IMG/VR virus record: IMGVR_UViG_3300030108_004854
Location: 1-64,000 of that record
Source of the DNA: a virus
Reading direction: 5' to 3' (one strand)
DNA length: 64,000 nt
Numbering within the stretch: the stretch's first letter is position 1; each line of letters starts with the position of its first letter. Below the pieces are notes generated by a model. It did not search any database. It worked only from the letters and a program-made list of their open reading frames with translations, and was not told the origin of the DNA. The position numbers and the translations under genes were made by a program. Shown piece after piece: positions 1-64,000 of the stretch.

Positions 1-167
1 TTATCAGCAACTGTCCCTTCATAGCCTTTCTTACCTTCTAAAGCTTTGTTAAGAAACTTTTGTGCATCTGATTGACTGCCACCGCTAGATTGAAAATCTT
101 TAAGATCTTTTTTAGTGATTTTGTCATCACTTCCATATTGCTGGATAAAGTCTGTGTATGCGCCCAT
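1..167 (-). CDS. hypothetical protein, N-terminal part (runs off window), putative virion protein
   Basis: ATG at 167 just downstream of the 174..938 gene; frame MGAYTDFIQQYGSDDK... stays open to the window edge. Confidence 0.6.
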   Translation of the reverse strand, partial: MGAYTDFIQQYGSDDKITKKDLKDFQSSGGSQSDAQKFLNKALEGKKGYEGTVAD

Positions 168-173
168 GATTAA

Positions 174-938
174 TTATGCAATTGAGTCTGAAAAATTCAT
201 TGCTGGCCTATCGAATCCCCATATATTATAAGTTCCTGTTTTAGTGCCATCGGGTAATCTAACAGCCCTACCATAATAAGCCTGTGTAGCTCTTTCAGCC
301 GCGCTGAGCGGCCCTTTGCTTGCTCCTTCCAGAGAATTAGCCAAACGACTATTTACAAAGCTATTAAACTGAGCAGGACTTTTATTCATTCCCATACTAT
401 CTGCTAAGTTTCGTAAATATCTGCTTTCTTTATTGCTAGGAGCACGATAAAAATTAGTAGCAAATGCATCATCAACAATATTTTTTTGTGTACCTTTTTT
501 TACTTCTGCATTTAATAATGAAGCATAGTCGTCTGATCCAAAATATCCACTTGTTGGTGATAACTTACTTTCCATAAATTGATTTGCTGTGAATGGATCT
601 AAATTACCAGCTTGTACAGCATCACTTATATTGCCAAAAGCACTTTTTGCTAAATCACTATCTTCATAATCATCCATTGCATCAAAAAAAACTTTTTGAG
701 TATAGTCCTCTAAAAATCGACTGCCGGGAGTTTCATACCCCAACAACATATTAAGCATTTCATTATTAGCAGCCTGACCTGAATTTTGACTACGACTACT
801 TCCGCCCGAAATTAAATTACCAATTGCATTTCCACCGCCAGCAATAAAAGGTGCAAAAGGAGCCGTAACCGGATTTGTTAATGCAAGTGCACCGCCAACA
901 GGGCCAATTATATCGCCAATAAAATCAGAAAAACCCAT
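174..938 (-). CDS. putative internal virion protein
   Basis: 254 aa ORF with Gly/Ala-rich hydrophobic N-terminus, in a tightly packed minus-strand cluster. Confidence 0.55.
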   Translation of the reverse strand: MGFSDFIGDIIGPVGGALALTNPVTAPFAPFIAGGGNAIGNLISGGSSRSQNSGQAANNEMLNMLLGYETPGSRFLEDYTQKVFFDAMDDYEDSDLAKSAFGNISDAVQAGNLDPFTANQFMESKLSPTSGYFGSDDYASLLNAEVKKGTQKNIVDDAFATNFYRAPSNKESRYLRNLADSMGMNKSPAQFNSFVNSRLANSLEGASKGPLSAAERATQAYYGRAVRLPDGTKTGTYNIWGFDRPAMNFSDSIA

Positions 939-977
939 TACCTGCCTCCTAGTTCTTCTATCATCGCATCCCTTAAA

Positions 978-1556
978 TTAAACTCCATAGATCATGTTGC
1001 TATATCTAGCAATTGACATGGGACTTAATTTACCCGCTAAACCACTTTTAAAGTTTTGTGCTTTGTTTTGTTTAGCAAGATTAGTTTGATTTAACTGTTG
1101 TGATCGAAGTATTGCGTTTGTTTCTCTATTGAGCTGTGAATCTTCACCAACTAGCGAAGCACCAGTACCCAATAACTGGCCTCTGATGCCGAGTGCTTGG
1201 CCTGCAAAAGCAGCTTCTGTAGCACCTGCTCTAAGATTATTTGCAAGCTGTTCGCCAGCATTTCTCGCAGTACGAAGAGGATTGTTAAATAAATTATTTC
1301 CTAAATTTTGTAGAAACTTTTCAAATGTAGATCCTGTATCACTTGATTCACTTATATTACCAAAAAGAGATCCTGAAAAATCGTACGAACCTGGTATGCC
1401 ATATGTTCCAAAATCATACTTTTCAGGAGAAAATAATCCACCTGAATAATCTAGTAAAGGAACATTGTCTAATTTATAATAATCAGTACCAAAAGTAAGT
1501 GGTTGATTATATAAATTATCAAAACCACCGATAGAAGACATTCCTGTAGCACCCAT
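978..1556 (-). CDS. hypothetical (putative virion) protein
   Basis: 192 aa ORF abutting its neighbours. Confidence 0.6.
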   Translation of the reverse strand: MGATGMSSIGGFDNLYNQPLTFGTDYYKLDNVPLLDYSGGLFSPEKYDFGTYGIPGSYDFSGSLFGNISESSDTGSTFEKFLQNLGNNLFNNPLRTARNAGEQLANNLRAGATEAAFAGQALGIRGQLLGTGASLVGEDSQLNRETNAILRSQQLNQTNLAKQNKAQNFKSGLAGKLSPMSIARYSNMIYGV

Positions 1557-2186
1557 TTATATAAGCCCCCTGTAATATCCACTCATTCTAGGTTTCATTG
1601 CACTTGCTAAATTTAAACCAGTAACTGAATTACTAGCAGCACTAACTAGTTCAGGATAATAAGCAGCCCTGGAAGCAGCCGCAGTCATCATCATTTGTGG
1701 TCCAGTTTTATATTTAAAAGAAGCTTTACCAGCTGCTTCTAAATTCTCAAGTCCCATTTTTTGATTCAATTGTGCACGACGAACATAAATAGGTTCTGTA
1801 ATGTCGAATTTTTCTTTCATTCGATCTGGATCGCTTTCATATCTTTGCTGTTCTAAAATCTTTTCAAGCAATTCTGCATAAAGATCTCTATCTCCATCCC
1901 TTTGGTCTCTGGGAACAGGTTTAGTCGAAGTGTCTTCTTCTTTAAACGCCCCTGAAGGATCTCCAGGGCCTTGTGTTCCTTTTTCTCTAAAATCATAATC
2001 TTGTCCAGTTCTATTTCCTATTGGTCCTGTCCCTTTTTGTGCAGCACTTTTATCTGAATTTAATCCGCCAGGTAGATTGCCTAAAGCTGCAAACAAAGTC
2101 CCGTCAGAAAAATAAGTTCTCATTTCGGGATTATTATATGGATTTTGGAATCCAAAATATTGACTAGCTGGGTAAAATCTTGACAT
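1557..2186 (-). CDS. hypothetical (putative virion) protein
   Basis: 209 aa ORF abutting its neighbours. Confidence 0.6.
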   Translation of the reverse strand: MSRFYPASQYFGFQNPYNNPEMRTYFSDGTLFAALGNLPGGLNSDKSAAQKGTGPIGNRTGQDYDFREKGTQGPGDPSGAFKEEDTSTKPVPRDQRDGDRDLYAELLEKILEQQRYESDPDRMKEKFDITEPIYVRRAQLNQKMGLENLEAAGKASFKYKTGPQMMMTAAASRAAYYPELVSAASNSVTGLNLASAMKPRMSGYYRGLI

Positions 2187-2188
2187 AA

Positions 2189-3307
2189 TCAGAAACTAAT
2201 AGAAGGTGCGGCAACAGCACTAGCTGCATAAGGATTAGCAGTTAAAGCAGTACGGAAGTTAGCGCCTGCTTCACGCTGTCCTTGCTGTGCCATTTTTGCT
2301 TGAGCAGATAATGTACCAAGCATTGCATAACTATTTGTTAGGCTAGCATTCATTGCTTGCTGACGTACTAATTGACCATCAAGCAAGCGATTAAGAATAG
2401 GCTCTTGTGCTTTCATTCTTAAAATATCATTTTCCATTGCTGTTTGTTGAATAGCATTCATCGTTTGGACAAGTGGTTTTAAATTAGCATTTGTTTGATA
2501 GCGATTTTTTTCTTGATTATATTCATCTGATCCTTGTCCTGTTTTTTCAGCAATCATACGATCACCAGCTGCACCTAATCCACCAACTCCAATAGCGCCT
2601 AAACCTGCAGCACCAAGACGAATTAAAGGATGCATGTTTCGTGTAGCCGCAAGAGCAGCAGCACCACCAGATAGATTGCCTACACCTTCAAGAGTTTTAC
2701 CTTCTTGAAGATTTCCAACACCCATCATTACTGGTGCAATCATTCCAGCAACATTTGTAGCGCCACCTAACATCCCGCTACGGCTAAAATTCATGCCTCC
2801 AACAGGCGTACTGCCCCCACCACGAGGAACTCTATTTCCACCGCCGCCTCCTCCTGATCTACCGCCTCCACCGCCTCCACGGTTCCCTCCTCCGCCTCCT
2901 TCTGTCACACGCGCATTTCCACCGCCTCCTGCACCTTGAGTTACACGTGGATTACCTGGACCATCTGCACTTGGAGTTACATCACCTGTTACAGGACCAG
3001 GGCCTTGTGCTCGTCTACCACCTGTTCCCTGAGTAACATTGCCACCTGTCGGATCAAGTCCCACATAATCACCACTGATATTAAAAGGTGCATTAGGGTC
3101 CATTCTTCCTGCACCAGAAGGGCTGCCTCCCATAGGACCTGCATATCCTCTACGTTGTTGCTGTACTGCAGCCATTTTTTGACCTTGATTACTCAACATA
3201 TTTCCCATACTTTGCAGGTGAGAACCTATCACGTCTTGGAAGTCACGACCTATTATTCCCATGCCTTCCATCATAGTTTGTAATCCACCCTGGTTGCCAA
3301 CTTGCAT
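2189..3307 (-). CDS. Gly-rich putative internal virion/ejection protein
   Basis: 372 aa with poly-Gly tracts, GxxxG hydrophobic segments and a Gln/Ala helical C-terminus. Confidence 0.6.
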   Translation of the reverse strand: MQVGNQGGLQTMMEGMGIIGRDFQDVIGSHLQSMGNMLSNQGQKMAAVQQQRRGYAGPMGGSPSGAGRMDPNAPFNISGDYVGLDPTGGNVTQGTGGRRAQGPGPVTGDVTPSADGPGNPRVTQGAGGGGNARVTEGGGGGNRGGGGGGRSGGGGGGNRVPRGGGSTPVGGMNFSRSGMLGGATNVAGMIAPVMMGVGNLQEGKTLEGVGNLSGGAAALAATRNMHPLIRLGAAGLGAIGVGGLGAAGDRMIAEKTGQGSDEYNQEKNRYQTNANLKPLVQTMNAIQQTAMENDILRMKAQEPILNRLLDGQLVRQQAMNASLTNSYAMLGTLSAQAKMAQQGQREAGANFRTALTANPYAASAVAAPSISF

Positions 3308-3358
3308 GGTATTACTCTCTAACAGTTAATACTTAAGATACTTAAATTCTATCTCGTC

Positions 3359-4516
3359 TTAATAAATCCCATACTCATCTGTACTAGGTAAATCTTTTCT
3401 TGCTCCTGCTGCAATCAATGCATTAGCCATCTTGCCTGCAATAACTCCTGCACCTGCACCAAGTACGCCATAACCAAAAACTTTACGCGCACTATTGGGC
3501 ATAACTTCATAAGTCATGCCACCAGGAACTTTTTTCTTGGTGCCACGTACAGCGTTTTTTGGTGGATCTACACCTATAGGAGTTTTAACTGTTTGTGGAT
3601 TTTGAGTTGCTAAACGCACAGCACCGGCTCCTCCAACTAACCCTCCTACCGATTCAAGTCCAACAGGAAAGCCTGCAATAAATGCTTCTGGCTTTCCTTC
3701 TAAATTTTCAGTTGTTGCTTTAAAAGCACCTGTTGCACCCAATCCTGCACCAATGCCTGAACCTAGTGCTGCACTACCGATAACATTTCTAAGACTACCT
3801 TTGCCTAAAGCAGCCGCCATGCCTCCAGCTAAACCTAAACCAATAGACCCTGGAATAACCCCTGAAGTTCTGTCGTTATAAAGAGTATTCATATAATTTG
3901 AATACCTTTGTTTTGTCAAATCAGGAATATCTTGTTGAGCTGTTTCATATTTTAAAGGACGGCCACGACGACCTAAAGCATACCGATCAAAAAGTTCTGC
4001 AGCTGGATTAGCTGTTTCACGTCTATCTTCTGAACCTATTTCTGCATAGCTTTGTGCAAAACCTTTTGGTCGACCTAATTGTTCAGGATTTGTAATATCA
4101 AAAACACCTAAATGAGAAGCAACGGGTACACCAATAGCTCCTAATTCAATAGCAGCTCTTTGTGCTGAATTAAAATTATAAATATTATCACCAATGATTT
4201 GTTCTGCAAGAACATCTCCTATTGCCATTGGATGGTTATAACGCCAATACGTATGACGACTGGCATCATCTGCTACGTCTGTTAAAAGACGCGCACCAAC
4301 AGCACCGGCCATTTCAGCCGGTGTTTGCATATTAATTCCTTGTCGATTTAATTCTTTATAATAACCTCCGTCTAAGCCAGGGATAACACTATGGCTATAA
4401 CGTTTTTTTACATTTTTATTAGCTGATTTCTCTCTTGCAAGTCGATCTTGAAGTTGAACTCCTCTATCAAAACCTGATTGAACTGAACGTCCTAAATTTC
4501 GTAATTGTTGAAACAT
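3359..4516 (-). CDS. putative virion protein with glycine-zipper membrane segments
   Basis: 385 aa with several GxxxG hydrophobic stretches. Confidence 0.6.
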   Translation of the reverse strand: MFQQLRNLGRSVQSGFDRGVQLQDRLAREKSANKNVKKRYSHSVIPGLDGGYYKELNRQGINMQTPAEMAGAVGARLLTDVADDASRHTYWRYNHPMAIGDVLAEQIIGDNIYNFNSAQRAAIELGAIGVPVASHLGVFDITNPEQLGRPKGFAQSYAEIGSEDRRETANPAAELFDRYALGRRGRPLKYETAQQDIPDLTKQRYSNYMNTLYNDRTSGVIPGSIGLGLAGGMAAALGKGSLRNVIGSAALGSGIGAGLGATGAFKATTENLEGKPEAFIAGFPVGLESVGGLVGGAGAVRLATQNPQTVKTPIGVDPPKNAVRGTKKKVPGGMTYEVMPNSARKVFGYGVLGAGAGVIAGKMANALIAAGARKDLPSTDEYGIY

Positions 4517-4518
4517 AA

Positions 4519-5085
4519 TTACACGCCCATGATGGAAGCCATATTAGCTCTAGCGCTATTCATATCATATGTTGGACCCATTGAATTCATCATGCGAATT
4601 AAATCTCCTTCTTTTTGACCTCCCTGCATTGCTCCTTGTAGTTGTTGAAACATTGTGTCTTCCATATATTTACCAGCCAACTCATCCATTGTCATTCCAT
4701 TTACATTTCCACGCTGCGCTTGTTGTTGTGCATTAGTAACAGCTTGGCCACCCTGCCCTTGCAAAGCTTGTTGTGAATAACGATCTTTAAACAAAGTATC
4801 TGTTAATGCGCGTGATGTTACTGCACCTGTAATAATATTTCCTCCAGCTCGTACAAGAGGATTTTGAATACCTGCTTTGCTTAATAAACCTAAAGTTGCG
4901 GCTGAGCCTAGGGTATCTGCAAGTCCATAAGCAAGTGCTTCATCTGGTTTACCGCCCATAATGTAATGTGCGCCTCCAGTTAATAAACCACCACCCAATG
5001 CTTCAGGCAATGCCTGAACAAACATATCACGAAAACGTGGCAGTACTTTTTTCCCTACTGTTCCTGCTAATTTTGCAACTGCCAT
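4519..5085 (-). CDS. putative virion protein
   Basis: 188 aa, Gly/Ala/Gln rich. Confidence 0.55.
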   Translation of the reverse strand: MAVAKLAGTVGKKVLPRFRDMFVQALPEALGGGLLTGGAHYIMGGKPDEALAYGLADTLGSAATLGLLSKAGIQNPLVRAGGNIITGAVTSRALTDTLFKDRYSQQALQGQGGQAVTNAQQQAQRGNVNGMTMDELAGKYMEDTMFQQLQGAMQGGQKEGDLIRMMNSMGPTYDMNSARANMASIMGV

Positions 5086-5109
5086 TTATTTATATACAAG
5101 CATATTTAT

Positions 5110-5697
5110 TTATTTTACAGGGCCTTTGTCTTCCGCTTCTTTAATTTCATCCGGTGATGCTTTAAGTAACTGAGCAACATTCATCTTGCCTTCTACTTCT
5201 GCTTCTGCTTTAGCTTCCATTGTTTTGTACAGGAAGTCTCTTGGATCAGGATTATCTGCTCTAGGCATAGGATTCTTAGCACGTTTATCTGGATTCACAG
5301 TTGGACTTAATTCATATGTTTCTTTCCACTTCTCTCCTTTTAATTGAAATTCAATTGAATCTAAAAATGTAGGCTTTTGAAATACAGGTCTACCTAAATC
5401 AAAATTATAAAGTTCTTTTCTAGCTTTATCGAAACGACTTGGTAGTCCTTGAAATAAATTAAAATTATCTGGATTAGCGTCAATAAAATTAAGTCTTGGA
5501 TTAATCGTAGGCTTGCGACTAGTAATACGGCTTCTTAATTCAGCAGCCCCAAACCGGTTTATTTGAAACGGTGGTTTTGTAGAATCCGCACGATTCTGTT
5601 GTTCATATTTTGTTTTAACATATGCACCCTTATCGAAAAATTTCGCTACATCATCCATGTAATCCGAAGGATTTACTAGTCGCTTGTCGTATGGCAT
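5110..5697 (-). CDS. hypothetical protein
   Basis: 195 aa ORF in the cluster. Confidence 0.65.
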   Translation of the reverse strand: MPYDKRLVNPSDYMDDVAKFFDKGAYVKTKYEQQNRADSTKPPFQINRFGAAELRSRITSRKPTINPRLNFIDANPDNFNLFQGLPSRFDKARKELYNFDLGRPVFQKPTFLDSIEFQLKGEKWKETYELSPTVNPDKRAKNPMPRADNPDPRDFLYKTMEAKAEAEVEGKMNVAQLLKASPDEIKEAEDKGPVK

Positions 5698-5699
5698 AA

Positions 5700-5825
5700 T
5701 TACTTCTTGGCGCGTTTTTTAACAGGTACGCAGTTAGCAACTTTTTTACCTGTTTTTTTAGAAATTTTCATACCGTCTTTTTTATATCCTTTCCAGCAAG
5801 GATTACTTTTTTTCTTTGCTGGCAT
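5700..5825 (-). CDS. small basic protein with PCWKGY...NCVP motif
   Basis: 41 aa MPAKKKSNPCWKGYKKDGMKISKKTGKKVANCVPVKKRAKK, translated by hand; the motif recurs in cyanophage proteins. Confidence 0.7.
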   Translation of the reverse strand: MPAKKKSNPCWKGYKKDGMKISKKTGKKVANCVPVKKRAKK

Positions 5826-6051
5826 TTTTGTTTTTCTTGTCTTTATTAATCCTAACAAGAGTTTCACGCAATTTAGCTTGTTTCTGAGTTTTCTCGTCGT
5901 ACTTATCAGGATTTTTTTCTACATTAGCTTGTAGTTGTGCAGTCGTAATTCCTTTCTTTTTTGCTTTGGCAGTAAACGTGCCTTTCCGCTTGGTAGCTTT
6001 TTGAATCCACTTTTTATCTTTTTCTTTAGTTGTTTTTTTCTTTTGTGTCAT
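5803..6051 (-). CDS. small Lys-rich basic protein
   Basis: 82 aa with a KKWIQKA..KGTFTAKAKK motif. Confidence 0.7.
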   Translation of the reverse strand: MTQKKKTTKEKDKKWIQKATKRKGTFTAKAKKKGITTAQLQANVEKNPDKYDEKTQKQAKLRETLVRINKDKKNKNASKEKK

Positions 6052-6052
6052 T

Positions 6053-9000
6053 TCAACCTCTGCGAATAATGGGGAAGCGTTCCATAGTATTGCCTCTACC
6101 TAGTCTCTCACTAATAGGACGTACATATTCATTTTCACGGCGTTCACGTCCTTCAAATTTAACAGGGCCACCACGTTTTTCTGGATCATTTATTAATGTA
6201 CCAGTGGGGAATAAAGAATTACCACGCATCCGAGGATAGCTGCGTTGAGGAATTCTGCCTGCTAAAGCTTGTGGTGCATAGTTACCTTGAGGATCTTGAC
6301 CGACAGAAAGCCTGACAGGACCTGCATCAGGTGCAATAGGAGCTGGACCTTTTAGTTCAAAAGGTTTAGGTGGATCCAAAGGAGCAAAAGTTGCACCTGT
6401 ATTTGGATCACGATAGACAGTACGGGTTGGTGTTTCTGGTACAGGATATTTTTCTACTCGCGCACCAGCTGTTTTGTAGCGAGGATCATAAGCAGGAGGT
6501 TGAATAGAGATCGTAGTCCGGCCATCTCCACGGTCAGGCAAGATTGACATTGGCCTTGCAGTACCACCTGTTGCTAATGCTAAACGTTCTGCAGATGTTT
6601 GAACAGGACCGGTATAACGAACCCTTCCAATATCTCGGCTGGAATCAATGTCACCTCCAGCAATTAATCTACTTGCTGCAGGGTCAAGACTAATAGTCAT
6701 TGCACCAGTGGATGGTGTTCCTACTGAGGCACTACCTGGGATTGCATAACCTGTATCGACCAGTGCAACGCGTGGCGGAGAAGCCGCACTACGAGATAAA
6801 GGTACACGAGCTGGACCCACTTCTGCAGGGCCAACAAGGCGTGGTGTTTTGAAAACTTCAACGGCTTGTGGTTGCTTCTGAGCCATGCCGCCACTAATAG
6901 CACGCTGTAAGAAGCCTTGTGCCATGCGCTCGTTGTAAGCAGCTACTTCAGGATCAAACACAACACCGCCTAGGCTGCCAGTTATGTTTTCTCCTTTTTC
7001 ACCTTGTAATCTACTTACTGGTCCAGCTGCATCTGCTGCTGCTCCTGTAAATGCAGTACCAACAGGAACTTCTACTGCTAGCTGATCATTTTCAAAACCT
7101 GTGTCATAAACACGTGGAACAGAAAGAGAAGGAAGTGGTTCACGCGGTTCAACTTCCATTCCTGCTCTCATTACCTTCATTGAGTTTGCAACATCTTGCT
7201 CAGGACCTCTTGTAGGTACAACAACAGTTTCTCTAGTAATATTTCCATCACCATCATCCACTGTTGTTGTTTTAGTCTTGAGAGGACTTGCACGTCCAGC
7301 ATCTACAGCAGCTTGTGCTTTACGAATTTCTTCAGACGCCATAATTGACGCCATTTGTTCAGGTGTTCCAGGTACTGAAGCGCGTTCACGAATATCAGTG
7401 CGAATACCTGTATCAGCACTGTAATACTCTGATGGGCTTTCGCGTAAACGATTAGAAATACGTTTTCCTCTAAATACACGACCAGGTGTTGTGCTTGGTC
7501 CGCCAGCTGGTGGATATGTAATATTTCCAGCTTTAGTGTAATAATTCCCTTCTTCATTAATCTTGCCACCACGTAAAGCTCTCCCTCTTATATTTGAATC
7601 GACAGTTTGTGCTTCACCTGTAAGAAGCTGAGTTATATCTTCTCCAGTTACTTCTTGACTTTTTCCAAGACCTTCACGCTGTCTTGCATTGTCAATAGCT
7701 TTTACACCAGGGAGTTCAGGGTTTTCTTTTTTAAGTCGGGCAAAATCACGTTCAGCTCTACCGGCTGCTTGCAACTCACTAATAATATTTTCTGCTGCTA
7801 CGCGCTTTGGATCGTTTTGAATTCTTTCTAATGCAGCACCAACATCCGCAGCCTGTCTATTTTCTTCTGCACTGTAATTAAAATTCAGATCAACTTCACT
7901 TTGTATTTGCTTATTACGCAAGAAGTCTTGTGCATCAGCAACACGCTTGTCTAAAATGTCCTCATTAAACTTTGTAAGATCTATATCTTCATTACGTTGA
8001 ATATATTGAATGATTTCAATGTCTTTTTGGTCGTTGGCTGTTTGAACGGCTTCATTACGCGCAGTACGCATAATTGGCCTTCCAGAATTTCTTACTTCAA
8101 CTAATGTTTGCGGCTTATCTTGTCTTGCAGCATTAATAGCCACTCGATCTGCTTTATCAATCGGTCCTTCTGAATAACCAGATAATTTAGGACCAGCGCC
8201 AGGTGGTCTAGCTGTTGGTTCTTGTTTTGGAGCTTGTGCAAATCTTTCTGCAGCAAAATCACGCAATATACCTTTTGCTTGTTGCTCTTCTTGTTTTTCT
8301 AAACGTTTAACAACAGCAGATTGACGACTGGACTCTACTCCACTCATCTGGCCTGCTTCTCTTTTTACATCTGATTGAAGATCTTTAAGCAAACGATTAA
8401 TTCTGCCCATATCAGAATCAACAGAACTTGCTGGAGGCAACTGACGCAGTTCAACACCGGCACCAACGTTTCCAACAGGTGCTTCTAGGGATTTTGCAAT
8501 TCTTCCTCTTACATAATCAACATCAGACCTTGTTTTAGGTTGTCCAAACGACATCATCTGTTCTGTCGTTAATACACCAGGTCCTGAAAGGTTTTGTTTG
8601 CTTAAATTAATTCCACCGCCTTGATTTCTAGGTGTGCTAATAATTTGATTGACTGATTGACTTCCACCACGGCGATATATTTCACCAGTACGAGGATCAG
8701 TAAGTAAATCAAGTCCTTCTTGCTGTGCTTGGTAATAATCCCTATTCATTTGCCAGGTCTTGCCTACATTCTCTCCAACAACTGGACCTGATGTTGGTCG
8801 ATAGTCTGCTCCTAGACTTCCACCTTCAATATCTTGCGTAAATTTCTTTAAAGCTGCGTCAGATGATTCATATCTAGATTTTCTTGGAGATTGATAGGAT
8901 GTTCCACCCTGTCCGGGTAATCTAGGTAGATCAACTACCTGTATTCCACCTTGTCCACTTCTTCTTGCTTGGTTATTAGTTGTTGATCCTGTTGGAGTAG

Positions 9001-9142
9001 GCGGATCAACTGAGATATTTGCTTTTCGTATCCGATTTTTTAGTAATGATCGGGCTCCAAGGCCTCCTGCAAGTAATCCTGCACCCAAAACAACGCCACC
9101 AAGCAAATTATTGCCTTGATTCTCTCGCTGTTCTTCGTACAT
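6053..9142 (-). CDS. large low-complexity putative virion protein
   Basis: 1029 aa; N-terminal hydrophobic Gly-rich helix, then Pro/Arg/Gln-rich and probably disordered. Confidence 0.65.
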   Translation of the reverse strand: MYEEQRENQGNNLLGGVVLGAGLLAGGLGARSLLKNRIRKANISVDPPTPTGSTTNNQARRSGQGGIQVVDLPRLPGQGGTSYQSPRKSRYESSDAALKKFTQDIEGGSLGADYRPTSGPVVGENVGKTWQMNRDYYQAQQEGLDLLTDPRTGEIYRRGGSQSVNQIISTPRNQGGGINLSKQNLSGPGVLTTEQMMSFGQPKTRSDVDYVRGRIAKSLEAPVGNVGAGVELRQLPPASSVDSDMGRINRLLKDLQSDVKREAGQMSGVESSRQSAVVKRLEKQEEQQAKGILRDFAAERFAQAPKQEPTARPPGAGPKLSGYSEGPIDKADRVAINAARQDKPQTLVEVRNSGRPIMRTARNEAVQTANDQKDIEIIQYIQRNEDIDLTKFNEDILDKRVADAQDFLRNKQIQSEVDLNFNYSAEENRQAADVGAALERIQNDPKRVAAENIISELQAAGRAERDFARLKKENPELPGVKAIDNARQREGLGKSQEVTGEDITQLLTGEAQTVDSNIRGRALRGGKINEEGNYYTKAGNITYPPAGGPSTTPGRVFRGKRISNRLRESPSEYYSADTGIRTDIRERASVPGTPEQMASIMASEEIRKAQAAVDAGRASPLKTKTTTVDDGDGNITRETVVVPTRGPEQDVANSMKVMRAGMEVEPREPLPSLSVPRVYDTGFENDQLAVEVPVGTAFTGAAADAAGPVSRLQGEKGENITGSLGGVVFDPEVAAYNERMAQGFLQRAISGGMAQKQPQAVEVFKTPRLVGPAEVGPARVPLSRSAASPPRVALVDTGYAIPGSASVGTPSTGAMTISLDPAASRLIAGGDIDSSRDIGRVRYTGPVQTSAERLALATGGTARPMSILPDRGDGRTTISIQPPAYDPRYKTAGARVEKYPVPETPTRTVYRDPNTGATFAPLDPPKPFELKGPAPIAPDAGPVRLSVGQDPQGNYAPQALAGRIPQRSYPRMRGNSLFPTGTLINDPEKRGGPVKFEGRERRENEYVRPISERLGRGNTMERFPIIRRG

Positions 9143-9214
9143 CGTGTATATTTTCCAATATTAATAGTTTAATCCTTTATATTCTGATGATTTAGACTTA
9201 TTGCACGTGAGTTA

Positions 9215-9499
9215 GTGCAAGAAATGGAATTGCAAGCACCTAATAGTAATTTTGGTGTAAAAAACAGTGGAATGACTGATGAAGATAAGTTAGGCAGGGC
9301 CATTGCACTACGTGCTATTGCAGAAAAGACACAAGAGCTAGAAGCAAAGGGTGCTACACCCATGGAACAGCAAACATTTGTTCAGGGTGCTCGCCGCGAG
9401 TTAGCCAGGCAGAGACCTGATGCACGAAAACACGAACTTGCATCGGACGCTGCACGGCGATTCAAGGAGTACAACTCCGGAGGAACCTCAATCTTCTAG
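9215..9499 (+). CDS. hypothetical protein
   Basis: 94 aa helical ORF divergent from the virion cluster; may start at ATG 9224. Confidence 0.6.
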   Translation: MQEMELQAPNSNFGVKNSGMTDEDKLGRAIALRAIAEKTQELEAKGATPMEQQTFVQGARRELARQRPDARKHELASDAARRFKEYNSGGTSIF

Positions 9500-9758
9500 T
9501 AAGTTTGGGATAAAAACTTGGGGTAAACCCGACTTTTCGGGTCATTTTGTGCTATAAAATTATATTTAAAAACCTATTATTAGTAATCCTTAACAATCGC
9601 TAGGAATAACTTGACATGCCTAAATCTTCCCCAGGGGCCTTACGTACTTTGGCCTGGTTTTTTTGGGTAAATCCAACTTTTTAACCCATTTTGGTTAATA
9701 ATTACCTGACCTATCTAACATACGTCTTCCGATTGGGAATGCGTATAGAAAAAAAAGA

Positions 9759-9772
9759 AACAGCCAACGGCC
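9759..9772 (+). promoter_or_regulatory. AACAGCC tandem box, variant copy
   Basis: AACAGCCAACGGCC, one mismatch to the consensus. Confidence 0.5.
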
Positions 9773-9942
9773 CCTCGACGATTGAAGAGTGGGACAAACC
9801 CACGAAGCAATCGGCGTATCACCCAATGGGTAGTACAACGGCCCGTAGCTGTAAGTTACTCCACAATTTCCACAGGAATTCTGGTGAACTTCTCGCTGCT
9901 ATCTCACATAAGGCTGTGAGATTAGAAGCAGAAGGTTTAACG

Positions 9943-9956
9943 AACAGCCAACAGCC
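9943..9956 (+). promoter_or_regulatory. AACAGCCAACAGCC box
   Basis: exact copy upstream of the first early ORF. Confidence 0.65.
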
Positions 9957-10007
9957 GGTTAATGCGTAGAACGAGCGGAGTTACGCCCGCCACACACGGA
10001 GAATCCC

Positions 10008-10298
10008 GTGGCCAACATCCAAACCGCTCCCGCTCCTACCGCCAAGGAAGAGCAGCAAGCTTCCATTCCTCAGGTGTGGAAGATCAAGGAGCACCACATC
10101 GTCGAGCCCATCGTTGATGACGCAGGCAAGACGTGGGTCAAGATCGAGTGGAGCGAGAAGCTTCACCTGTTCTTCGACGTACCTAACGGCGTCAAGGTCG
10201 ACAAGCTCATCGAACAGATGGAGCGCGTCGGTTACATCAACGTCGACAAGAAGGGGTGGTACAAGCGCTACCCCATGGCAGAAGAGATCATCTTCTGA
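10008..10298 (+). CDS. early hypothetical protein
   Basis: 96 aa, GTG start preceded by GGAG, followed by a terminator. Confidence 0.7.
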   Translation: MANIQTAPAPTAKEEQQASIPQVWKIKEHHIVEPIVDDAGKTWVKIEWSEKLHLFFDVPNGVKVDKLIEQMERVGYINVDKKGWYKRYPMAEEIIF

Positions 10299-10312
10299 TC
10301 CAACACTCACCC

Positions 10313-10337
10313 CCCCCGCTTCGGCGGGGGATTTTTT
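10313..10337 (+). terminator. intrinsic terminator
   Basis: CCCCCGC-TTCG-GCGGGGG then ATTTTTT. Confidence 0.85.
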
Positions 10338-10499
10338 ATTGAATACAACAGCCCTTACACAGCCATCACCATGACCAGACTCAATGCCTTCCTGTTTACT
10401 ATCACTGCAGCAGCAATGATGATCACACTTGGTTTCATAACAAGAGAACCATTAGTGGTCACATGCATCACTGAAGGTGATGTAACAACGTGCTCTGCT

Positions 10500-10513
10500 A
10501 ACAGCCAACAGCC
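10500..10513 (+). promoter_or_regulatory. AACAGCCAACAGCC box
   Basis: exact copy followed by TCTTGATTGAT, as at 12828. Confidence 0.65.
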
Positions 10514-10527
10514 TCTTGATTGATTAA

Positions 10528-10558
10528 CCTGGGCATGGCTTAGCCAGTAAGTCCCAGG
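10528..10558 (+). ncRNA. UAAG-bulged hairpin motif A, copy 1
   Basis: CCTGGG-CA-TGGC-TTA-GCCA-G-TAAGT-CCCAGG. Confidence 0.65.
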
Positions 10559-10572
10559 CTATCCACAGACCA

Positions 10573-10656
10573 GAGCGAAAGCTCGAACTGCAGGTTGGTT
10601 CACCTGCTCACTCAAACACCGGAGCGAAAGCTCGAACTGCAGGTTGGTTCACCTGC
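10573..10656 (+). repeat. two identical 35-bp structured direct repeats
   Basis: GAGCGAAAGCTCGAACTGCAGGTTGGTTCACCTGC at 10573-10607 and 10622-10656. Confidence 0.9.
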
Positions 10657-10685
10657 ATTCACAGTACACTTCATCACACTTAACG

Positions 10686-11078
10686 ATGAACATTTTCAAA
10701 GCCGCAACACTCCTTGTACCACAGATCGTCGCTAACTACGACGACGAGACAAGGCACAACAAGGTAGCTGCCACCTGGACCGACCAGGAAGGTTACCGCA
10801 CAACGTACGGCGTGGAGTTCCGCGCAGTACACAACTCAGAACGCATCGCTATCGAGCGAGGCACCAGACAAGAAGACGGTAGCTTTGTCTACGTTGCACC
10901 CAATGGCAACGTTCATACCTGCACCTACGAACGCTTCATGGCCATTGCCAAAGCGCAAGGTGAGCAGGCAATGCACGCACAGTACCGTCGCAATCCACAC
11001 CAGGCTCACTACCAACAAGACACACAATCGCAGGCTTACGAGCGTGTGAATGTGTGGGTACATGAGCCTGCCAACTAA
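10686..11078 (+). CDS. early hypothetical protein
   Basis: ORF of the track (10644..11078); ATG 10686 follows a CATCACAC leader. Confidence 0.7.
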   Translation: MNIFKAATLLVPQIVANYDDETRHNKVAATWTDQEGYRTTYGVEFRAVHNSERIAIERGTRQEDGSFVYVAPNGNVHTCTYERFMAIAKAQGEQAMHAQYRRNPHQAHYQQDTQSQAYERVNVWVHEPAN

Positions 11079-11085
11079 TAACAAT

Positions 11086-11112
11086 GGGTTGCTACGGCGG
11101 CCCTTTCTTTTT
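11086..11112 (+). terminator. intrinsic terminator
   Basis: GGGTTGC-TACG-GCGGCCC then TTTCTTTTT. Confidence 0.75.
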
Positions 11113-11123
11113 ATCTATCCACA

Positions 11124-11348
11124 ATGACTATGGACCTTTACCTAGTAATCCAGTCAACCGATTTCAACGGTGACGGATACTTCCAAGAATTTATTCTTGG
11201 TATCTACGAAGACGGCGATGCAGCTAAACAGGTGCTACATAAACTCATTAAAGAACATGAGGCTGAAGAACCTCATTGCCAAGCTGACATAGATACAGAG
11301 TACTTTATCAAAGAGATGCCACTAATCCCTGCAAAGGTAATCCAATGA
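11124..11348 (+). CDS. early hypothetical protein
   Basis: 74 aa acidic ORF, ATGA-coupled to the next gene. Confidence 0.7.
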   Translation: MTMDLYLVIQSTDFNGDGYFQEFILGIYEDGDAAKQVLHKLIKEHEAEEPHCQADIDTEYFIKEMPLIPAKVIQ

Positions 11349-11683
11349 TTACTACTATCAAGACCTACAAAGACAATGGTCCGTACTTACATCAAGAAAG
11401 GTTTGACTACACAGTCGATAACCTATCTGACTTTATCAAACAAGTACGCACCATCATGGAGAGCCAAGACTCTGATGTCATTGGCGTCTATCACGACGAC
11501 ACATTCATAGGCGGATGGACACAGGAATGTGACTATGAACCCGACTATGAAAATGGCGGATACTACTGCGTATCAGCTGAATACGTCAGACCACAACCAA
11601 ACAGCTTTGACTGGGAGTGCATCAAGAAGTATTGCTTCCATTCAGGCACCCCTGTCAAAACCACCATCGATTCAATCACATGA
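11345..11683 (+). CDS. early hypothetical protein
   Basis: 112 aa, coupled start/stop. Confidence 0.7.
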   Translation: MITTIKTYKDNGPYLHQERFDYTVDNLSDFIKQVRTIMESQDSDVIGVYHDDTFIGGWTQECDYEPDYENGGYYCVSAEYVRPQPNSFDWECIKKYCFHSGTPVKTTIDSIT

Positions 11684-11871
11684 CAACTAACAACATAGAC
11701 AACAAAGTCATCAAGATCACCTGCCGAGATGCCTACGAATATGTAGACATCTTGGAATCAGAGATCAAGATGCTGATCAAGAAAGATATTGTTGGTCCAT
11801 CATTAATCAAACATTATCAAGATCTTCGTGATCGCATAAACATTGCTATCCACACCTATCATCATTCCTAA
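11680..11871 (+). CDS. early hypothetical protein
   Basis: ATG overlaps the previous stop. Confidence 0.6.
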   Translation: MTTNNIDNKVIKITCRDAYEYVDILESEIKMLIKKDIVGPSLIKHYQDLRDRINIAIHTYHHS

Positions 11872-12035
11872 TGACTACCTACAAAATCATTCGCTTCTAT
11901 CACCCATCACAGGGTAAATACAATGAGACAGTTGAGACTGGCCTCACACTAGAAGAAGCCCAAGCATGGTGCAAAGACCCATCCACACGCAAAGACAACA
12001 CGTTCTTTGACGGCTACGAGGAGGAGTACAAATGA
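11871..12035 (+). CDS. small phage protein (GLTLEEAQAWC motif)
   Basis: 54 aa MTTYKIIRFY...GLTLEEAQAWCKDPSTR..., translated by hand, coupled to the previous stop. Confidence 0.65.
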   Translation: MTTYKIIRFYHPSQGKYNETVETGLTLEEAQAWCKDPSTRKDNTFFDGYEEEYK

Positions 12036-12191
12036 ACATCTACAACAATGACGACACAACCAAACGTGACTGCGATATTGTTTACGGTGCATTAACCGTA
12101 AGCACTGCAGTATTATTTCCACCGTTAGCAATTATATCCCTCGGGATGTGGTTTGCCGACAGACAACACTATCCATCACACAATACCAAAG

Positions 12192-12452
12192 ATGACAACA
12201 ACAACTAAACAAATCAGAGAAGAAGCTATTAATAGTGCCATCGAGAAAGATTGGCACGTTGCATCAGAAGGCACTGACTTCACTGCATGTGTTATCGCAT
12301 GGCACAAAGACCCAGCTACTAATTGGTGCCGCGTACTTACTGTTGTTGACGGTCAGTACCAAACAGAAACTATACGTTGCACACCAACAGTTGTTGGTTC
12401 AGGTTATGTAACTGACCATCTCAATGATTTTAAACTTACAACTCAATCATGA
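12192..12452 (+). CDS. early hypothetical protein
   Basis: ORF of the track; likely ATG 12192. Confidence 0.6.
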   Translation: MTTTTKQIREEAINSAIEKDWHVASEGTDFTACVIAWHKDPATNWCRVLTVVDGQYQTETIRCTPTVVGSGYVTDHLNDFKLTTQS

Positions 12453-12561
12453 CAATTCAAATAGTACGTGGTAACAACCTAAAGTACGTTACTGTTGACA
12501 GCTACAAAGCACCGGGCATACGTAATAGTATTGCCCGCTTTATCTTTCACTTATTACACAA

Positions 12562-12780
12562 ATGACTGAACGCAGAACCCAACAACAAGAGCATTTAGTT
12601 CAACCATTGACACAAACTGATGTTCACATGGTTGAACTACTAGCTCAATTACAAGGTGTACTTCCACGCACAGTTATTGAAATTGCATTACATGAATGGC
12701 TTGAAGCTAACTTCATGCGCATTAATTCATTGCATCGTAATGCAAAAGAGATCCACAATCAACTTAATTCAAAAACATGA
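12562..12780 (+). CDS. small hypothetical protein, possibly ribbon-helix-helix
   Basis: 72 aa; the PRTVIEIALHEWLE segment is RHH-like. Confidence 0.5.
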   Translation: MTERRTQQQEHLVQPLTQTDVHMVELLAQLQGVLPRTVIEIALHEWLEANFMRINSLHRNAKEIHNQLNSKT

Positions 12781-12827
12781 AACAACACAAGCACATCCCT
12801 TCTCCTTTCAACAAACAATCTCTAAGT

Positions 12828-12841
12828 AACAGCCAACAGCC
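12828..12841 (+). promoter_or_regulatory. AACAGCCAACAGCC box
   Basis: exact intergenic copy. Confidence 0.65.
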
Positions 12842-12891
12842 TCTTGATTGATAAGTTTTACTTATCATTGCGTACACTTAATCACACCACA

Positions 12892-13194
12892 ATGGACTCT
12901 TCTAAAGAACAACTATCTCGCAAGTCACAAAAAGCAAGATATATACAATATATACAAGTATTAGAGATGCGCATACATTTAGATAAACGTAAAGATAAAT
13001 ATGATTTTGCTGGATTCATTGATGAGTATCATCAGTTATGTATACAAATTGATGCATTATTAAAAATAGTACTTACAGATTTAACAGCAGAAGAAATCAA
13101 AGATGGCTTAGATGAAGTACCACAGGTACGTAGTCTTATTGTCACTAAAGATCTTCAACCAACTACATCTATACACTACACTTCACTCAACTGA
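12892..13194 (+). CDS. early hypothetical protein
   Basis: ATG after an ATCACACCAC leader. Confidence 0.6.
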   Translation: MDSSKEQLSRKSQKARYIQYIQVLEMRIHLDKRKDKYDFAGFIDEYHQLCIQIDALLKIVLTDLTAEEIKDGLDEVPQVRSLIVTKDLQPTTSIHYTSLN

Positions 13195-13198
13195 AACA

Positions 13199-13528
13199 AT
13201 GACAACAATTTCATCACTGCCAATCTGGTATTCAGAACGTAATGCATTTAAGTATCACAACAATTTACATGCATTAGATATGATCTATCTGCATGGTCAG
13301 ATAGAACAAGAAGCAGAATTTGATTTGTTAATGTCACCAAATAATGATGTATCTATCGGTGTTTATCCGGTCATCATTAACATTAACGATACAACTTATG
13401 CTTGTACTGCACATGTTTGGAACAACAGGAGACATGGCAATCGCAAAGGCTTAGTTGTTCTTAACACTGACAAAGAAGCAAGAGAGTATGCACATCTCAA
13501 GTTCATTGAGAAAGCTGATCGTATTTAA
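13199..13528 (+). CDS. early hypothetical protein
   Basis: ORF of the track; likely ATG 13199. Confidence 0.6.
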   Translation: MTTISSLPIWYSERNAFKYHNNLHALDMIYLHGQIEQEAEFDLLMSPNNDVSIGVYPVIININDTTYACTAHVWNNRRHGNRKGLVVLNTDKEAREYAHLKFIEKADRI

Positions 13529-13567
13529 TCACACCACATTAAATCTAATCACATCACATCAAACTCA

Positions 13568-13960
13568 ATGACTGACTCACTACTTGCATGTGTCGGATAT
13601 AACGACGACACCACACAGTTTGAAGAACTAACACTCGATGACAAGATCACTGTCATCTGCAACACAGCAATTAGAAAGATACAAAGAGAATACCCAGATC
13701 AATGCAAAGGATATGTAATTGAACGCCACCAAGGCAAACGGTGGATCAAATTAGTATGCGCGGAAATCTATGAGGATGGTCAACGTCGCAACGGAAGTGT
13801 CTGGGCATTCATTGATCCAGCCACACAAGGGGTCTACAAGCCCGCCAGTTGGAAAGCACCAGCCAAGCATGAGAGATATAACCTAGACGACTTCCAAAGC
13901 TTCTATGACGCCGCACGGATGGCCGATTGGTATGGCTCATGGCTATACCTTAGACACTAA
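13568..13960 (+). CDS. conserved phage hypothetical protein
   Basis: SVWAFID...GVYKPASWKAPAKHERYNL motif seen in cyanophage early proteins. Confidence 0.7.
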   Translation: MTDSLLACVGYNDDTTQFEELTLDDKITVICNTAIRKIQREYPDQCKGYVIERHQGKRWIKLVCAEIYEDGQRRNGSVWAFIDPATQGVYKPASWKAPAKHERYNLDDFQSFYDAARMADWYGSWLYLRH

Positions 13961-13981
13961 GCCGACTAGTACATATGAATT

Positions 13982-14250
13982 ACTACAACATAGTTGTGTA
14001 TCACCATGTACCAGCTATGTTGTAGTTGTTGTGCAATAAAGAGTAGATTTTCTTTATCTATAAAGATCTGTACATTGTGTGCTAGTACATAAGACCCACC
14101 ATATTATTTATATTCTGTACATTTGTAAGTAATTTCTGTACACTTTGTGCTTATTAATTCTTTACATAGCAGTCCCTCACTACAACCACTCACAAATGTA
14201 CAGTTTTCTATATAAATAAAATATATACCCCCCAACTACTCACAACTACA
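13982..14250. repeat. non-coding palindromic element with CTGTACA(T/C)T(T)GT(G) repeats, origin-like
   Basis: direct copies at 14068, 14115 and 14136, inverted copy at 14191, plus a 15-bp hairpin at 13982/14012. Confidence 0.7.
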
Positions 14251-14295
14251 CACAACTCTGTATCAACACGATACATTCATTCTTTAACAAGAAGT

Positions 14296-14309
14296 AACAG
14301 CCAACAGCC
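14296..14309 (+). promoter_or_regulatory. AACAGCCAACAGCC box
   Basis: exact intergenic copy 14 nt before motif A copy 2. Confidence 0.65.
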
Positions 14310-14323
14310 TAATTATTAAGTAT

Positions 14324-14352
14324 CCTGGCATTGCTTGGCATGTAAGCCCAGG
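14324..14352 (+). ncRNA. UAAG-bulged hairpin motif A, copy 2
   Basis: CCTGG-CATTGCTTGGCATG-TAAGC-CCAGG. Confidence 0.65.
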
Positions 14353-14388
14353 TATCCATCACATCACACCACACAACAGGAGACAGTT

Positions 14389-14589
14389 ATGTCCCGCATC
14401 AAAAGCTGGATTCACAACCAACTCGACAAACGAAACATGCTCAGGGAAGACATGTACTACAACGCAGACATCGCTTATGAACTAGAGCAGGCCATGCGTG
14501 AAGAAATGGAAGAACCTCAAAACTCAGAAAATCTAGACATCGACCCTAACACCCAATCAACCAATGAATCAAACAACGTACCATTCTGA
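14389..14589 (+). CDS. acidic early protein ending in VPF
   Basis: ATG after AGGAG; 66 aa. Confidence 0.6.
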   Translation: MSRIKSWIHNQLDKRNMLREDMYYNADIAYELEQAMREEMEEPQNSENLDIDPNTQSTNESNNVPF

Positions 14590-14658
14590 CGAATTCATCA
14601 CGGTAATCATTGCAATCATCGCAACACTATTCACTGTTTTAATCAACAACACAATCAA

Positions 14659-15057
14659 ATGGAAACCATCAACATCCACAACCTACACAACCAAGGACTT
14701 GTTGCCTACATACAACGATACCCTCGTAGTGGAGCAGCAAGATATTTCCTCAACCAATACAAAGTTCACGAAGAATGGGAAGATGAAGAACCAACATCAA
14801 TCAAAATCCACCAGGTCTCGCAAGCCTATGGTGGCCCAGAAGAAGGTGGATGGTGGTACTCGACAGGTGAGGCGCAATCAACTCACTTCATCTTCAGCAA
14901 GAAAGGATGTATCAAGCGATGTATCGAACTCATTGATACCTATAACTTAACGAACCAACCTTCTATTGAAACATCACAAGGTAACTTTGCGTATGAACTT
15001 ACACTAGGCACAGGATACGCAAAAAATTATCCTACAGAACGTCCACATTACGAGTAA
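14659..15057 (+). CDS. early hypothetical protein
   Basis: 132 aa with a YGGPEEGGWWY motif and ending RPHYE. Confidence 0.7.
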   Translation: METINIHNLHNQGLVAYIQRYPRSGAARYFLNQYKVHEEWEDEEPTSIKIHQVSQAYGGPEEGGWWYSTGEAQSTHFIFSKKGCIKRCIELIDTYNLTNQPSIETSQGNFAYELTLGTGYAKNYPTERPHYE

Positions 15058-15063
15058 TCAGTA

Positions 15064-15102
15064 CTGGGCATTGTATTTTCCCCGACTACATGTAAGGCCC
15101 AG
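15064..15102 (+). ncRNA. UAAG-bulged hairpin motif A, copy 3
   Basis: CTGGG-CATTGTA..TACATG-TAAGG-CCCAG. Confidence 0.65.
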
Positions 15103-15126
15103 AGAATCACATCACCTTTAATTACC

Positions 15127-15345
15127 ATGCCTAATCGCTATCGTGTCAAGTACAAACATGATCCACCGCCAAATCCTATCCCCGGTGAAAATTACACTGT
15201 TGGTGCAGGTATCTGGTCTGCCAACATTCGTGCCCATGACATTGATGATGCACGACATCAGATCCTGAAGAACTTTCCTTACAAAAGAGCTGATGGAAAG
15301 ATAGTCAACAGAATCATTGTATCCTGTCGCAAAATCTACTACTGA
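15127..15345 (+). CDS. early hypothetical protein
   Basis: 72 aa after motif A and an ACATCAC leader. Confidence 0.65.
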   Translation: MPNRYRVKYKHDPPPNPIPGENYTVGAGIWSANIRAHDIDDARHQILKNFPYKRADGKIVNRIIVSCRKIYY

Positions 15346-15348
15346 CTC

Positions 15349-15675
15349 ATGCCTAAAAACATCGTTCCAGATGAAACTCCGTCACCTGACGACCTACAAG
15401 GACTATATGGACTCGCTCAAGCTACAAAGAAGTTTGTCGAGCAAGGCACACCACCAGCTTTTGCTGTCTTTATTAATCCAAAGACTGGCAAAACTTATTG
15501 CACTACTCCAGCACAACTTGAAGGTGGTACTGCACCAGATCAAAAGACTATTGACGCCTTAATCAAAACCATTAACATCAATGACCCGAATTCAACAGCA
15601 CGTCTTCAACAGGGAAGCAGTGAGCAGGAGGGGAGGAGCCCCGACGTACGGGATAACGGAGACACCAAAACGTAA
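15349..15675 (+). CDS. early hypothetical protein
   Basis: 108 aa ORF. Confidence 0.55.
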   Translation: MPKNIVPDETPSPDDLQGLYGLAQATKKFVEQGTPPAFAVFINPKTGKTYCTTPAQLEGGTAPDQKTIDALIKTININDPNSTARLQQGSSEQEGRSPDVRDNGDTKT

Positions 15676-15849
15676 GCGTCCTAAATCTAAAGGAAATCTA
15701 ATGTTACTTAAGGAGTTGAATGAGCGAATCAGTTGACCACTACATCGAGTACAGAGATGACATCATGCGTATCTGCCGTGAGTATCAACTAGAAACTCGT
15801 TGCAGTAATGCATTAGTTGCATCGATGTTAATGGATCTAGCACACCGCA

Positions 15850-16128
15850 TTGAAATTAATGACAAAGCGATCTGCCTTCAACTTTGACAAAGACATCTTC
15901 GGTTTTAATGTAACCGAGCATGGCATCAAAAGCTACAGTAAATCATTTAAGGTTGGTCCATTTAGACAAACGATCAACCTTAATCTTGGCAATGGTCATG
16001 TAAAAGGTACGACATCGATACCTGGCACAGGCTTAGCCAAACGCTACAATATCAGTGACAAAGACTGGCATGACTGGTTTCCGGAAGAGCCTGACTTTGG
16101 ACACAAGCCTCCCATGTGGGAGGAGTAA
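15850..16128 (+). CDS. DUF4236-like protein
   Basis: SFKVGPFRQTINL...TTSIPGTGL resembles the DUF4236 pattern. Confidence 0.5.
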   Translation: MKLMTKRSAFNFDKDIFGFNVTEHGIKSYSKSFKVGPFRQTINLNLGNGHVKGTTSIPGTGLAKRYNISDKDWHDWFPEEPDFGHKPPMWEE

Positions 16129-16140
16129 CAGCCAACAGCC
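16127..16140 (+). promoter_or_regulatory. AACAGCCAACAGCC box
   Basis: exact copy 8 nt before motif B copy 1. Confidence 0.65.
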
Positions 16141-16148
16141 TGGTTGTT

Positions 16149-16175
16149 AGACCTAGGCAAGTCTTTAAACTGTTG
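16149..16175 (+). ncRNA. small H-type pseudoknot motif B, copy 1
   Basis: AGAC-CT-AGGCA-A-GTCT-TTAAAC-TGTTG. Confidence 0.55.
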
Positions 16176-16195
16176 TACACAACACCACATCACAC

Positions 16196-16465
16196 ATGGC
16201 GTACATCACTGATAGACAACAAGACTTCATCATCACTTTGTACAAAAGAGTAGATGAAATTCACTTGTTAGCTTCCAAGCTAGACATGCATGATCCACAG
16301 CGGCTCAAATATTCTGGTGCTGCTGATGAGCTGCTGCGACTTTCTGATCGACTGAAACTTCAGTGGTTGCAAGAAGCTGAGTTACTGGAATCAGTAAAAC
16401 AACAAATTACTGATGAACCAATCCCATCTATTACACCAGAGGAAGAGTATGCAATCAATGCCTGA
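16196..16465 (+). CDS. early hypothetical protein
   Basis: 89 aa ORF. Confidence 0.65.
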   Translation: MAYITDRQQDFIITLYKRVDEIHLLASKLDMHDPQRLKYSGAADELLRLSDRLKLQWLQEAELLESVKQQITDEPIPSITPEEEYAINA

Positions 16466-16748
16466 AGTAATTACTGTACACAACTGCGAGCTTGACATTC
16501 GTGATCTGGATTACGGCACTAGTTCTTGGATCGTGTCTGCAACCGTTGCTGACATGCAATTGGTACGGCCTGCTGTCATGCATCCTGCTGACATAGCTGA
16601 GCCAGAAGAGCGTGGACCTGCACAATGCAGTGCCATCTTTGAACTAGATGAAGTATCAGGTGATGAACAACCACCTAACGATCCAGTTGCCCTTCGTCAA
16701 TACATTCAAGATATGAATCTTGATTGGGACATAGACGAAGAAAACTAA
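16458..16748 (+). CDS. acidic hypothetical protein
   Basis: ORF of the track; likely ATG 16458. Confidence 0.65.
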   Translation: MPEVITVHNCELDIRDLDYGTSSWIVSATVADMQLVRPAVMHPADIAEPEERGPAQCSAIFELDEVSGDEQPPNDPVALRQYIQDMNLDWDIDEEN

Positions 16749-16753
16749 CCAAT

Positions 16754-16780
16754 AGACCTGAGCATGTCTTTAAACTGCTC
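16754..16780 (+). ncRNA. small H-type pseudoknot motif B, copy 2
   Basis: AGAC-CT-GAGCA-T-GTCT-TTAAAC-TGCTC. Confidence 0.6.
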
Positions 16781-16805
16781 TTACTACATCACACCAAACT
16801 ACACA

Positions 16806-18638
16806 ATGAAATTCCAACTGCCTGACCAGATTCAGATGGAGGTCATGAGCTATGACCAGACACGTAAGCGTCTAGCCAAACAACAACGTGACGAAGAAGC
16901 AAGGCGTGGCAATATCAATAGAACCAAAGCTGCTAAATATCCCAAAGGTAATGTCATCTCACTAGGTCTAATCCCTGATGACATTGTTAGTACCAGAGAA
17001 ATGCAAGAAGCCATTGACTTTATCAATGGCACCACAATAAAGAATACAATCAGTCGATTTAGTTACATGGAAGATCCACCAGCTGGACAAACTCGTTTGC
17101 ATGCTGTGTTGTATTGGACAAAACAATATTGGGTCGCAGCATGGATGCCTAAGCGCAAAGATGATGGCTACTTGTATGGCATATCAGTTGCATTTAAAGA
17201 TACAGAAACAGCAAGGAAACAAATGCAGACTAATGAAAGATTATTTGTTAATCGTAAAAGCGGAAGTAAATCATTGATAGATGATCCTGACTTGCAAATG
17301 AGTAAGCGTAAGATTGGTCGAACCAACTGGCTAGTTACAACACAGTTCATTACCCAAGAAGAGATTGAAGCTGGCTATACAACGAATTACATACGTGAAG
17401 TTGATATGAATCACACAATAGAAAGATACAAAGAGCGTACACAACTACATTCAGAAGCAATCATGGAGCTATGGCGTAACATCATGGCTGGTGTACCTCA
17501 ATGGGATCACATTAGGTACAACAATAATGATTTTATACGGATGACAAAGCTAGGTAACAGTATTAAATATGTTGTTAATGATTGTCATATTCCATGTATG
17601 ACACATGAAACCATGTGTAAATTTGAACATACTAATGAGTTCTATCACAAAGTATTCAGTGAATATGGAGAATATGACTGCATTGCACCAGAGTTCTTTA
17701 ACTCACCGTGGTTCCGTAGAAAAGTTAACAAAATGGTTAGTGATATGTCAGTGGCATTTGAGATGGCTGATCCAATCAAAGCATCGATGAAACCTATCGT
17801 TGCACCATTATCCGATATGCATCATTACTTACAAGGAGTTAATGAAATGTATAAAGCTTATCCGTTCTGTGACATTAACCATTTAATTGCTAACGAACAC
17901 CTACTTGAACGTGTTAAGTTTCATATGCCTACTTTAAATATCAGCGAATACGCGCATCGATATCTAACAGAAAATGTGCCGCCAGAACGGTTTATTAATA
18001 TGCTGAAGCAACATCATGATTATTTGATTGCAGAAAGAGCCAAACAAAATCAAGATTCATATAATCATCACTACGATGAAGACGACATTAGTGGTAACCC
18101 ACGGATGTATTGGAGACATTGGGCTGACTCAATGAATATGCTTAATCAAGTGTTAAGACACAATGAAAGAACACCAGAAAATATATTACCTACTGAACCA
18201 AAACGTTATCGCATTAATGAATGGCATGACTTACTAATGAGTCAGACCTGGAAGCTTCGTAACCCTAATGAAAAACTTCCACAGAAACTATTCCCTCAAC
18301 CAGTCAAAGCTGAAAGTGACATGGGCACTTTCACATTCTTCCAGCCCATTGACACGCATCAGGTGGCTGAGTGGGGACAGGCTATGCGGAACTGCGTTGG
18401 TAGTGGTAGCTATGCAGAAGGTGTCAGAAAATTCAGGCACATTATTCTGCTAGCGATGGTTGATAACAAGCCACGATTTACCATGCAACTTACGGTTGAT
18501 AACGGAGAGATCAATATTGATCAATGCACAACGCTACGCAATGGTGGTCAGGATTACAAACTGACAGCAGATGAAAACACTTGTCTCAAGACAGCGTTCG
18601 CTAAAGCGTTGCAGTTCAGAGAGATTCAGCTACGCTGA
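16806..18638 (+). CDS. PcfJ-like domain protein
   Basis: C-terminal EWGQAMRNCVGSGSY motif preceded by EWHD, typical of PcfJ-like proteins; start moved from 16764 to the ATG after the leader. Confidence 0.75.
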   Translation: MKFQLPDQIQMEVMSYDQTRKRLAKQQRDEEARRGNINRTKAAKYPKGNVISLGLIPDDIVSTREMQEAIDFINGTTIKNTISRFSYMEDPPAGQTRLHAVLYWTKQYWVAAWMPKRKDDGYLYGISVAFKDTETARKQMQTNERLFVNRKSGSKSLIDDPDLQMSKRKIGRTNWLVTTQFITQEEIEAGYTTNYIREVDMNHTIERYKERTQLHSEAIMELWRNIMAGVPQWDHIRYNNNDFIRMTKLGNSIKYVVNDCHIPCMTHETMCKFEHTNEFYHKVFSEYGEYDCIAPEFFNSPWFRRKVNKMVSDMSVAFEMADPIKASMKPIVAPLSDMHHYLQGVNEMYKAYPFCDINHLIANEHLLERVKFHMPTLNISEYAHRYLTENVPPERFINMLKQHHDYLIAERAKQNQDSYNHHYDEDDISGNPRMYWRHWADSMNMLNQVLRHNERTPENILPTEPKRYRINEWHDLLMSQTWKLRNPNEKLPQKLFPQPVKAESDMGTFTFFQPIDTHQVAEWGQAMRNCVGSGSYAEGVRKFRHIILLAMVDNKPRFTMQLTVDNGEINIDQCTTLRNGGQDYKLTADENTCLKTAFAKALQFREIQLR

Positions 18639-18640
18639 CT

Positions 18641-18694
18641 GAGATTTAGGCAGCCGAGTAACAATGTTGTTGCGTCAGGCGTAAGCCCTATCTC
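18641..18694 (+). ncRNA. UAAG-bulged hairpin motif A, copy 4, directly 5' of the tRNA
   Basis: GAGA-TT-TAGG-CAGCC...GGCG-TAAGC-CCTA-TCTC. Confidence 0.55.
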
Positions 18695-18697
18695 ATT

Positions 18698-18785
18698 GGG
18701 AGTGTGGCGGAATTGGTAGACGCATCGGACTTAAAATCCGTGGACTGTTATGGTCATGCGAGTTCAAGTCTCGCCACTCCTACCA
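18698..18785 (+). tRNA. trnL: tRNA-Leu (anticodon UAA)
   Basis: acceptor GGGAGTG/CACTCCT, D-loop AATTGGTAGA, anticodon arm CGGA-CTTAAAA-TCCG, long variable arm, GTTCAAGT T-loop, encoded CCA. Confidence 0.95.
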
Positions 18786-18805
18786 ATCATTTATTACACA
18801 ACACT

Positions 18806-18982
18806 ATGGCAATCATTACTAAGAAAAGTAAAGCATCTAATGCGAAAAGCAACAACCATGAAAACCGCAGAGAGTTTGGAGGCTTAAGCCCCCGTCTCAT
18901 GAGAAGACTTAGGTCTCGTCAAGCAGCTAAGGCAAAGAGGGTGTCCTCTCACAGTGATCAGGCTGCAAGAGGATTCGCTTAA
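18806..18982 (+). CDS. small basic protein
   Basis: 58 aa, Lys/Arg rich; start after the tRNA. Confidence 0.55.
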   Translation: MAIITKKSKASNAKSNNHENRREFGGLSPRLMRRLRSRQAAKAKRVSSHSDQAARGFA

Positions 18983-19104
18983 CCAGCACCAGGAAACTAC
19001 AAAAACTGATGCTCCCTCAGGACTGACGTAGTTCTTCTGCGTCCCAACACATTCTAAATACATTTGTCTATGCATTGTAAACTCAGCCCGTCGATTTATT
19101 TTCC

Positions 19105-19341
19105 ATGACAAAACCAGGGCCGAGAGCGACGGCACCTCGTTTCAAAGTTGGTGATCGTGTATTACACAAATCCAACCCAATGAATAACGTTGCACGTTGC
19201 AGAGCTGGGGTAGTAACCCAAGTGATGTACAAAAAAAACAGCAGAGGACACAAACAACCCTTTGTTGAAATTAAATTCGATCACTCACAGCGACCAGAAA
19301 TCTTTATGTCTATTCGTGTTATGCACGAAACAAAAGATTGA
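19105..19341 (+). CDS. SH3/KOW-like small protein
   Basis: RFKVGDRV...GVVTQV...VEIKFD pattern. Confidence 0.6.
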   Translation: MTKPGPRATAPRFKVGDRVLHKSNPMNNVARCRAGVVTQVMYKKNSRGHKQPFVEIKFDHSQRPEIFMSIRVMHETKD

Positions 19342-19661
19342 TGGCTTACGTACACATCAATCATGTTAAAGAACATGAAGAAATTCTTGTTGGCCCACGT
19401 GGTGGTGTTTATGTCATCCGTAAAGGCAGACAAGTAACTGTTACAGACAAACCAATTACACGCGATAAGCATTACAAACCCAAACGTGGTGCTTACAATC
19501 GTTTCACTCAACATCAAATGAATGCAATCACAGGTTCAACTGAAATGGGTAACACCACAAGCAGAAAACGAAATCGTAGAGATGGCCAGAGTGTCAGCTC
19601 CAAAAAACGCAAAGAACATGGAGACAGGTCCAAAGCTTTTACGTTATCTCATCAAACATAA
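19338..19661 (+). CDS. small basic protein with GPRGGxY motif
   Basis: EEILVGPRGGVYVIRKG; 3' part overlaps thyX. Confidence 0.45.
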   Translation: MMAYVHINHVKEHEEILVGPRGGVYVIRKGRQVTVTDKPITRDKHYKPKRGAYNRFTQHQMNAITGSTEMGNTTSRKRNRRDGQSVSSKKRKEHGDRSKAFTLSHQT

Positions 19662-20187
19662 GCACTGGTCGCCATTTGAAATGGCTAACATGTGCGTTAC
19701 AATATCAACTTCAAGGGGAATTGCACCACAGATACTGAGGCATCGCAGCTTCACGTTCCAGGAATTCTCTTTGAGATACGCCAATACAAATCAAATTGGT
19801 CGTGTTGAAACGCCTGAGTTACGCGCTCAAGATTTTAAAAACAGGCAAAACTCCACTCCTGATCTTAAAAATAAGTTGGGTGTTGAAAGATACGCTGCAT
19901 TACAGCGTCTTGTTTCTATTCATATGGAAGATGCTGAGCATCTATACCAAGAACTGTTGAGTGCTGGTGTTGCAAAAGAGTCTGCACGTTTTGTGTTACC
20001 TCTGGCTGCACCAAGCAAACTTCATATGAATGGAACACTCAGGTCATGGGTGCATTACATCGATCTGCGTACTGACAATGGTACGCAAAAAGAACACAAA
20101 GAGATTGCAGAGCAATGCAAAGCAATCTTCCAACAACAATTTCCTATTATTTCTGAAGCATTATGGCCAGACCAACAGTCCAATTAG
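19522..20187 (+). CDS. thyX: FAD-dependent thymidylate synthase
   Basis: HWSPFE and RHRSFTFQEFSLRY ThyX motifs; ESARFVLP. Confidence 0.95.
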   Translation: MQSQVQLKWVTPQAENEIVEMARVSAPKNAKNMETGPKLLRYLIKHKHWSPFEMANMCVTISTSRGIAPQILRHRSFTFQEFSLRYANTNQIGRVETPELRAQDFKNRQNSTPDLKNKLGVERYAALQRLVSIHMEDAEHLYQELLSAGVAKESARFVLPLAAPSKLHMNGTLRSWVHYIDLRTDNGTQKEHKEIAEQCKAIFQQQFPIISEALWPDQQSN

Positions 20188-20498
20188 TTTGTTCCTGTTG
20201 TGGAACAATGTTTAAACGTGAATCAAGACGCGAACAGTATCGTGTTATGCACAGACATGCAGGTCCTTATTGCAGTAGAAGCTGTGCTTCTAAAAGCAAA
20301 AGAACTTATGATCGTGTTGCCGGTAGAGAACATCCAAACTCTATTCTTACTGAGAATGATGTTAGAAGGATACGCAGGCAACTTAAATATGGTGTGCCAG
20401 TTAAGAACATCATGATTCTTACTGGTATGTCTGAGAATTGTATTCGTTCAATTCAATACAGAAAAACTTGGAAGCACGTAAAAGATTATGCAGCTTGA
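20163..20498 (+). CDS. Zn-finger plus HTH protein (homing-endonuclease-associated domains)
   Basis: CSCCG..F, YCSRSC and NSILTENDVRRIR...RKTWKHV; no HNH core seen. Confidence 0.6.
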   Translation: MARPTVQLVCSCCGTMFKRESRREQYRVMHRHAGPYCSRSCASKSKRTYDRVAGREHPNSILTENDVRRIRRQLKYGVPVKNIMILTGMSENCIRSIQYRKTWKHVKDYAA

Positions 20499-20670
20499 AG
20501 ATGCACTTGATCTGATCTACAAAGGTCAAACCAACGTAGCTGTCATGGCAAAAAAAGTAGGCGTCTCATTAGATGAAATGAAACGCCTGTTTGGTTATTA
20601 CGTTAGTCAGCGACCTATTGATCCAGATGTATGGCAAGCTGATGTAAAACCAAGCTGGCCCTGGGCTTAA
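20488..20670 (+). CDS. small HTH-like protein
   Basis: 60 aa, NVAVMAKKVGVSLDEMKR. Confidence 0.6.
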   Translation: MQLEDALDLIYKGQTNVAVMAKKVGVSLDEMKRLFGYYVSQRPIDPDVWQADVKPSWPWA

Positions 20671-20823
20671 TTACTTAAGCCGTTTACGATCTAATTTGGC
20701 TTGGAACTTTTCACGTTCCTGTTTAATTTCATCCCTTGATACCCAAACCGAATGGATTGAATTCAATGTCGGGCTGGTACGTTCGTACTTAACGCCTCGA
20801 TAAGTCAGTGTCTTGGTAGACAT
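20671..20823 (-). CDS. DUF4278-family small protein
   Basis: 50 aa MSTKTLTYRGVKYER..., translated by hand; LTYRGVxY signature, GGAGG SD, riboswitch upstream. Confidence 0.85.
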   Translation of the reverse strand: MSTKTLTYRGVKYERTSPTLNSIHSVWVSRDEIKQEREKFQAKLDRKRLK

Positions 20824-20839
20824 GATGTCCTCCGCTAAA

Positions 20840-20892
20840 ACCTAGACCCCGTTCCCTGTCTAGTGAATTGCGCCCCAGTGGGGTGAACGTAC
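20840..20892 (-). ncRNA. Downstream-peptide motif (glutamine-II riboswitch)
   Basis: minus strand CGTTCA-CCCC-ACT-GGGG-CGCA-ATTCA-CTAGAC-AG-GGAACG-GG-GTCTAG; CGTTC/GAACG and CTAGAC/GTCTAG pairings; precedes a YRG peptide. Confidence 0.85.
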
Positions 20893-20946
20893 TTGTATTT
20901 TATCACTCATCTTAGAATGAACAAAGCACCTGTTTCAAAGATCACA

Positions 20947-23106
20947 ATGTCAATAGAAAGAGATCCGTACACTGGTGAAATAACTTATTACAATGACGCT
21001 ACTGGAGCTGAAATAACTGAAGCTGAGCATAACTTAGAGCGAGACCGCCAGGCACGTTCAGCAGGTTATGAATCATTTTATGATTACGTACGTCAGGTGC
21101 AAAGAGATATGGAGGAAGAAGCATCGGCATTCATGGAAGACGGTATACCAGATACACTGGATGCACAGGATTTTGAAAGAGCTGCTCTTGATCAACAACA
21201 ACTACAACAACAAGCAGATTTTATAGATCGGCTTGGTCTTAATGATCCACCCCGTGTAAATATGCAGGAGTTAACTCCTGATAACGTATACGAAATGCGT
21301 CAGCTTGGTTTTAATAGTGCACAAGTTTCAGATGCTATTGAACGAAGAAGCAGACAATTAGATGAAGCAGGTGTATCAGCTGAGGAAAGAAACTATAGAG
21401 CAAGAGGTTACGTCGGCAATGACAGATATTTATCTGGAACAGGTGAAGGTCAAACCCTACGGTTTCTTGATCCTGAAATGCAAGCACGTTTTGAAGCAGA
21501 TGTAGCAGCCGAAGAACAACGAATAAGACAAGAAAATAAACCTATCAATCGAGCACGTAGAACCTTAGCTGGAGTCAGAAATAATGTTATAGATTTTCCA
21601 CGGCAAACTGGCCTTTTACTTAATCAAGTTACTGATCGCATTGATGATAACATCACTCAAGTTGTTAGAGGCTATAGAAACATTCTTGATTTAGATCGTC
21701 CTGTTTATGATCCAAAATACCTTCCTGAAGGTGCTAACCCTGACTTTAATTACTACACACAACTACTAGAAGATTCACGTATAGGTTATTCACCTAGCAA
21801 TAAAATTAGAACTAATTTAATGTTACAACCTGATGGGCGTGGATATGATTTTAGCTTTCAAGGTCCAGAAGGTTTTGCAGATTCAAAGAAATTAAAAATT
21901 CAAAATCAAAGAACAGAAGACCTTATTGCAGGCAAGAAACAATATATAGCAGACTTGTATCGCAATAATGAAAAGGCTACTCATTCTATGACTCCTTTTA
22001 AAGATAGAATTGATCAAGAAAACCGAAAGATTAGAGATTATAGATATCGTATTAATTACAATAAGGATAAAATTAATACGATGAAATCACCTACCTATCA
22101 ACCCACTTTGGGTTACATGATAGGAACAGAACTAGATAAAGTAAAACCTGGAGAATACTTTAGTCAAAATCCTATAGGTGGACCAGGAGGTCAAAGAGAT
22201 AAATTGTATAGCAGAATGAGCAAAGGAGTATTGAAAGCTCAACCTTTTGGTTATGCAAAAGTACAACGTATAAATCCAACCACTTGGTTGCGTGATGATG
22301 TACCAATGGAATGGGACCCAGGAACTTTAAAAGACCCTGCAATACGAAAAGCATTTGGTGTACCCAAAGAAACCGATGTATCTATCTACCGTGATAGAAC
22401 AATGTTTGAGCAACCTATTTATCAAAAAGGCGGACCTCTTTCTTCAGGAAAAACAGCAGTCGCTCTTGGTTCGCATGAGTTTAGACTGCCACGTGCTCTT
22501 AGTAATGCAACATTAGGTGGCCTGTATGAATCTATACCATCTGCAGAAGTTATTAAAGCAACTGGTGAAGAAGGCATAGGTGCTGGTATTAAAACATATG
22601 CAAGTGAAATTATGGAAGGATTGCCTTACATGGCAGGTTTAGCTGGTGCTACTTATGTAGTTCCTGCATTAGCAAGTGTTGCACCACCAGTTCTTGGTGG
22701 ACTGGGCGTGTATGAAGCTGGTCGTTCTGTCAATGAATTAAGTAGACAAACAACAGGTGAAACTGCATTATCTAAACTTCAGCAAACAGCAGGCAAGGTA
22801 GCGCCAGGTGTCTTAGGTAAACCATCAACTGGTTCTGCTTATAGATATAACGAAGATGCTAGAGCAAAAGAAGAAAGGTTAAGAAAAATTGCAAGTGGTG
22901 AACTTGTTGAGCCAATCCCACAATTAAATGCTTATACCCCCTTACCAATTTCAATGGTTACTAGACCTCAACAAGAACTAGATGCTTATAGAGATCAACA
23001 GCCAACTGCATCTAACCCATTGGTTCAACGCATCCAACTTGCAGGTAAAAGATTCAATCCAGCTAGAGGTGAGTTTGGTTTAACTGAATTGTTTTTTGGA
23101 CAATAA
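20947..23106 (+). CDS. large hypothetical protein, virion-like composition
   Basis: about 720 aa; Gly/Ala hydrophobic C-terminal segments; start moved from 20893. Confidence 0.7.
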   Translation: MSIERDPYTGEITYYNDATGAEITEAEHNLERDRQARSAGYESFYDYVRQVQRDMEEEASAFMEDGIPDTLDAQDFERAALDQQQLQQQADFIDRLGLNDPPRVNMQELTPDNVYEMRQLGFNSAQVSDAIERRSRQLDEAGVSAEERNYRARGYVGNDRYLSGTGEGQTLRFLDPEMQARFEADVAAEEQRIRQENKPINRARRTLAGVRNNVIDFPRQTGLLLNQVTDRIDDNITQVVRGYRNILDLDRPVYDPKYLPEGANPDFNYYTQLLEDSRIGYSPSNKIRTNLMLQPDGRGYDFSFQGPEGFADSKKLKIQNQRTEDLIAGKKQYIADLYRNNEKATHSMTPFKDRIDQENRKIRDYRYRINYNKDKINTMKSPTYQPTLGYMIGTELDKVKPGEYFSQNPIGGPGGQRDKLYSRMSKGVLKAQPFGYAKVQRINPTTWLRDDVPMEWDPGTLKDPAIRKAFGVPKETDVSIYRDRTMFEQPIYQKGGPLSSGKTAVALGSHEFRLPRALSNATLGGLYESIPSAEVIKATGEEGIGAGIKTYASEIMEGLPYMAGLAGATYVVPALASVAPPVLGGLGVYEAGRSVNELSRQTTGETALSKLQQTAGKVAPGVLGKPSTGSAYRYNEDARAKEERLRKIASGELVEPIPQLNAYTPLPISMVTRPQQELDAYRDQQPTASNPLVQRIQLAGKRFNPARGEFGLTELFFGQ

Positions 23107-23109
23107 AAG

Positions 23110-23136
23110 CTAGGCATCTTTATGTGTAAGTCCTAG
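23110..23136 (+). ncRNA. UAAG-bulged hairpin motif A, copy 5
   Basis: CTAGG-CA..TG-TAAGT-CCTAG. Confidence 0.65.
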
Positions 23137-23155
23137 ACTACGCTTTATTTTATCC

Positions 23156-23581
23156 ATGCTTCCTGAAAATCAATTTCATTCCAATCAACCAATGCCGAAG
23201 CCTGCACCAGCAACTATTGATGTTGACAGGACTAAATACTATGACACTCAAGGTGTTGTAGACAGAACATTTATGAGTCGTTTTAGCATCATAAAAGCTG
23301 TAAAGAATGGTCGATTCCCTGCTCCAGAATTTAAAAAACAACGTCATTGCTTTTATTGCAAAAAGAAAGTAGATCAATGGATAGCAGATAATCCAAATTT
23401 TACTAACCTTCCTACACCAAGAACAACTACTACGCTTAATGTAACTTTTTCTGCAGCAGAATTAAAAATGATTAGTAATGCAGCTAAAGCATTGGGTTGT
23501 ACAGTAGATTTTTTTGTTGCAGATGCAACACTCTGGAAAGCCCGTGGCGTAAAAAAACGATTAGAATATGAAAATAATTAA
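23156..23581 (+). CDS. AlpA/excisionase-like DNA-binding protein with RHH-like C-terminus
   Basis: MSRFSIIKAVKNGRFPAP...VDQWI, then LNVTFSAAELKMISNAAKALG. Confidence 0.6.
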   Translation: MLPENQFHSNQPMPKPAPATIDVDRTKYYDTQGVVDRTFMSRFSIIKAVKNGRFPAPEFKKQRHCFYCKKKVDQWIADNPNFTNLPTPRTTTTLNVTFSAAELKMISNAAKALGCTVDFFVADATLWKARGVKKRLEYENN

Positions 23582-23634
23582 GGGGTTGCAATAAATAATA
23601 AATACCGTAGTCTTCTAAAAGATTCAACAAAACA

Positions 23635-23865
23635 TTGAGTTATTTAATTACTACGGTTATAAATGGTATTCCCCATGCTATTTATCCAAATTCAAATGCT
23701 GGTAAGTTTGAACTAATACAGATAGTAAAAGACAGTGAGATTTCAAAAGCTTTCTGTTCTCCAACTAAAACTGGTGCTGTTCAAATTCTTAATTGGATAA
23801 ATAAAAATGACCAACAGCTTTCATTACAAGAACTCTCAGTTCAACCTGAAGCCAAATTCCTTTAA
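23635..23865 (+). CDS. hypothetical protein
   Basis: 76 aa, TTG start. Confidence 0.5.
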   Translation: MSYLITTVINGIPHAIYPNSNAGKFELIQIVKDSEISKAFCSPTKTGAVQILNWINKNDQQLSLQELSVQPEAKFL

Positions 23866-25666
23866 TGAAAACTATCTCGTTTTTGATATTGAAACAAACG
23901 GATTATACGATGAAGCAACAGAGTTATTTTGCGTGGCAATACACGATGTCGTACGAAACGAAACTATTGGTTATGGGCCTGGGTCTATTGATAGGGCTAT
24001 TGACAGGTTGGCTTCTGCTACTTGTCTTATCGGTCACAATATAATTTTTTATGATTTACCAGTATTAAAAAAGTTACTAGACTTTAACACCACATCTCAT
24101 GTCATTGACACACTCATCTGCACCAGGCTCATTTGGCCCAAAGAAAAATTACAAGAAGTCGATACAGATCACTACCAAAATGTGCCACCTAAGCTCAGAG
24201 GGTCAGCCTCACTTAAGGCTTGGGGCTACAGACTTGGTAACTTCAAAGACAATTTTACCGATTTTTCTGCGTTCACCCCAGAAATGTTGGAGTACTGTAA
24301 ACAAGATTGTAATGTCACAACCTCTTTATACCACCTCATCACCACTGACCCAATCAAAGCTTCGGCTCTTCGGCTGGAACATGATTTCGCTCAAGCAATT
24401 AATAAACAAATTAGATCAGGCTTTCCTTTTGATACTAATCAATGTTTTAATTTTGTGGATGAACTTGAAGCTAGAAAAAAAATAGTTGAAACAGAACTTA
24501 CTACTAAAGCATTTCCTCCAATTCAACATGAAGAAATCGTAACACCAAAAGCATCAAACAAAACAAAAGGAATCATCAAGGGAGTGCCTTACACTAAAGT
24601 TACTGTTGAACATTTCAATCCTGCTTCACGACAACAAACAGTACGTCGTCTCCAAGATAAGTACGGCTGGGTACCAGAGGCAACAACAGAGAAAGGAAAT
24701 CCAATCTTAAATGATGATGTTCTTTCTCAACTTCCATACCCTGAAGCCAAGCTATTGGCTGAGTATCAGCTGCTAAAGAAACGTCTAGGACAGATCAAAG
24801 ATGGAGACAATGCATGGCTCAAACTTGTTGGTGACGATGGCAAAATGCACGGCGATCTTATTACCAATGGTTGTATCACCGGTCGTGCTAGCCATCGAAC
24901 TCCGAACATGGGGCAGATCCCAGCAGTTTATTCACCTTATGGTGATAGATGTCGTTCGTTATTTGGTCCCCCTCCTGGCCGCATTTTATTGGGTGCTGAT
25001 GCTAAGGCATTGGAACTTCGCTGCTTGGCTGGTTACTTAGCACTATGGGACGGCGGCGAGTATGGCGAAGTTGTCACTGATGACAGCCAAGACATTCACA
25101 CTTACAACCAACAACGATTCGGAGTTACTACACGTGACATTTCAAAACGACTACTCTACGCCGTACTTTACGGAGCTGGCTTCATCAAAGCCGGTACAAT
25201 CGTGGACCCAAAAGAAAAAAATCCCGACAAGCTTAAGCAGTTGGGAAGAGAAGCAATCATGGGTTTCATGGAAGGCGTCCCAGCGCTCCAAAAACTTAAA
25301 GCGACGCTCAAATCTAATCTTGAAAAGCGTGGGCACCTTATTGGTCTTGACCGTAGGCCTTTGTACTGTCGCTCTGAATTCAAGGCCTTAAATGTATTGC
25401 TTCAATCTGCTGGCGCAATTATCATGAAACAAGTTGTGGTTAATCTGCATCAGCTAACAGCTAACAGCCAATTAATATATGGATCTGATTGGGAACAACA
25501 CGCCATGATTCATGATGAAGTTCAGTTGTCTGTGCAACCAGATTTAGTACAGACAATTAAACCTCTGGTATTGGAATCATTTTTAAAAGCAGGAACGTTC
25601 TATGATTTCAAGTGTCTCATTGAAGGAGACATTAAAACAGGAGCTAACTGGGCATTGACACATTGA
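23807..25666 (+). CDS. polA: DNA polymerase family A (T7-like) with 3'-5' exonuclease
   Basis: exonuclease motifs FDIET, GHNIIFYD, YCKQD; polymerase motifs DAKALELR, RDISKRLLYAVLYGAG, IHDEVQ. Confidence 0.95.
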   Translation: MTNSFHYKNSQFNLKPNSFNENYLVFDIETNGLYDEATELFCVAIHDVVRNETIGYGPGSIDRAIDRLASATCLIGHNIIFYDLPVLKKLLDFNTTSHVIDTLICTRLIWPKEKLQEVDTDHYQNVPPKLRGSASLKAWGYRLGNFKDNFTDFSAFTPEMLEYCKQDCNVTTSLYHLITTDPIKASALRLEHDFAQAINKQIRSGFPFDTNQCFNFVDELEARKKIVETELTTKAFPPIQHEEIVTPKASNKTKGIIKGVPYTKVTVEHFNPASRQQTVRRLQDKYGWVPEATTEKGNPILNDDVLSQLPYPEAKLLAEYQLLKKRLGQIKDGDNAWLKLVGDDGKMHGDLITNGCITGRASHRTPNMGQIPAVYSPYGDRCRSLFGPPPGRILLGADAKALELRCLAGYLALWDGGEYGEVVTDDSQDIHTYNQQRFGVTTRDISKRLLYAVLYGAGFIKAGTIVDPKEKNPDKLKQLGREAIMGFMEGVPALQKLKATLKSNLEKRGHLIGLDRRPLYCRSEFKALNVLLQSAGAIIMKQVVVNLHQLTANSQLIYGSDWEQHAMIHDEVQLSVQPDLVQTIKPLVLESFLKAGTFYDFKCLIEGDIKTGANWALTH

Positions 25667-25680
25667 CATGTAAGCCCCAG
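25648..25680 (+). ncRNA. UAAG-bulged hairpin motif A, copy 6
   Basis: CTGGG-CAT..ATG-TAAGC-CCCAG spanning the polA stop. Confidence 0.65.
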
Positions 25681-25711
25681 ATCCTACAATCACATCACAC
25701 TATTAAAAACA

Positions 25712-26428
25712 ATGCACATTGCATTTCTTGTCGCTGAAGTCGTTGACAATCCACTGACTAAATATCAGGGGATGGACAATCGAATGAATGTTGTATCTCT
25801 TCGTTTACCTGCTGTAGGTAAAAAGAAAGTTGACACATTAATTGAATACAGGTCTTACAAAGAGATTAATCTTAGAGCGGGAGACTGTGTCCAAATTATG
25901 GATGCATCCATTCGCCACGATTACAAAACTAGAGAATGGTGGTTGATGGGAGGCAATCTTGAACGACGTGAAGCACCATGTCCTCCATACAACTATTGCA
26001 TATTTAGTGGTCGTGTGATCAAAGATCTAGATGTATCTGATCCACGCCAGTTTACTAGTACAGAAAGTGGTTTTCTTATTGCTAAAACCACACTCAGTAT
26101 TACAGCTGGTGGAGGTGAATCAGATTTAATTCCAATTACTGCAATCAATTCATCTGATGCTAAATACAAACCAGCTCAATTATTAGCTGATATGGCAGCA
26201 CGTAAAGGAATGGGTTTAACAGTTAGAGGAACATTAGTTACTGATTCTTGGACAGACAAAGAATCTGGAGAGATTAGATATAAAACCGAAATTATGTTAA
26301 AAGGTTTTACCATGGCTCCTAAAGCTAAAGCTCAAGAAATTAAACCACGTGCTGAAGTGCCTGTTGGTGCGGAACCAAAGTCACTTTGGAAACCGTTAGA
26401 CAGTGAGGATGACAACGATCCTTTTTGA
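25712..26428 (+). CDS. ssb: single-stranded DNA-binding protein (tandem OB-fold-like)
   Basis: KGMGLTVRGTLVTDSWTDKESGEIRYKTEI; acidic tail EDDNDPF. Confidence 0.75.
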   Translation: MHIAFLVAEVVDNPLTKYQGMDNRMNVVSLRLPAVGKKKVDTLIEYRSYKEINLRAGDCVQIMDASIRHDYKTREWWLMGGNLERREAPCPPYNYCIFSGRVIKDLDVSDPRQFTSTESGFLIAKTTLSITAGGGESDLIPITAINSSDAKYKPAQLLADMAARKGMGLTVRGTLVTDSWTDKESGEIRYKTEIMLKGFTMAPKAKAQEIKPRAEVPVGAEPKSLWKPLDSEDDNDPF

Positions 26429-26443
26429 AGCTATACTTCCAGC

Positions 26444-26476
26444 CTAGGCATTTGCCCTTGTCAATGTAAGCCCTAG
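26444..26476 (+). ncRNA. UAAG-bulged hairpin motif A, copy 7
   Basis: CTAGG-CATT..AATG-TAAGC-CCTAG. Confidence 0.65.
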
Positions 26477-26498
26477 ATCCCACGTCCACTAAAGTCGT

Positions 26499-27494
26499 AT
26501 GACCTCCACGATGACCAAACGCACAGCCGCAGATTTTGCAATGTTTAAAAGCCCAGAATTTATTTCTGGCTATAAGAGCATGGCAACACTGCAACCACTA
26601 AATCAAACCGACACTCACGGTCTGTTTCTGCAGAACAAAGACATTGATGTCTGCAAGTGGACAGCCAAACAGTCTGACTTCGAGAAAGGCTCAGTCCTTA
26701 TCGATTACGAACACACGTTCGGAAACAACAAAACTCCTGATCAAGGCATCTTGTTAATCAAACCCAAGATTCAGGTGCTTTGGCGTTCACCTCTGATGGT
26801 GCAGGAACGATTTGGTAAAGGTTCAGGCCTCAACCAGATCATTGGATCATTTAATGATCCATCCACCAAAGAGCTATGGAATACAGACAAGACTAAGGCT
26901 GAAGCTGATCCCAAGTACGAGCGTATGTACCAAAGCCGAACTTTGTATCTGGTAATGGTACTCAAAAAAAATCGTACTCGTGCTCATAAACTACCTATTG
27001 TTCTGACCACAAAAGGATTAGCAGCAGTCCAGATCTCTCAGAACCTCAAGCACTTTGAGGAGATGATGGGATACACCATGGACAAGTTCACTGGTGCAGC
27101 CGTGCCTCAGGTGTGGAACGAACAGTTTTTCAGCACCACGGTGTGGCAGCCAACATTTGTTCGTAAACGGGCAGGTGAACGCAAGAACGAAATCTGTGGT
27201 ATTGAGTGTTGCGAAGCACCAGACTTCAGTGATGAAGATTCAGCATTCGCATCTATTGACGCAATGACAATTCCAACAGAGGATCGAGAATCTACATGGA
27301 AAATGATGACCGATTATGAGGGATTCATTGCCATGCACTCAGCACAAAACGTCAACCAACTTGGTGGTGCGTATGGTCTCAAGCAAGGAGTAGAAATACT
27401 TCCTGCTTCCAGGGGTACAGACAAGTCAGATGAAGCTGTTGATTTAACAGCAACATCAGGACGAGACAGCCTAGGAGCTGACTCTAGCTTGTGA
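26499..27494 (+). CDS. DUF5895-like protein
   Basis: 331 aa; PKIQVLWRSPL...LYLVMVL...HKLPIVLTTKG pattern, next to ssb. Confidence 0.5.
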   Translation: MTSTMTKRTAADFAMFKSPEFISGYKSMATLQPLNQTDTHGLFLQNKDIDVCKWTAKQSDFEKGSVLIDYEHTFGNNKTPDQGILLIKPKIQVLWRSPLMVQERFGKGSGLNQIIGSFNDPSTKELWNTDKTKAEADPKYERMYQSRTLYLVMVLKKNRTRAHKLPIVLTTKGLAAVQISQNLKHFEEMMGYTMDKFTGAAVPQVWNEQFFSTTVWQPTFVRKRAGERKNEICGIECCEAPDFSDEDSAFASIDAMTIPTEDRESTWKMMTDYEGFIAMHSAQNVNQLGGAYGLKQGVEILPASRGTDKSDEAVDLTATSGRDSLGADSSL

Positions 27495-27674
27495 TTCCAT
27501 TTGGTCTAGTGCATCCTTGACTAGGCCATTGATCACTGCCTGACGGGTCGCTGCAACCTTTACAAGGAGTGTGGCGACCTCCTTTAATTCAGACAAGCTG
27601 CTACAATTCTCGATATAACGATTCATTTTCACCTTCCAAAACTCTTCTTCTGGCGAGGTTTCGAAGGTTAACAT
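27471..27674 (-). CDS. small hypothetical protein
   Basis: 67 aa helical ORF. Confidence 0.55.
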   Translation of the reverse strand: MLTFETSPEEEFWKVKMNRYIENCSSLSELKEVATLLVKVAATRQAVINGLVKDALDQMESQARVSS

Positions 27675-27804
27675 GACGTTATTTCATTTCACTCTATTGT
27701 ATCAATGTTTGAATTTTTCTGTTCAGTACTAACTCAAGTTTTTTATGCTGCTGTTAGCTGTATGGCTGCAGCTGTTCTTAACTACATCACACAACAACAA
27801 AACT

Positions 27805-28455
27805 ATGGCACGCGTTACCAAAGTCAATCTTAAAAAACTTAATACTCTTGAGCTTTTTAAACATCATAATGCGCTTAGTTCTTCCATTAATCTTCTTACA
27901 GATAAAAGTAAACAAGACGCATTAGACGAACTTGAACAATGTGCTGGCCTTCGATCTTCAAAGATCGATGGCTTGCACTATGCAATTGTTAAAAACGAAC
28001 ATTTAGTAGAAATTGGTAAATCAGAAAAACAAACATTAGATGCTTCAATTAAACGTCATCAAAATGAAATCGATTCTATTAAATCATTAATTAAAGAATT
28101 GCGCAGGCGTGGTCATGCTACTGACAATAAACTTGTTGGTAAAGATTATGAATTCACAGTGTCTCCCATTAAAGATTCAATAGAAATAACAAGTGACGTA
28201 AGCGATTGGTCTGATGACGAACAGGAACAATGCGCTATTGTCAAAGAGGTAATTACTACTACGGTTCTTAAGACTGTTAATGGAACAGTCATTGATTCGC
28301 AGGAAAAACTTACTTTCAATAAAATCCCTAATCTTGAAGCCATCCGTGCCTTACACAACAACGGCCAAAAATTACCACAAGGTGTTACCGTCAAAACGAA
28401 CTATGCCATCCGCACGCACCGAATCCTCAACAACTCAGAGTTGGACAGAGGATAA
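27805..28455 (+). CDS. siphovirus Gp157-like protein
   Basis: coiled coil, KIDGLHY, C-terminal PNLEAIR...GQKLPQGV. Confidence 0.6.
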   Translation: MARVTKVNLKKLNTLELFKHHNALSSSINLLTDKSKQDALDELEQCAGLRSSKIDGLHYAIVKNEHLVEIGKSEKQTLDASIKRHQNEIDSIKSLIKELRRRGHATDNKLVGKDYEFTVSPIKDSIEITSDVSDWSDDEQEQCAIVKEVITTTVLKTVNGTVIDSQEKLTFNKIPNLEAIRALHNNGQKLPQGVTVKTNYAIRTHRILNNSELDRG

Positions 28456-28732
28456 ATATCATCCTTCTCTTCAGCGTAGTTTTTATACAGATCTTCCTTG
28501 TCCTTATGACAAACATGAAGCTGAAATTAAAATGCAATGCCACAGGCATGCAGTAGCTGATATTGAACTTCAGAAAGAAGTTCTAGAAGAGGAGATTAAT
28601 TTAGAAATCGCTCAAGATGTACCATACAATGCAAATAAGTTAGATCGTTTAAAAGAACGTAAGATTAAATTAATTAATGCCAAACGCTTCCATCAAAATG
28701 CGTCTAATGCTTATTGGTATTATCTCCAGTAA
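28280..28732 (+). CDS. hypothetical protein (start uncertain)
   Basis: helical ORF; 5' part overlaps the previous gene. Confidence 0.5.
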   Translation: MEQSLIRRKNLLSIKSLILKPSVPYTTTAKNYHKVLPSKRTMPSARTESSTTQSWTEDKYHPSLQRSFYTDLPCPYDKHEAEIKMQCHRHAVADIELQKEVLEEEINLEIAQDVPYNANKLDRLKERKIKLINAKRFHQNASNAYWYYLQ

Positions 28733-28756
28733 GCTGGTAGTAACTCGGGGTGCCAC

Positions 28757-29062
28757 ATGAATAGTAGAAATTACGAGGAGTTAAACCATTACATCCTCGA
28801 TTCATTTACTAAAGGTGGCACTCCATTACCAACCATGCTTGGTAACAAACAAGAATGGATGACTACAATAATAGTTGCAGGTTTATTAGCAAATGAAAAT
28901 GTATCTGCAGCAATTGATGCTGAAGGTATTGTTGATGCTGCTATTAATTATGTCAACATTATTCAACAACGTTTAGGTCATTATCAAAACAATCAAGTTA
29001 ATTCTTTAAATCATTTATTAAGTAAAACTAGCGGGGAGTTTGATCAAACTGAGGAATCATAA
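28757..29062 (+). CDS. hypothetical protein
   Basis: 101 aa ORF. Confidence 0.65.
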   Translation: MNSRNYEELNHYILDSFTKGGTPLPTMLGNKQEWMTTIIVAGLLANENVSAAIDAEGIVDAAINYVNIIQQRLGHYQNNQVNSLNHLLSKTSGEFDQTEES

Positions 29063-29294
29063 TGCCAGGTCGTAATCCATAAAAGCCTGGATTAATAAAT
29101 GGATTACGTAATTGATTTTGAATATAAGAATCACCAAAAGGATTTTGGGGTTTAATACCCATAATTTCTCCCATGTGTCTACCTGCAATATTTCCAGGTG
29201 CTGGCATGTTTTCAAGAAGACTATAATCATTCAACATTCTCTTGTTACTAAGAGGATCCCTCTTGGCAGGCATGCGATTATACATCTTGTTCAA
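29028..29294 (-). CDS. hypothetical protein
   Basis: 88 aa Pro/Gly/Asn-rich ORF filling the gap. Confidence 0.5.
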   Translation of the reverse strand: MNKMYNRMPAKRDPLSNKRMLNDYSLLENMPAPGNIAGRHMGEIMGIKPQNPFGDSYIQNQLRNPFINPGFYGLRPGIMIPQFDQTPR

Positions 29295-29337
29295 TGCTCT
29301 TATATAAATTATAATTTAGACACTTCTACAAAAGCTC

Positions 29338-29529
29338 GTGCCGATTATTGAAATCAAAATGACCATTGACCTTGAGGTTGAATACAATCCTTTCTTAGGA
29401 AAAACTAAAGAAGAATTTGCAGATTCACTTGAAGAAGACTTTCATCTTGCTTTGTCAGAGTTCCGGGAACAAGATGTTCAAGCTTGGTTTACTGATGTAG
29501 TATCTGTCAAAGAAATCTGCGCTAACTGA
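29338..29529 (+). CDS. small acidic protein
   Basis: 63 aa. Confidence 0.6.
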   Translation: MPIIEIKMTIDLEVEYNPFLGKTKEEFADSLEEDFHLALSEFREQDVQAWFTDVVSVKEICAN

Positions 29530-29530
29530 A

Positions 29531-29806
29531 ATGAACACAGATTATTTAGCTAACTGGGACACCAAAAAAGAACAACAAAAAGCCCAGTTCACGGAGCATA
29601 TGTATCGATGCTCTGGTCGTACAAATGGTTTATTTACTGGACTTTGGCATGAGTTTTGTCTCAATGAAGCTGGTCCTTTAGCGCGTGAACAATTTTTTGA
29701 GAAGCTAGAAGCTATTCGTAAGTTTGAAGAACTACAACGAATACCAGTTGCTCAAAAAGAAGTTAGTATGGCTAAAGAATTGTTTATTACTAATTTTCAC
29801 GATTGA
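29531..29806 (+). CDS. conserved cyanophage hypothetical protein
   Basis: YRCSGRTNGLFTGLW motif. Confidence 0.65.
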   Translation: MNTDYLANWDTKKEQQKAQFTEHMYRCSGRTNGLFTGLWHEFCLNEAGPLAREQFFEKLEAIRKFEELQRIPVAQKEVSMAKELFITNFHD

Positions 29807-30155
29807 TATGCCAACACAAAGTTTCGGTAATCCTATTGTCGCTGAGTTAAATGAACCTGGAGTTACTAAAAACTCCAGAGAAAATCTGCATGATACGAGT
29901 CATGCAGTAATCCCTGGACATTCTGATATTAAATATGAAACATATAAAAAATTAGTTTTTGCTTTTGAAGAAATAATCAGTTCTAATCTTGAACCATACG
30001 ATCTTTTAAGTGATGATCGTTTATCTGGTAAAGATATATACAATGCATTGCAAGAAGCAATACAAAGTATTCGAAAATTTCATCAAGCTGAACTTAAAAT
30101 TTTAGATGAACTTGAATCATTAAGTCTCACTACTCGGAAAGTTTACATCGATTAA
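29724..30155 (+). CDS. hypothetical protein (true start probably near 29808)
   Basis: ORF of the track. Confidence 0.55.
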   Translation: MKNYNEYQLLKKKLVWLKNCLLLIFTIDMPTQSFGNPIVAELNEPGVTKNSRENLHDTSHAVIPGHSDIKYETYKKLVFAFEEIISSNLEPYDLLSDDRLSGKDIYNALQEAIQSIRKFHQAELKILDELESLSLTTRKVYID

Positions 30156-30317
30156 ACGATAATCAGATGTCTCTACCAACGGATCATTAGAACCTTTGTT
30201 GATAGCAACAGCTCTTCGATAATACATATTGTCAGTTTGTCCGACTGTTTCCAAGTGACTCTGGATCTTTATCCAGTTCTCTTTTGTTTCGTTGTCCATA
30301 CCAAGTTGCAAATTCAA
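30120..30317 (-). CDS. small cyanophage hypothetical protein
   Basis: MDNETKENWIKIQSHLE..GQTDNMYYRRA motif. Confidence 0.6.
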   Translation of the reverse strand: MNLQLGMDNETKENWIKIQSHLETVGQTDNMYYRRAVAINKGSNDPLVETSDYRLIDVNFPSSET

Positions 30318-30435
30318 GTTTGTAATGAGCTTTGTCTGCTTTACGAATCAGCTCTTGGGCTTCTTCTCTAGATAAACATTGCTCAGCTTTTACATTAAGT
30401 TGCTGTAATTTTTTATGTTGTTTGATTGGATTCAT
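30232..30435 (-). CDS. small hypothetical protein
   Basis: KAEQCLSREEAQELIRKA. Confidence 0.55.
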   Translation of the reverse strand: MNPIKQHKKLQQLNVKAEQCLSREEAQELIRKADKAHYKLEFATWYGQRNKRELDKDPESLGNSRTN

Positions 30436-30465
30436 TTAACAAATAATTTATTTTTATAAATACTG

Positions 30466-31182
30466 TTAATATTCTAGTTTGTTTGTATTAACAGTATCAA
30501 AAGCCATTAAACTTTTTTCTGTTTTAGTTTCCCAAAAATATTCTTCTGATTCTCCAAGGCGTCCCCATTTTGCATTAGGACTTTCTACTTGAAAGTATCT
30601 GCTGGAAACAAGGAAGTCTGGTTGTTTAAGTTCTTCTGGTGACAAAGAAGGATCAGTAAGACGGCATCTGTTGTTTGGATACGCTGCAATTTGACCGTTT
30701 GGCAATGTAATGATGTTGAAAGATTTGTGTTCGTCTGGTGTTTCTGCAAAAGAAATATCAGTCCTAGAACGATCACCATTAAAGCTGTCAATGGTAAATA
30801 AATATTCACCAGGGATAGACCCGTGGGTTTTTGTTCTAATTTCCCACCCCATTGTGTAGGTAAGATTTTTTTCCAGCGTGGTAATGTCATGACTAAAACA
30901 ATTCCAGAATTGTAATTCTTCTAAAGGAAGATCAGGAGAAGGATCTACAGGAGCTTCAGGACTATCCGAATCCCAAATTAAAAAAGCTGAAATAGGAAGC
31001 TTGTCATATAAAGCACCATAGCTTGGTAAAAAAGTTTCAAAGTAAAAAACTCTGCCGGGTAAAGACTTTATAGATGTCCAGTATCCTAAAACATATTCAC
31101 CGAAGCCATCTCTTAAGTCTCGTAAATATTCTTTACGCACCCATACTTTTACTGGAGGTGCATTAGTAATTAAAGTAGACAC
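30466..31182 (-). CDS. conserved cyanophage hypothetical protein
   Basis: 238 aa; VWVRKEYL...GALYDKLPISAF...LQFWNCF...AYPNNR. Confidence 0.75.
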   Translation of the reverse strand: MSTLITNAPPVKVWVRKEYLRDLRDGFGEYVLGYWTSIKSLPGRVFYFETFLPSYGALYDKLPISAFLIWDSDSPEAPVDPSPDLPLEELQFWNCFSHDITTLEKNLTYTMGWEIRTKTHGSIPGEYLFTIDSFNGDRSRTDISFAETPDEHKSFNIITLPNGQIAAYPNNRCRLTDPSLSPEELKQPDFLVSSRYFQVESPNAKWGRLGESEEYFWETKTEKSLMAFDTVNTNKLEY

Positions 31183-31226
31183 TTGACAAAAGACTTTTGC
31201 ATACTCTAATACTTTTTTATTGTAAA

Positions 31227-31263
31227 TAAAAGAAAAATCCCAAGCAATTTACTGCCTGGGATT
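31227..31263 (-). terminator. intrinsic terminator after hli
   Basis: minus strand AATCCCAGGCA-GTAAAT-TGCTTGGGATT then TTTCTTTT. Confidence 0.7.
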
Positions 31264-31290
31264 GACTCCTTTCACTTCATTTTTACTTTA

Positions 31291-31422
31291 TCACCAAATA
31301 CCAGGAATAACCTGGCCTGTTAAAGCATATGCACCAAGTGCTGCAACAATACCAAGCATGGCAAGGCGTCCATTCCATACTTCTCCTTGATGTGTTTTAC
31401 ATTTTTTAGCTTCACAAGACAT
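31291..31422 (-). CDS. hli: high-light inducible protein
   Basis: EVWNGRLAMLG...TGQVIPGIW chlorophyll-binding motif; start at MSCEAKK. Confidence 0.92.
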   Translation of the reverse strand: MSCEAKKCKTHQGEVWNGRLAMLGIVAALGAYALTGQVIPGIW

Positions 31423-31483
31423 GATTTTAAAATATATTTGATCTTTTATTTTAGAATGTAGATAACAAAAGTAATACAGGCTG

Positions 31484-32023
31484 ATGCAAAGCGGAATTGC
31501 AACGGAGTACATTCAAGCTGTACCTGATCAACAGCCACAACCAATAAACAAAGATCCACAACCCAAGAGTAAAAAAGAAGAGATAGGGCCGCTTGTTGAT
31601 ATTATGCTCCAAACATTGGGCTGTCTTAATCAACTGCAAATTCAAGCTCATCTTATTCATTTTAATTATGAGGCTCCTAATTTTCTTGCAGTACATAAAC
31701 AACTCAAAAAACAATATGAGTTACATTTAAAACAGTTTGACAAACTCGGTGAGCAAATTCGCAGTCTTGATTACATGACTGTAATGTGCAATAAAGGATT
31801 GATTAGCTGTTATAAAAAGTTTGAACATTGCAATTCGTATGATCCAATAGATATGCTTTGTATTTATATTAAAAATTTAGAGAATGCTGGAATGCTAGCT
31901 AAAAAAATGAATGATGTAGCTTGCAGGCATAAAGCACCAGACGTAGGACATTATGCTGCTGAGCTTGTAGGTGAAATGTTTGAGAGTGCATGGTTATTTA
32001 AAGCAACACTGCGTCGTATGTAA
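31484..32023 (+). CDS. dps: Dps/ferritin-like protein
   Basis: HLIHFN..NFLAVH...FDKLGEQIR keeps the H/H/D/E ferroxidase pattern. Confidence 0.8.
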   Translation: MQSGIATEYIQAVPDQQPQPINKDPQPKSKKEEIGPLVDIMLQTLGCLNQLQIQAHLIHFNYEAPNFLAVHKQLKKQYELHLKQFDKLGEQIRSLDYMTVMCNKGLISCYKKFEHCNSYDPIDMLCIYIKNLENAGMLAKKMNDVACRHKAPDVGHYAAELVGEMFESAWLFKATLRRM

Positions 32024-32349
32024 TGAGCTGCTTTTTCTAAACGTACTGGGTCATCTTTCATATGACCTAAAGCTATATTGCATTGATGACATAAAAGACC
32101 TCTTACAGTTTTTGTTAGATGGCAGTGATCCACATACAAAGGCTTGTCTGGCATTGTCTGGCACTTGTCTGGCATTGTCTGGCATTTGTCTGGCATTGTC
32201 TGGCACTTGTCTGGCATTGTCTGGCACTTGTCTGGCAGTTGTCCACAAATTTTACAAGTATAATTTTGTTCAACCAACATTTGTTTATATTTCTCTTCTG
32301 TAATTCCATAACGATGTTTTAGATTATGTTTACGACTAGCCACTAACAT
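31951..32349 (-). CDS. endonuclease VII family (HNH-type) protein with internal repeat
   Basis: RYGIT...Q..TCKIC...LYVDHCH..VRGLLCHQCNIALG; start moved to MLVASRK, downstream of a terminator. Confidence 0.85.
   Translation of the reverse strand: MLVASRKHNLKHRYGITEEKYKQMLVEQNYTCKICGQLPDKCQTMPDKCQTMPDKCQTMPDKCQTMPDKPLYVDHCHLTKTVRGLLCHQCNIALGHMKDDPVRLEKAAHYIRRSVALNNHALSNISPTSSAA
32143..32237. repeat. tandem array of 9 x TTGTCTGGCA (alternating 10/11-bp units)
   Basis: counted directly; encodes (PDKCQTM)x4. Confidence 0.95.
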
Positions 32350-32371
32350 TAACTCTTTTTTAGATAGTAAC

Positions 32372-32396
32372 AAAAAAAGGAGACCAATTGGCCTCC
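32372..32396 (-). terminator. intrinsic terminator
   Basis: minus strand GGAGGCC-AATT-GGTCTCC then TTTTTTT. Confidence 0.75.
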
Positions 32397-32463
32397 CAAT
32401 AATTCCCTCAACCGTCCCGTTCAAGAACACTTGTAAACAGTATGTAAAGTAGGTTCGACTAAC

Positions 32464-33738
32464 CTACTCTTTGATAATAGCCCAAACCAGGTCATCGTAC
32501 CGACCAGACTCTCGTACATCAAATACACGAATACCTTCCTGTTGTTCAGACGTAAACAAAGCAGTTAATTCTGTAAGGATTTTTTCATCTTGAATATCTT
32601 CAATAATTAACACTCCTTTATTTGCAAGCAGGTCATAGTAGTACTTGGCTACAAATAAAATATCATCTTTTTTGTGACTTCCGTCATCAATAATGACGTG
32701 GTATTTTTTATCAGCAAATGTTCTTAATGCTGTAGCTGAATACGCATTTGTTTCATAAAAATCAAAACGATCAGGGTCCAGTTGGTCCCAAATAATATTG
32801 TTTACTTGATCGTATAAGTCAATTAAATCTAGCCAAGACTGTGGTAAATACTCATGCCATAGTAATGCAGATCCTCCATACTGCACTCCAATCTCTAAAA
32901 GGTTGCATTCTATATCTCGATACTGTTCTAACAAGTAAGCATAGATGCCAGTGTAGTTATGGATCGTTGCTTTATCTGTACCACCTGGATAATCAAAGCC
33001 ATTAATGTTGAGACTTTCTAATATCTCAATCATTTCTTTATCAGGCTCATGCCAACAAGGTTTGTCCATGTGTCTTTGTCCAGTCATATAGTTATCAGTA
33101 TAAATGCTTTTTGGATATGGTTGCAAATAATGATGTGCAATGCTTGAATTGTTGTATTTAGATTCCCATAAGTTTTTTACTTTAGGTTCTCCTGTACCAA
33201 TCCAAAATTTACGATCATATCTAAATGAACTTTCTAAGGCCTCTTCGTCCAAAGTATTGATATAACTTGATTTACCCCACCAGAAACCACCCGAGAAGTG
33301 TGGGTGATAACCCATTGAAGTATTTTCTTGCCAGTTAATACCAGCCAAATCATACCCATTTTGCAATGCTTGATAGCATTCACGCCAATTAGTGATGCAG
33401 AAGTACTGCATAAGTTTTCGCCAGTCTTCTGTATATTTAGTTTTTCTAGACGATCCTTTTGTATGAAAGTAACAAACGTATGCTTCAGGGTTGGCAGCAG
33501 ACCATTTCCGTAAGGCCTGGAGAGTTTCTGTTTCTTCTTGTTGATTCTTATTTCCTCTTGCAATAGCCTTATCTGGAATAGACAAAAGGCACAAGCTGCC
33601 ATTAAATCCAACATGGAAATGTTTAAGTTTGTCATAAAGACCATTGGAAACTAACGCACCTAGTTGTTCGTAATACATGTCTTCCCATCCTTGTCCTGGA
33701 AAGACGTGATAAAAACAACCAATATTAAGCGCGGTCAA
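32464..33738 (-). CDS. fusion of a glycosyltransferase-like domain and a class I SAM methyltransferase
   Basis: N-half YFHTKG...HFSGGFWW; C-half TDK..HNY, LLEIGV..GGS, IIDDGSH, GVLIIEDI. Confidence 0.75.
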   Translation of the reverse strand: MTALNIGCFYHVFPGQGWEDMYYEQLGALVSNGLYDKLKHFHVGFNGSLCLLSIPDKAIARGNKNQQEETETLQALRKWSAANPEAYVCYFHTKGSSRKTKYTEDWRKLMQYFCITNWRECYQALQNGYDLAGINWQENTSMGYHPHFSGGFWWGKSSYINTLDEEALESSFRYDRKFWIGTGEPKVKNLWESKYNNSSIAHHYLQPYPKSIYTDNYMTGQRHMDKPCWHEPDKEMIEILESLNINGFDYPGGTDKATIHNYTGIYAYLLEQYRDIECNLLEIGVQYGGSALLWHEYLPQSWLDLIDLYDQVNNIIWDQLDPDRFDFYETNAYSATALRTFADKKYHVIIDDGSHKKDDILFVAKYYYDLLANKGVLIIEDIQDEKILTELTALFTSEQQEGIRVFDVRESGRYDDLVWAIIKE

Positions 33739-34960
33739 TTTCGATTTCAGGGAGCATTGTAATTAGTCTACCCTTGTATCCATCGTCAATCAGAGATTGC
33801 TTGATAGCTGGACCAAAATTATGCGCCATGATAATTATATTGTCTGGCCTGTCAAATCTTAAATATTCTCTGTCAACAATTCTAATGCTCGTACCAGGTA
33901 TATATTTACCTTGTTTTTGGACAGTATCATCAACACAATATGTATCATTTAATTGCCAAGAGTTAACTGCATTTAAATAAACACAGCCTTTAGCAGCTGC
34001 TCCAAACAAAGCAATGCTGCCATCTAATTTATTTAAAAATGCTTGGTCTTTAATAATTTTTGTCCACACTAATGACATGTAACGGTTGTAATCAAACCAT
34101 TCTTCTTTTTTAATAAATTCTTCTGCTGCATCTGTATCTCCATACATTTCTTTGTTTGTAATCCATAAACGCATTGAGCCGCCATGAATTGGAATTTTTT
34201 CAGCGTGATAAATATTAAGCCCAAATTTAGATAATAATTTTTTTATAGGTTTTACTAACCAGTAATAATAATGCTCATGATAAAACTGATCAAACTGTAA
34301 GGTTTCTAATGTAGTTAAGGTATAAGGAAACTCAAGAATCCAAGTACCGTCTAACTTTTCAGCAATACCTTCTACAAATTTTTCTGCATCAGGAGTGTGT
34401 TGAAATGCATTGGTTGTAAAAATAAAATCTGCTTTAGGAACTGGTGCTTTTTTACTCCAAAATTCATTAACAAAATGAATTCCTTTTTCTAAATTTTCAC
34501 CAGCAAAAGAATTACTGGCATCTACGTTATACATTTCCAGTGGACGACCTGCTTCTTGCTGCATAGTATGCAAAAGTGTGCCGTCATTACCTCCAATATC
34601 AATTATTCTTTTTGGTTTTAAATGCTTAATTGATTGCCACATTCGTCGACAATGACGAATATATGGTTTGTTCACTCCTGAATGATAAAGATAATCTGCA
34701 TATAGTTCTTCTGGAGGAACAGAAGTGTCTAAATGAATACAAAGATCTTCATTAATTAATGCACGTATTGGGTATTGCGTAGCAGCTAAAGCTTCTTCTG
34801 CTGTGTTTTTAAGGCTATTTACAACAGGTTGTGTACCTAAATCCAATAAAATATTAGATCCATCGAAGTTTTTGTCTTCTGACTGGATCGAATTCCCAAA
34901 ATGAGAGCGGATAATTTTTTCCGAAAGGCTTGGCATATTTTTCTTGGGCAGGACTACCAC
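33725..34960 (-). CDS. NDP-hexose C-methyltransferase-like protein
   Basis: LDLGTQP, IIDIGGNDGTLL, FDQFYHEH, IHGGSMR, FGAAAKG, KQGKYIPG. Confidence 0.85.
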   Translation of the reverse strand: MVVLPKKNMPSLSEKIIRSHFGNSIQSEDKNFDGSNILLDLGTQPVVNSLKNTAEEALAATQYPIRALINEDLCIHLDTSVPPEELYADYLYHSGVNKPYIRHCRRMWQSIKHLKPKRIIDIGGNDGTLLHTMQQEAGRPLEMYNVDASNSFAGENLEKGIHFVNEFWSKKAPVPKADFIFTTNAFQHTPDAEKFVEGIAEKLDGTWILEFPYTLTTLETLQFDQFYHEHYYYWLVKPIKKLLSKFGLNIYHAEKIPIHGGSMRLWITNKEMYGDTDAAEEFIKKEEWFDYNRYMSLVWTKIIKDQAFLNKLDGSIALFGAAAKGCVYLNAVNSWQLNDTYCVDDTVQKQGKYIPGTSIRIVDREYLRFDRPDNIIIMAHNFGPAIKQSLIDDGYKGRLITMLPEIEIDRA

Positions 34961-35591
34961 CCCACTTTTCTACATAATACTTGTAATTTTTCCGAAATGT
35001 GTATTGATTTTTTTTCTGAAAATCTGTTGAACTATTTAACGTACTTGATCTATGATGATGAGCTTGTAAAGGAATAGTATCCACACTTGCACCAGACTGT
35101 ATGATGCGATAGCGATAATCGTTGTCTTCAAAATAACCAGGAAAAAAGTTTTCGTCTAAATAACCTACTTTTGCAAGCAGTTGTGGTGTCCATAAAAATC
35201 CACACATACAATCCGTAGGCGTATTTCCCAGGAATGCACCAAAAGGAACAGTCGCTACTTTGTTTAAAACACGTTCCCATTGACCTGGAAGTGGATGCCA
35301 ATCATAGCCACATACAATCCAATGCTTGCAATCTGTATTGTCTCTAATGATTTGATTTACTGAGCCAGGGTATCCTGCATTCAAGTTATTCTGAACGACA
35401 ACAATTTCTTGTATATGGTCAGGTTTGCAATCGCATATAGCATCAATAGCTTTTTCGACTTCTTTATCGCGTTCCATTGAGTTGTCAACAATATAATACC
35501 TTTTCAAAGGAACATCTATTGTTTGAAAATGCTCAAGTAATAACTGTCCTCCTACTAAAACAGGGACACCAATACACTCTAATCTGTTCAT
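34854..35591 (-). CDS. glycosyltransferase family 2-like protein
   Basis: IVDNS, NAGYPGSVN, VGYLDENFFPGYFEDNDY. Confidence 0.8.
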   Translation of the reverse strand: MNRLECIGVPVLVGGQLLLEHFQTIDVPLKRYYIVDNSMERDKEVEKAIDAICDCKPDHIQEIVVVQNNLNAGYPGSVNQIIRDNTDCKHWIVCGYDWHPLPGQWERVLNKVATVPFGAFLGNTPTDCMCGFLWTPQLLAKVGYLDENFFPGYFEDNDYRYRIIQSGASVDTIPLQAHHHRSSTLNSSTDFQKKNQYTFRKNYKYYVEKWGGSPAQEKYAKPFGKNYPLSFWEFDPVRRQKLRWI

Positions 35592-35621
35592 TTTACTGTT
35601 AAGCTAAATTTAATATACATA

Positions 35622-36461
35622 ATGATGATGGTTGTCGATAACGAAGGCCAAACTGTTTACGATCTTTTTAACGAAGACCCAGATACTTTTCTTGCTCTCA
35701 ATAGCAAGCCAGCACGAATCGTTATTAATGGTAAACGCCATTACGAAACTCCTTTTCTAACTGGTCCGGCAGCATCCGTTACTACTATTATCTCAGAGAC
35801 TGCTTCTGAAGCAAACAAAAAGAAACTAGAAATGTGGTCAAAAAACAACCCGGGTGTTAAAGAAGCTGCAGCGGAACGAGGTACCGCCATACATTCATGC
35901 ATGGAGCATTACTTGAAGAAAGAAGACGTTGACGTTCCTGAGCAGTATGGAGACTATTGGACTGGGATGCCAAACATTCTGAACCAATTTGACGAAGTAA
36001 TTTGGGCCGAAACACCTTTGTACGATAACCATCAGTTCGCTTTATCCGAAGATGGTATCGGGCGCGTGTGGGGCAGGGACGAAGAGGAGAGACCATGGGT
36101 GGGTAGCCCTGACATTATTGGAATTGCTGGCGGTAAGCTAACGCTTGCCGACTTAAAGACTAGTGCCAAACCTTATTGTAGGTGGTGGCCTAAAGATTAT
36201 CCAAAGGGTTCGCCTGAGTGGCGTGTCAGGCTTGGCGGATATATGAAATTTAAAAAATGTTGTTTGCAATTAGGTGCTTATGCACTAGGTATTGAGCAGA
36301 CACTTAACATGAAAGTGGATCAGGCTGCCATACTTGTTTCGACGCCAGAAGACACCCAGCTGTTTAAAATTTCTAGGCGTCATCTAGATTATTGTCAGCA
36401 AGACTGGTTAAAAGTTGTAGCGGAATACTACGATCAAATCAAATTAGACTACGAATTTTAA
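35622..36461 (+). CDS. PD-(D/E)XK exonuclease
   Basis: SVTTII, RGTAIH, GSPD, ADLKTS, QLGAY. Confidence 0.85.
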   Translation: MMMVVDNEGQTVYDLFNEDPDTFLALNSKPARIVINGKRHYETPFLTGPAASVTTIISETASEANKKKLEMWSKNNPGVKEAAAERGTAIHSCMEHYLKKEDVDVPEQYGDYWTGMPNILNQFDEVIWAETPLYDNHQFALSEDGIGRVWGRDEEERPWVGSPDIIGIAGGKLTLADLKTSAKPYCRWWPKDYPKGSPEWRVRLGGYMKFKKCCLQLGAYALGIEQTLNMKVDQAAILVSTPEDTQLFKISRRHLDYCQQDWLKVVAEYYDQIKLDYEF

Positions 36462-46152: not shown

Positions 46153-48846
46153 TTACCCAGCCTCAAGAGCTGCAACTTTGGCCGAAAGTTCAGCAACAGC
46201 ACCAAGCAGTTTCATGATTAAAACGTCATTACTAATGCCCTTGTAGCTGTCGTCCAGCTCCTCGTAGGTAGCTGGTGTGACGTTACCTTCTTCGTCAGTA
46301 GTTTCAGGAGTTAACTCAGCACCTTGCTTGGTGCGGGCAATGGTTTTAACAATACCAGGGCAGATTATTTCAGCTTCTTGTGCAACGAGACCAAGGAAGC
46401 GTGTGTCTTTATCTGCAACAGGTGCATCAGCAGTCCAATCCCAGTTGCGCAGTTTTTTGCCAAGCGCGGTTATATCGGCAAGTTGAGAGTTTGCATCAGT
46501 AATGTTTTCTTTAAAACGTTGATCAGACGTTAAAACAGAACCTTGAGCTGATACGGTGCCAGCAAATAAGGCGGTTCCGTTTGCAAGTATCTGAGAAGTA
46601 GCTCCAGATGCTCCAGTTGTAAATCCACCAAACACAGCTCCTGTACTAGTAGTCCGGCTTGCTCTGATCCCACCAGCAGGAAATAATTTAACACCATCTG
46701 CATTTCCTGCACTGGGGTCGCCACCGATTGTAACTGCACTAGTAAAGCTGGCGCTGCCATTGTTACTTATGGAAAGAAAGTGAACTGATTGGTCCCCACT
46801 AGAAATGGCAAAATCAGGAGCAGCGTTGTGATTAACAAAACCTACTGTTACACCTCTTTCTCCTTCATTTACAAATTTTATTTTGGCCGGAGTTGAGCTA
46901 CTACTTAGCTCATTTATTTCCAATTTAGCGTCCGGACTACTCGTGCCTATGCCGAGATTGCCGGTTTCGGTAAGACGCATTTTCTCAGCAGTTCCTGTCC
47001 AAAAAAGAAGATCTCCTCCACCACTGTTATCAGCCCGGATGTTTAATCCATTAGAATTTGTATAAATAATTCCAGCTCTTGCATCACTGCCATAAAATTC
47101 AAGGTAAGAAGTCGACGTAGAAGCAGTAGTATTATTATCTGTAATTCTTAATCTAGGACCAGATGAAGACAGCTCTAGCAACTGAGCAGGACTACTAGTT
47201 CCAATGCCAAGGTTTCCTTCGTAGTCTATCGTTATCAATTCAGTATTGCTATTGCCAAAAGTAAATAATTCTGGAGAATCATTACTGAAGCCCCCAAATT
47301 CAATGTAACCGGCAAATACAGCATCAATATGTCTTTGTATTCTATGCCTTGCTGTTTGCCAGTTAGTACCATCTGCATTTCTTCTGCATGTAAAATTTAA
47401 ACGATCCTGATTCGTGGTATCAGATATAAGTCTCAAATTATCTAATTTATCGCCTGCAGTTGTGCCCAAGGCGTTGGTGGTGTTGCCTACGTCTAACAAA
47501 AACGTAGGAGTAGAATTCATAATTCCTACTTTTCCTGTGTCGTTGATTCTCATCCGTTCGGATACAGTACCAGATGAATCTTCACTATTAAATACAATTT
47601 GCCCTGCAGTTGTGTGACGGCTGTTAATTAATAAAGAGCTGCCTGATTTGTAAATCCTTGAAAGCGTATTACTAGAAGCTGTATCTTCAAAATACAAACT
47701 GACGGCAGATCCTGCCAAATGTAGCAAGCCACTTGGCGATATTGTGCCAATTCCAACGTTCCCTGTATAGGGAACAATCCGCATCCGCTCTGAGCCTGTT
47801 TGATTATTGTTTCGAGTATAAAAACTAAGTCCACCTCCAGAGATGCCATCAATCGCACCACCATCACCACTTGAGTTGTCAATTATTACTCGTGTATAAC
47901 CGCTAGTAGTTCTTTGAAAATGAGCAACTGTAAGACCTTCTTCGCCTCCGGGAGTTTTAACGTGCAGTCCAGAATCAGGATTTGTAACTCCAATTCCAAC
48001 ACTTCCTTCCGCGATATAGTTGTCACCGCCATCCGTATCTAATTGTGTTTTGATTGCACCTGCAGAGTCATAAAGCCTTAATAAACCATCGTCAGACGCA
48101 TCAGTTTGAAGAACCATTCCTCCGCCAGAACCATTATTTGCTCGCGCAGAAAAAAGCGATTGTTGAGTCCCAGATGCTTGAACGGTAAGTTTTGAACCAG
48201 GCGAAATAGTTCCAATCCCAATATTTCCGAGTGCATTTATGCGCATCCGTTCGACAGGACCCGCTCCTTCTTCAGTTGAAAACAACAATTCTGAATTGTC
48301 TGTTGACGAACCTAAACTTTGAATCGTGCAATCAGTAAAAGCAGTTCCAGTACGATTTCTGAAGTAAATAGTACTTCCTGTATCGTCACCTGTTCCCAGG
48401 TTTTCTAGAAATAGTAAATTTGGCGAATTTGTTGAATCAGTGGTACTAATATGAACTTTTCCTGAAGTACTCGTAACTCCAATCCCAAGATTACCTTGAA
48501 GATAGCTATCACCACTAACAACAATACCACTTGCAAAAACAACGTCTCCTTGAATGCTTGTATCTCCACTAACAACAATACCACTTGCAAAAACAACGTC
48601 TCCTTGAATGCGTGTATCTCCACTTATAGTTAAAGCACTGTCAACTAAAACATCATCTTCAAAAAAAGATTTTCCACTAACAGTTAAAATATTTTGAACA
48701 CTTAAATTTCCATTAACAGAAATATTTCCATTAAATGTAGGATTATTAACTAAACCAGAAATATACGCAGTTGCATTTCCTTCATTAGGAGCAACTCCAG
48801 TCGTGTAAGTAATATAGTCAACGCGAACTTCACCGTATTGAGCCAT
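46153..48846 (-). CDS. tail fibre with C-terminal peptidase S74 chaperone
   Basis: repeated ERMRI..GNVGIGTxSP units; SDQRFKENI...GLVAQE...coiled coil. Confidence 0.88.
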   Translation of the reverse strand: MAQYGEVRVDYITYTTGVAPNEGNATAYISGLVNNPTFNGNISVNGNLSVQNILTVSGKSFFEDDVLVDSALTISGDTRIQGDVVFASGIVVSGDTSIQGDVVFASGIVVSGDSYLQGNLGIGVTSTSGKVHISTTDSTNSPNLLFLENLGTGDDTGSTIYFRNRTGTAFTDCTIQSLGSSTDNSELLFSTEEGAGPVERMRINALGNIGIGTISPGSKLTVQASGTQQSLFSARANNGSGGGMVLQTDASDDGLLRLYDSAGAIKTQLDTDGGDNYIAEGSVGIGVTNPDSGLHVKTPGGEEGLTVAHFQRTTSGYTRVIIDNSSGDGGAIDGISGGGLSFYTRNNNQTGSERMRIVPYTGNVGIGTISPSGLLHLAGSAVSLYFEDTASSNTLSRIYKSGSSLLINSRHTTAGQIVFNSEDSSGTVSERMRINDTGKVGIMNSTPTFLLDVGNTTNALGTTAGDKLDNLRLISDTTNQDRLNFTCRRNADGTNWQTARHRIQRHIDAVFAGYIEFGGFSNDSPELFTFGNSNTELITIDYEGNLGIGTSSPAQLLELSSSGPRLRITDNNTTASTSTSYLEFYGSDARAGIIYTNSNGLNIRADNSGGGDLLFWTGTAEKMRLTETGNLGIGTSSPDAKLEINELSSSSTPAKIKFVNEGERGVTVGFVNHNAAPDFAISSGDQSVHFLSISNNGSASFTSAVTIGGDPSAGNADGVKLFPAGGIRASRTTSTGAVFGGFTTGASGATSQILANGTALFAGTVSAQGSVLTSDQRFKENITDANSQLADITALGKKLRNWDWTADAPVADKDTRFLGLVAQEAEIICPGIVKTIARTKQGAELTPETTDEEGNVTPATYEELDDSYKGISNDVLIMKLLGAVAELSAKVAALEAG
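48512..48624. repeat. 54-bp tandem duplication in the tail fibre gene
   Basis: encodes IQGDVVFASGIVVSGD twice. Confidence 0.85.
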
Positions 48847-48886
48847 GGTTCTTTTTAACGCTTAACACATATAGATGTATTCTACT

Positions 48887-50191
48887 TTATGCACTCCAAA
48901 TTGTTAAGACAAAACGGCCTTCACTGTTTCCTGTACCTGATTCAATTGTTATAGCTTTAGTTCCATTACAAGATGCACTAATACGTTCGCTTAAGTTATT
49001 GTAAAATCCTGTATTTTGATCATTTATAAAAGAAATACTAGGTGCATTTGCCGTTCCTGATGAAAATAAACCTTTTCCATTTACACGTAAATCATTTGAA
49101 ATTCTAACGTTATCAGAATAAATAGTATCAAATCCAGTAATCGTACCGCTACTTGTGCCTGAAAGTGTTTGAACTCCAGTTAATGTTCTAATAACTCCTG
49201 TTTGAGCTAAAATTGTTTGCCCAGAAACAGCCCCAGTAATGCTGATACCACTTGCAAAATAAGATTCACCACTAATAAATAAATCACCAATAACTGTTAA
49301 AGTACCGCTGATATTTTGATCACCTGAAAACTGCAGTCCAGATGCATTTAAATTATTAACATTAATTTGATTAAATTCACCCAAGTCGCCTGTTATTGTT
49401 GCTCCAGATATTGTGCCTGTCGCTTCTAAATTATTTGTATAAATATTTTGAAATGTTCCACTCTGTGTAATTAGTTGATTAAATTGACCAAGGTCACCTG
49501 TAATAGTGGCACCTGATATTGTGCCAGTTGCTTCAAGGCTATTGAGTTGTAAATTACCAGTAACATTAATATCACCAGTAATAGTTGCACTGCCTGTAAC
49601 AGTGAAATCATTAACAACAAGACTATCAAAGTTTCCACTTGTTACATCAAGAAATTGAGTAACACTAAGTTGGCTAATAGTACCAGAGCCAATATCAACA
49701 AAATCACCAGTAACATTAGTTCCTGATAAAAAATCAAAATAACCACTAGCAAAATCGGTAGTAGTACCATTAGCTATTACAAAATAACCACTTGCTGCTT
49801 CAATTGTTGTTGTATTAATCTGAGTAATATCAAGTTCTGTGGCAGTAATTCCACTAGCAACATTTAAATTGCCACTGGTATTAAAATTACCTGATGCAAC
49901 TACATTTTTTTGAAAAGCAACATTATTATGAAAATTAACAACGTTTTCAAAATTGCTTTCACCACTGACAGTTAAATAGCCAGAAATAATAACATTTCCA
50001 GGTATAAATGGATCAACTTCATTTACATTTATATAATACTGATCTAAATATGTACGAAAATTTGCAAACGTAATTTTTTTATTACGCAATGCAGGATCAA
50101 TCTCAAAGACGTGTACTAACGTCAGAAGATCTAAATCATTAATATCCGGTGGTAGTATGACCGGAAACTGAGTTATCCTGCGATTCGGCAC
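48887..50191 (-). CDS. tail fibre/spike-like beta-repeat protein
   Basis: 434 aa; SG/TG repeats, GTANAPSISF..DQNTGFY. Confidence 0.75.
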   Translation of the reverse strand: MPNRRITQFPVILPPDINDLDLLTLVHVFEIDPALRNKKITFANFRTYLDQYYINVNEVDPFIPGNVIISGYLTVSGESNFENVVNFHNNVAFQKNVVASGNFNTSGNLNVASGITATELDITQINTTTIEAASGYFVIANGTTTDFASGYFDFLSGTNVTGDFVDIGSGTISQLSVTQFLDVTSGNFDSLVVNDFTVTGSATITGDINVTGNLQLNSLEATGTISGATITGDLGQFNQLITQSGTFQNIYTNNLEATGTISGATITGDLGEFNQINVNNLNASGLQFSGDQNISGTLTVIGDLFISGESYFASGISITGAVSGQTILAQTGVIRTLTGVQTLSGTSSGTITGFDTIYSDNVRISNDLRVNGKGLFSSGTANAPSISFINDQNTGFYNNLSERISASCNGTKAITIESGTGNSEGRFVLTIWSA

Positions 50192-50230
50192 ACCACAACT
50201 TCCAACCTATTCTATTAATTATAGTTGGAG

Positions 50231-50677
50231 TTAATTGGATCTAATTTCAATGCGTGGCAAAATATTTGAAGTAAAATTCCATACTGCTTGTACACTTGTT
50301 ACTGCAATACAAGCCATAACAAAAACAACTAGTAACTCAGCTCTCGTTAGTCTTTGTTTAGTTGTTTTTACTTGAGTAGAAGGAAATTGATTTTGTTGTT
50401 GAGTTACAGGTTGCGCTGGTATATAACTAGATTGTGATGAAGTAGATGGAGTAGAAGGGGCTACTCTTTGTTGTGTTTTAATTTGTTGAATAGCTTGTTG
50501 CATTGCCATTTGTCTCATCGCTTCAAAATTAGGCACTGATGGAGTTGGTGGCTGAACAGAAGGCTGAGGTTGATTTTCAGTGGCAGCAGAAAACTCAACA
50601 GGATTTTCAAATCGTTGTCCGTTGGGATCAATATAATAAGCGCCTGGCTGATTGCTAGCAGTTACTTGCTCTTCCAT
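50231..50677 (-). CDS. Pro/Gln-rich protein with a C-terminal transmembrane helix
   Basis: LLVVFVMACIAVTSVQAVW. Confidence 0.65.
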   Translation of the reverse strand: MEEQVTASNQPGAYYIDPNGQRFENPVEFSAATENQPQPSVQPPTPSVPNFEAMRQMAMQQAIQQIKTQQRVAPSTPSTSSQSSYIPAQPVTQQQNQFPSTQVKTTKQRLTRAELLVVFVMACIAVTSVQAVWNFTSNILPRIEIRSN

Positions 50678-50721
50678 TGTGAAACCGTTAATGTATAGAA
50701 ACTGTAGCAGTTTTAGAAACC

Positions 50722-51159
50722 ATGTCGACAGAATTGTCAGACATTTCTTCTGAATTAAAAGGCATTCGTAACATTCTTGCTTCTATGTGGCATAGTCGCT
50801 ACAAAGATGGAGAAACGGATCAGGTTTCTCCTGAGATTTATGCTGATGAATACATTTCAACAGAAGAGTGTGCTCGTCGATTAGCAGTTAGTGACCAAAC
50901 CATTCGCAACTGGATTCTTCAAGGAAAAAAAGGTACCGGGTATGGTTGGACACAAGGCGTGCATTATATTACAATTCCTGTAGGTCCTCGTAAACAAATT
51001 ATTAGAATTCCTTGGAATCATCTAATACTTTCATTTGCTAAAGGCGAGGAAATAACATTAAGAAGTTTTGATAAAAATGGTTCCAAACTATATAGCCGTA
51101 AAGCTAGACCAGATCTGGACAACGTTCCAAATCCAAATGTTCCTGATGTTGACGACTAA
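50722..51159 (+). CDS. excisionase/MerR-type HTH protein
   Basis: YISTEECARRLAVSDQTIRNWI...GVHY. Confidence 0.75.
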   Translation: MSTELSDISSELKGIRNILASMWHSRYKDGETDQVSPEIYADEYISTEECARRLAVSDQTIRNWILQGKKGTGYGWTQGVHYITIPVGPRKQIIRIPWNHLILSFAKGEEITLRSFDKNGSKLYSRKARPDLDNVPNPNVPDVDD

Positions 51160-51650
51160 TGCCCCATCGTTTCGATGGTATCCATATAGATGCCCTTACA
51201 TTTGATAATTATCATGAATTATTACCAGAGGCTTTAGCTAAACAGTTAGATATGTTTGTGCCACCGCAAGGTTCGTTTAATGAACGGATTATGCGAAGAT
51301 ACATTCAATCTATTAAAGAGTTTGAATTAGAAGATCCCAATAGTCATACGACATTAGCAAATCGATTAAGGTTAGCATTTAAAGACATGCAACCAGAAAC
51401 AATTTGTTCTCGTTTTCCTAATGCAGATTTACCTTTAAAGCGGAGGCTTCGTTGTGTTGCTGAGTATTTAATTAGGTCTCAAGAGTTTATTAAAATGAAA
51501 GATAGCAATGGAAATCTAATAAAAAAACGTGGAATTCTTGGCAAAATGGTCGTTATCTATCAACCAATGCCTAAAATGTTAACAGTATTAAAGAAACAAG
51601 GGCTTTTAAAAGATGCAAAGAGAGGAGATGCTGCAGGAAGTCCTGGGTAA
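51159..51650 (+). CDS. hypothetical protein
   Basis: 163 aa, coupled to the previous gene. Confidence 0.7.
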   Translation: MPHRFDGIHIDALTFDNYHELLPEALAKQLDMFVPPQGSFNERIMRRYIQSIKEFELEDPNSHTTLANRLRLAFKDMQPETICSRFPNADLPLKRRLRCVAEYLIRSQEFIKMKDSNGNLIKKRGILGKMVVIYQPMPKMLTVLKKQGLLKDAKRGDAAGSPG

Positions 51651-51978
51651 AGATGGCAAAGCTGAGTATTTAGACTCAGTTGTTAAGCTAGTTTTAGGAG
51701 ATATGGGTAAGTTTTTTAAAGACTTTTGGGAAAGAGTAGGACCTGGAGTCATGGTCTTGCAACCAGGAGCAGAAGACAAGGGAATGTTTTGGCTGACATT
51801 GCCTCAACTGAACCAGGCAAAAGAAGATTCTGAATCCAAAGAGTTTCGTGATCACCTAGAGGTTATTCTTTGTGCTGCACAGAAAATTGATCCAATGAAG
51901 AAAGCTGGTTACATGATCTGGGATGAACGTGGCACCCGTTATTTTGAAGTAGATTACGAGAAAGAGAAACAAGAATAA
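51613..51978 (+). CDS. hypothetical protein
   Basis: 121 aa in the operon. Confidence 0.65.
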   Translation: MQREEMLQEVLGKDGKAEYLDSVVKLVLGDMGKFFKDFWERVGPGVMVLQPGAEDKGMFWLTLPQLNQAKEDSESKEFRDHLEVILCAAQKIDPMKKAGYMIWDERGTRYFEVDYEKEKQE

Positions 51979-52571
51979 TGGGACTACAACGCGGCAATCA
52001 ACGTGTTGAAGATTTTGAATGGATCACTAATCGTGATTTAGTTGATTCAGCTCATTATGTACTAGGTGGTATTGACTTAGATCCAGCTAGTTCTAAGGTT
52101 GCTAATGAGTATGTCAACGCAAAGAACTTCTATACAATTACTGATGATGGCTTGAATGAGCAGGAGTGGCATGGGAATGTTTACCTATTCCCTCCTGCTA
52201 AATCTTATTTCTGGCATAAAAAGTCACAACGTTGGAAGACAACAAGGGGCCTATCGCCTACATTGATTTCAGGTCAGGCAATCTGGTGGAAAGCCTTAAA
52301 GCGTAAGTGGTTGTCTGGTGAAATTGAATCCGGTATTTATTTTACAAACTACATGGACATGGCTATGTATTGTCAAGATATTTTTGATCATCCTGTTTGC
52401 ATTATGGCTAGCAGGCCTACTTTAATTAGGCATTATTTTCATGAAGATAAGTTTACTCGTCAGAACACTGCAACATCAATGATTGTTTATTTGCAGCCAC
52501 GCAATAACGTGGAAGAATCAACCCAATGTTTTGTAGAAACCTATCAACCAAAGGGCAGAGTTTTACTGTAG
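51978..52571 (+). CDS. phage N6-adenine DNA methyltransferase-like protein (atypical motif IV)
   Basis: EWIT, GGIDLDPASS..AN, DDGL.QEWHGNVYLFPPA. Confidence 0.7.
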   Translation: MGLQRGNQRVEDFEWITNRDLVDSAHYVLGGIDLDPASSKVANEYVNAKNFYTITDDGLNEQEWHGNVYLFPPAKSYFWHKKSQRWKTTRGLSPTLISGQAIWWKALKRKWLSGEIESGIYFTNYMDMAMYCQDIFDHPVCIMASRPTLIRHYFHEDKFTRQNTATSMIVYLQPRNNVEESTQCFVETYQPKGRVLL

Positions 52572-52594
52572 AGTTATAAAACTGCTTATGAAAT

Positions 52595-53179
52595 ATGAGC
52601 GTTTTAAGCGACCAAGAGATTAAAAATCTAGCTTTAGATGGCATGATCTCACCCTTCTCAGATCGTCTTATAAATGAGCAAAATGGTATTAGGTTGCTAA
52701 GCTATGGACTTAGCTCATATGGTTATGACATTCGTTTGTCACCTAGTCAGTGTCTTTTATTCGGCGGTGTCCAGCACGGAATGTGTGACGCTAAAAACTT
52801 TGATCCAAATATTTTAAAGGAGACAGAGCTTCATAAAGATGAGCGAGGGCACTATTTTATTCTTCCTCCTTTTGGCTATTGTCTGGGCGTTGCTGTTGAA
52901 CGCTTGGCTTTACCCCGCGACGTTACCGTTGTCGCAGTGGGCAAAAGTACATACGCAAGGGCAGGAATTATGGCAAACATTACACCTGCTGAGGCTGGCT
53001 GGGAAGGTCATTTAACTTTAGAAATCAGTAATTGCACGCCTTTATTCAATCGTATTTATGCAAACGAAGGAATATGTCAGCTATTGTTTTATCGTGGTAA
53101 ACCATGCAGTACCAGTTACCAGGAGCGTAAAGGAAAGTATCAGAAACAGCCGGCTGAAGTAGTATTTAGCAAGGTTTAA
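52595..53179 (+). CDS. dcd: dCTP deaminase
   Basis: SYGLSSYGYDIRL, GKSTYARAG, TPAEAGWEGHLTLE, YANEGICQ. Confidence 0.95.
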   Translation: MSVLSDQEIKNLALDGMISPFSDRLINEQNGIRLLSYGLSSYGYDIRLSPSQCLLFGGVQHGMCDAKNFDPNILKETELHKDERGHYFILPPFGYCLGVAVERLALPRDVTVVAVGKSTYARAGIMANITPAEAGWEGHLTLEISNCTPLFNRIYANEGICQLLFYRGKPCSTSYQERKGKYQKQPAEVVFSKV

Positions 53180-53526
53180 AACTTACCAAATGTGGCTTGA
53201 GGTTTATCTGCATAATTCGTAGAGCCTGCATAAGGAAAATCATCGCCTTGTGTAAAACCCGTCAATGCTCCTGATCTATCTGTATATGGCTGATCATACA
53301 TCCGTTTTTTCCGGAACTTACCAGCACTACGAGCTGCTTTCAGCGACTTTTCAACACGATTCTGTTTTGCTTCACCCGCCGCATCACCTAGACGTGCGGT
53401 CCTGCGTTCCACTGGATCTAAAGAACGTAGGTCAACATCATACGAATCTTCAGGATTAAGATCAGAATTAAACTTTACTGACGTTCCAGAATCTTTAGAT
53501 GCGTCGTAAGTAGGTGAGTAAGCCAT
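53176..53526 (-). CDS. hypothetical protein
   Basis: 116 aa ORF. Confidence 0.65.
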   Translation of the reverse strand: MAYSPTYDASKDSGTSVKFNSDLNPEDSYDVDLRSLDPVERRTARLGDAAGEAKQNRVEKSLKAARSAGKFRKKRMYDQPYTDRSGALTGFTQGDDFPYAGSTNYADKPQATFGKF

Positions 53527-53928
53527 ATGTCAATTATAATTAGGGTAAACCGTGGCTTAAAGATGGGCTTTTTAAATAGTTTTATGGGTAACAATAATAC
53601 CCTTAAAGAGCGTATGACTACGCTTGATACCTTTGGTCAACCTTTAGACAATAAGGCTAATGATGTACCTATGTACGATCAATACAATACTGGTTTAGCA
53701 GTAACGCAAGAAAATATGTCAGATCGTGTTAACTTAGCAGTAGATCCACGAGCACAACCAAGATGCGGGTTAACGGGAATGATTCCATCGATGGAGGAAG
53801 GAATAATGCACGGAGCAATGCCACAGCCAAGGCAATTAGTGGTGGACATGGGACAACTTTCACCGGAGGAAATGGAGTTAGCAAAGGAGAATCAACGCCG
53901 GATGGTGTCTGGTTTCAACCGGTCGTAG
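53527..53928 (+). CDS. hypothetical protein (likely start 53563)
   Basis: ORF of the track. Confidence 0.55.
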   Translation: MSIIIRVNRGLKMGFLNSFMGNNNTLKERMTTLDTFGQPLDNKANDVPMYDQYNTGLAVTQENMSDRVNLAVDPRAQPRCGLTGMIPSMEEGIMHGAMPQPRQLVVDMGQLSPEEMELAKENQRRMVSGFNRS

Positions 53929-53939
53929 ATAATGAAATA

Positions 53940-54194
53940 ATGGATTGCCCTGGGGGTGTATGCCCAGTCCCCTGGGCAACTAAAGAAGTAGATAATGTCA
54001 ACCATCCTCCGCATTACACGGAGGGTGGGATTGAGTGTATTGAAGCCATCGAAGCACAGCTAACGCCAGAAGAATATAAAGGGTACCTAAAAGGTAACGT
54101 TGCCAAGTATATCTGGAGAGAAAAACATAAAGGGGGTATTGAGTCACTTAAAAAAGCCCAATGGTATTTAACTAAGTTAATTGTTTTAGACTAA
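53940..54194 (+). CDS. DUF3310 family protein
   Basis: DNVNHPPHYT.GGIECIEAI...GNVAKYIWR..KGG.ESLKKAQWYL; start at MDCPGG uncertain. Confidence 0.85.
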   Translation: MDCPGGVCPVPWATKEVDNVNHPPHYTEGGIECIEAIEAQLTPEEYKGYLKGNVAKYIWREKHKGGIESLKKAQWYLTKLIVLD

Positions 54195-54214
54195 TTATTA
54201 GTTATTTTAAAACT

Positions 54215-54499
54215 ATGCCTGGTCGTTCTGCTGGTTACGATTCTGAACCTAGATACGATAAAAAAACAATTAACATGTTGGCAAACATGTCAACTAGGGA
54301 TCGTAACAAATTTGTTCGTGATAATGCTAGTGCTGCCTCTGGCGGAGGTGGAATGAAAGGTCTTGCTAAAGGTGCAAAAACGACTGCTAAAGAAGCACGA
54401 GCAGCAGGTGATAGAGACACTGCCAAAGCAGCACGTAAATTAGCTCGTAAAGCTGATCGTACTGTTGCTCGTCGTAAAGCACGTCGCGCTGCAAAATAA
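54215..54499 (+). CDS. small Ala/Arg/Lys-rich basic protein
   Basis: AKAARKLARKADRTVARRKARRAAK. Confidence 0.6.
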   Translation: MPGRSAGYDSEPRYDKKTINMLANMSTRDRNKFVRDNASAASGGGGMKGLAKGAKTTAKEARAAGDRDTAKAARKLARKADRTVARRKARRAAK

Positions 54500-54817
54500 C
54501 TAATCCCGCTGACGCCAATCATCAGTTTTATCTTGGCTAAACCATTGAGCAATATCATCAGGGCCGCTAAATGTGGTCCGATGGTTTGCTGGATCTGGAT
54601 CACCAAGGTCCAGAGTGTTCATAAAATCATCTAAACCGCCTTCTGCCATATCAGGATTATGGGCTTTACGGCGAGCTTGATTCAACATAGAAAGGGCTGA
54701 TTTGTTAGCTTTTGCTAACTTCTCGGCCCAAATCATATCATCTAGTTTTACTTCTTCAGATTTAGCAATTCGATTACAGATAAACTGCAGACGCAGACGG
54801 TAATTATTTGACAGCAT
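54500..54817 (-). CDS. conserved cyanophage hypothetical protein
   Basis: MLS..YRLRL.FIC.RI...DMIWAEKLAKAN...DDWRQRD. Confidence 0.75.
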   Translation of the reverse strand: MLSNNYRLRLQFICNRIAKSEEVKLDDMIWAEKLAKANKSALSMLNQARRKAHNPDMAEGGLDDFMNTLDLGDPDPANHRTTFSGPDDIAQWFSQDKTDDWRQRD

Positions 54818-54840
54818 AAACTTATTGCTATCACTAAATT

Positions 54841-55221
54841 CTAACTGAAAACTGTAGGTGGCTCTTCATCGTCTTCTAATTCATTTTTTAATTCGTCTGG
54901 ATCAACTTCCATCATGAATTTAGCAATAGCCAGTTCTTGCAGCTCGATATCAGATGGAATATTAAACTCAACTTCTACACCTTCATTAGTTAAAATATCG
55001 CGTACAGCTTGAATTTCTAGTAATCTCCGACTGTATAAATTCAATAGGGCAATACGCATTTGATCCCAAGTCATCTCTTCAGAGGCTAATTCTGCTTTAC
55101 GCATTGCAAGCTGAAGATGTAATGGCATCTGATATTGCTTTAGGCTACTGTCTTCCATATCGAAGATTATTGCTTTAGATATTCTACTTCCAGTGTTGGT
55201 AGATTGTTTGTAATTCGGCAA
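54841..55221 (-). CDS. hypothetical protein (likely start 55159)
   Basis: LHLQLAMRKAEL helical ORF. Confidence 0.6.
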   Translation of the reverse strand: MPNYKQSTNTGSRISKAIIFDMEDSSLKQYQMPLHLQLAMRKAELASEEMTWDQMRIALLNLYSRRLLEIQAVRDILTNEGVEVEFNIPSDIELQELAIAKFMMEVDPDELKNELEDDEEPPTVFS

Positions 55222-55846
55222 GAGAAAAATCTAGTAATTCTGTATCTTTTTCATAATTATTAGCAAAATTAGAAAGGGCATAGGGGCTGATATGTTGTTG
55301 AAGTTCTCTGATAGCATCAACTTGCCCTTTAGAAGCTGTATATTCTCTAAAGGCTTTTAGCAAAATATCTTTAGACAAAATAGTCATTTCGTCTTGTTCT
55401 TTCATAAATAAACGAACTTCATGGCGTCTTCGATCGATTAACCCACCGACTACTTTGTGATCGTTATCAAAAATCCAACAAGATATTTCTTTAATTGTTT
55501 CGCTATAGTCTTCATCATCTAATGTGTCAATAATATTGGAATATAAAAAGGTATCCCAGCCAACTGAGTGTGCAAATGATGCTAAAGCACAGACTTGATT
55601 TTCATCAAGGCCAAGATTTAATTCTTCAATTTGAGTACCAATAACTTCTATTTCATGTTTTAAAAATTCTAAAGCCTTTGTTGGTGTTATATACTGTCCT
55701 TTTTTAACAGGGCTCCCATCAGGATAAAACTGTGTGCCATAACCAATAGTATAAGGATCACTACCTGTATCTGGATCAAAGTATGCTTTTTCGCTAAAAC
55801 CTTCAAAAGTTTTAATGATTAATAAAGCCTCCGTGTATGGATACAT
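55184..55846 (-). CDS. lysozyme, GH24 family
   Basis: IKTFEGF...AYFDP....PYTIGYGT; ALASFAHSVG; GLIDRRRHE. Confidence 0.85.
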   Translation of the reverse strand: MYPYTEALLIIKTFEGFSEKAYFDPDTGSDPYTIGYGTQFYPDGSPVKKGQYITPTKALEFLKHEIEVIGTQIEELNLGLDENQVCALASFAHSVGWDTFLYSNIIDTLDDEDYSETIKEISCWIFDNDHKVVGGLIDRRRHEVRLFMKEQDEMTILSKDILLKAFREYTASKGQVDAIRELQQHISPYALSNFANNYEKDTELLDFSLAELQTIYQHWK

Positions 55847-55875
55847 TAATAGTCTGCATATGCCATTAGTTTACA

Positions 55876-55989
55876 TTATTTTCCTTGTCCTCGTCGTAAT
55901 TTTTTATCTCCTTTAGGAGTAGAATGTTTTCCTTGCCCTTGTTTAGTTTTTTTAGGTTTTGCAGGGATAAAGTTGCTTTCTTTAGTCAT
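55876..55989 (-). CDS. small basic protein
   Basis: 37 aa MTKESNFIPAKPKKTKQGQGKHS...RGQGK, translated by hand. Confidence 0.6.
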   Translation of the reverse strand: MTKESNFIPAKPKKTKQGQGKHSTPKGDKKLRRGQGK

Positions 55990-56158
55990 CTTCATAAGAT
56001 ATTTCACACACTATACTAAATAAAAAAATCTTTAAATGTCGATAATATTCTTGTTGTTCTGGGTCTCCACCAGGCCAATACTTTAATGCATCACAAACCG
56101 CTTGGTACAAGTGGCTTACATCTTCAGTTGATAACTCTATTTGAACGCTATTTACCAT
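55982..56158 (-). CDS. small hypothetical protein
   Basis: 58 aa MVNSVQIELS...YWPGGDPEQQEY, translated by hand. Confidence 0.6.
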   Translation of the reverse strand: MVNSVQIELSTEDVSHLYQAVCDALKYWPGGDPEQQEYYRHLKIFLFSIVCEISYEDD

Positions 56159-56368
56159 TTAGCTTTGCCCCATGGGTCTTTCGTCCATGTCATACTTTAA
56201 ATGAAATTCGCCTAGTGCAAACATTGCTTGTTCTTTTTGCAAATCCGTTGTATTAGGGTTTGCAATAACTTCCATGTATCTACCAGCAATTCTATTGTAT
56301 TCATCCTGAGGAAGTCTTTTCCTGGGTAAGCGTCCAATAACCATTACCACTTCACCTTGTGTGACCAA
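56159..56368 (-). CDS. small hypothetical protein
   Basis: ORF filling the gap; likely start 56344. Confidence 0.5.
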   Translation of the reverse strand: MVTQGEVVMVIGRLPRKRLPQDEYNRIAGRYMEVIANPNTTDLQKEQAMFALGEFHLKYDMDERPMGQS

Positions 56369-56640
56369 TACCTTGCACTCATTTTACTTGGCTTGCTATC
56401 TTGAGCATTGTGCCGTGCATAGTATGACTTCTTACGTGCTTTGTCTTTGGCTGACTTCGGATTTTTGCCAGCACCTTTTACACCCTGTTGACCAAAACGA
56501 ATTATTTTTTCTTTCCCACCTTCGCAAGCTTTTACGACATGCGATTTAGTTTTATGGCTTGGTGTTTTTTTAGGTTTATTGCAAGCCATTTTGTCTTTAT
56601 TTAATTTAGCTGCTGTTGCTGCTTTTTTATGTTTAGACAT
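56344..56640 (-). CDS. conserved basic phage protein
   Basis: KIIRFGQQG...RKKSYYARH...SARYWS.KVKW. Confidence 0.75.
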   Translation of the reverse strand: MSKHKKAATAAKLNKDKMACNKPKKTPSHKTKSHVVKACEGGKEKIIRFGQQGVKGAGKNPKSAKDKARKKSYYARHNAQDSKPSKMSARYWSHKVKW

Positions 56641-59600
56641 TTACCCAAACAGTCCACCTGTCCATGTATCTATTATCCCACGGCCAGTACTAGACGCATA
56701 ATCTCTTTCATCTGGAAATACATCAAAATAATTATTTGTTCTTTCATTATCATCGTCATCATCTCTTCCGTATAAATCATCCCCTGAATCTCCCAAAAAA
56801 CTATTAAACTGAGACATTGCAGCAAAAGGATCACTCATGTCAATATCGCTCATGCCAAAACCACCTTGCAATGCTCTACCTACAAAATTTAAATCTGCAA
56901 TTTCATCTGATGATGCATCGGGAAAAAATTCATTTAAAAAATCATCTTGACTTCCTGCATATCCATTTGATTTAAAGTATTCAAATAAAGGATTAGTGGT
57001 TTCTTCATCTACTCTTTCAATATCTCTAAGAGCAAGACTAGCTTGGTCATAGCTTAAATTCTCGTCTAAATTATAACTAATCATTAAATCTTTCCATGCT
57101 TCTGAACCAACTTCTATATCACCTCGTTCACCAAGAATTTCTAGTGGATCTCGTTGAATATAATCAACACCTAAATTTTCTTGGCTTGCAGTTTTTCTTC
57201 TTTCATTTAAATATTTAATACCTTCACGAATGTCTTGTGCAGCACCTGTTTCAAATGCTTCTTTAATATATTCTTTAACTTCTTCTAAACTTGCATCTAA
57301 ATTTTCAATGCCGAATGATTCTAAAACTTTCTCCCATTCTTCTTGATTTTCTAAAGGATCAATACCTTCAAGCAGTGCAGTTGCAAATTCATCTGGAGTA
57401 ACAAACTGCATAAAAGCAGCATCTCCTATATCTACTCTTTCGTCTGCAATAGCATCTACTATGACATCACTTATGTAAGCATCAATAGTTCTTACATCAA
57501 AAACATCTTTTGCTGGATCAAATCCAGCTCGTTGTCCAGCTATTTGATAATGTAATTTTGCAAATTGATCTGCATTATTAATATCAACACCATAGTAATA
57601 AGCCCATTGTGACCAACTGTATTCATTAGCGCCTTCTGGTATTCCGCTTTTACTATCTGCATTTGACTTAGCTGCTGCCCAATCTCTTTGTACAGCTGTT
57701 TTCTGTTCTTCATAGTTCCTTCTTGTTGTTTCTACATCTGTATAATCTCTATTTAATTCGTCTTCTGTTAACTCATCAAGTTGCGATAAAGGGTCCATAT
57801 AAAATGCTGTGTCAAAACCTGCTTCAGTACCACTAAGTTGTTCAAAATATTCCCGTGCCTTCAACTCTGCTGTTTGTTTTAATTGATTCATTGCGGTTTG
57901 CGTTTGAAATATATTCTGTTCATCTTCATCTAAAGTATCTAAGTAACTAACAAACTCAGACATTGATTTAGACATATTAAATCTCGGCGTAATATAATCA
58001 GATAAAAATTTTGTAATAAACTCTCTTCCTTCTTCGTTGGTTAATGAATAAGTAATTTTATTTCCGTCTTCATCCACTCTTTCACCTTCTATTTCTTCTA
58101 GCCCTTCGTAATAAGGTTTAAGTGTTTCATCCATCCATTTTTGCCAATTATATTCAGCATTTGCTCCTCTTCCAATACCTGTAATGTTTTCAATTCCTTC
58201 TCTTAAATTTTCTTCTAAACCTCTTGATTGCATACCCCCTAAATTTAAATAACCTCTCATATCACCTAACATATTATCTGCAAGGCTTTGACTAGAACCA
58301 TAAATTTCATTAAATCCTGGTAATCCTCTATATACATCTAGTTCTCTTTCTCTTGCTTGTTGTTTATTTAATTCATTTACTGCTTTTTCTAATACATCTG
58401 TAGCTAAAGCTCTAAATTTATCTTGTTGTTCTATATCTGCTTCACTAAATGCAGAACTTATTCTTCCTTCTAAAAGACTTTGAGTTTGATCTGATGATGG
58501 ATCTAATATATTTTCTGCCCATTCAATAGTATTATTTGCACCCGTAAGTCCAAATAATTGATCTCTAACTCGTTGTTTTTCAGCATCTGTCATGCTGCTA
58601 TAGCTTTCATCATATTCTTCTGCTTCTCGTGCATAGCCTGCTTGAGAACCTCTAAGGCCTTGATTTTTTCCTGTGTATGTATAGTCATACCAAGCCATAT
58701 TGGCTAAACTTCCATAAGCTGCAGTGACATCTAAATCATTATCTGCACTAAGAATATTTCCTTCATCTACAACAGCATTATTCCAATAATCAATTAAATT
58801 TGAGTTTTGAGTATTTAAATAATAGTCAGAATCAAATTGTCCAATTAAATCGTAGGCACCACCATCGGTTTCACCATTCCATTGCTGTCCTATTCGTTGT
58901 TCAGCATAATATGCACCATAGATGTTTTTTGTGCTATCAATAATATTATTTAATTGATCTTCATTCATTAAAGGTTGTAGACCTAATTCTTCAGCCCTAG
59001 TATTTAAATTGTTAACAATATTAGTTAAATTACTTCCTAAATTGTTATAAATATAGCTTCTATTTGAAGTATATACACCTGTTTGACTTGAGCTTGCCCA
59101 GTCTTTGACGCCTCTGCTCCATTCAGTCAAAGAGGATCCATAATCATTTAATAAAGTATTTCTTTCGTTTTCTTCATCTGCAACACTTTGTGCATAGGTT
59201 TCTAGATTTTCATTCCAGTTGTTAGCTTGATTTTCTCTCCAGGTAGCTGCTTCTGATGTTAATGAATTTGCATATGCAGTAGCTGGTTCATAAACATTCT
59301 CATAATTCCATTGATCCATTGCAGCTTGTCTTTGCCCTGCTGCAGCTTCATTGTCTCTTTGATTTTGTTCGTGTCTGTCTCTTTCTTCTCTTAAACCAGA
59401 AAGCACATTTCTGAACCCTGTAATAGGATTACCTCTAGGATCTCTAGCAGCATTTAAAGCTTCTCCAATACCACTACCTGTACCAACAGTAATTTCAATA
59501 ACTTTAATAGAATCTCCTCCTTCTGGTGCTCCTTCTTTTGCTTCGTCTTTAGTTAAGCCATAGCCACCTGTATATTCATCTGTTCTGTTGTTATAGGCAA

Positions 59601-59934
59601 CATAAAATGTTTGTTCTGTTGGTCTATTATCTGGATATTCATCTGCCCATTCATTAGGATTAGTTTTTAATTCCCATTGTTGATAGCTTGATCCGGTTAA
59701 TGGATTGTTAACATTACTTGACCAGTTTGAGTAATCTGGATGATTTGTAATAAACTCTGTTCCAGCATAGTTTTCTTGCATTCCTCCTTCTTCTGAATTT
59801 GTATAATCTGATGCAGTTCTGCTGGTAAAAACATCAGGATTTTGCTCTATAATTTGTTCTGCTGTTAAATTAGTAGCGTAATCACTTGGATATTCTGTAT
59901 ATCCAAGTTCTCCACCCGTATATGTAAGACTCAT
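56641..59934 (-). CDS. large acidic putative virion protein
   Basis: 1097 aa, Glu/Asp/Asn rich, FDxxYY repeats. Confidence 0.7.
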   Translation of the reverse strand: MSLTYTGGELGYTEYPSDYATNLTAEQIIEQNPDVFTSRTASDYTNSEEGGMQENYAGTEFITNHPDYSNWSSNVNNPLTGSSYQQWELKTNPNEWADEYPDNRPTEQTFYVAYNNRTDEYTGGYGLTKDEAKEGAPEGGDSIKVIEITVGTGSGIGEALNAARDPRGNPITGFRNVLSGLREERDRHEQNQRDNEAAAGQRQAAMDQWNYENVYEPATAYANSLTSEAATWRENQANNWNENLETYAQSVADEENERNTLLNDYGSSLTEWSRGVKDWASSSQTGVYTSNRSYIYNNLGSNLTNIVNNLNTRAEELGLQPLMNEDQLNNIIDSTKNIYGAYYAEQRIGQQWNGETDGGAYDLIGQFDSDYYLNTQNSNLIDYWNNAVVDEGNILSADNDLDVTAAYGSLANMAWYDYTYTGKNQGLRGSQAGYAREAEEYDESYSSMTDAEKQRVRDQLFGLTGANNTIEWAENILDPSSDQTQSLLEGRISSAFSEADIEQQDKFRALATDVLEKAVNELNKQQARERELDVYRGLPGFNEIYGSSQSLADNMLGDMRGYLNLGGMQSRGLEENLREGIENITGIGRGANAEYNWQKWMDETLKPYYEGLEEIEGERVDEDGNKITYSLTNEEGREFITKFLSDYITPRFNMSKSMSEFVSYLDTLDEDEQNIFQTQTAMNQLKQTAELKAREYFEQLSGTEAGFDTAFYMDPLSQLDELTEDELNRDYTDVETTRRNYEEQKTAVQRDWAAAKSNADSKSGIPEGANEYSWSQWAYYYGVDINNADQFAKLHYQIAGQRAGFDPAKDVFDVRTIDAYISDVIVDAIADERVDIGDAAFMQFVTPDEFATALLEGIDPLENQEEWEKVLESFGIENLDASLEEVKEYIKEAFETGAAQDIREGIKYLNERRKTASQENLGVDYIQRDPLEILGERGDIEVGSEAWKDLMISYNLDENLSYDQASLALRDIERVDEETTNPLFEYFKSNGYAGSQDDFLNEFFPDASSDEIADLNFVGRALQGGFGMSDIDMSDPFAAMSQFNSFLGDSGDDLYGRDDDDDNERTNNYFDVFPDERDYASSTGRGIIDTWTGGLFG

Positions 59935-60296
59935 TATGCACAGCCTAGATTATCTAGGACAAATTCTGATATTATTTCTATTTTATCGCCTTTCGTCCAT
60001 TTGATAATAGCTTCTAGTCTTTCTTCTACAAAAAAATCTTGTTTGCGATACCACTCTTCCATTTTTGCTGATGCTTTGTGATGATTACAAAAACGACAAC
60101 AAGGCAACAAATTTGTACAGTTAGATGAACCAGAACGGTATTTAGGAATGATGTGATCTAATGATGTTGCTGGATTGCCACAATATCCACATTTATAATT
60201 CCATGCTTCATATATACTTTGTCGAAATCTTTTCTTTGCGAGTCGAGGAGTTAGTTCAATTAAAAGAGCGAGAGGTTCGTTCTCTGTCTTGAACAT
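59934..60296 (-). CDS. HNH endonuclease
   Basis: CGYCG..ATSLDHIIPK..SG...NLLPCCRFCN..K. Confidence 0.9.
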   Translation of the reverse strand: MFKTENEPLALLIELTPRLAKKRFRQSIYEAWNYKCGYCGNPATSLDHIIPKYRSGSSNCTNLLPCCRFCNHHKASAKMEEWYRKQDFFVEERLEAIIKWTKGDKIEIISEFVLDNLGCA

Positions 60297-60441
60297 ATTA
60301 TTCTTAATGGCTATTTATAGTCTAAATTTCCCAAACCTGTTTATTCCTTAATATAAATTAACCGCCATTAAAAAAATGTATAGTTGCTTGACAATACTTC
60401 TTGCAAACCTAACTTAAATCTGTAAGCACACAGCTTTACCA

Positions 60442-60666
60442 ATGACAACTATTAGTAGTTCTTGGGTTCCACTTCATAAAGCAGAACGTGTTCTTGAAGT
60501 TTCTCGCAAAGAACTTCATCAGATGCGTGACAATGGCACCGCAAAACTTGGTCACCACTATGGTGCAGGACCTCTTACTAGGTCAAGAGATACGTATTAT
60601 TGGAATATTCCTCGAATGAAAAAGCTACTTACACAGTCGCAAGCCGCTTCGATTTCTGCTGCTTAA
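60442..60666 (+). CDS. small excisionase-like HTH protein
   Basis: WVPLHKAERVLEVSRKELHQMR..G..KLGHHY...YYWN. Confidence 0.6.
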   Translation: MTTISSSWVPLHKAERVLEVSRKELHQMRDNGTAKLGHHYGAGPLTRSRDTYYWNIPRMKKLLTQSQAASISAA

Positions 60667-61042
60667 CTGGTGTGTAGTAAACCTTGCGGACCTTGTGTGC
60701 CAAAAGGACTTTGTCTATCGATAGTTTAATACGTTCTTCTTGTTGAATTGTTTTTAAACTATGGCAGAGACCGCTCCAGCCTTTCTTCTTGGAAGGCTGT
60801 TTTTCTTTTAGTTGAAAAATAAACACCCATTGAGGATGAACAGGTTGAATCGGTCGTTTTTTGTTTGGAATGTTGATTGAATAGTCGTTGTTCCAGGTGA
60901 ATCCTTTTAATTCTTGTGGAGTTTTTCCATAGGTTGCGACCATGGCCATAAGCCAGCCTTCGTCGCTGTATTTAGTTGTACCTGTAAGGCCAAAAATTTC
61001 GTCAACGATGCGAGCATCGGACGGGAGATGCATGTGCAACAT
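60629..61042 (-). CDS. degenerate tyrosine-recombinase-like protein
   Basis: GWLMAMVATYGKTPQEL and RPIQPVHPQWV resemble cyanobacterial integrase segments, without the catalytic residues. Confidence 0.5.
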   Translation of the reverse strand: MLHMHLPSDARIVDEIFGLTGTTKYSDEGWLMAMVATYGKTPQELKGFTWNNDYSINIPNKKRPIQPVHPQWVFIFQLKEKQPSKKKGWSGLCHSLKTIQQEERIKLSIDKVLLAHKVRKVYYTPVKQQKSKRLATV

Positions 61043-61156
61043 GGCTACGGTCTGATGTTGAATAAACTATAGACACTGATCTGTCTTTTTAAGGTGGTTT
61101 TAATGCTCAGATTAGATTAACTTATGGTAAATCCAATACAACTATTATACAGCTTA

Positions 61157-62821
61157 TCAAAAATTCTTTTTATTACCTTCACTGGTAGGCATTTCTCCTG
61201 ATCCAGGGAAATATTCTTGGCCATTCTTGTCAATCATAATAAAGTTTTGTAACTGCACAAATTGAGCGGGAAAATTAAAAAGTTTTTGTGTCATAGATAC
61301 CATTATTGGAGATTCAACATTAAATGGTGGTACATCCATATGACTCATTCCATAGTATGTAAAATTTTCAAACGCTTTTTTCTGATCTTTTTCAGTTTTT
61401 TCTATTAAATTATCTTCCCAAGCAACAAGATCTTCTGCTGTTGCAAAAGGATAATCAGAGGGTTCAACAGGAAACTCATTACGCATAAAACGTAGTGCTT
61501 GAATGTGTTTACAAAATCTGTATTGATTTAATGTAAACGTCCAGTCATCACTAAGTTCATAAATAACATTTCCACTTTCTTTGTAGTTTTTGTATGTTGG
61601 CATTCCTTCTGCAATACCACTAGTAAAATTTTCATCATCTCCAAAATTTCTTATATAAACATTACCAAAATCCGCAAAAATACCAGGAAAATCCCTGTAA
61701 AGATTTTCTGGTAATTCTATATTTTTAATTACTTGACCAGATGTAACTTCTTCTAATTCATATCCACTAGGTGCAACTAATTCAAACAAATTATTTTCAA
61801 CAAAATATCTAGTCCATTCAATTTGTGCAGCTTGTGTTAACCTATCAAAATTTTTTAATTGTTCATAACGACCAGGTGCTGTTGCACCAGGTGCAGTAAC
61901 TGGAAAGTTTCTTCCTTTTCTTTGACCTAGTGTAGAAATATAAGCATAGTCTCGTCGTGTGTAATCTTGACAAGTACAACAATAACGTTTTCCTGTTTGT
62001 AAAAAACGACTAGGATGTGGTGGAATACGTGATGGTGTAATTTGTACACCATCAATTGTGCTTTGTATAGAGCCTCTTTTTTCAAATTGTAAGATACCTT
62101 GGTATTCATCAATACCTGTTAATACTGCTTGTACAAAACCAAATCGTTTGTTACTAGCAGGATCTCTACTTTCACTATCAATTGGTTCTCCAGATACAGT
62201 AATAATTTTGTCTTCTAAAATATCACCAACAATAGGCTTAGCTGTATTGCCGCCAGAAAATGTAATTAATAATGGAGAAGGAACTTGTTGGCCACTTATT
62301 GTGCTGAATGTACCGGATAATTGTATATACCAATAATGTTGATTATCTTGCAACAATCCAGAAAATAATGTTTGTGGATTTGCTTCACCAGAAACAGCTA
62401 GGCGAACTCCACTAACATCTTTTAAATTATCAAATCTTAAATTACCAGCTTCAATAAGCCCTGTCCAATGCATTCCTAATTCTTTGTTTGGAGTAGGAAA
62501 ACCTTTAAATGTACCTGATATTACAGGAGATCTAGCACCTATTTCATCAATAGCTCCTGATGTTTCTGGTATTAGGTATTTAAAATCATATGAATAAGCA
62601 GCATGCGCAATATCAGATGTTGCTAATTCCCAGCCTCGTCTCCAACGTACCCATGCTGATTGTCTGTCAACAGTATAAATAGATATTGGCAGCGAACCTC
62701 CAAACTCTGCACGTATTGGTTTTACGGTATAGTTGGAACTTTTGTCAGGTTTAAATCTGTTAAAACTAATATTGTTCTTAGGGTTTTTATTTCCAAATCC
62801 AGAAAACCCTTTTATTCCCAT
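61157..62821 (-). CDS. hypothetical protein with a split SWIM-like zinc finger
   Basis: YCCTCQDY ... FCKHI. Confidence 0.65.
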   Translation of the reverse strand: MGIKGFSGFGNKNPKNNISFNRFKPDKSSNYTVKPIRAEFGGSLPISIYTVDRQSAWVRWRRGWELATSDIAHAAYSYDFKYLIPETSGAIDEIGARSPVISGTFKGFPTPNKELGMHWTGLIEAGNLRFDNLKDVSGVRLAVSGEANPQTLFSGLLQDNQHYWYIQLSGTFSTISGQQVPSPLLITFSGGNTAKPIVGDILEDKIITVSGEPIDSESRDPASNKRFGFVQAVLTGIDEYQGILQFEKRGSIQSTIDGVQITPSRIPPHPSRFLQTGKRYCCTCQDYTRRDYAYISTLGQRKGRNFPVTAPGATAPGRYEQLKNFDRLTQAAQIEWTRYFVENNLFELVAPSGYELEEVTSGQVIKNIELPENLYRDFPGIFADFGNVYIRNFGDDENFTSGIAEGMPTYKNYKESGNVIYELSDDWTFTLNQYRFCKHIQALRFMRNEFPVEPSDYPFATAEDLVAWEDNLIEKTEKDQKKAFENFTYYGMSHMDVPPFNVESPIMVSMTQKLFNFPAQFVQLQNFIMIDKNGQEYFPGSGEMPTSEGNKKNF

Positions 62822-63618
62822 TAGAAATAACCACCTTGTGCAATGGCATGTGCACCTGGAATATATCCAGAAGGTGTATTGAAAACACCATTTTGCAGCA
62901 CACCAATGTATAAACGATCTCCACGTTGCAAATGAATTGCTCTATTTTTTAAAGGCGATGCTTCTCCTAATCCTGTTGTATTACCATCTTCAGGAACAGG
63001 TACTATCATTTCAGGCATTACATCTGAACAGTCAACAAATGTTTCATTTACAGGAATTGTTTTACTAAATAAAATTCCGTAATCACCATTTGCTGGAATT
63101 GGGACTGTTGTTTGCCGAGTGTGGTAACAAACAAAAGTTACTGCAGGCAAAGATGAAGTTGCTACAGAAGAATAAGCAAAACCACTTGTACTAGGTGTTG
63201 TAATACCACTATATTCAATACCTCCTATAGGTCCTTCAATAGAAACTGAGCCTGTATAGGTGTAGTAACCAACACCTCTTTCACCTGATGGATTTGCAAG
63301 AGAATTGTTTTTAATATAAATAGTTTGACCACTTGTAAAACTAACAACTTCTCCTGTAGCAGTATTAGCATCTAATACATAGTCTGTTGTTTGATTCAAT
63401 CCAAAGTTATCTCTGACAATCGTAATACTGTCAATAATTCCACCGCTATTATTGTCTGATGTTAATGTAGCATCCATATCAACTAATAAAGCTGGGTTTT
63501 GTCCACCAAAAACATTTAAATTACCAGCTCCACCAACAACTTGATTAGTAAGACGAGTCCTTTCAATTAAAGGACGGTCTACAAACATAGGTTGTTTATT
63601 TGTATTTGTAGTTGCCAT
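62821..63618 (-). CDS. putative structural protein
   Basis: 265 aa, Thr/Ser/Gly beta-rich; NKQPMFVDRP start. Confidence 0.65.
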   Translation of the reverse strand: MATTNTNKQPMFVDRPLIERTRLTNQVVGGAGNLNVFGGQNPALLVDMDATLTSDNNSGGIIDSITIVRDNFGLNQTTDYVLDANTATGEVVSFTSGQTIYIKNNSLANPSGERGVGYYTYTGSVSIEGPIGGIEYSGITTPSTSGFAYSSVATSSLPAVTFVCYHTRQTTVPIPANGDYGILFSKTIPVNETFVDCSDVMPEMIVPVPEDGNTTGLGEASPLKNRAIHLQRGDRLYIGVLQNGVFNTPSGYIPGAHAIAQGGYF

Positions 63619-63651
63619 GAGTTGCTCCTGATTTATCTATTTTAATACAGA

Positions 63652-64000
63652 TTACAATCTATCAAAAAATCTTTGTGCTGTTTTTGCATCTATATAATTG
63701 CTAGGTGGTTCCATTCCTAGAATATCTGTTAATTCATTTTGCTGATTGATAGTTCTTTTTATTTGTTCTTGTAGAAAATCAACAACAAATTTTCTTGGAT
63801 TGTATTCAGGAGCAGTAGTGCCTAAGTTTGTTGAATCTGCTGCGGTTTGTGTAGGAACTTGACTTATCTGTGTACTTACAGGAGTAACCCCCTGGAACAT
63901 ATCCAAACCACGTTGATATGCAGCTGGATTTTGTGTTTTTAATGGATCAAAATAAAAATTACTGCTTCCTTCAATAGGTGTATATTCATCACCACGACGG
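63652..64000 (-). CDS. hypothetical protein, C-terminal part (extends beyond window)
   Basis: track ORF 63652..63906; the frame appears open upstream to the window edge. Confidence 0.5.
   Translation of the reverse strand, partial: RRGDEYTPIEGSSNFYFDPLKTQNPAAYQRGLDMFQGVTPVSTQISQVPTQTAADSTNLGTTAPEYNPRKFVVDFLQEQIKRTINQQNELTDILGMEPPSNYIDAKTAQRFFDRL

Follow-up and report, generated by a model that had tools for sequence, protein, structure and literature searches.

In an S-EIV1-like cyanophage, compact RNA folds lie at the boundaries between translation units of the rightward early/replication block (approximately 10–27 kb). Two motifs recur, a hairpin (motif A) and an H-type pseudoknot (motif B), and motif B is predicted to adopt the pseudoknot topology that has been hypothesised for coremin, an element of plant RNA viruses. 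We read the folds, tentatively and with a little less than even confidence, as directional mechanical-block RNAs at cistron boundaries that would protect or insulate the leaders downstream of them.

The window analysed here is a stretch of 64,000 nucleotides, positions 1 to 64,000 of a record of 73,064 bases; the phage presumably infects a cyanobacterium. Searching viral contigs with a single protein gave no relatives; of the 140 recovered with a two-sequence alignment (A1), 80 were retained. Strand and box counts cover 81 loci of relatives, to which the motif strand counts add the window. A pattern match on the minus strand (L014:6570-6599) is a non-member and was left out of alignment A4. 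The cultured relative S-EIV1 has seven B and two A matches in model searches.

Two covarying RNA motifs

Motif A is a hairpin with the consensus CURGG-CA-[variable stem]-GUAAGY-CCYAG, built from an outer helix of 5–6 bp, an invariant C-G pair and A, and a variable inner stem, with an invariant 3′ bulge (UAAGY). In its alignment 92.7% of cells are paired, pair 4-68 occurs as GC (85), AU (27), UA (6) or GU (2) and is never unpaired, and the covariation score was reached by 0 of 500 shuffles. The middle part differs greatly in length between copies, and its covariation is that of a stem. The strand test gave similar values for the sense and antisense readings of A (minimum free energy −11.84 versus −11.57, P = 0.12; 74 versus 78 G·U pairs). 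A model built from the copies in relatives only, and then run on the window, returned six + strand copies with E values from 6.5e-6 to 0.029 (next match E 0.64), and a seventh was found by pattern (Table 1).

Motif B has the consensus NGWC-CU-RRGCA-U-GWCN-UUAAAC-UGCYY, in which NGWC/GWCN forms stem S1, RRGCA/UGCYY forms stem S2 and UUAAAC is loop L3. Pairing reaches 99.1% in S1 and 95.3% in S2 across the 55 distinct copies found by pattern; for the 93 distinct copies among the 150 best model matches the values are 99.2% and 97.6%. The S1 columns were left free in the search pattern, and in the same 93 copies pair 2-17 appears as CG, AU, GC or UA and pair 4-15 as UA or AU. Four pairs of the 5-bp S2 covary. 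Folding of the sense strand is indicated by 43 G·U against 14 unpaired cells in these 93 copies, and by 20 G·T against 3 A·C in S2. Relatives also hold variants with S2 RGGUA/UGCCU. Both motifs covary strongly, and their covariance models match in relatives, in keeping with the original prediction that they are genuine structured RNA.

That prediction had also placed structured motifs without an adjacent DNA box ahead of the genes at 15127, 16806, 23156 and 26499, the tRNA and ssb. Each position holds a + strand copy, B before 16806 and A before the others.

Table 1. Box copies, structured motifs and the tRNA gene in the window.
Feature	Position	Strand	Score	Context
Box, one mismatch (AACAGCCAACGGCC)	9759..9772	+		
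Box, exact	9943..9956	+		ATG 5 nt downstream
Box, exact	10500..10513	+		14 nt 5′ of motif A
Motif A	10528..10558	+	25.3 bits, E 3.3e-4	Atypical 127-nt gap to ATG at 10686, holding a private tandem duplication
Box, exact	12828..12841	+		Different hairpin (GATAAGT-TTT-ACTTATC, ~12850-12866; neither A nor B), then ATG at 12892
Box, exact	14296..14309	+		14 nt 5′ of motif A
Motif A, one G-C pair shorter	14324..14352	+	17.8 bits, E 0.029	ATG at 14389, AGGAGA just before
Motif A	15063..15103	+	Model match	5 nt after upstream stop codon; 23 nt to ATG at 15127
Box, exact	16127..16140	+		8 nt 5′ of motif B; first two bases finish TAA stop of upstream ORF
Motif B (S1 AGAC/GUCU, S2 AGGCA/UGUUG)	16149..16175	+		20-nt G-free leader to ATG at 16196
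Motif B (S1 AGAC/GUCU, S2 GAGCA/UGCUC)	16754..16780	+	E 3.5e-8	5 nt after upstream stop codon; 25-nt G-free leader to ATG at 16806
Motif A-type, long inner part	18645..18692	+	Pattern only, missed by model	36-nt middle part; 5 nt 5′ of tRNA-Leu
tRNA-Leu, anticodon TAA	18698..18785	+		
Motif A	23109..23137	+	31.9 bits	2 nt after upstream stop codon; 18 nt to ATG at 23156
Motif A	25647..25681	+	Model match	Overlaps pol stop codon (25664-25666); 30-nt G-free leader to ssb ATG at 25712
Motif A	26443..26477	+	Model match	21 nt to ATG at 26499

Neither A nor B has a match among Rfam families, including at E ≤10 over A, B and coremin-type copies, which agrees with the earlier impression that the system was not a described one. 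At the gathering score, Rfam 15 returned the tRNA and a Glutamine-II riboswitch only; the riboswitch, considered as a marker that would place a hairpin within a 5′ UTR, lies on the opposite strand and was ruled out.

Placement at translation-unit boundaries

Across the window and the 81 loci, all 152 A matches and all 285 B matches lie on the strand of the DNA polymerase gene. In five whole records the matches fill one segment of 12–20 kb, the exceptions being three weak ones (E 0.03–0.1). An ORF starting with ATG lies within 90 nt of A in 130 of 150 cases (median 26 nt; 5–95% range 19–32) and of B in 90 of 92 (median 22 nt), and the median distance from the upstream stop codon to the start of the fold is 6 nt for A and 5 nt for B. 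The leaders between fold and gene are poor in G (4.1% after A and 5.2% after B, versus 21.2% overall), and Shine–Dalgarno-like words occur in 5 of the 130 A leaders and 0 of the 90 B leaders. The original prediction had described a leader tract followed by an ATG; in the window an ATG does follow after 18–36 nt at seven of the eight copies preceding an mRNA (the exception is 10528), and these seven leaders contain 0–4 G each. Motif A also stands 2–7 nt 5′ of tRNA-Leu in 14 of 150 model copies and, by pattern, an A-like copy lies within 25 nt of 25 of the 58 pol-strand tRNA-Leu genes of relatives.

The folds are interchangeable, as had been proposed: A and B swap before orthologous genes in different relatives, and a canonical coremin-type fold can occupy the same place. 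Upstream of 66 ssb-like genes we found B at 46, A at 7, the canonical coremin type at 1 and no fold at 12. Junctions after pol were classed by model search plus a wider pattern; a pattern with GCA fixed missed the RGGUA/UGCCU variants and gave ‘none’ at 63 of 82.

The motifs are preceded by coding sequence that shares no promoter-like motif. Because the folds begin 5–6 nt after a stop codon, downstream of such sequence, they are unlikely to form the 5′ ends of primary transcripts, a role that had been suggested for them. No sigma-70-type promoter half was found upstream of the motifs, and promoter-like sites number 26 versus 42.9 in shuffles. Intrinsic terminators were also considered and rejected: terminator-like sites at 10313 and 11086 exist, none coincides with A or B, and the 3′ flanks of the motifs are mixed C/A/U rather than a U-tract.

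A DNA box private to this genome

The original prediction joined the folds to a DNA box, AACAGCCAACAGCC, acting as promoter or activator at three sites. The box is present at those sites with the spacing given (14 nt before 10528, 14 nt before 14324 and 8 nt before 16149), and further exact copies that had gone unmentioned lie at 9943 and 12828. All five exact copies are on the + strand, and one-mismatch copies lie at 9759 and, within the pol gene, at 25456. At up to two mismatches there are 9 matches versus a shuffle mean of 0.46, and 0 of 100 shuffles reach 9; across the 73,064-base record, up to one mismatch gives 7 forward and 0 reverse. The gene starting at 10008, downstream of the 9943 box, is GC-rich and has a Shine–Dalgarno sequence. 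Folding the box together with the motifs yields no consistent structure (Z-scores +0.47 to −1.5), and the copy at 16127 alone forms pairs with its flanking sequence.

The exact box occurs in 0 of the 81 loci of relatives. A 16-mer, TAACAGCCAACAGCCT, is found in 28 IMG/VR stretches, once in each and with no A or B directly downstream, and the repeated 12-mers of relatives include no analogue of the box, being start/stop junctions, paralogue ends or iterons. The box is separate from the conserved module and private to this genome. The idea that it is the promoter of the system is unsupported because of this absence from relatives, and the co-occurrence of box and motif expected in related phages is not kept, the box being the part that fails. 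It is possible that the box is a DNA site for a phage protein.

Resemblance of motif B to coremin

Published coremin is GUCCGAAGACGUUAAACUAC; it occurs in plant RNA viruses (BNYVV, cucumoviruses and others), and coremin, or xrRNA-C, has a Watson–Crick variant termed xrRNA-WCC (PMC10520033, PMC6546385, PMC10321173). As described in the same papers, it comprises a 4-bp hairpin, hp1, with a loop YGAD or YGNNAD, and an essential A-rich spacer with the conserved sequence UUAAACUAC, whose adenines are essential; hp1 can be a stem of 3–5 bp, (C)GUC/GAC(G), in which structure outweighs sequence, and a pseudoknot of loop nucleotides 6 and 7 with spacer nucleotides 20 and 19 is hypothesised. These papers give the three-dimensional structure as unsolved.

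The consensus of motif B equals coremin at 16 of 17 stem and spacer positions. The two share the 4-bp hp1 CGUC/GACG, which in B is the 99.1–99.2% paired, covarying S1, and the A-rich spacer UUAAAC followed by U and, two positions on, C. UUAAAC plus U is invariant in 55 of 55 distinct B copies; the next two positions are an invariant G and usually C in B, and A and C in coremin. S2 begins at the same spacer position as the coremin pseudoknot (the equivalent of U19) and supplies a loop–spacer pairing that is 95–98% paired. The loop of B departs from YGAD/YGNNAD, with eight nucleotides (C-U-R-R-G-C-A-U) and U where G is required, although it keeps Y first and A-D last; unlike coremin, this longer loop gives a canonical S2 of 5 bp. 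YGNNAD itself is matched by CGAAAU hexaloop copies in two relatives (L032 and L356) and another phage locus (L158), and L032 carries a canonical coremin, GUCCGAAAUGACGUUAAACUAC, directly after pol at the pol–ssb junction.

B also differs from coremin in its surroundings. The hp2 hairpin of coremin has no conserved counterpart after S2, where a leader of 20–35 nt with approximately 5% G leads to the ATG. B lies in mRNAs of double-stranded DNA phages and bacteria, after a stop and before an AUG, whereas coremin lies in the 3′ UTR of RNA viruses. No paper found in our literature search, as far as the available texts extend, links coremin or xrRNA with phages.

The B core beyond this phage group

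The B core was found in at least 118 viral and at least 99 bacterial stretches from many phyla, against approximately one expected by our own arithmetic. Such occurrence in many unrelated phages and bacteria implies that the fold acts intrinsically or through a universal partner. Of 86 bacterial B copies, 55 come after or overlap with a very small conserved ORF, and the UGA within B frequently serves as its stop codon. This coupling suggests that the fold has a role linked to translation, perhaps one other than protection against decay. No paper containing the peptide strings of the small ORF was found in the literature. In other-phage loci L155 and L190, B lies 5 nt 5′ of a tRNA, and the B-holding loci of larger phage contigs also hold Pistol, Twister-P5 and RAGATH-5 RNAs.

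Possible functions of the folds

Under the preferred reading, the folds would be mechanical blocks with a direction, acting at the level of the RNA. They would halt 5′-to-3′ exonucleolytic decay coming from the upstream cistron, with RNase J, which the presumed cyanobacterial host would possess, as the candidate enzyme in place of the Xrn1 that coremin resists, and they may also halt ribosomes coming from upstream. The downstream cistron would keep an intact, unstructured leader as a built-in 5′ stabiliser or insulator, and ‘5′ protection’, one of several options in the original prediction, is the function that we favour. Coremin-type folds are reported as 5′-to-3′ blocks (PMC10520033), and a flavivirus xrRNA stops the bacterial enzyme RNase J1 in vitro (PMC5760640); for B, resistance is a prediction.

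Several observations run against the block reading. In the plant system, resistance to Xrn1 depends on hp2, a further hairpin that follows the spacer (PMC6546385, PMC10321173), and B is without it. The B loop has eight nucleotides and a U in place of the consensus G, no known exonuclease-resistant RNA is similar to motif A, and the A copies 2–7 nt before a tRNA are not obviously explained by 5′ protection. Restriction of the folds to early/replication genes also counts against it, because a general stabiliser would benefit late genes too.

It is unlikely, by our estimate, that the folds are instead processing or 3′-end-protection punctuation. A host or phage endonuclease would cut beside the fold, or RNase P or a ribozyme just downstream, and the fold would remain as the 3′ terminus of the upstream RNA and bar 3′-exonucleases, in a manner comparable to the RNase III sites of T7. 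The start of the folds so soon after a stop codon, the A and B copies just ahead of tRNAs and the ribozyme-class RNAs that accompany B in larger phages all fit this scheme. However, at 10–11 bp both motifs are too short for classical RNase III, no nuclease recognising either is known, spacing to the downstream ATG varies no more than spacing to the upstream stop, and the blocking reported for coremin-type folds runs 5′ to 3′.

A translational operator regulon seems to us less probable again. Here a phage protein would nucleate on A or B and spread over or block the leader, timing or shutting off early/replication genes; SSB or a RegA-like repressor would be candidates, T4 gene 32 SSB and RegA being phage precedents for translational repression. 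The pseudoknot or hairpin with an unstructured leader some 22–26 nt before the AUG, the confinement to the early/replication module and the presence of a fold before 54 of 66 ssb-like genes are as expected of operators, and a structure survey, which cites the T4 gene 32 pseudoknot, includes unnamed candidates located upstream of gp32 genes in phages (PMC10690425). Against this, an identical B core in unrelated phages and many bacterial phyla makes a protein partner specific to one lineage less likely, A copies directly precede tRNAs, and no candidate RNA-binding regulator was found in the window with Pfam and PHROGs.

Promoters for a phage-specific RNA polymerase, or hairpin promoters, with transcripts starting at or after the motifs, are highly improbable: the A halves TGGGCA ... 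GTAAG are identical to the two ends of the Syn5 RNA polymerase promoter ATTGGGCACCCGTAA, which is followed by G at +1 (PMC3950665), and the motifs are strictly gene-oriented before genes and tRNAs, but the middle of A, with its varying length and stem covariation, departs from a fixed-length duplex consensus, the B pseudoknot with its many G·U pairs is an RNA feature, no T7-type RNA polymerase was detected and the gene for a giant virion polymerase is absent (largest ORF, 1097 aa). PF00940 matched neither in the 73-kb record nor in control genomes; for the large ORFs, Pfam, PHROGs and PDB sequence searches returned no RNA polymerase and Atlas no usable lead. RxxxKx(6-8)YG (polymerase motif B) occurs in the DNA polymerase only, and the sole result of RNA polymerase motif scans was DSDGD, in a 568-aa ORF.

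Implications

A broader reading has four parts, which we regard as doubtful when taken jointly. Coremin-type pseudoknots that block exonucleases and ribosomes would be an old, widespread module of phages and bacteria, extending beyond plant RNA viruses. S-EIV1-like cyanophages would use at least three interchangeable classes (A, B and hexaloop coremin) as ‘cistron boundary’ parts that make messages without Shine–Dalgarno sequences decay-resistant and independent of context. Natural covariation of B would resolve the dispute over how coremin folds in favour of an H-type pseudoknot. In anaerobic bacteria, the fold and the tiny ORF (..RPVAHC[KS]EGC..) would form an undescribed leader device that precedes redox and metal stress genes.

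If true, these would be the first coremin-type RNAs in DNA phages and bacteria, as far as searched, and bacterial 5′-to-3′ decay by RNase J would be tied to a countermeasure known only from eukaryotic RNA viruses. The hundreds of natural variants with compensatory changes support a pseudoknot model for coremin. The folds would explain a polycistronic early region built from exchangeable parts with G-free leaders that have no Shine–Dalgarno sequence, and could give synthetic biologists working with cyanobacteria small, portable insulators or stabilisers. S-EIV1 is cultured and carries the elements, so the idea is directly testable; no S-EIV1 paper found, as far as the available texts extend, mentions such motifs. 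The survey supplements hold approximately 8,500 unnamed IMG/VR structure candidates, among whose models A or B may already be present (PMC10690425).

Comparison with other known systems

The box, as a candidate site, and the box only, recalls the stoperators of cluster A mycobacteriophages, which are likewise short, asymmetric, multicopy, genome-specific sites in one orientation relative to transcription, lying in or at short intergenic gaps and sometimes over stop codons; unlike them, it has only 5–7 copies, confined to 6.4 kb. Motif B shares with the 5′ half of the Pistol ribozyme a hairpin followed by GUUAAA and a loop that pairs downstream, but has no P2/P3 part or cleavage site, and the Rfam Pistol model does not match it.

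RNase III sites of T7 and the promoter–stem-loop (PeSL) cassettes of T4-type phages are repeated structured phage elements. Like A and B, they recur in short gaps of early or middle genes, between small ORFs, with a modular look; A and B differ in having no sigma-70-type half upstream, in being below the size of classical RNase III sites and, for B, in the pseudoknot. The T4 gene 32 mRNA operator consists of a pseudoknot and an unstructured leader. Motif B resembles it as a compact pseudoknot 5′ of an unstructured leader at the gene for an ssDNA-binding protein (the operator is cited in PMC10690425). A and B depart from this operator in serving many genes and tRNAs with several interchangeable classes, and in occurring far outside the phage group; the likeness proposed is one of architecture.

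RNA folds in the early genes

The early-gene leaders of this S-EIV1-like cyanophage and its relatives carry two classes of RNA structure, which share one orientation, replace one another ahead of the same genes and include, in motif B, a near-identical form of coremin, an Xrn1-resistant RNA of plant viruses. The window covers 64 kb of a 73,064-base IMG/VR record that is an estimated 93% complete. Among 2,848 phage records, the best match to its family A DNA polymerase is that of Synechococcus phage S-EIV1 (58.5% identity); ThyX, ssb and primase-helicase genes were also recognised. For comparison we used S-EIV1 and 80 IMG/VR loci, kept out of 140 through polymerase alignment (58–67% identity). 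The start of the tRNA-Leu matches Prochlorococcus phage P-SSP7 at 95%, in a stretch that is unannotated there, which fits a host among the marine picocyanobacteria. Three large ORFs stayed unassigned in searches of Pfam, PHROG, PDB sequences and the Atlas, and an unusual polymerase is possible among them.

Motif A, a hairpin, is abundant in the relatives. Its window copies read CURGG-CA-(9 to 28 nt)-GUAAGY-CCYAG, and in relatives the outer arms co-vary (CTGGG/CCCAG, CTAGG/CCTAG, CTTGG/CCAAG, CATGGG/CCCATG and ACCAGG/CCTGGT, among others). A covariance model built on 27 copies of equal length, all from relatives, recovered six copies in the window with filters off, all on the + strand and within 10528–26477, with E values from 6.5e-6 to 0.029; the next match had an E of 0.64. 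In the window and 81 loci (1.55 Mb, both strands), all 152 matches at E ≤ 0.1 lie on the strand of the polymerase gene, two of them in S-EIV1. In an alignment of 120 distinct matches, which was fitted to the model and is therefore biased towards structure, paired cells make up 92.7% (79.6% in shuffles) and the covariation score was reached by none of 500 shuffles; the ungapped, equal-length seed alignment gave the same pairing picture. Pair 4–68 occurs as GC (85), AU (27), UA (6) and GU (2) and is never unpaired, and covariation is also found at pairs 10–58 and 11–57. The two strands of A scored much alike when compared, with minimum free energies of −11.84 (sense) and −11.57 (antisense; p = 0.12) and 74 against 78 G·U pairs. 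Across IMG/VR, a strict form of the pattern matched 90 stretches, mostly on contigs of 20–85 kb, many of which are identical with contigs of the polymerase relatives.

In a scan for repeated words, GCATGACGTTAAACTGC turned up in many relatives at the sites where closer relatives carry motif A, and motif B of the original prediction proved to be the window's version of this element. Its stem S2 (5 bp, RRGCA/UGCYY) encloses an 11-nt loop, which pairs with the four bases just 5′ of S2 to give S1 and so forms an H-type pseudoknot with UUAAAC as loop L3. S1 varies in concert (CGUC/GACG, GGAC/GUCC, UGUC/GACA, AGUC/GACU and, in the window, AGAC/GUCU). Pairing reaches 99.1% in S1 and 95.3% in S2 among 55 distinct copies, aligned with one non-member match left out and found with a pattern that put no constraint on the S1 columns. 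With a covariance model of B, all 285 matches at E ≤ 0.1 in the window and 81 loci share the strand of the polymerase gene, and S-EIV1 accounts for seven; in the 93 distinct sequences among the best 150 of the 285, 98.3% of cells pair, with 43 G·U and 14 unpaired cells. The stem alone holds 20 G·T and 3 A·C combinations, and this asymmetry, together with the pseudoknot, argues that the sense strand folds, that is, that B folds as RNA. Covariance searches of related contigs and Rfam had been named at the outset as a check on the motifs: the former recovered A and B in relatives, on the polymerase strand throughout the window and 81 loci, and no Rfam family matched A, B or the coremin-type forms.

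Position between genes

The folds hold a fixed place between an upstream stop codon (a median of 6 nt before A and 5 nt before B) and a G-poor leader without a Shine–Dalgarno sequence. The ATG of an ORF of 40 aa or more follows within 90 nt in 130 of 150 A matches, at a median of 26 nt (5–95% range, 19–32), as against 292 of 3,000 random positions with such an ATG at 19–32 nt; a further 14 A matches stand 2–7 nt ahead of tRNA-Leu and six have neither. For B, 90 of 92 pattern matches precede an ATG-ORF within 90 nt (median 22 nt), with none on the opposite strand. Leader G content is 4.1% (A) and 5.2% (B) versus 21.2% overall, and within their final 20 nt, GGA- or GAG-type words are present in five of 130 A leaders and in none of 90 B leaders. 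The 96-aa gene at 10008–10340 differs in composition from its neighbours, which lack Shine–Dalgarno sequences, and so may have been acquired.

In five whole records (two complete, with terminal repeats), A and B matches are confined to one segment of 12–20 kb on one strand, three weak matches excepted. Relatives differ in whether A or B precedes a given gene: upstream of 66 ssb-like genes we found B 46 times, A seven times, the canonical coremin type once and none in 12 cases.

Coordinates of features in the window and in comparison loci (L-numbers)
Feature	Position	Strand	Details
ORF, 1029 aa	6053–9142	−	
Box, one mismatch	9759; 25456		
GC-rich 96-aa gene	10008–10340		GTG start; Shine–Dalgarno-like GGAGA
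Strong intrinsic terminator	10313		After the 96-aa gene; CCCCCGCTTCGGCGGGGG and T-run
Private 49-nt tandem duplication	10570–10660		Between A at 10528 and ATG at 10686; each copy has hairpins GAGC-GAAA-GCUC and GCAGGU-UGGUUC-ACCUGC
AT-rich non-coding stretch	14040–14290		Four to five TGTACA palindromes and TATATAAATAAAATATATA run; 5′ of box at 14296
A-type copy ahead of tRNA	18645–18692		Middle part 36 nt; pattern match only
tRNA-Leu, first 41 nt	18696–18736		
50-aa ORF	20671–20823	−	Preceded by Glutamine-II aptamer; same layout in relative L013
Glutamine-II riboswitch aptamer	20841–20892	−	44.3 bits (gathering score 33); strand opposite early genes
ORF, 729 aa	20917–23106	+	
Family A DNA polymerase	23807–25666		
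Iteron-like tandem array	32143–32243		TTGTCTGGCA × 9.5, period 11/21
ORF, 1097 aa	56641–59934	−	
Similar array in a relative	L009:1044–1135		TGTCTGGCTA, about 10 copies; immediately 5′ of B copy
Tiny conserved ORF (example)	L282:6024–6111		M..YMLRPVAHCKEGC.. or MKRFMIPRVAHCSEGC..
Enterococcus-type hexaloop copy	L395:5860–6010		About 20 near-identical IMG/VR loci; phages SEsuP-1, VEsP-1, Efs 1-1-1

Among the other features tabulated, the iteron-like array could serve as an origin or be bound by a protein, and the AT-rich stretch has, from its sequence, the look of a promoter or regulatory region midway through the early block. None of the 81 relatives' loci has the 49-nt duplication.

The box

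The short repeat AACAGCCAACAGCC had been placed ahead of the motifs as the promoter or activator site of a modular cassette. The spacings of 14, 14 and 8 nt from box to motif, and the list of copies that lack it, were correct on recheck. The box is a genuine, non-random feature of this genome: five exact copies lie on the + strand, nine matches at up to two mismatches compare with a shuffle mean of 0.46 (none of 100 shuffles reached nine), and the whole record holds seven forward and no reverse matches at up to one mismatch. Its place in a conserved cassette did not hold up, as the box is missing from all 81 relatives' loci, and its IMG/VR occurrences are scattered single copies without A or B directly 3′. 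Box and motif together form no consistent RNA structure, and no analogous private word stands beside the motifs of relatives. The box thus lies outside the conserved A/B module; by analogy with stoperators, it could be a site at which a phage protein binds the DNA.

Occurrence in other phages and in bacteria

At least 118 IMG/VR stretches, some on contigs of 100–150 kb unlike S-EIV1, carry the B core (20 specified bases). So do 99 stretches from bacterial genomes and MAGs, where by our own arithmetic about one is expected by chance. The phyla include Omnitrophota, Planctomycetes, Clostridia, Negativicutes, Desulfobacterota-type lineages, Nitrospirae, Saccharibacteria and a Lyngbya. In 55 of 86 bacterial matches examined, a tiny ORF ending in RPVAHC[KS]EGC precedes or overlaps B, often with the UGA inside B as its stop codon. 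The genes that follow are Rrf2, hemerythrin-like, superoxide-reductase-like, flavodoxin-like and metal-ATPase genes, named from their N termini and in one case by a Pfam check. The peptide is absent from Pfam, NCBIfam, Rfam and the papers searched. These tiny ORFs, which end in or just ahead of B, come from loci L235–L314 and from many anaerobic phyla.

At least 104 IMG/VR stretches carry the hexaloop coremin form, Enterococcus phages among them, whose records have no annotation under the match; in temperate Enterococcus phages, GUCCGAAAUGACGUUAAACUA lies directly 3′ of an intrinsic terminator. Self-cleaving ribozymes were seen in some B-bearing loci of larger phage contigs: Pistol (L123, L125, L217), Twister-P5 (L173, L191, L206, L217) and RAGATH-5 (L168, L175). 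A hammerhead-like CUGAUGA...GAAAC core, below Rfam gathering scores, follows several B copies (L179, L201, L221).

Possible function

We tentatively favour, at somewhat below an even chance, a reading in which the folds would act as directional mechanical blocks in RNA, halting 5′-to-3′ decay from upstream and possibly ribosomes too, so that the leader of each downstream cistron would be preserved. Flavivirus xrRNA has been reported to block bacterial RNase J1 in vitro (PMC5760640). The block reading is weakened by the lack in B of coremin's second hairpin (hp2), by the want of a known counterpart for A, by the confinement to the early module and by the copies that adjoin tRNAs. The small-ORF context of B in bacteria, a further weakness, hints at a translation-coupled role. 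Among rival readings, processing or 3′-end protection elements we regard as unlikely, and a translational regulon operated by a protein seems more doubtful still. We found no shared promoter-like motif upstream of A or B, where the sequence is coding, and no enrichment of sigma-70-like sites (26 versus 42.9 expected). That the motifs are promoters of a phage polymerase is very improbable: the two halves of A resemble the Syn5 promoter, but its insert varies and covaries, and no RNA polymerase was detected in the record with PF00940, which gave no match in the control genomes either, or with a polymerase motif, which matched only the DNA polymerase.

Comparison with coremin

A literal text search of papers with the B loop sequence led to coremin, GUCCGAAGACGUUAAACUAC, described as a 4-bp hairpin (hp1) with a YGAD loop (YGNNAD if six-membered), an A-rich conserved spacer and a second hairpin, and as stalling both Xrn1 and scanning ribosomes (PMC10520033, PMC6546385, PMC10321173). 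The same sources hypothesise a pseudoknot between loop nucleotides 6 and 7 and spacer nucleotides 20 and 19, which formed more clearly in a selected Watson–Crick variant, state that the three-dimensional structure is unsolved, and place coremin-type RNAs in RNA viruses of plants and fungi only. Our literature search found no report of such RNAs in phages or bacteria. A or B may be among the roughly 8,500 unnamed structure candidates catalogued from IMG/VR in a published study whose main text makes no mention of coremin or xrRNA (PMC10690425).

Motif B agrees with coremin in the hp1 stem and at 12 of the 13 positions of GACGUUAAACUAC, 16 of 17 in total, and differs in its loop, which departs from the consensus, and in lacking hp2. 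Its S2 starts at the equivalent of U19, so that the topology proposed for coremin is predicted to be realised here with five canonical pairs. The canonical hexaloop form is itself present in relative L032, where GUCCGAAAUGACGUUAAACUAC lies directly 3′ of the polymerase gene and 22 nt ahead of the ssb ATG; L356 is arranged alike. Coremin-type RNA is already known; its biological setting here, in DNA phages and bacteria, appears to be new.

Follow-up and report, generated by a model that had tools for sequence, protein, structure and literature searches.

The window (the whole 64,000 nt stretch of viral DNA analysed here) carries a series of short hairpins at gene junctions. The seven copies reported in a preliminary description of this DNA are all present where it located them, all on the plus strand, and are listed below with the tRNA gene and a decayed copy. 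Scores are those of covariance model R1, built from 43 sequences, all from other phages and none from the window.

10528..10558, plus strand: copy 1, CCTGGG-CA-TGGCTTAGCCA-GTAAGT-CCCAGG; R1 26.6 bits, E 5e-4
14324..14352, plus strand: copy 2, CCTGG-CA-TTGCTTGGCAT-GTAAGC-CCAGG; R1 16.4 bits, E 0.11
15064..15102, plus strand: copy 3, CTGGG-CA-...-GTAAGG-CCCAG; R1 30.2 bits
16151..16158, plus strand: decayed half copy, CCTAGGCA without GTAAG and the 3' arm
18647..18691, plus strand: copy 4, T-TAGG-CA-(long stem-loop)-GTAAGC-CCTA-T; partial R1 match only, 10.4 bits
18698..18785, plus strand: tRNA-Leu, anticodon UAA, the downstream partner of copy 4; ARAGORN, Rfam tRNA 57 bits
23110..23136, plus strand: copy 5, CTAGG-CA-TCTTTATGT-GTAAGT-CCTAG; R1 36 bits, E 3e-6
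25648..25680, plus strand: copy 6, CTGGG-CA-...-GTAAGC-CCCAG; R1 31.9 bits
26444..26476, plus strand: copy 7, CTAGG-CA-...-GTAAGC-CCTAG; R1 30.1 bits

The copies lie close to the ends and starts of genes. Copy 1 begins 4 nt past the stop codon of the ORF at 10371-10523, and in the ORF map 36 nt separate the end of copy 2 from the ATG at 14389. Copy 3 begins 6 nt past the stop of the ORF at 14659-15057 and ends 24 nt upstream of the ATG at 15127; copy 5 begins 3 nt past the stop of a 737-aa ORF and ends 19 nt upstream of the ATG at 23156. The DNA polymerase gene shares its final 19 nt with copy 6, which ends 31 nt upstream of the SSB ATG, and copy 7 begins 15 nt past the SSB stop and ends 22 nt upstream of the ATG at 26499. 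Copy 4 begins 8 nt past the stop of a PcfJ-like gene; the gap between its end and the tRNA-Leu gene is 6 nt, not 3 nt as had been described.

The pattern GGCA-N(3-33)-GTAAGNCC has 8 matches in the window, all on the plus strand, against a mean of 0.43 in shuffled sequence (none of 100 shuffles reaches 8); in the complete 73,064 nt record it finds those same 8, and the backwards control finds none. The eighth match, at 33493-33517, is attributable to chance, as its arms are not complementary, it lies inside a minus-strand ORF and R1 misses it. R1 recovers the copies at 23110, 25648, 15064, 26444 and 10529 at E values of 3e-6 to 5e-4 and, weakly, those at 14325 (E 0.11) and 18649 (E 2.6), and over the whole 64 kb yields no further convincing match beyond the seven. 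The folding energies of individual copies are unremarkable (z -0.2 to -2.2); the case for the element is made by covariation and not by stability.

Hundreds of occurrences in IMG/VR contigs share the consensus CUGGG-CA-(variable stem-loop)-(U)G-UAAGN-CCCAG. The hairpin, most commonly 26-28 nt long, has a lower stem of the CUGGG/CCCAG type, an invariant CA on its 5' side, an invariant UAAG within a 3' bulge of 5-6 nt, and a free upper stem-loop. The lower stem is 5-7 bp (a 5 bp core with one additional pair in 61% of copies) and the upper stem often 2-4 bp, the insert between the two conserved blocks amounts to 5 to more than 40 variable nt, and many terminal loops are C(UUCG)G or GNRA. U follows the UAAG in 197 copies, C in 39, A in 13 and G in 8. 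The lower stems of the window are of the types described earlier (CTGGG/CCCAG, CTAGG/CCTAG and CCTGG/CCAGG), together with TAGG/CCTA. UAAG holds as an invariant feature within the window; family-wide the G preceding UAAG is sometimes A, as in S-EIV1.

Both stems covary. The covariation score is 0.170 against 0.066 in shuffled alignments, none of 500 shuffles reaches the observed value, and a second alignment gives the same picture. Upper pairs change in concert with few or no unpaired cases (CG 78 and UA 16 at one position; CG 67, UA 4, AU 3 and GC 3 at another), and arm pairs that lie outside the search patterns, and were thus unselected, are still complementary (CTT/AAG 31, ATG/CAT 11, TGT/ACA 5). 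A control scan demanding a non-complementary 3' arm returned 12 single matches, whereas the complementary arm gives at least 119 loci. G.U outnumbers A.C both at the closing pair (14 to 1) and at upper pairs 2-3 (21 to 7), which indicates that it is the sense strand that folds. At orthologous sites the loop and lower stem are kept while the upper stem varies: the copy 3 site is retained with a differing upper stem in loci L083, L153 and L142, the copy 6 site, 3' of the polymerase gene, in L083, L112 and L126, and the copy 7 site in L083 and L126, and homologues of copy 4 precede the tRNA in L112 and further loci. The DNA polymerase shows only about 65% identity, yet the motif is kept at such junctions. 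The earlier proposal of an RNA element under selection for its structure is well supported by the covariation of both stems in hundreds of copies from other phages, the G.U bias and the orthologous sites. Scanning the window against Rfam 15 at gathering thresholds matched only tRNA and Glutamine-II, and scans at E<=10 of its 10-27 kb part and of L144, L083 and L002 gave no match at any copy, so that the hairpin is uncatalogued there. A kink-turn, defined by tandem G.A/A.G pairs next to a 3-nt bulge, is rejected from the consensus, in which the bulged strand UAAG-N-CC faces CA and tandem GA pairs are impossible.

The placement seen in the window recurs across the family with a regularity approaching a single nucleotide. 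Intergenic positions account for 340 of 364 copies, with the upstream gene co-oriented in 298 and opposite in 18; the exceptions that were checked are ORF-calling artefacts. In 108 of 232 cases, and in 23 of the 62 independent protein families found upstream, the motif begins 3 or 4 nt past a stop codon, and in 157 of 262 cases it ends 21-32 nt upstream of an ATG. It is flanked by 71 different protein clusters downstream and 62 upstream; the major capsid gene is 3' of it in 27 loci, and 29 of 37 tRNA genes, of the tRNA-Leu(UAA) type, have it ending 3-9 nt upstream, the usual gap in relatives being 3-4 nt. Tandem arrays stand in non-coding DNA, their copies following terminator-like hairpins. 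The carriers fall into at least three cyanophage groups, namely S-EIV1-like phages (which include the window), a tandem-array group, and S-CBWM1-like myoviruses, in which the motif stands 5' of the capsid gene. Comparison of the fetched loci detected no protein common to the three groups, although these loci are fragments and so leave room for a common phage-encoded partner.

The structure, conservation, strand and exact placement of the hairpin are established. The reading we favour, if tentatively and at somewhat less than even likelihood, is that it acts as an intercistronic punctuation mark on the sense strand, a site at which a host factor would process or stabilise the RNA. In this model, polycistronic phage transcripts contain a self-contained sense-strand hairpin whose conserved asymmetric loop would be recognised by a factor that the hosts of these unrelated cyanophages have in common; the most plausible candidates are an endoribonuclease or an RNA-binding protein of the host. 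Cleavage might occur within the element or next to it, or the RNA might be protected at this point; the upstream cistron would then retain a hairpin at its 3' end, and the mRNA or tRNA set free downstream would begin with a short, defined leader. The presence of the motif in three groups without a common detected protein, whose cultured relatives infect Synechococcus, suggests that a host factor is shared. Several observations weigh against the punctuation reading: the folding energies of single copies are weak, RNase P by itself already frees a tRNA from upstream RNA, and one cultured relative has a single copy (S-EIV1) and another none (S-CBWM1), which makes the element dispensable for some members. 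A scan of 151 cyanobacterial genomes found no matching site among the 50 candidates scored per genome, so there is no known host substrate for the motif to mimic.

An RNase III-type site had been suggested earlier, and the intercistronic, gene-oriented placement agrees with it; however, the helices are shorter than canonical RNase III needs and no RNase III gene was found in the phage, which weakens the idea. The T7 early-gene signals (R0.3, R0.5, R1, R1.1 and R1.3) span about two helical turns and are cut on the 3' side of the loop, leaving a protective 3' hairpin on the upstream RNA. The cyanophage motif resembles them in its asymmetric internal loop, its co-oriented position between cistrons of a long early mRNA and its several copies per genome, but differs in its usual length of 26-28 nt with stems of 5-7 and 2-4 bp, in its invariant CA/UAAG loop, and in standing also before tRNAs and a capsid gene and being common to unrelated phages. 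Cyanophages of picocyanobacteria shape carbon flow in oceans and lakes, yet little is known of the expression of their long operons; against this background a compact, strongly covarying element with invariant loop bases in at least three lineages is of interest. Should a host factor read it, the hairpin would represent a common route for unrelated phages into Synechococcus RNA metabolism, and synthetic biology in cyanobacteria could gain from it a small, portable tag for insulation or RNA processing.

It is also conceivable, though unlikely, and compatible with an RNA role, that the motif marks a conserved junction where genes, the tRNA gene among them, are gained, lost or swapped within and between cyanophages. 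It would serve there either as a short stretch of homology, a role proposed for the PeSLs of T4-type phages, or as a folded single-stranded DNA site like attC. A more specific form, in which an attC-like site or recombination hot spot would bound single-gene cassettes, let unrelated cyanophages exchange individual genes and a tRNA-Leu, and double as the RNA signal by which each inserted gene can be expressed, seems to us distinctly improbable; if it were true, lytic phages would have a gene-cassette system of the integron kind without a known integrase. attC sites are folded imperfect palindromes in which the outer stem is conserved, an unpaired spacer contains extra bases and the terminal structure varies, and the conserved lower stem, unpaired asymmetric spacer and variable upper stem and loop of our hairpin parallel this architecture. 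Like attC, the motif is strand-specific, lies directly past one ORF and a short distance before the next, and flanks unrelated genes, here 71 and 62 families in phage groups without a common detected protein. Gene content at its junctions varies, as the PcfJ-like gene is 3' of the motif in L083, L126 and L153, 5' of it in the window and absent from L112, and only the window has the 737-aa ORF beside copy 5. A longer cassette, consisting of the box TAACAGCCAACAGCCT, 10-16 nt and the motif, is moreover repeated within the window, where the box occurs four times, twice with an intact motif and once with the decayed half copy 3' of it. Yet indels in intergenic DNA are expected anyway, and the UUCG and GNRA loops together with the conserved orthologous junctions point to an expressed RNA function. 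The motif is much shorter than attC, carries RNA-type tetraloops, and has a CTRGG/CCYAG core in place of RYYYAAC/GTTRRRY; the phage's own genome, 93% complete, has no match to the tyrosine recombinase family tested for an integron integrase (PF00589) or to Y1/HUH transposases (PF01797, for which the control was positive in 7 of 14 genomes).

Two other repeated elements bear comparison. The PeSL cassettes of T4-type phages, in those parts of the published accounts considered here, combine a terminator stem-loop with a sigma-70 promoter, are proposed to mediate the shuffling of modules, and are likewise short conserved intergenic stem-loop elements repeated in plastic early regions beside variable ORFs (PMC2839356; PMC4122927). 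The cyanophage motif lacks a U-tract, its conserved part is an internal loop, and only one of its seven copies in the window overlaps a sigma-70-like site (copy 6, the one strong match; copy 7 follows such a site). Sigma-70-like sites number 27 region-wide against 46 in shuffles. REP/BIME elements of enterobacteria are also multicopy bulged hairpins close 3' of stop codons that protect upstream mRNA from 3' exonucleases, but they are chromosomal, linked to RAYT transposases and marked by a GTAG head, whereas our motif is phage-borne in a genome without a Y1 transposase.

We consider it similarly unlikely that the hairpin is an operator for a regulatory RNA-binding protein controlling downstream translation or coupling, in the manner of T4 RegA, which acts on many early mRNAs. 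Protein sites typically present invariant unpaired nucleotides, here CA and UAAG, within a helical frame; the motif end 21-32 nt before the ATG coincides with the 5' edge of the region covered by the 30S subunit, and with a start 3-4 nt past the stop codon terminating ribosomes would have to open the lower stem. However, a role in translation alone does not fit a motif standing directly before tRNAs, where there is no translation to control; the tandem arrays in non-coding DNA and the failure to find a protein family common to the three phage groups in the fetched loci also speak against an operator.

A signal to the host RNA polymerase, whether for pausing, attenuation or antitermination and comparable to nut/put, appears quite improbable. 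The motif is co-oriented and repeated along a long early operon with canonical terminators (10313-10330 and 11086-11103), and the host polymerase would be common to all these phage groups, but copy 1 stands 3' of the first terminator, and at least 7 copies per genome as well as copies directly before tRNAs are unlike nut/put. The motif has no U-tract behind it (T rises to just 40-50%, at +2 to +4). Together with the lack of any copy in the terminator scan, this also speaks against an intrinsic terminator, in which a U-tract directly adjoins a G+C-rich stem.

Least probable, and very doubtful in our estimation, is a promoter for an unrecognised phage RNA polymerase, with TGGGCA and GTAAG joined by hairpin extrusion and transcription starting at the G of GTAAG. 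The placement would fit (the motif stands before tRNAs, in 27 loci precedes the capsid gene, ends 21-32 nt upstream of ATGs and in tandem arrays follows terminator-like hairpins), but a single-subunit promoter of the Syn5/T7 type, a contiguous duplex of about 15-23 bp, is rejected by the variable insert that splits the two blocks, and this insert, an upstream arm covarying with +2 to +6 and the G.U bias all fit RNA and not duplex DNA. T7-like RNA polymerase (PF00940) is absent from all 11 records searched, most of them incomplete apart from the window's own 93%-complete genome (the Syn5 positive control scored 4e-77), the 737-aa orphan ORF has no likeness to Syn5 RNA polymerase, and the three phage groups have no common detected protein. 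The likeness to the Syn5 promoter and the cassette-like distribution raise more testable questions. In the portion of the source considered here, the promoter of Syn5, a marine Synechococcus phage, is given as ATTGGGCACCCGTAA followed by G (PMC3950665), and thus holds both blocks of the motif in the same order within a contiguous 15-bp duplex, with neither stem and no R1 match. It occurs twice in Syn5 as TGGGCA-CCC-GTAAG, and one of the two begins 6 nt past a stop codon.

All seven copies of the hairpin in the preliminary description are present where it placed them (10528, 14324, 15064, 18647, 23110, 25648 and 26444, + strand). The pattern GGCA-N(3-33)-GTAAGNCC has eight matches on the + strand of the window and none on the minus strand, against a chance expectation of 0.43, and eight were reached in 0 of 100 shuffles; the eighth match, at 33493, has arms that are not complementary and is attributed to chance. 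A covariance model of the motif (R1), built from 43 distinct 28-nt copies with the window copies left out, recovers five of the seven at E ≤ 5e-4, one at 0.11 and one at 2.6, and matches nothing else in the 64-kb window. The folding of individual window copies is not unusual (z of -0.2 to -2.2).

The whole record is 73,064 nt long and 93% complete according to CheckV. The part of the window from about 9.2 to 30 kb is a + strand block of numerous small ORFs and replication genes, which include the following.

Annotated genes of the + strand block
16764-18638, + strand, PcfJ-like protein
18698-18785, + strand, tRNA-Leu(UAA), the single tRNA
19522-20187, + strand, ThyX
23807-25666, + strand, family A DNA polymerase
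25712-26428, + strand, SSB
26499-27494, + strand, DUF5895

The nearest cultured relative of the window phage is Synechococcus phage S-EIV1 (polymerase identity 58.5%). Polymerase peptide patterns used as a query recovered no close relatives, and relatives were gathered through the DNA motif instead. All 14 of the public runs found for positions 14001-24000 are DNA metagenomes.

The consensus of the motif is CUGGG-CA-N[stem-loop]N'-GUAAGU-CCCAG, with an extra lower-stem pair in 61% of copies; the flanks show no conservation, and there is no U-tract downstream. Counts for the lower stem are biased because the search patterns fixed both arms, and three tests are free of this bias, namely arm types outside the search patterns, the upper stem, and a control scan with a swapped arm. 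An exact scan of IMG/VR with CTGGGCAT-N(2-32)-GTAAGNCCCAG finds at least 119 loci and the CTAGG/CCTAG version 75 loci, whereas the control, in which only the 3' arm was made non-complementary, gives 12 single matches. The claim that this is a structure-selected RNA element with covarying stems is well supported by the other two tests: unsearched arm types are still complementary (CTT/AAG, 31; ATG/CAT, 11; TGT/ACA, 5), and in the upper stem, which the patterns left unconstrained, one pair is CG in 78, UA in 16 and unpaired in 0, and the next is CG in 67, UA in 4, AU in 3 and GC in 3. Covariation scores 0.170, compared with 0.066 for shuffled columns (reached in 0 of 500 shuffles) and no more than 0.079 with the partner column displaced; a second alignment gives 0.239 against 0.114.

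The preliminary description also had the bulge as one-sided, and minimum-energy folds agree, with C paired to G and A to U so that UAAGU bulges on one side only, but the data do not favour this model over one with a U.U closing pair, or the reverse. The closing pair of the upper stem is U.U in 169 of 259 distinct copies, the alternatives being G-C, C-G, A-U, U-A or G.U. Because G.U outnumbers A.C (14 to 1 for the pair that closes the upper stem, 21 to 7 over the two that follow), the folding strand is the sense strand. In many copies the loop is C(UUCG)G or GNRA, both of which indicate RNA.

The placement counts take in related phages and do not represent independent events. Intergenic DNA holds 340 of the 364 copies. 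Among these the upstream gene runs in the same direction in 298, is opposite in 18 and uncalled in 24; for the downstream gene the figures are 281, 21 and 38. Those opposite-strand copies that were checked, as candidates for an antisense arrangement, proved to be ORF-calling errors in a GC-rich phage. The motif starts 3 nt after the stop codon in 39 and 4 nt after it in 69 of 232 scored copies, and in 157 of 262 its end lies 21-32 nt ahead of the ATG. With one count per protein family, the stop gap is 3-4 nt for 23 of 62 upstream families and the gap to the start is 20-33 nt for 35 of 71 downstream families, the protein clusters numbering 62 different upstream and 71 different downstream. Among tRNA genes of the loci and the window, 29 of 37 have a copy ending 3-9 nt before the mature 5' end (3 nt in 15, 4 nt in 7), a count that takes in 28 of the 35 tRNA-Leu(UAA) genes.

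The motif occurs in at least three phage groups. The first comprises S-EIV1-like phages including the window; 59 loci each have at least three proteins in common with the window. Relatives with a polymerase about 65% identical keep the motif at orthologous junctions with the upper stem altered (after the homologue of 14659-15057, after the polymerase and after SSB); elsewhere its presence varies. S-EIV1 itself, which grows on Synechococcus PCCC-A2c, has one copy (KJ410740, 41439-41475, minus strand), whose bulge reads AUAAGU. The second group, in records of 25-30 kb rated 66-77% complete, has 4-7 copies in tandem within a non-coding gap of about 740 nt upstream of a 167-aa gene.

Tandem arrays, by locus
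2918-3531, array in L144
6225-6805, array in L148
Arrays also in L120, L150, L151, L158, L160, L162, L166 and L171

The array unit consists of the motif, about 90 variable nt, a second hairpin (GCCTGTACTTAACAGGC) and about 12 nt, and it recurs roughly every 140-160 nt; the spacers differ between phages. A conserved array hairpin, GCCUGUACUUAACAGGC, lies about 12 nt before each motif copy, and its loop ACUUA complements the bulge UAAGU; such a kissing loop was dropped for the window phage, in which ACTTAC is unenriched (40 against 33 expected). In 27 loci of the third group, which is related to the Synechococcus myovirus S-CBWM1 (66.9% identity in the capsid protein), a single copy lies about 50 nt ahead of the major capsid gene; S-CBWM1 itself has none. 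In the fetched fragments, the third group shares no protein with the first or the second at E ≤ 1e-4. A further copy is present in a GC-rich phage (L058).

Many IMG/VR loci have multiple copies (2-5), and both arm types occur in 20 loci among those listed. Applied to the 181 loci in two halves, R1 matches 145 times in one and 151 times in the other at E ≤ 0.01. Outside this set, scanning 596 Gb of prokaryote genomes with the pattern gives lone matches across assorted taxa at chance level, 151 cyanobacterial genomes searched with R1 under strict filters yield no match at E ≤ 0.01, and BLAST of GenBank phages with a 38-nt copy returns chance matches only. Rfam, to which the preliminary description had pointed, holds no family that matches the motif, and we found no description of it in the portion of the literature on conserved cyanophage intergenic stem-loops and GTAAGTCC that was covered here.

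These results together support well a sense-strand cis element that acts at the RNA level. We favour a host factor as its reader, because the motif is common to unrelated phages of similar hosts, and recognition may be via the CA/UAAG loop. Most likely, we infer, the motif punctuates polycistronic RNA as a putative processing or stability site.

The motif may also mark the boundary of a gene cassette, a reading compatible with this RNA role, as the genes at motif junctions vary and the motif has spread across phage lineages. The window contains four occurrences of a 16-mer, TAACAGCCAACAGCCT, where chance predicts 0.01.

Occurrences of the 16-mer TAACAGCCAACAGCCT
10499, + strand
12827, + strand
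14295, + strand
16126, + strand

Two of these lie 10-16 nt upstream of the motif copies at 10528 and 14324, one lies ahead of a decayed half motif at 16151, and one ahead of an unrelated small hairpin, so that TAACAGCCAACAGCCT with the motif looks like a duplicated intergenic cassette, repeated inside the window. Another structured element that is repeated sits between the motif copy at 10528 and a 130/144-aa ORF. It is an exact direct repeat of 35 nt (10573-10607 and 10622-10656, + strand) that carries two hairpins, GAGC-GAAA-GCUC and GCAGGU-UGGUUC-ACCUGC.

The motif would work similarly to the intercistronic RNase III sites of T7. Of the earlier suggestion of such a site the intercistronic placement stands, but the motif is too short, and the 93% complete genome has no RNase III gene (nor one for a tyrosine recombinase or Y1 transposase). 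A role in translation only is unsupported because the motif also precedes tRNAs and occurs in non-coding arrays.

That the motif is a promoter for a phage RNA polymerase has a low probability. The Syn5 RNA polymerase promoter consists of ATTGGGCACCCGTAA and a G directly after it (PMC3950665). Syn5 has two such sites, and the blocks TGGGCA and GTAAG are common to them and the motif. Neither motif stem is present at the Syn5 sites, R1 does not score them, and PF00940, which scores 4e-77 in the Syn5 control, is found in 0 of the 11 motif-bearing records tested. The resemblance is left without explanation. From +2 after each Syn5 promoter there is a hairpin, CAAGG...CCTTG or CAAGAGA...TCTCTTG (4945-4975 and 44813-44840 in Syn5, locus L182).

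The motif is not an intrinsic terminator (it lacks a U-tract, and canonical terminators sit elsewhere in the operon), a sigma-70 promoter (only the copy at 25648 overlaps a promoter-like site), a PeSL, which is a terminator joined to a sigma-70 promoter (PMC4122927), or an NtcA site (GTA-N8-TAC), as TAC is not conserved 3' of it.

The + strand operon has two canonical intrinsic terminators close to its beginning (10313-10340 and 11086-11112), and early transcription must therefore pass through them or restart beyond them. Likenesses of the motif to the ribosomal protein S8 site and to the 11-nt tetraloop receptor were considered, but its opposite strand seems to match neither. Leaders rich in CA and poor in G, of which ATCACATCAC is the type, come before many start codons of the block, and no Shine-Dalgarno sequence is evident.

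CA-rich leaders of the type ATCACATCAC
13529-13567
14353-14388
15103-15126
25681-25711

A 737-aa ORF (20893-23106, + strand) precedes the motif copy at 23110 and takes up a place in which relatives have only about 270 nt; it has no relative in Pfam, PHROG, PDB or Atlas or in any fetched relative, and no likeness to the Syn5 polymerase. On the minus strand, opposite the gene block, a match to the Glutamine-II (downstream-peptide) riboswitch (20841-20892) scores 44 bits; it is followed by a 50-aa ORF (20671-20823) and is kept at the equivalent place in a related locus (L083, 6267-6325, minus strand). This suggests a glutamine-sensing antisense mini-gene within the replication module, and the match supports a cyanobacterial host.
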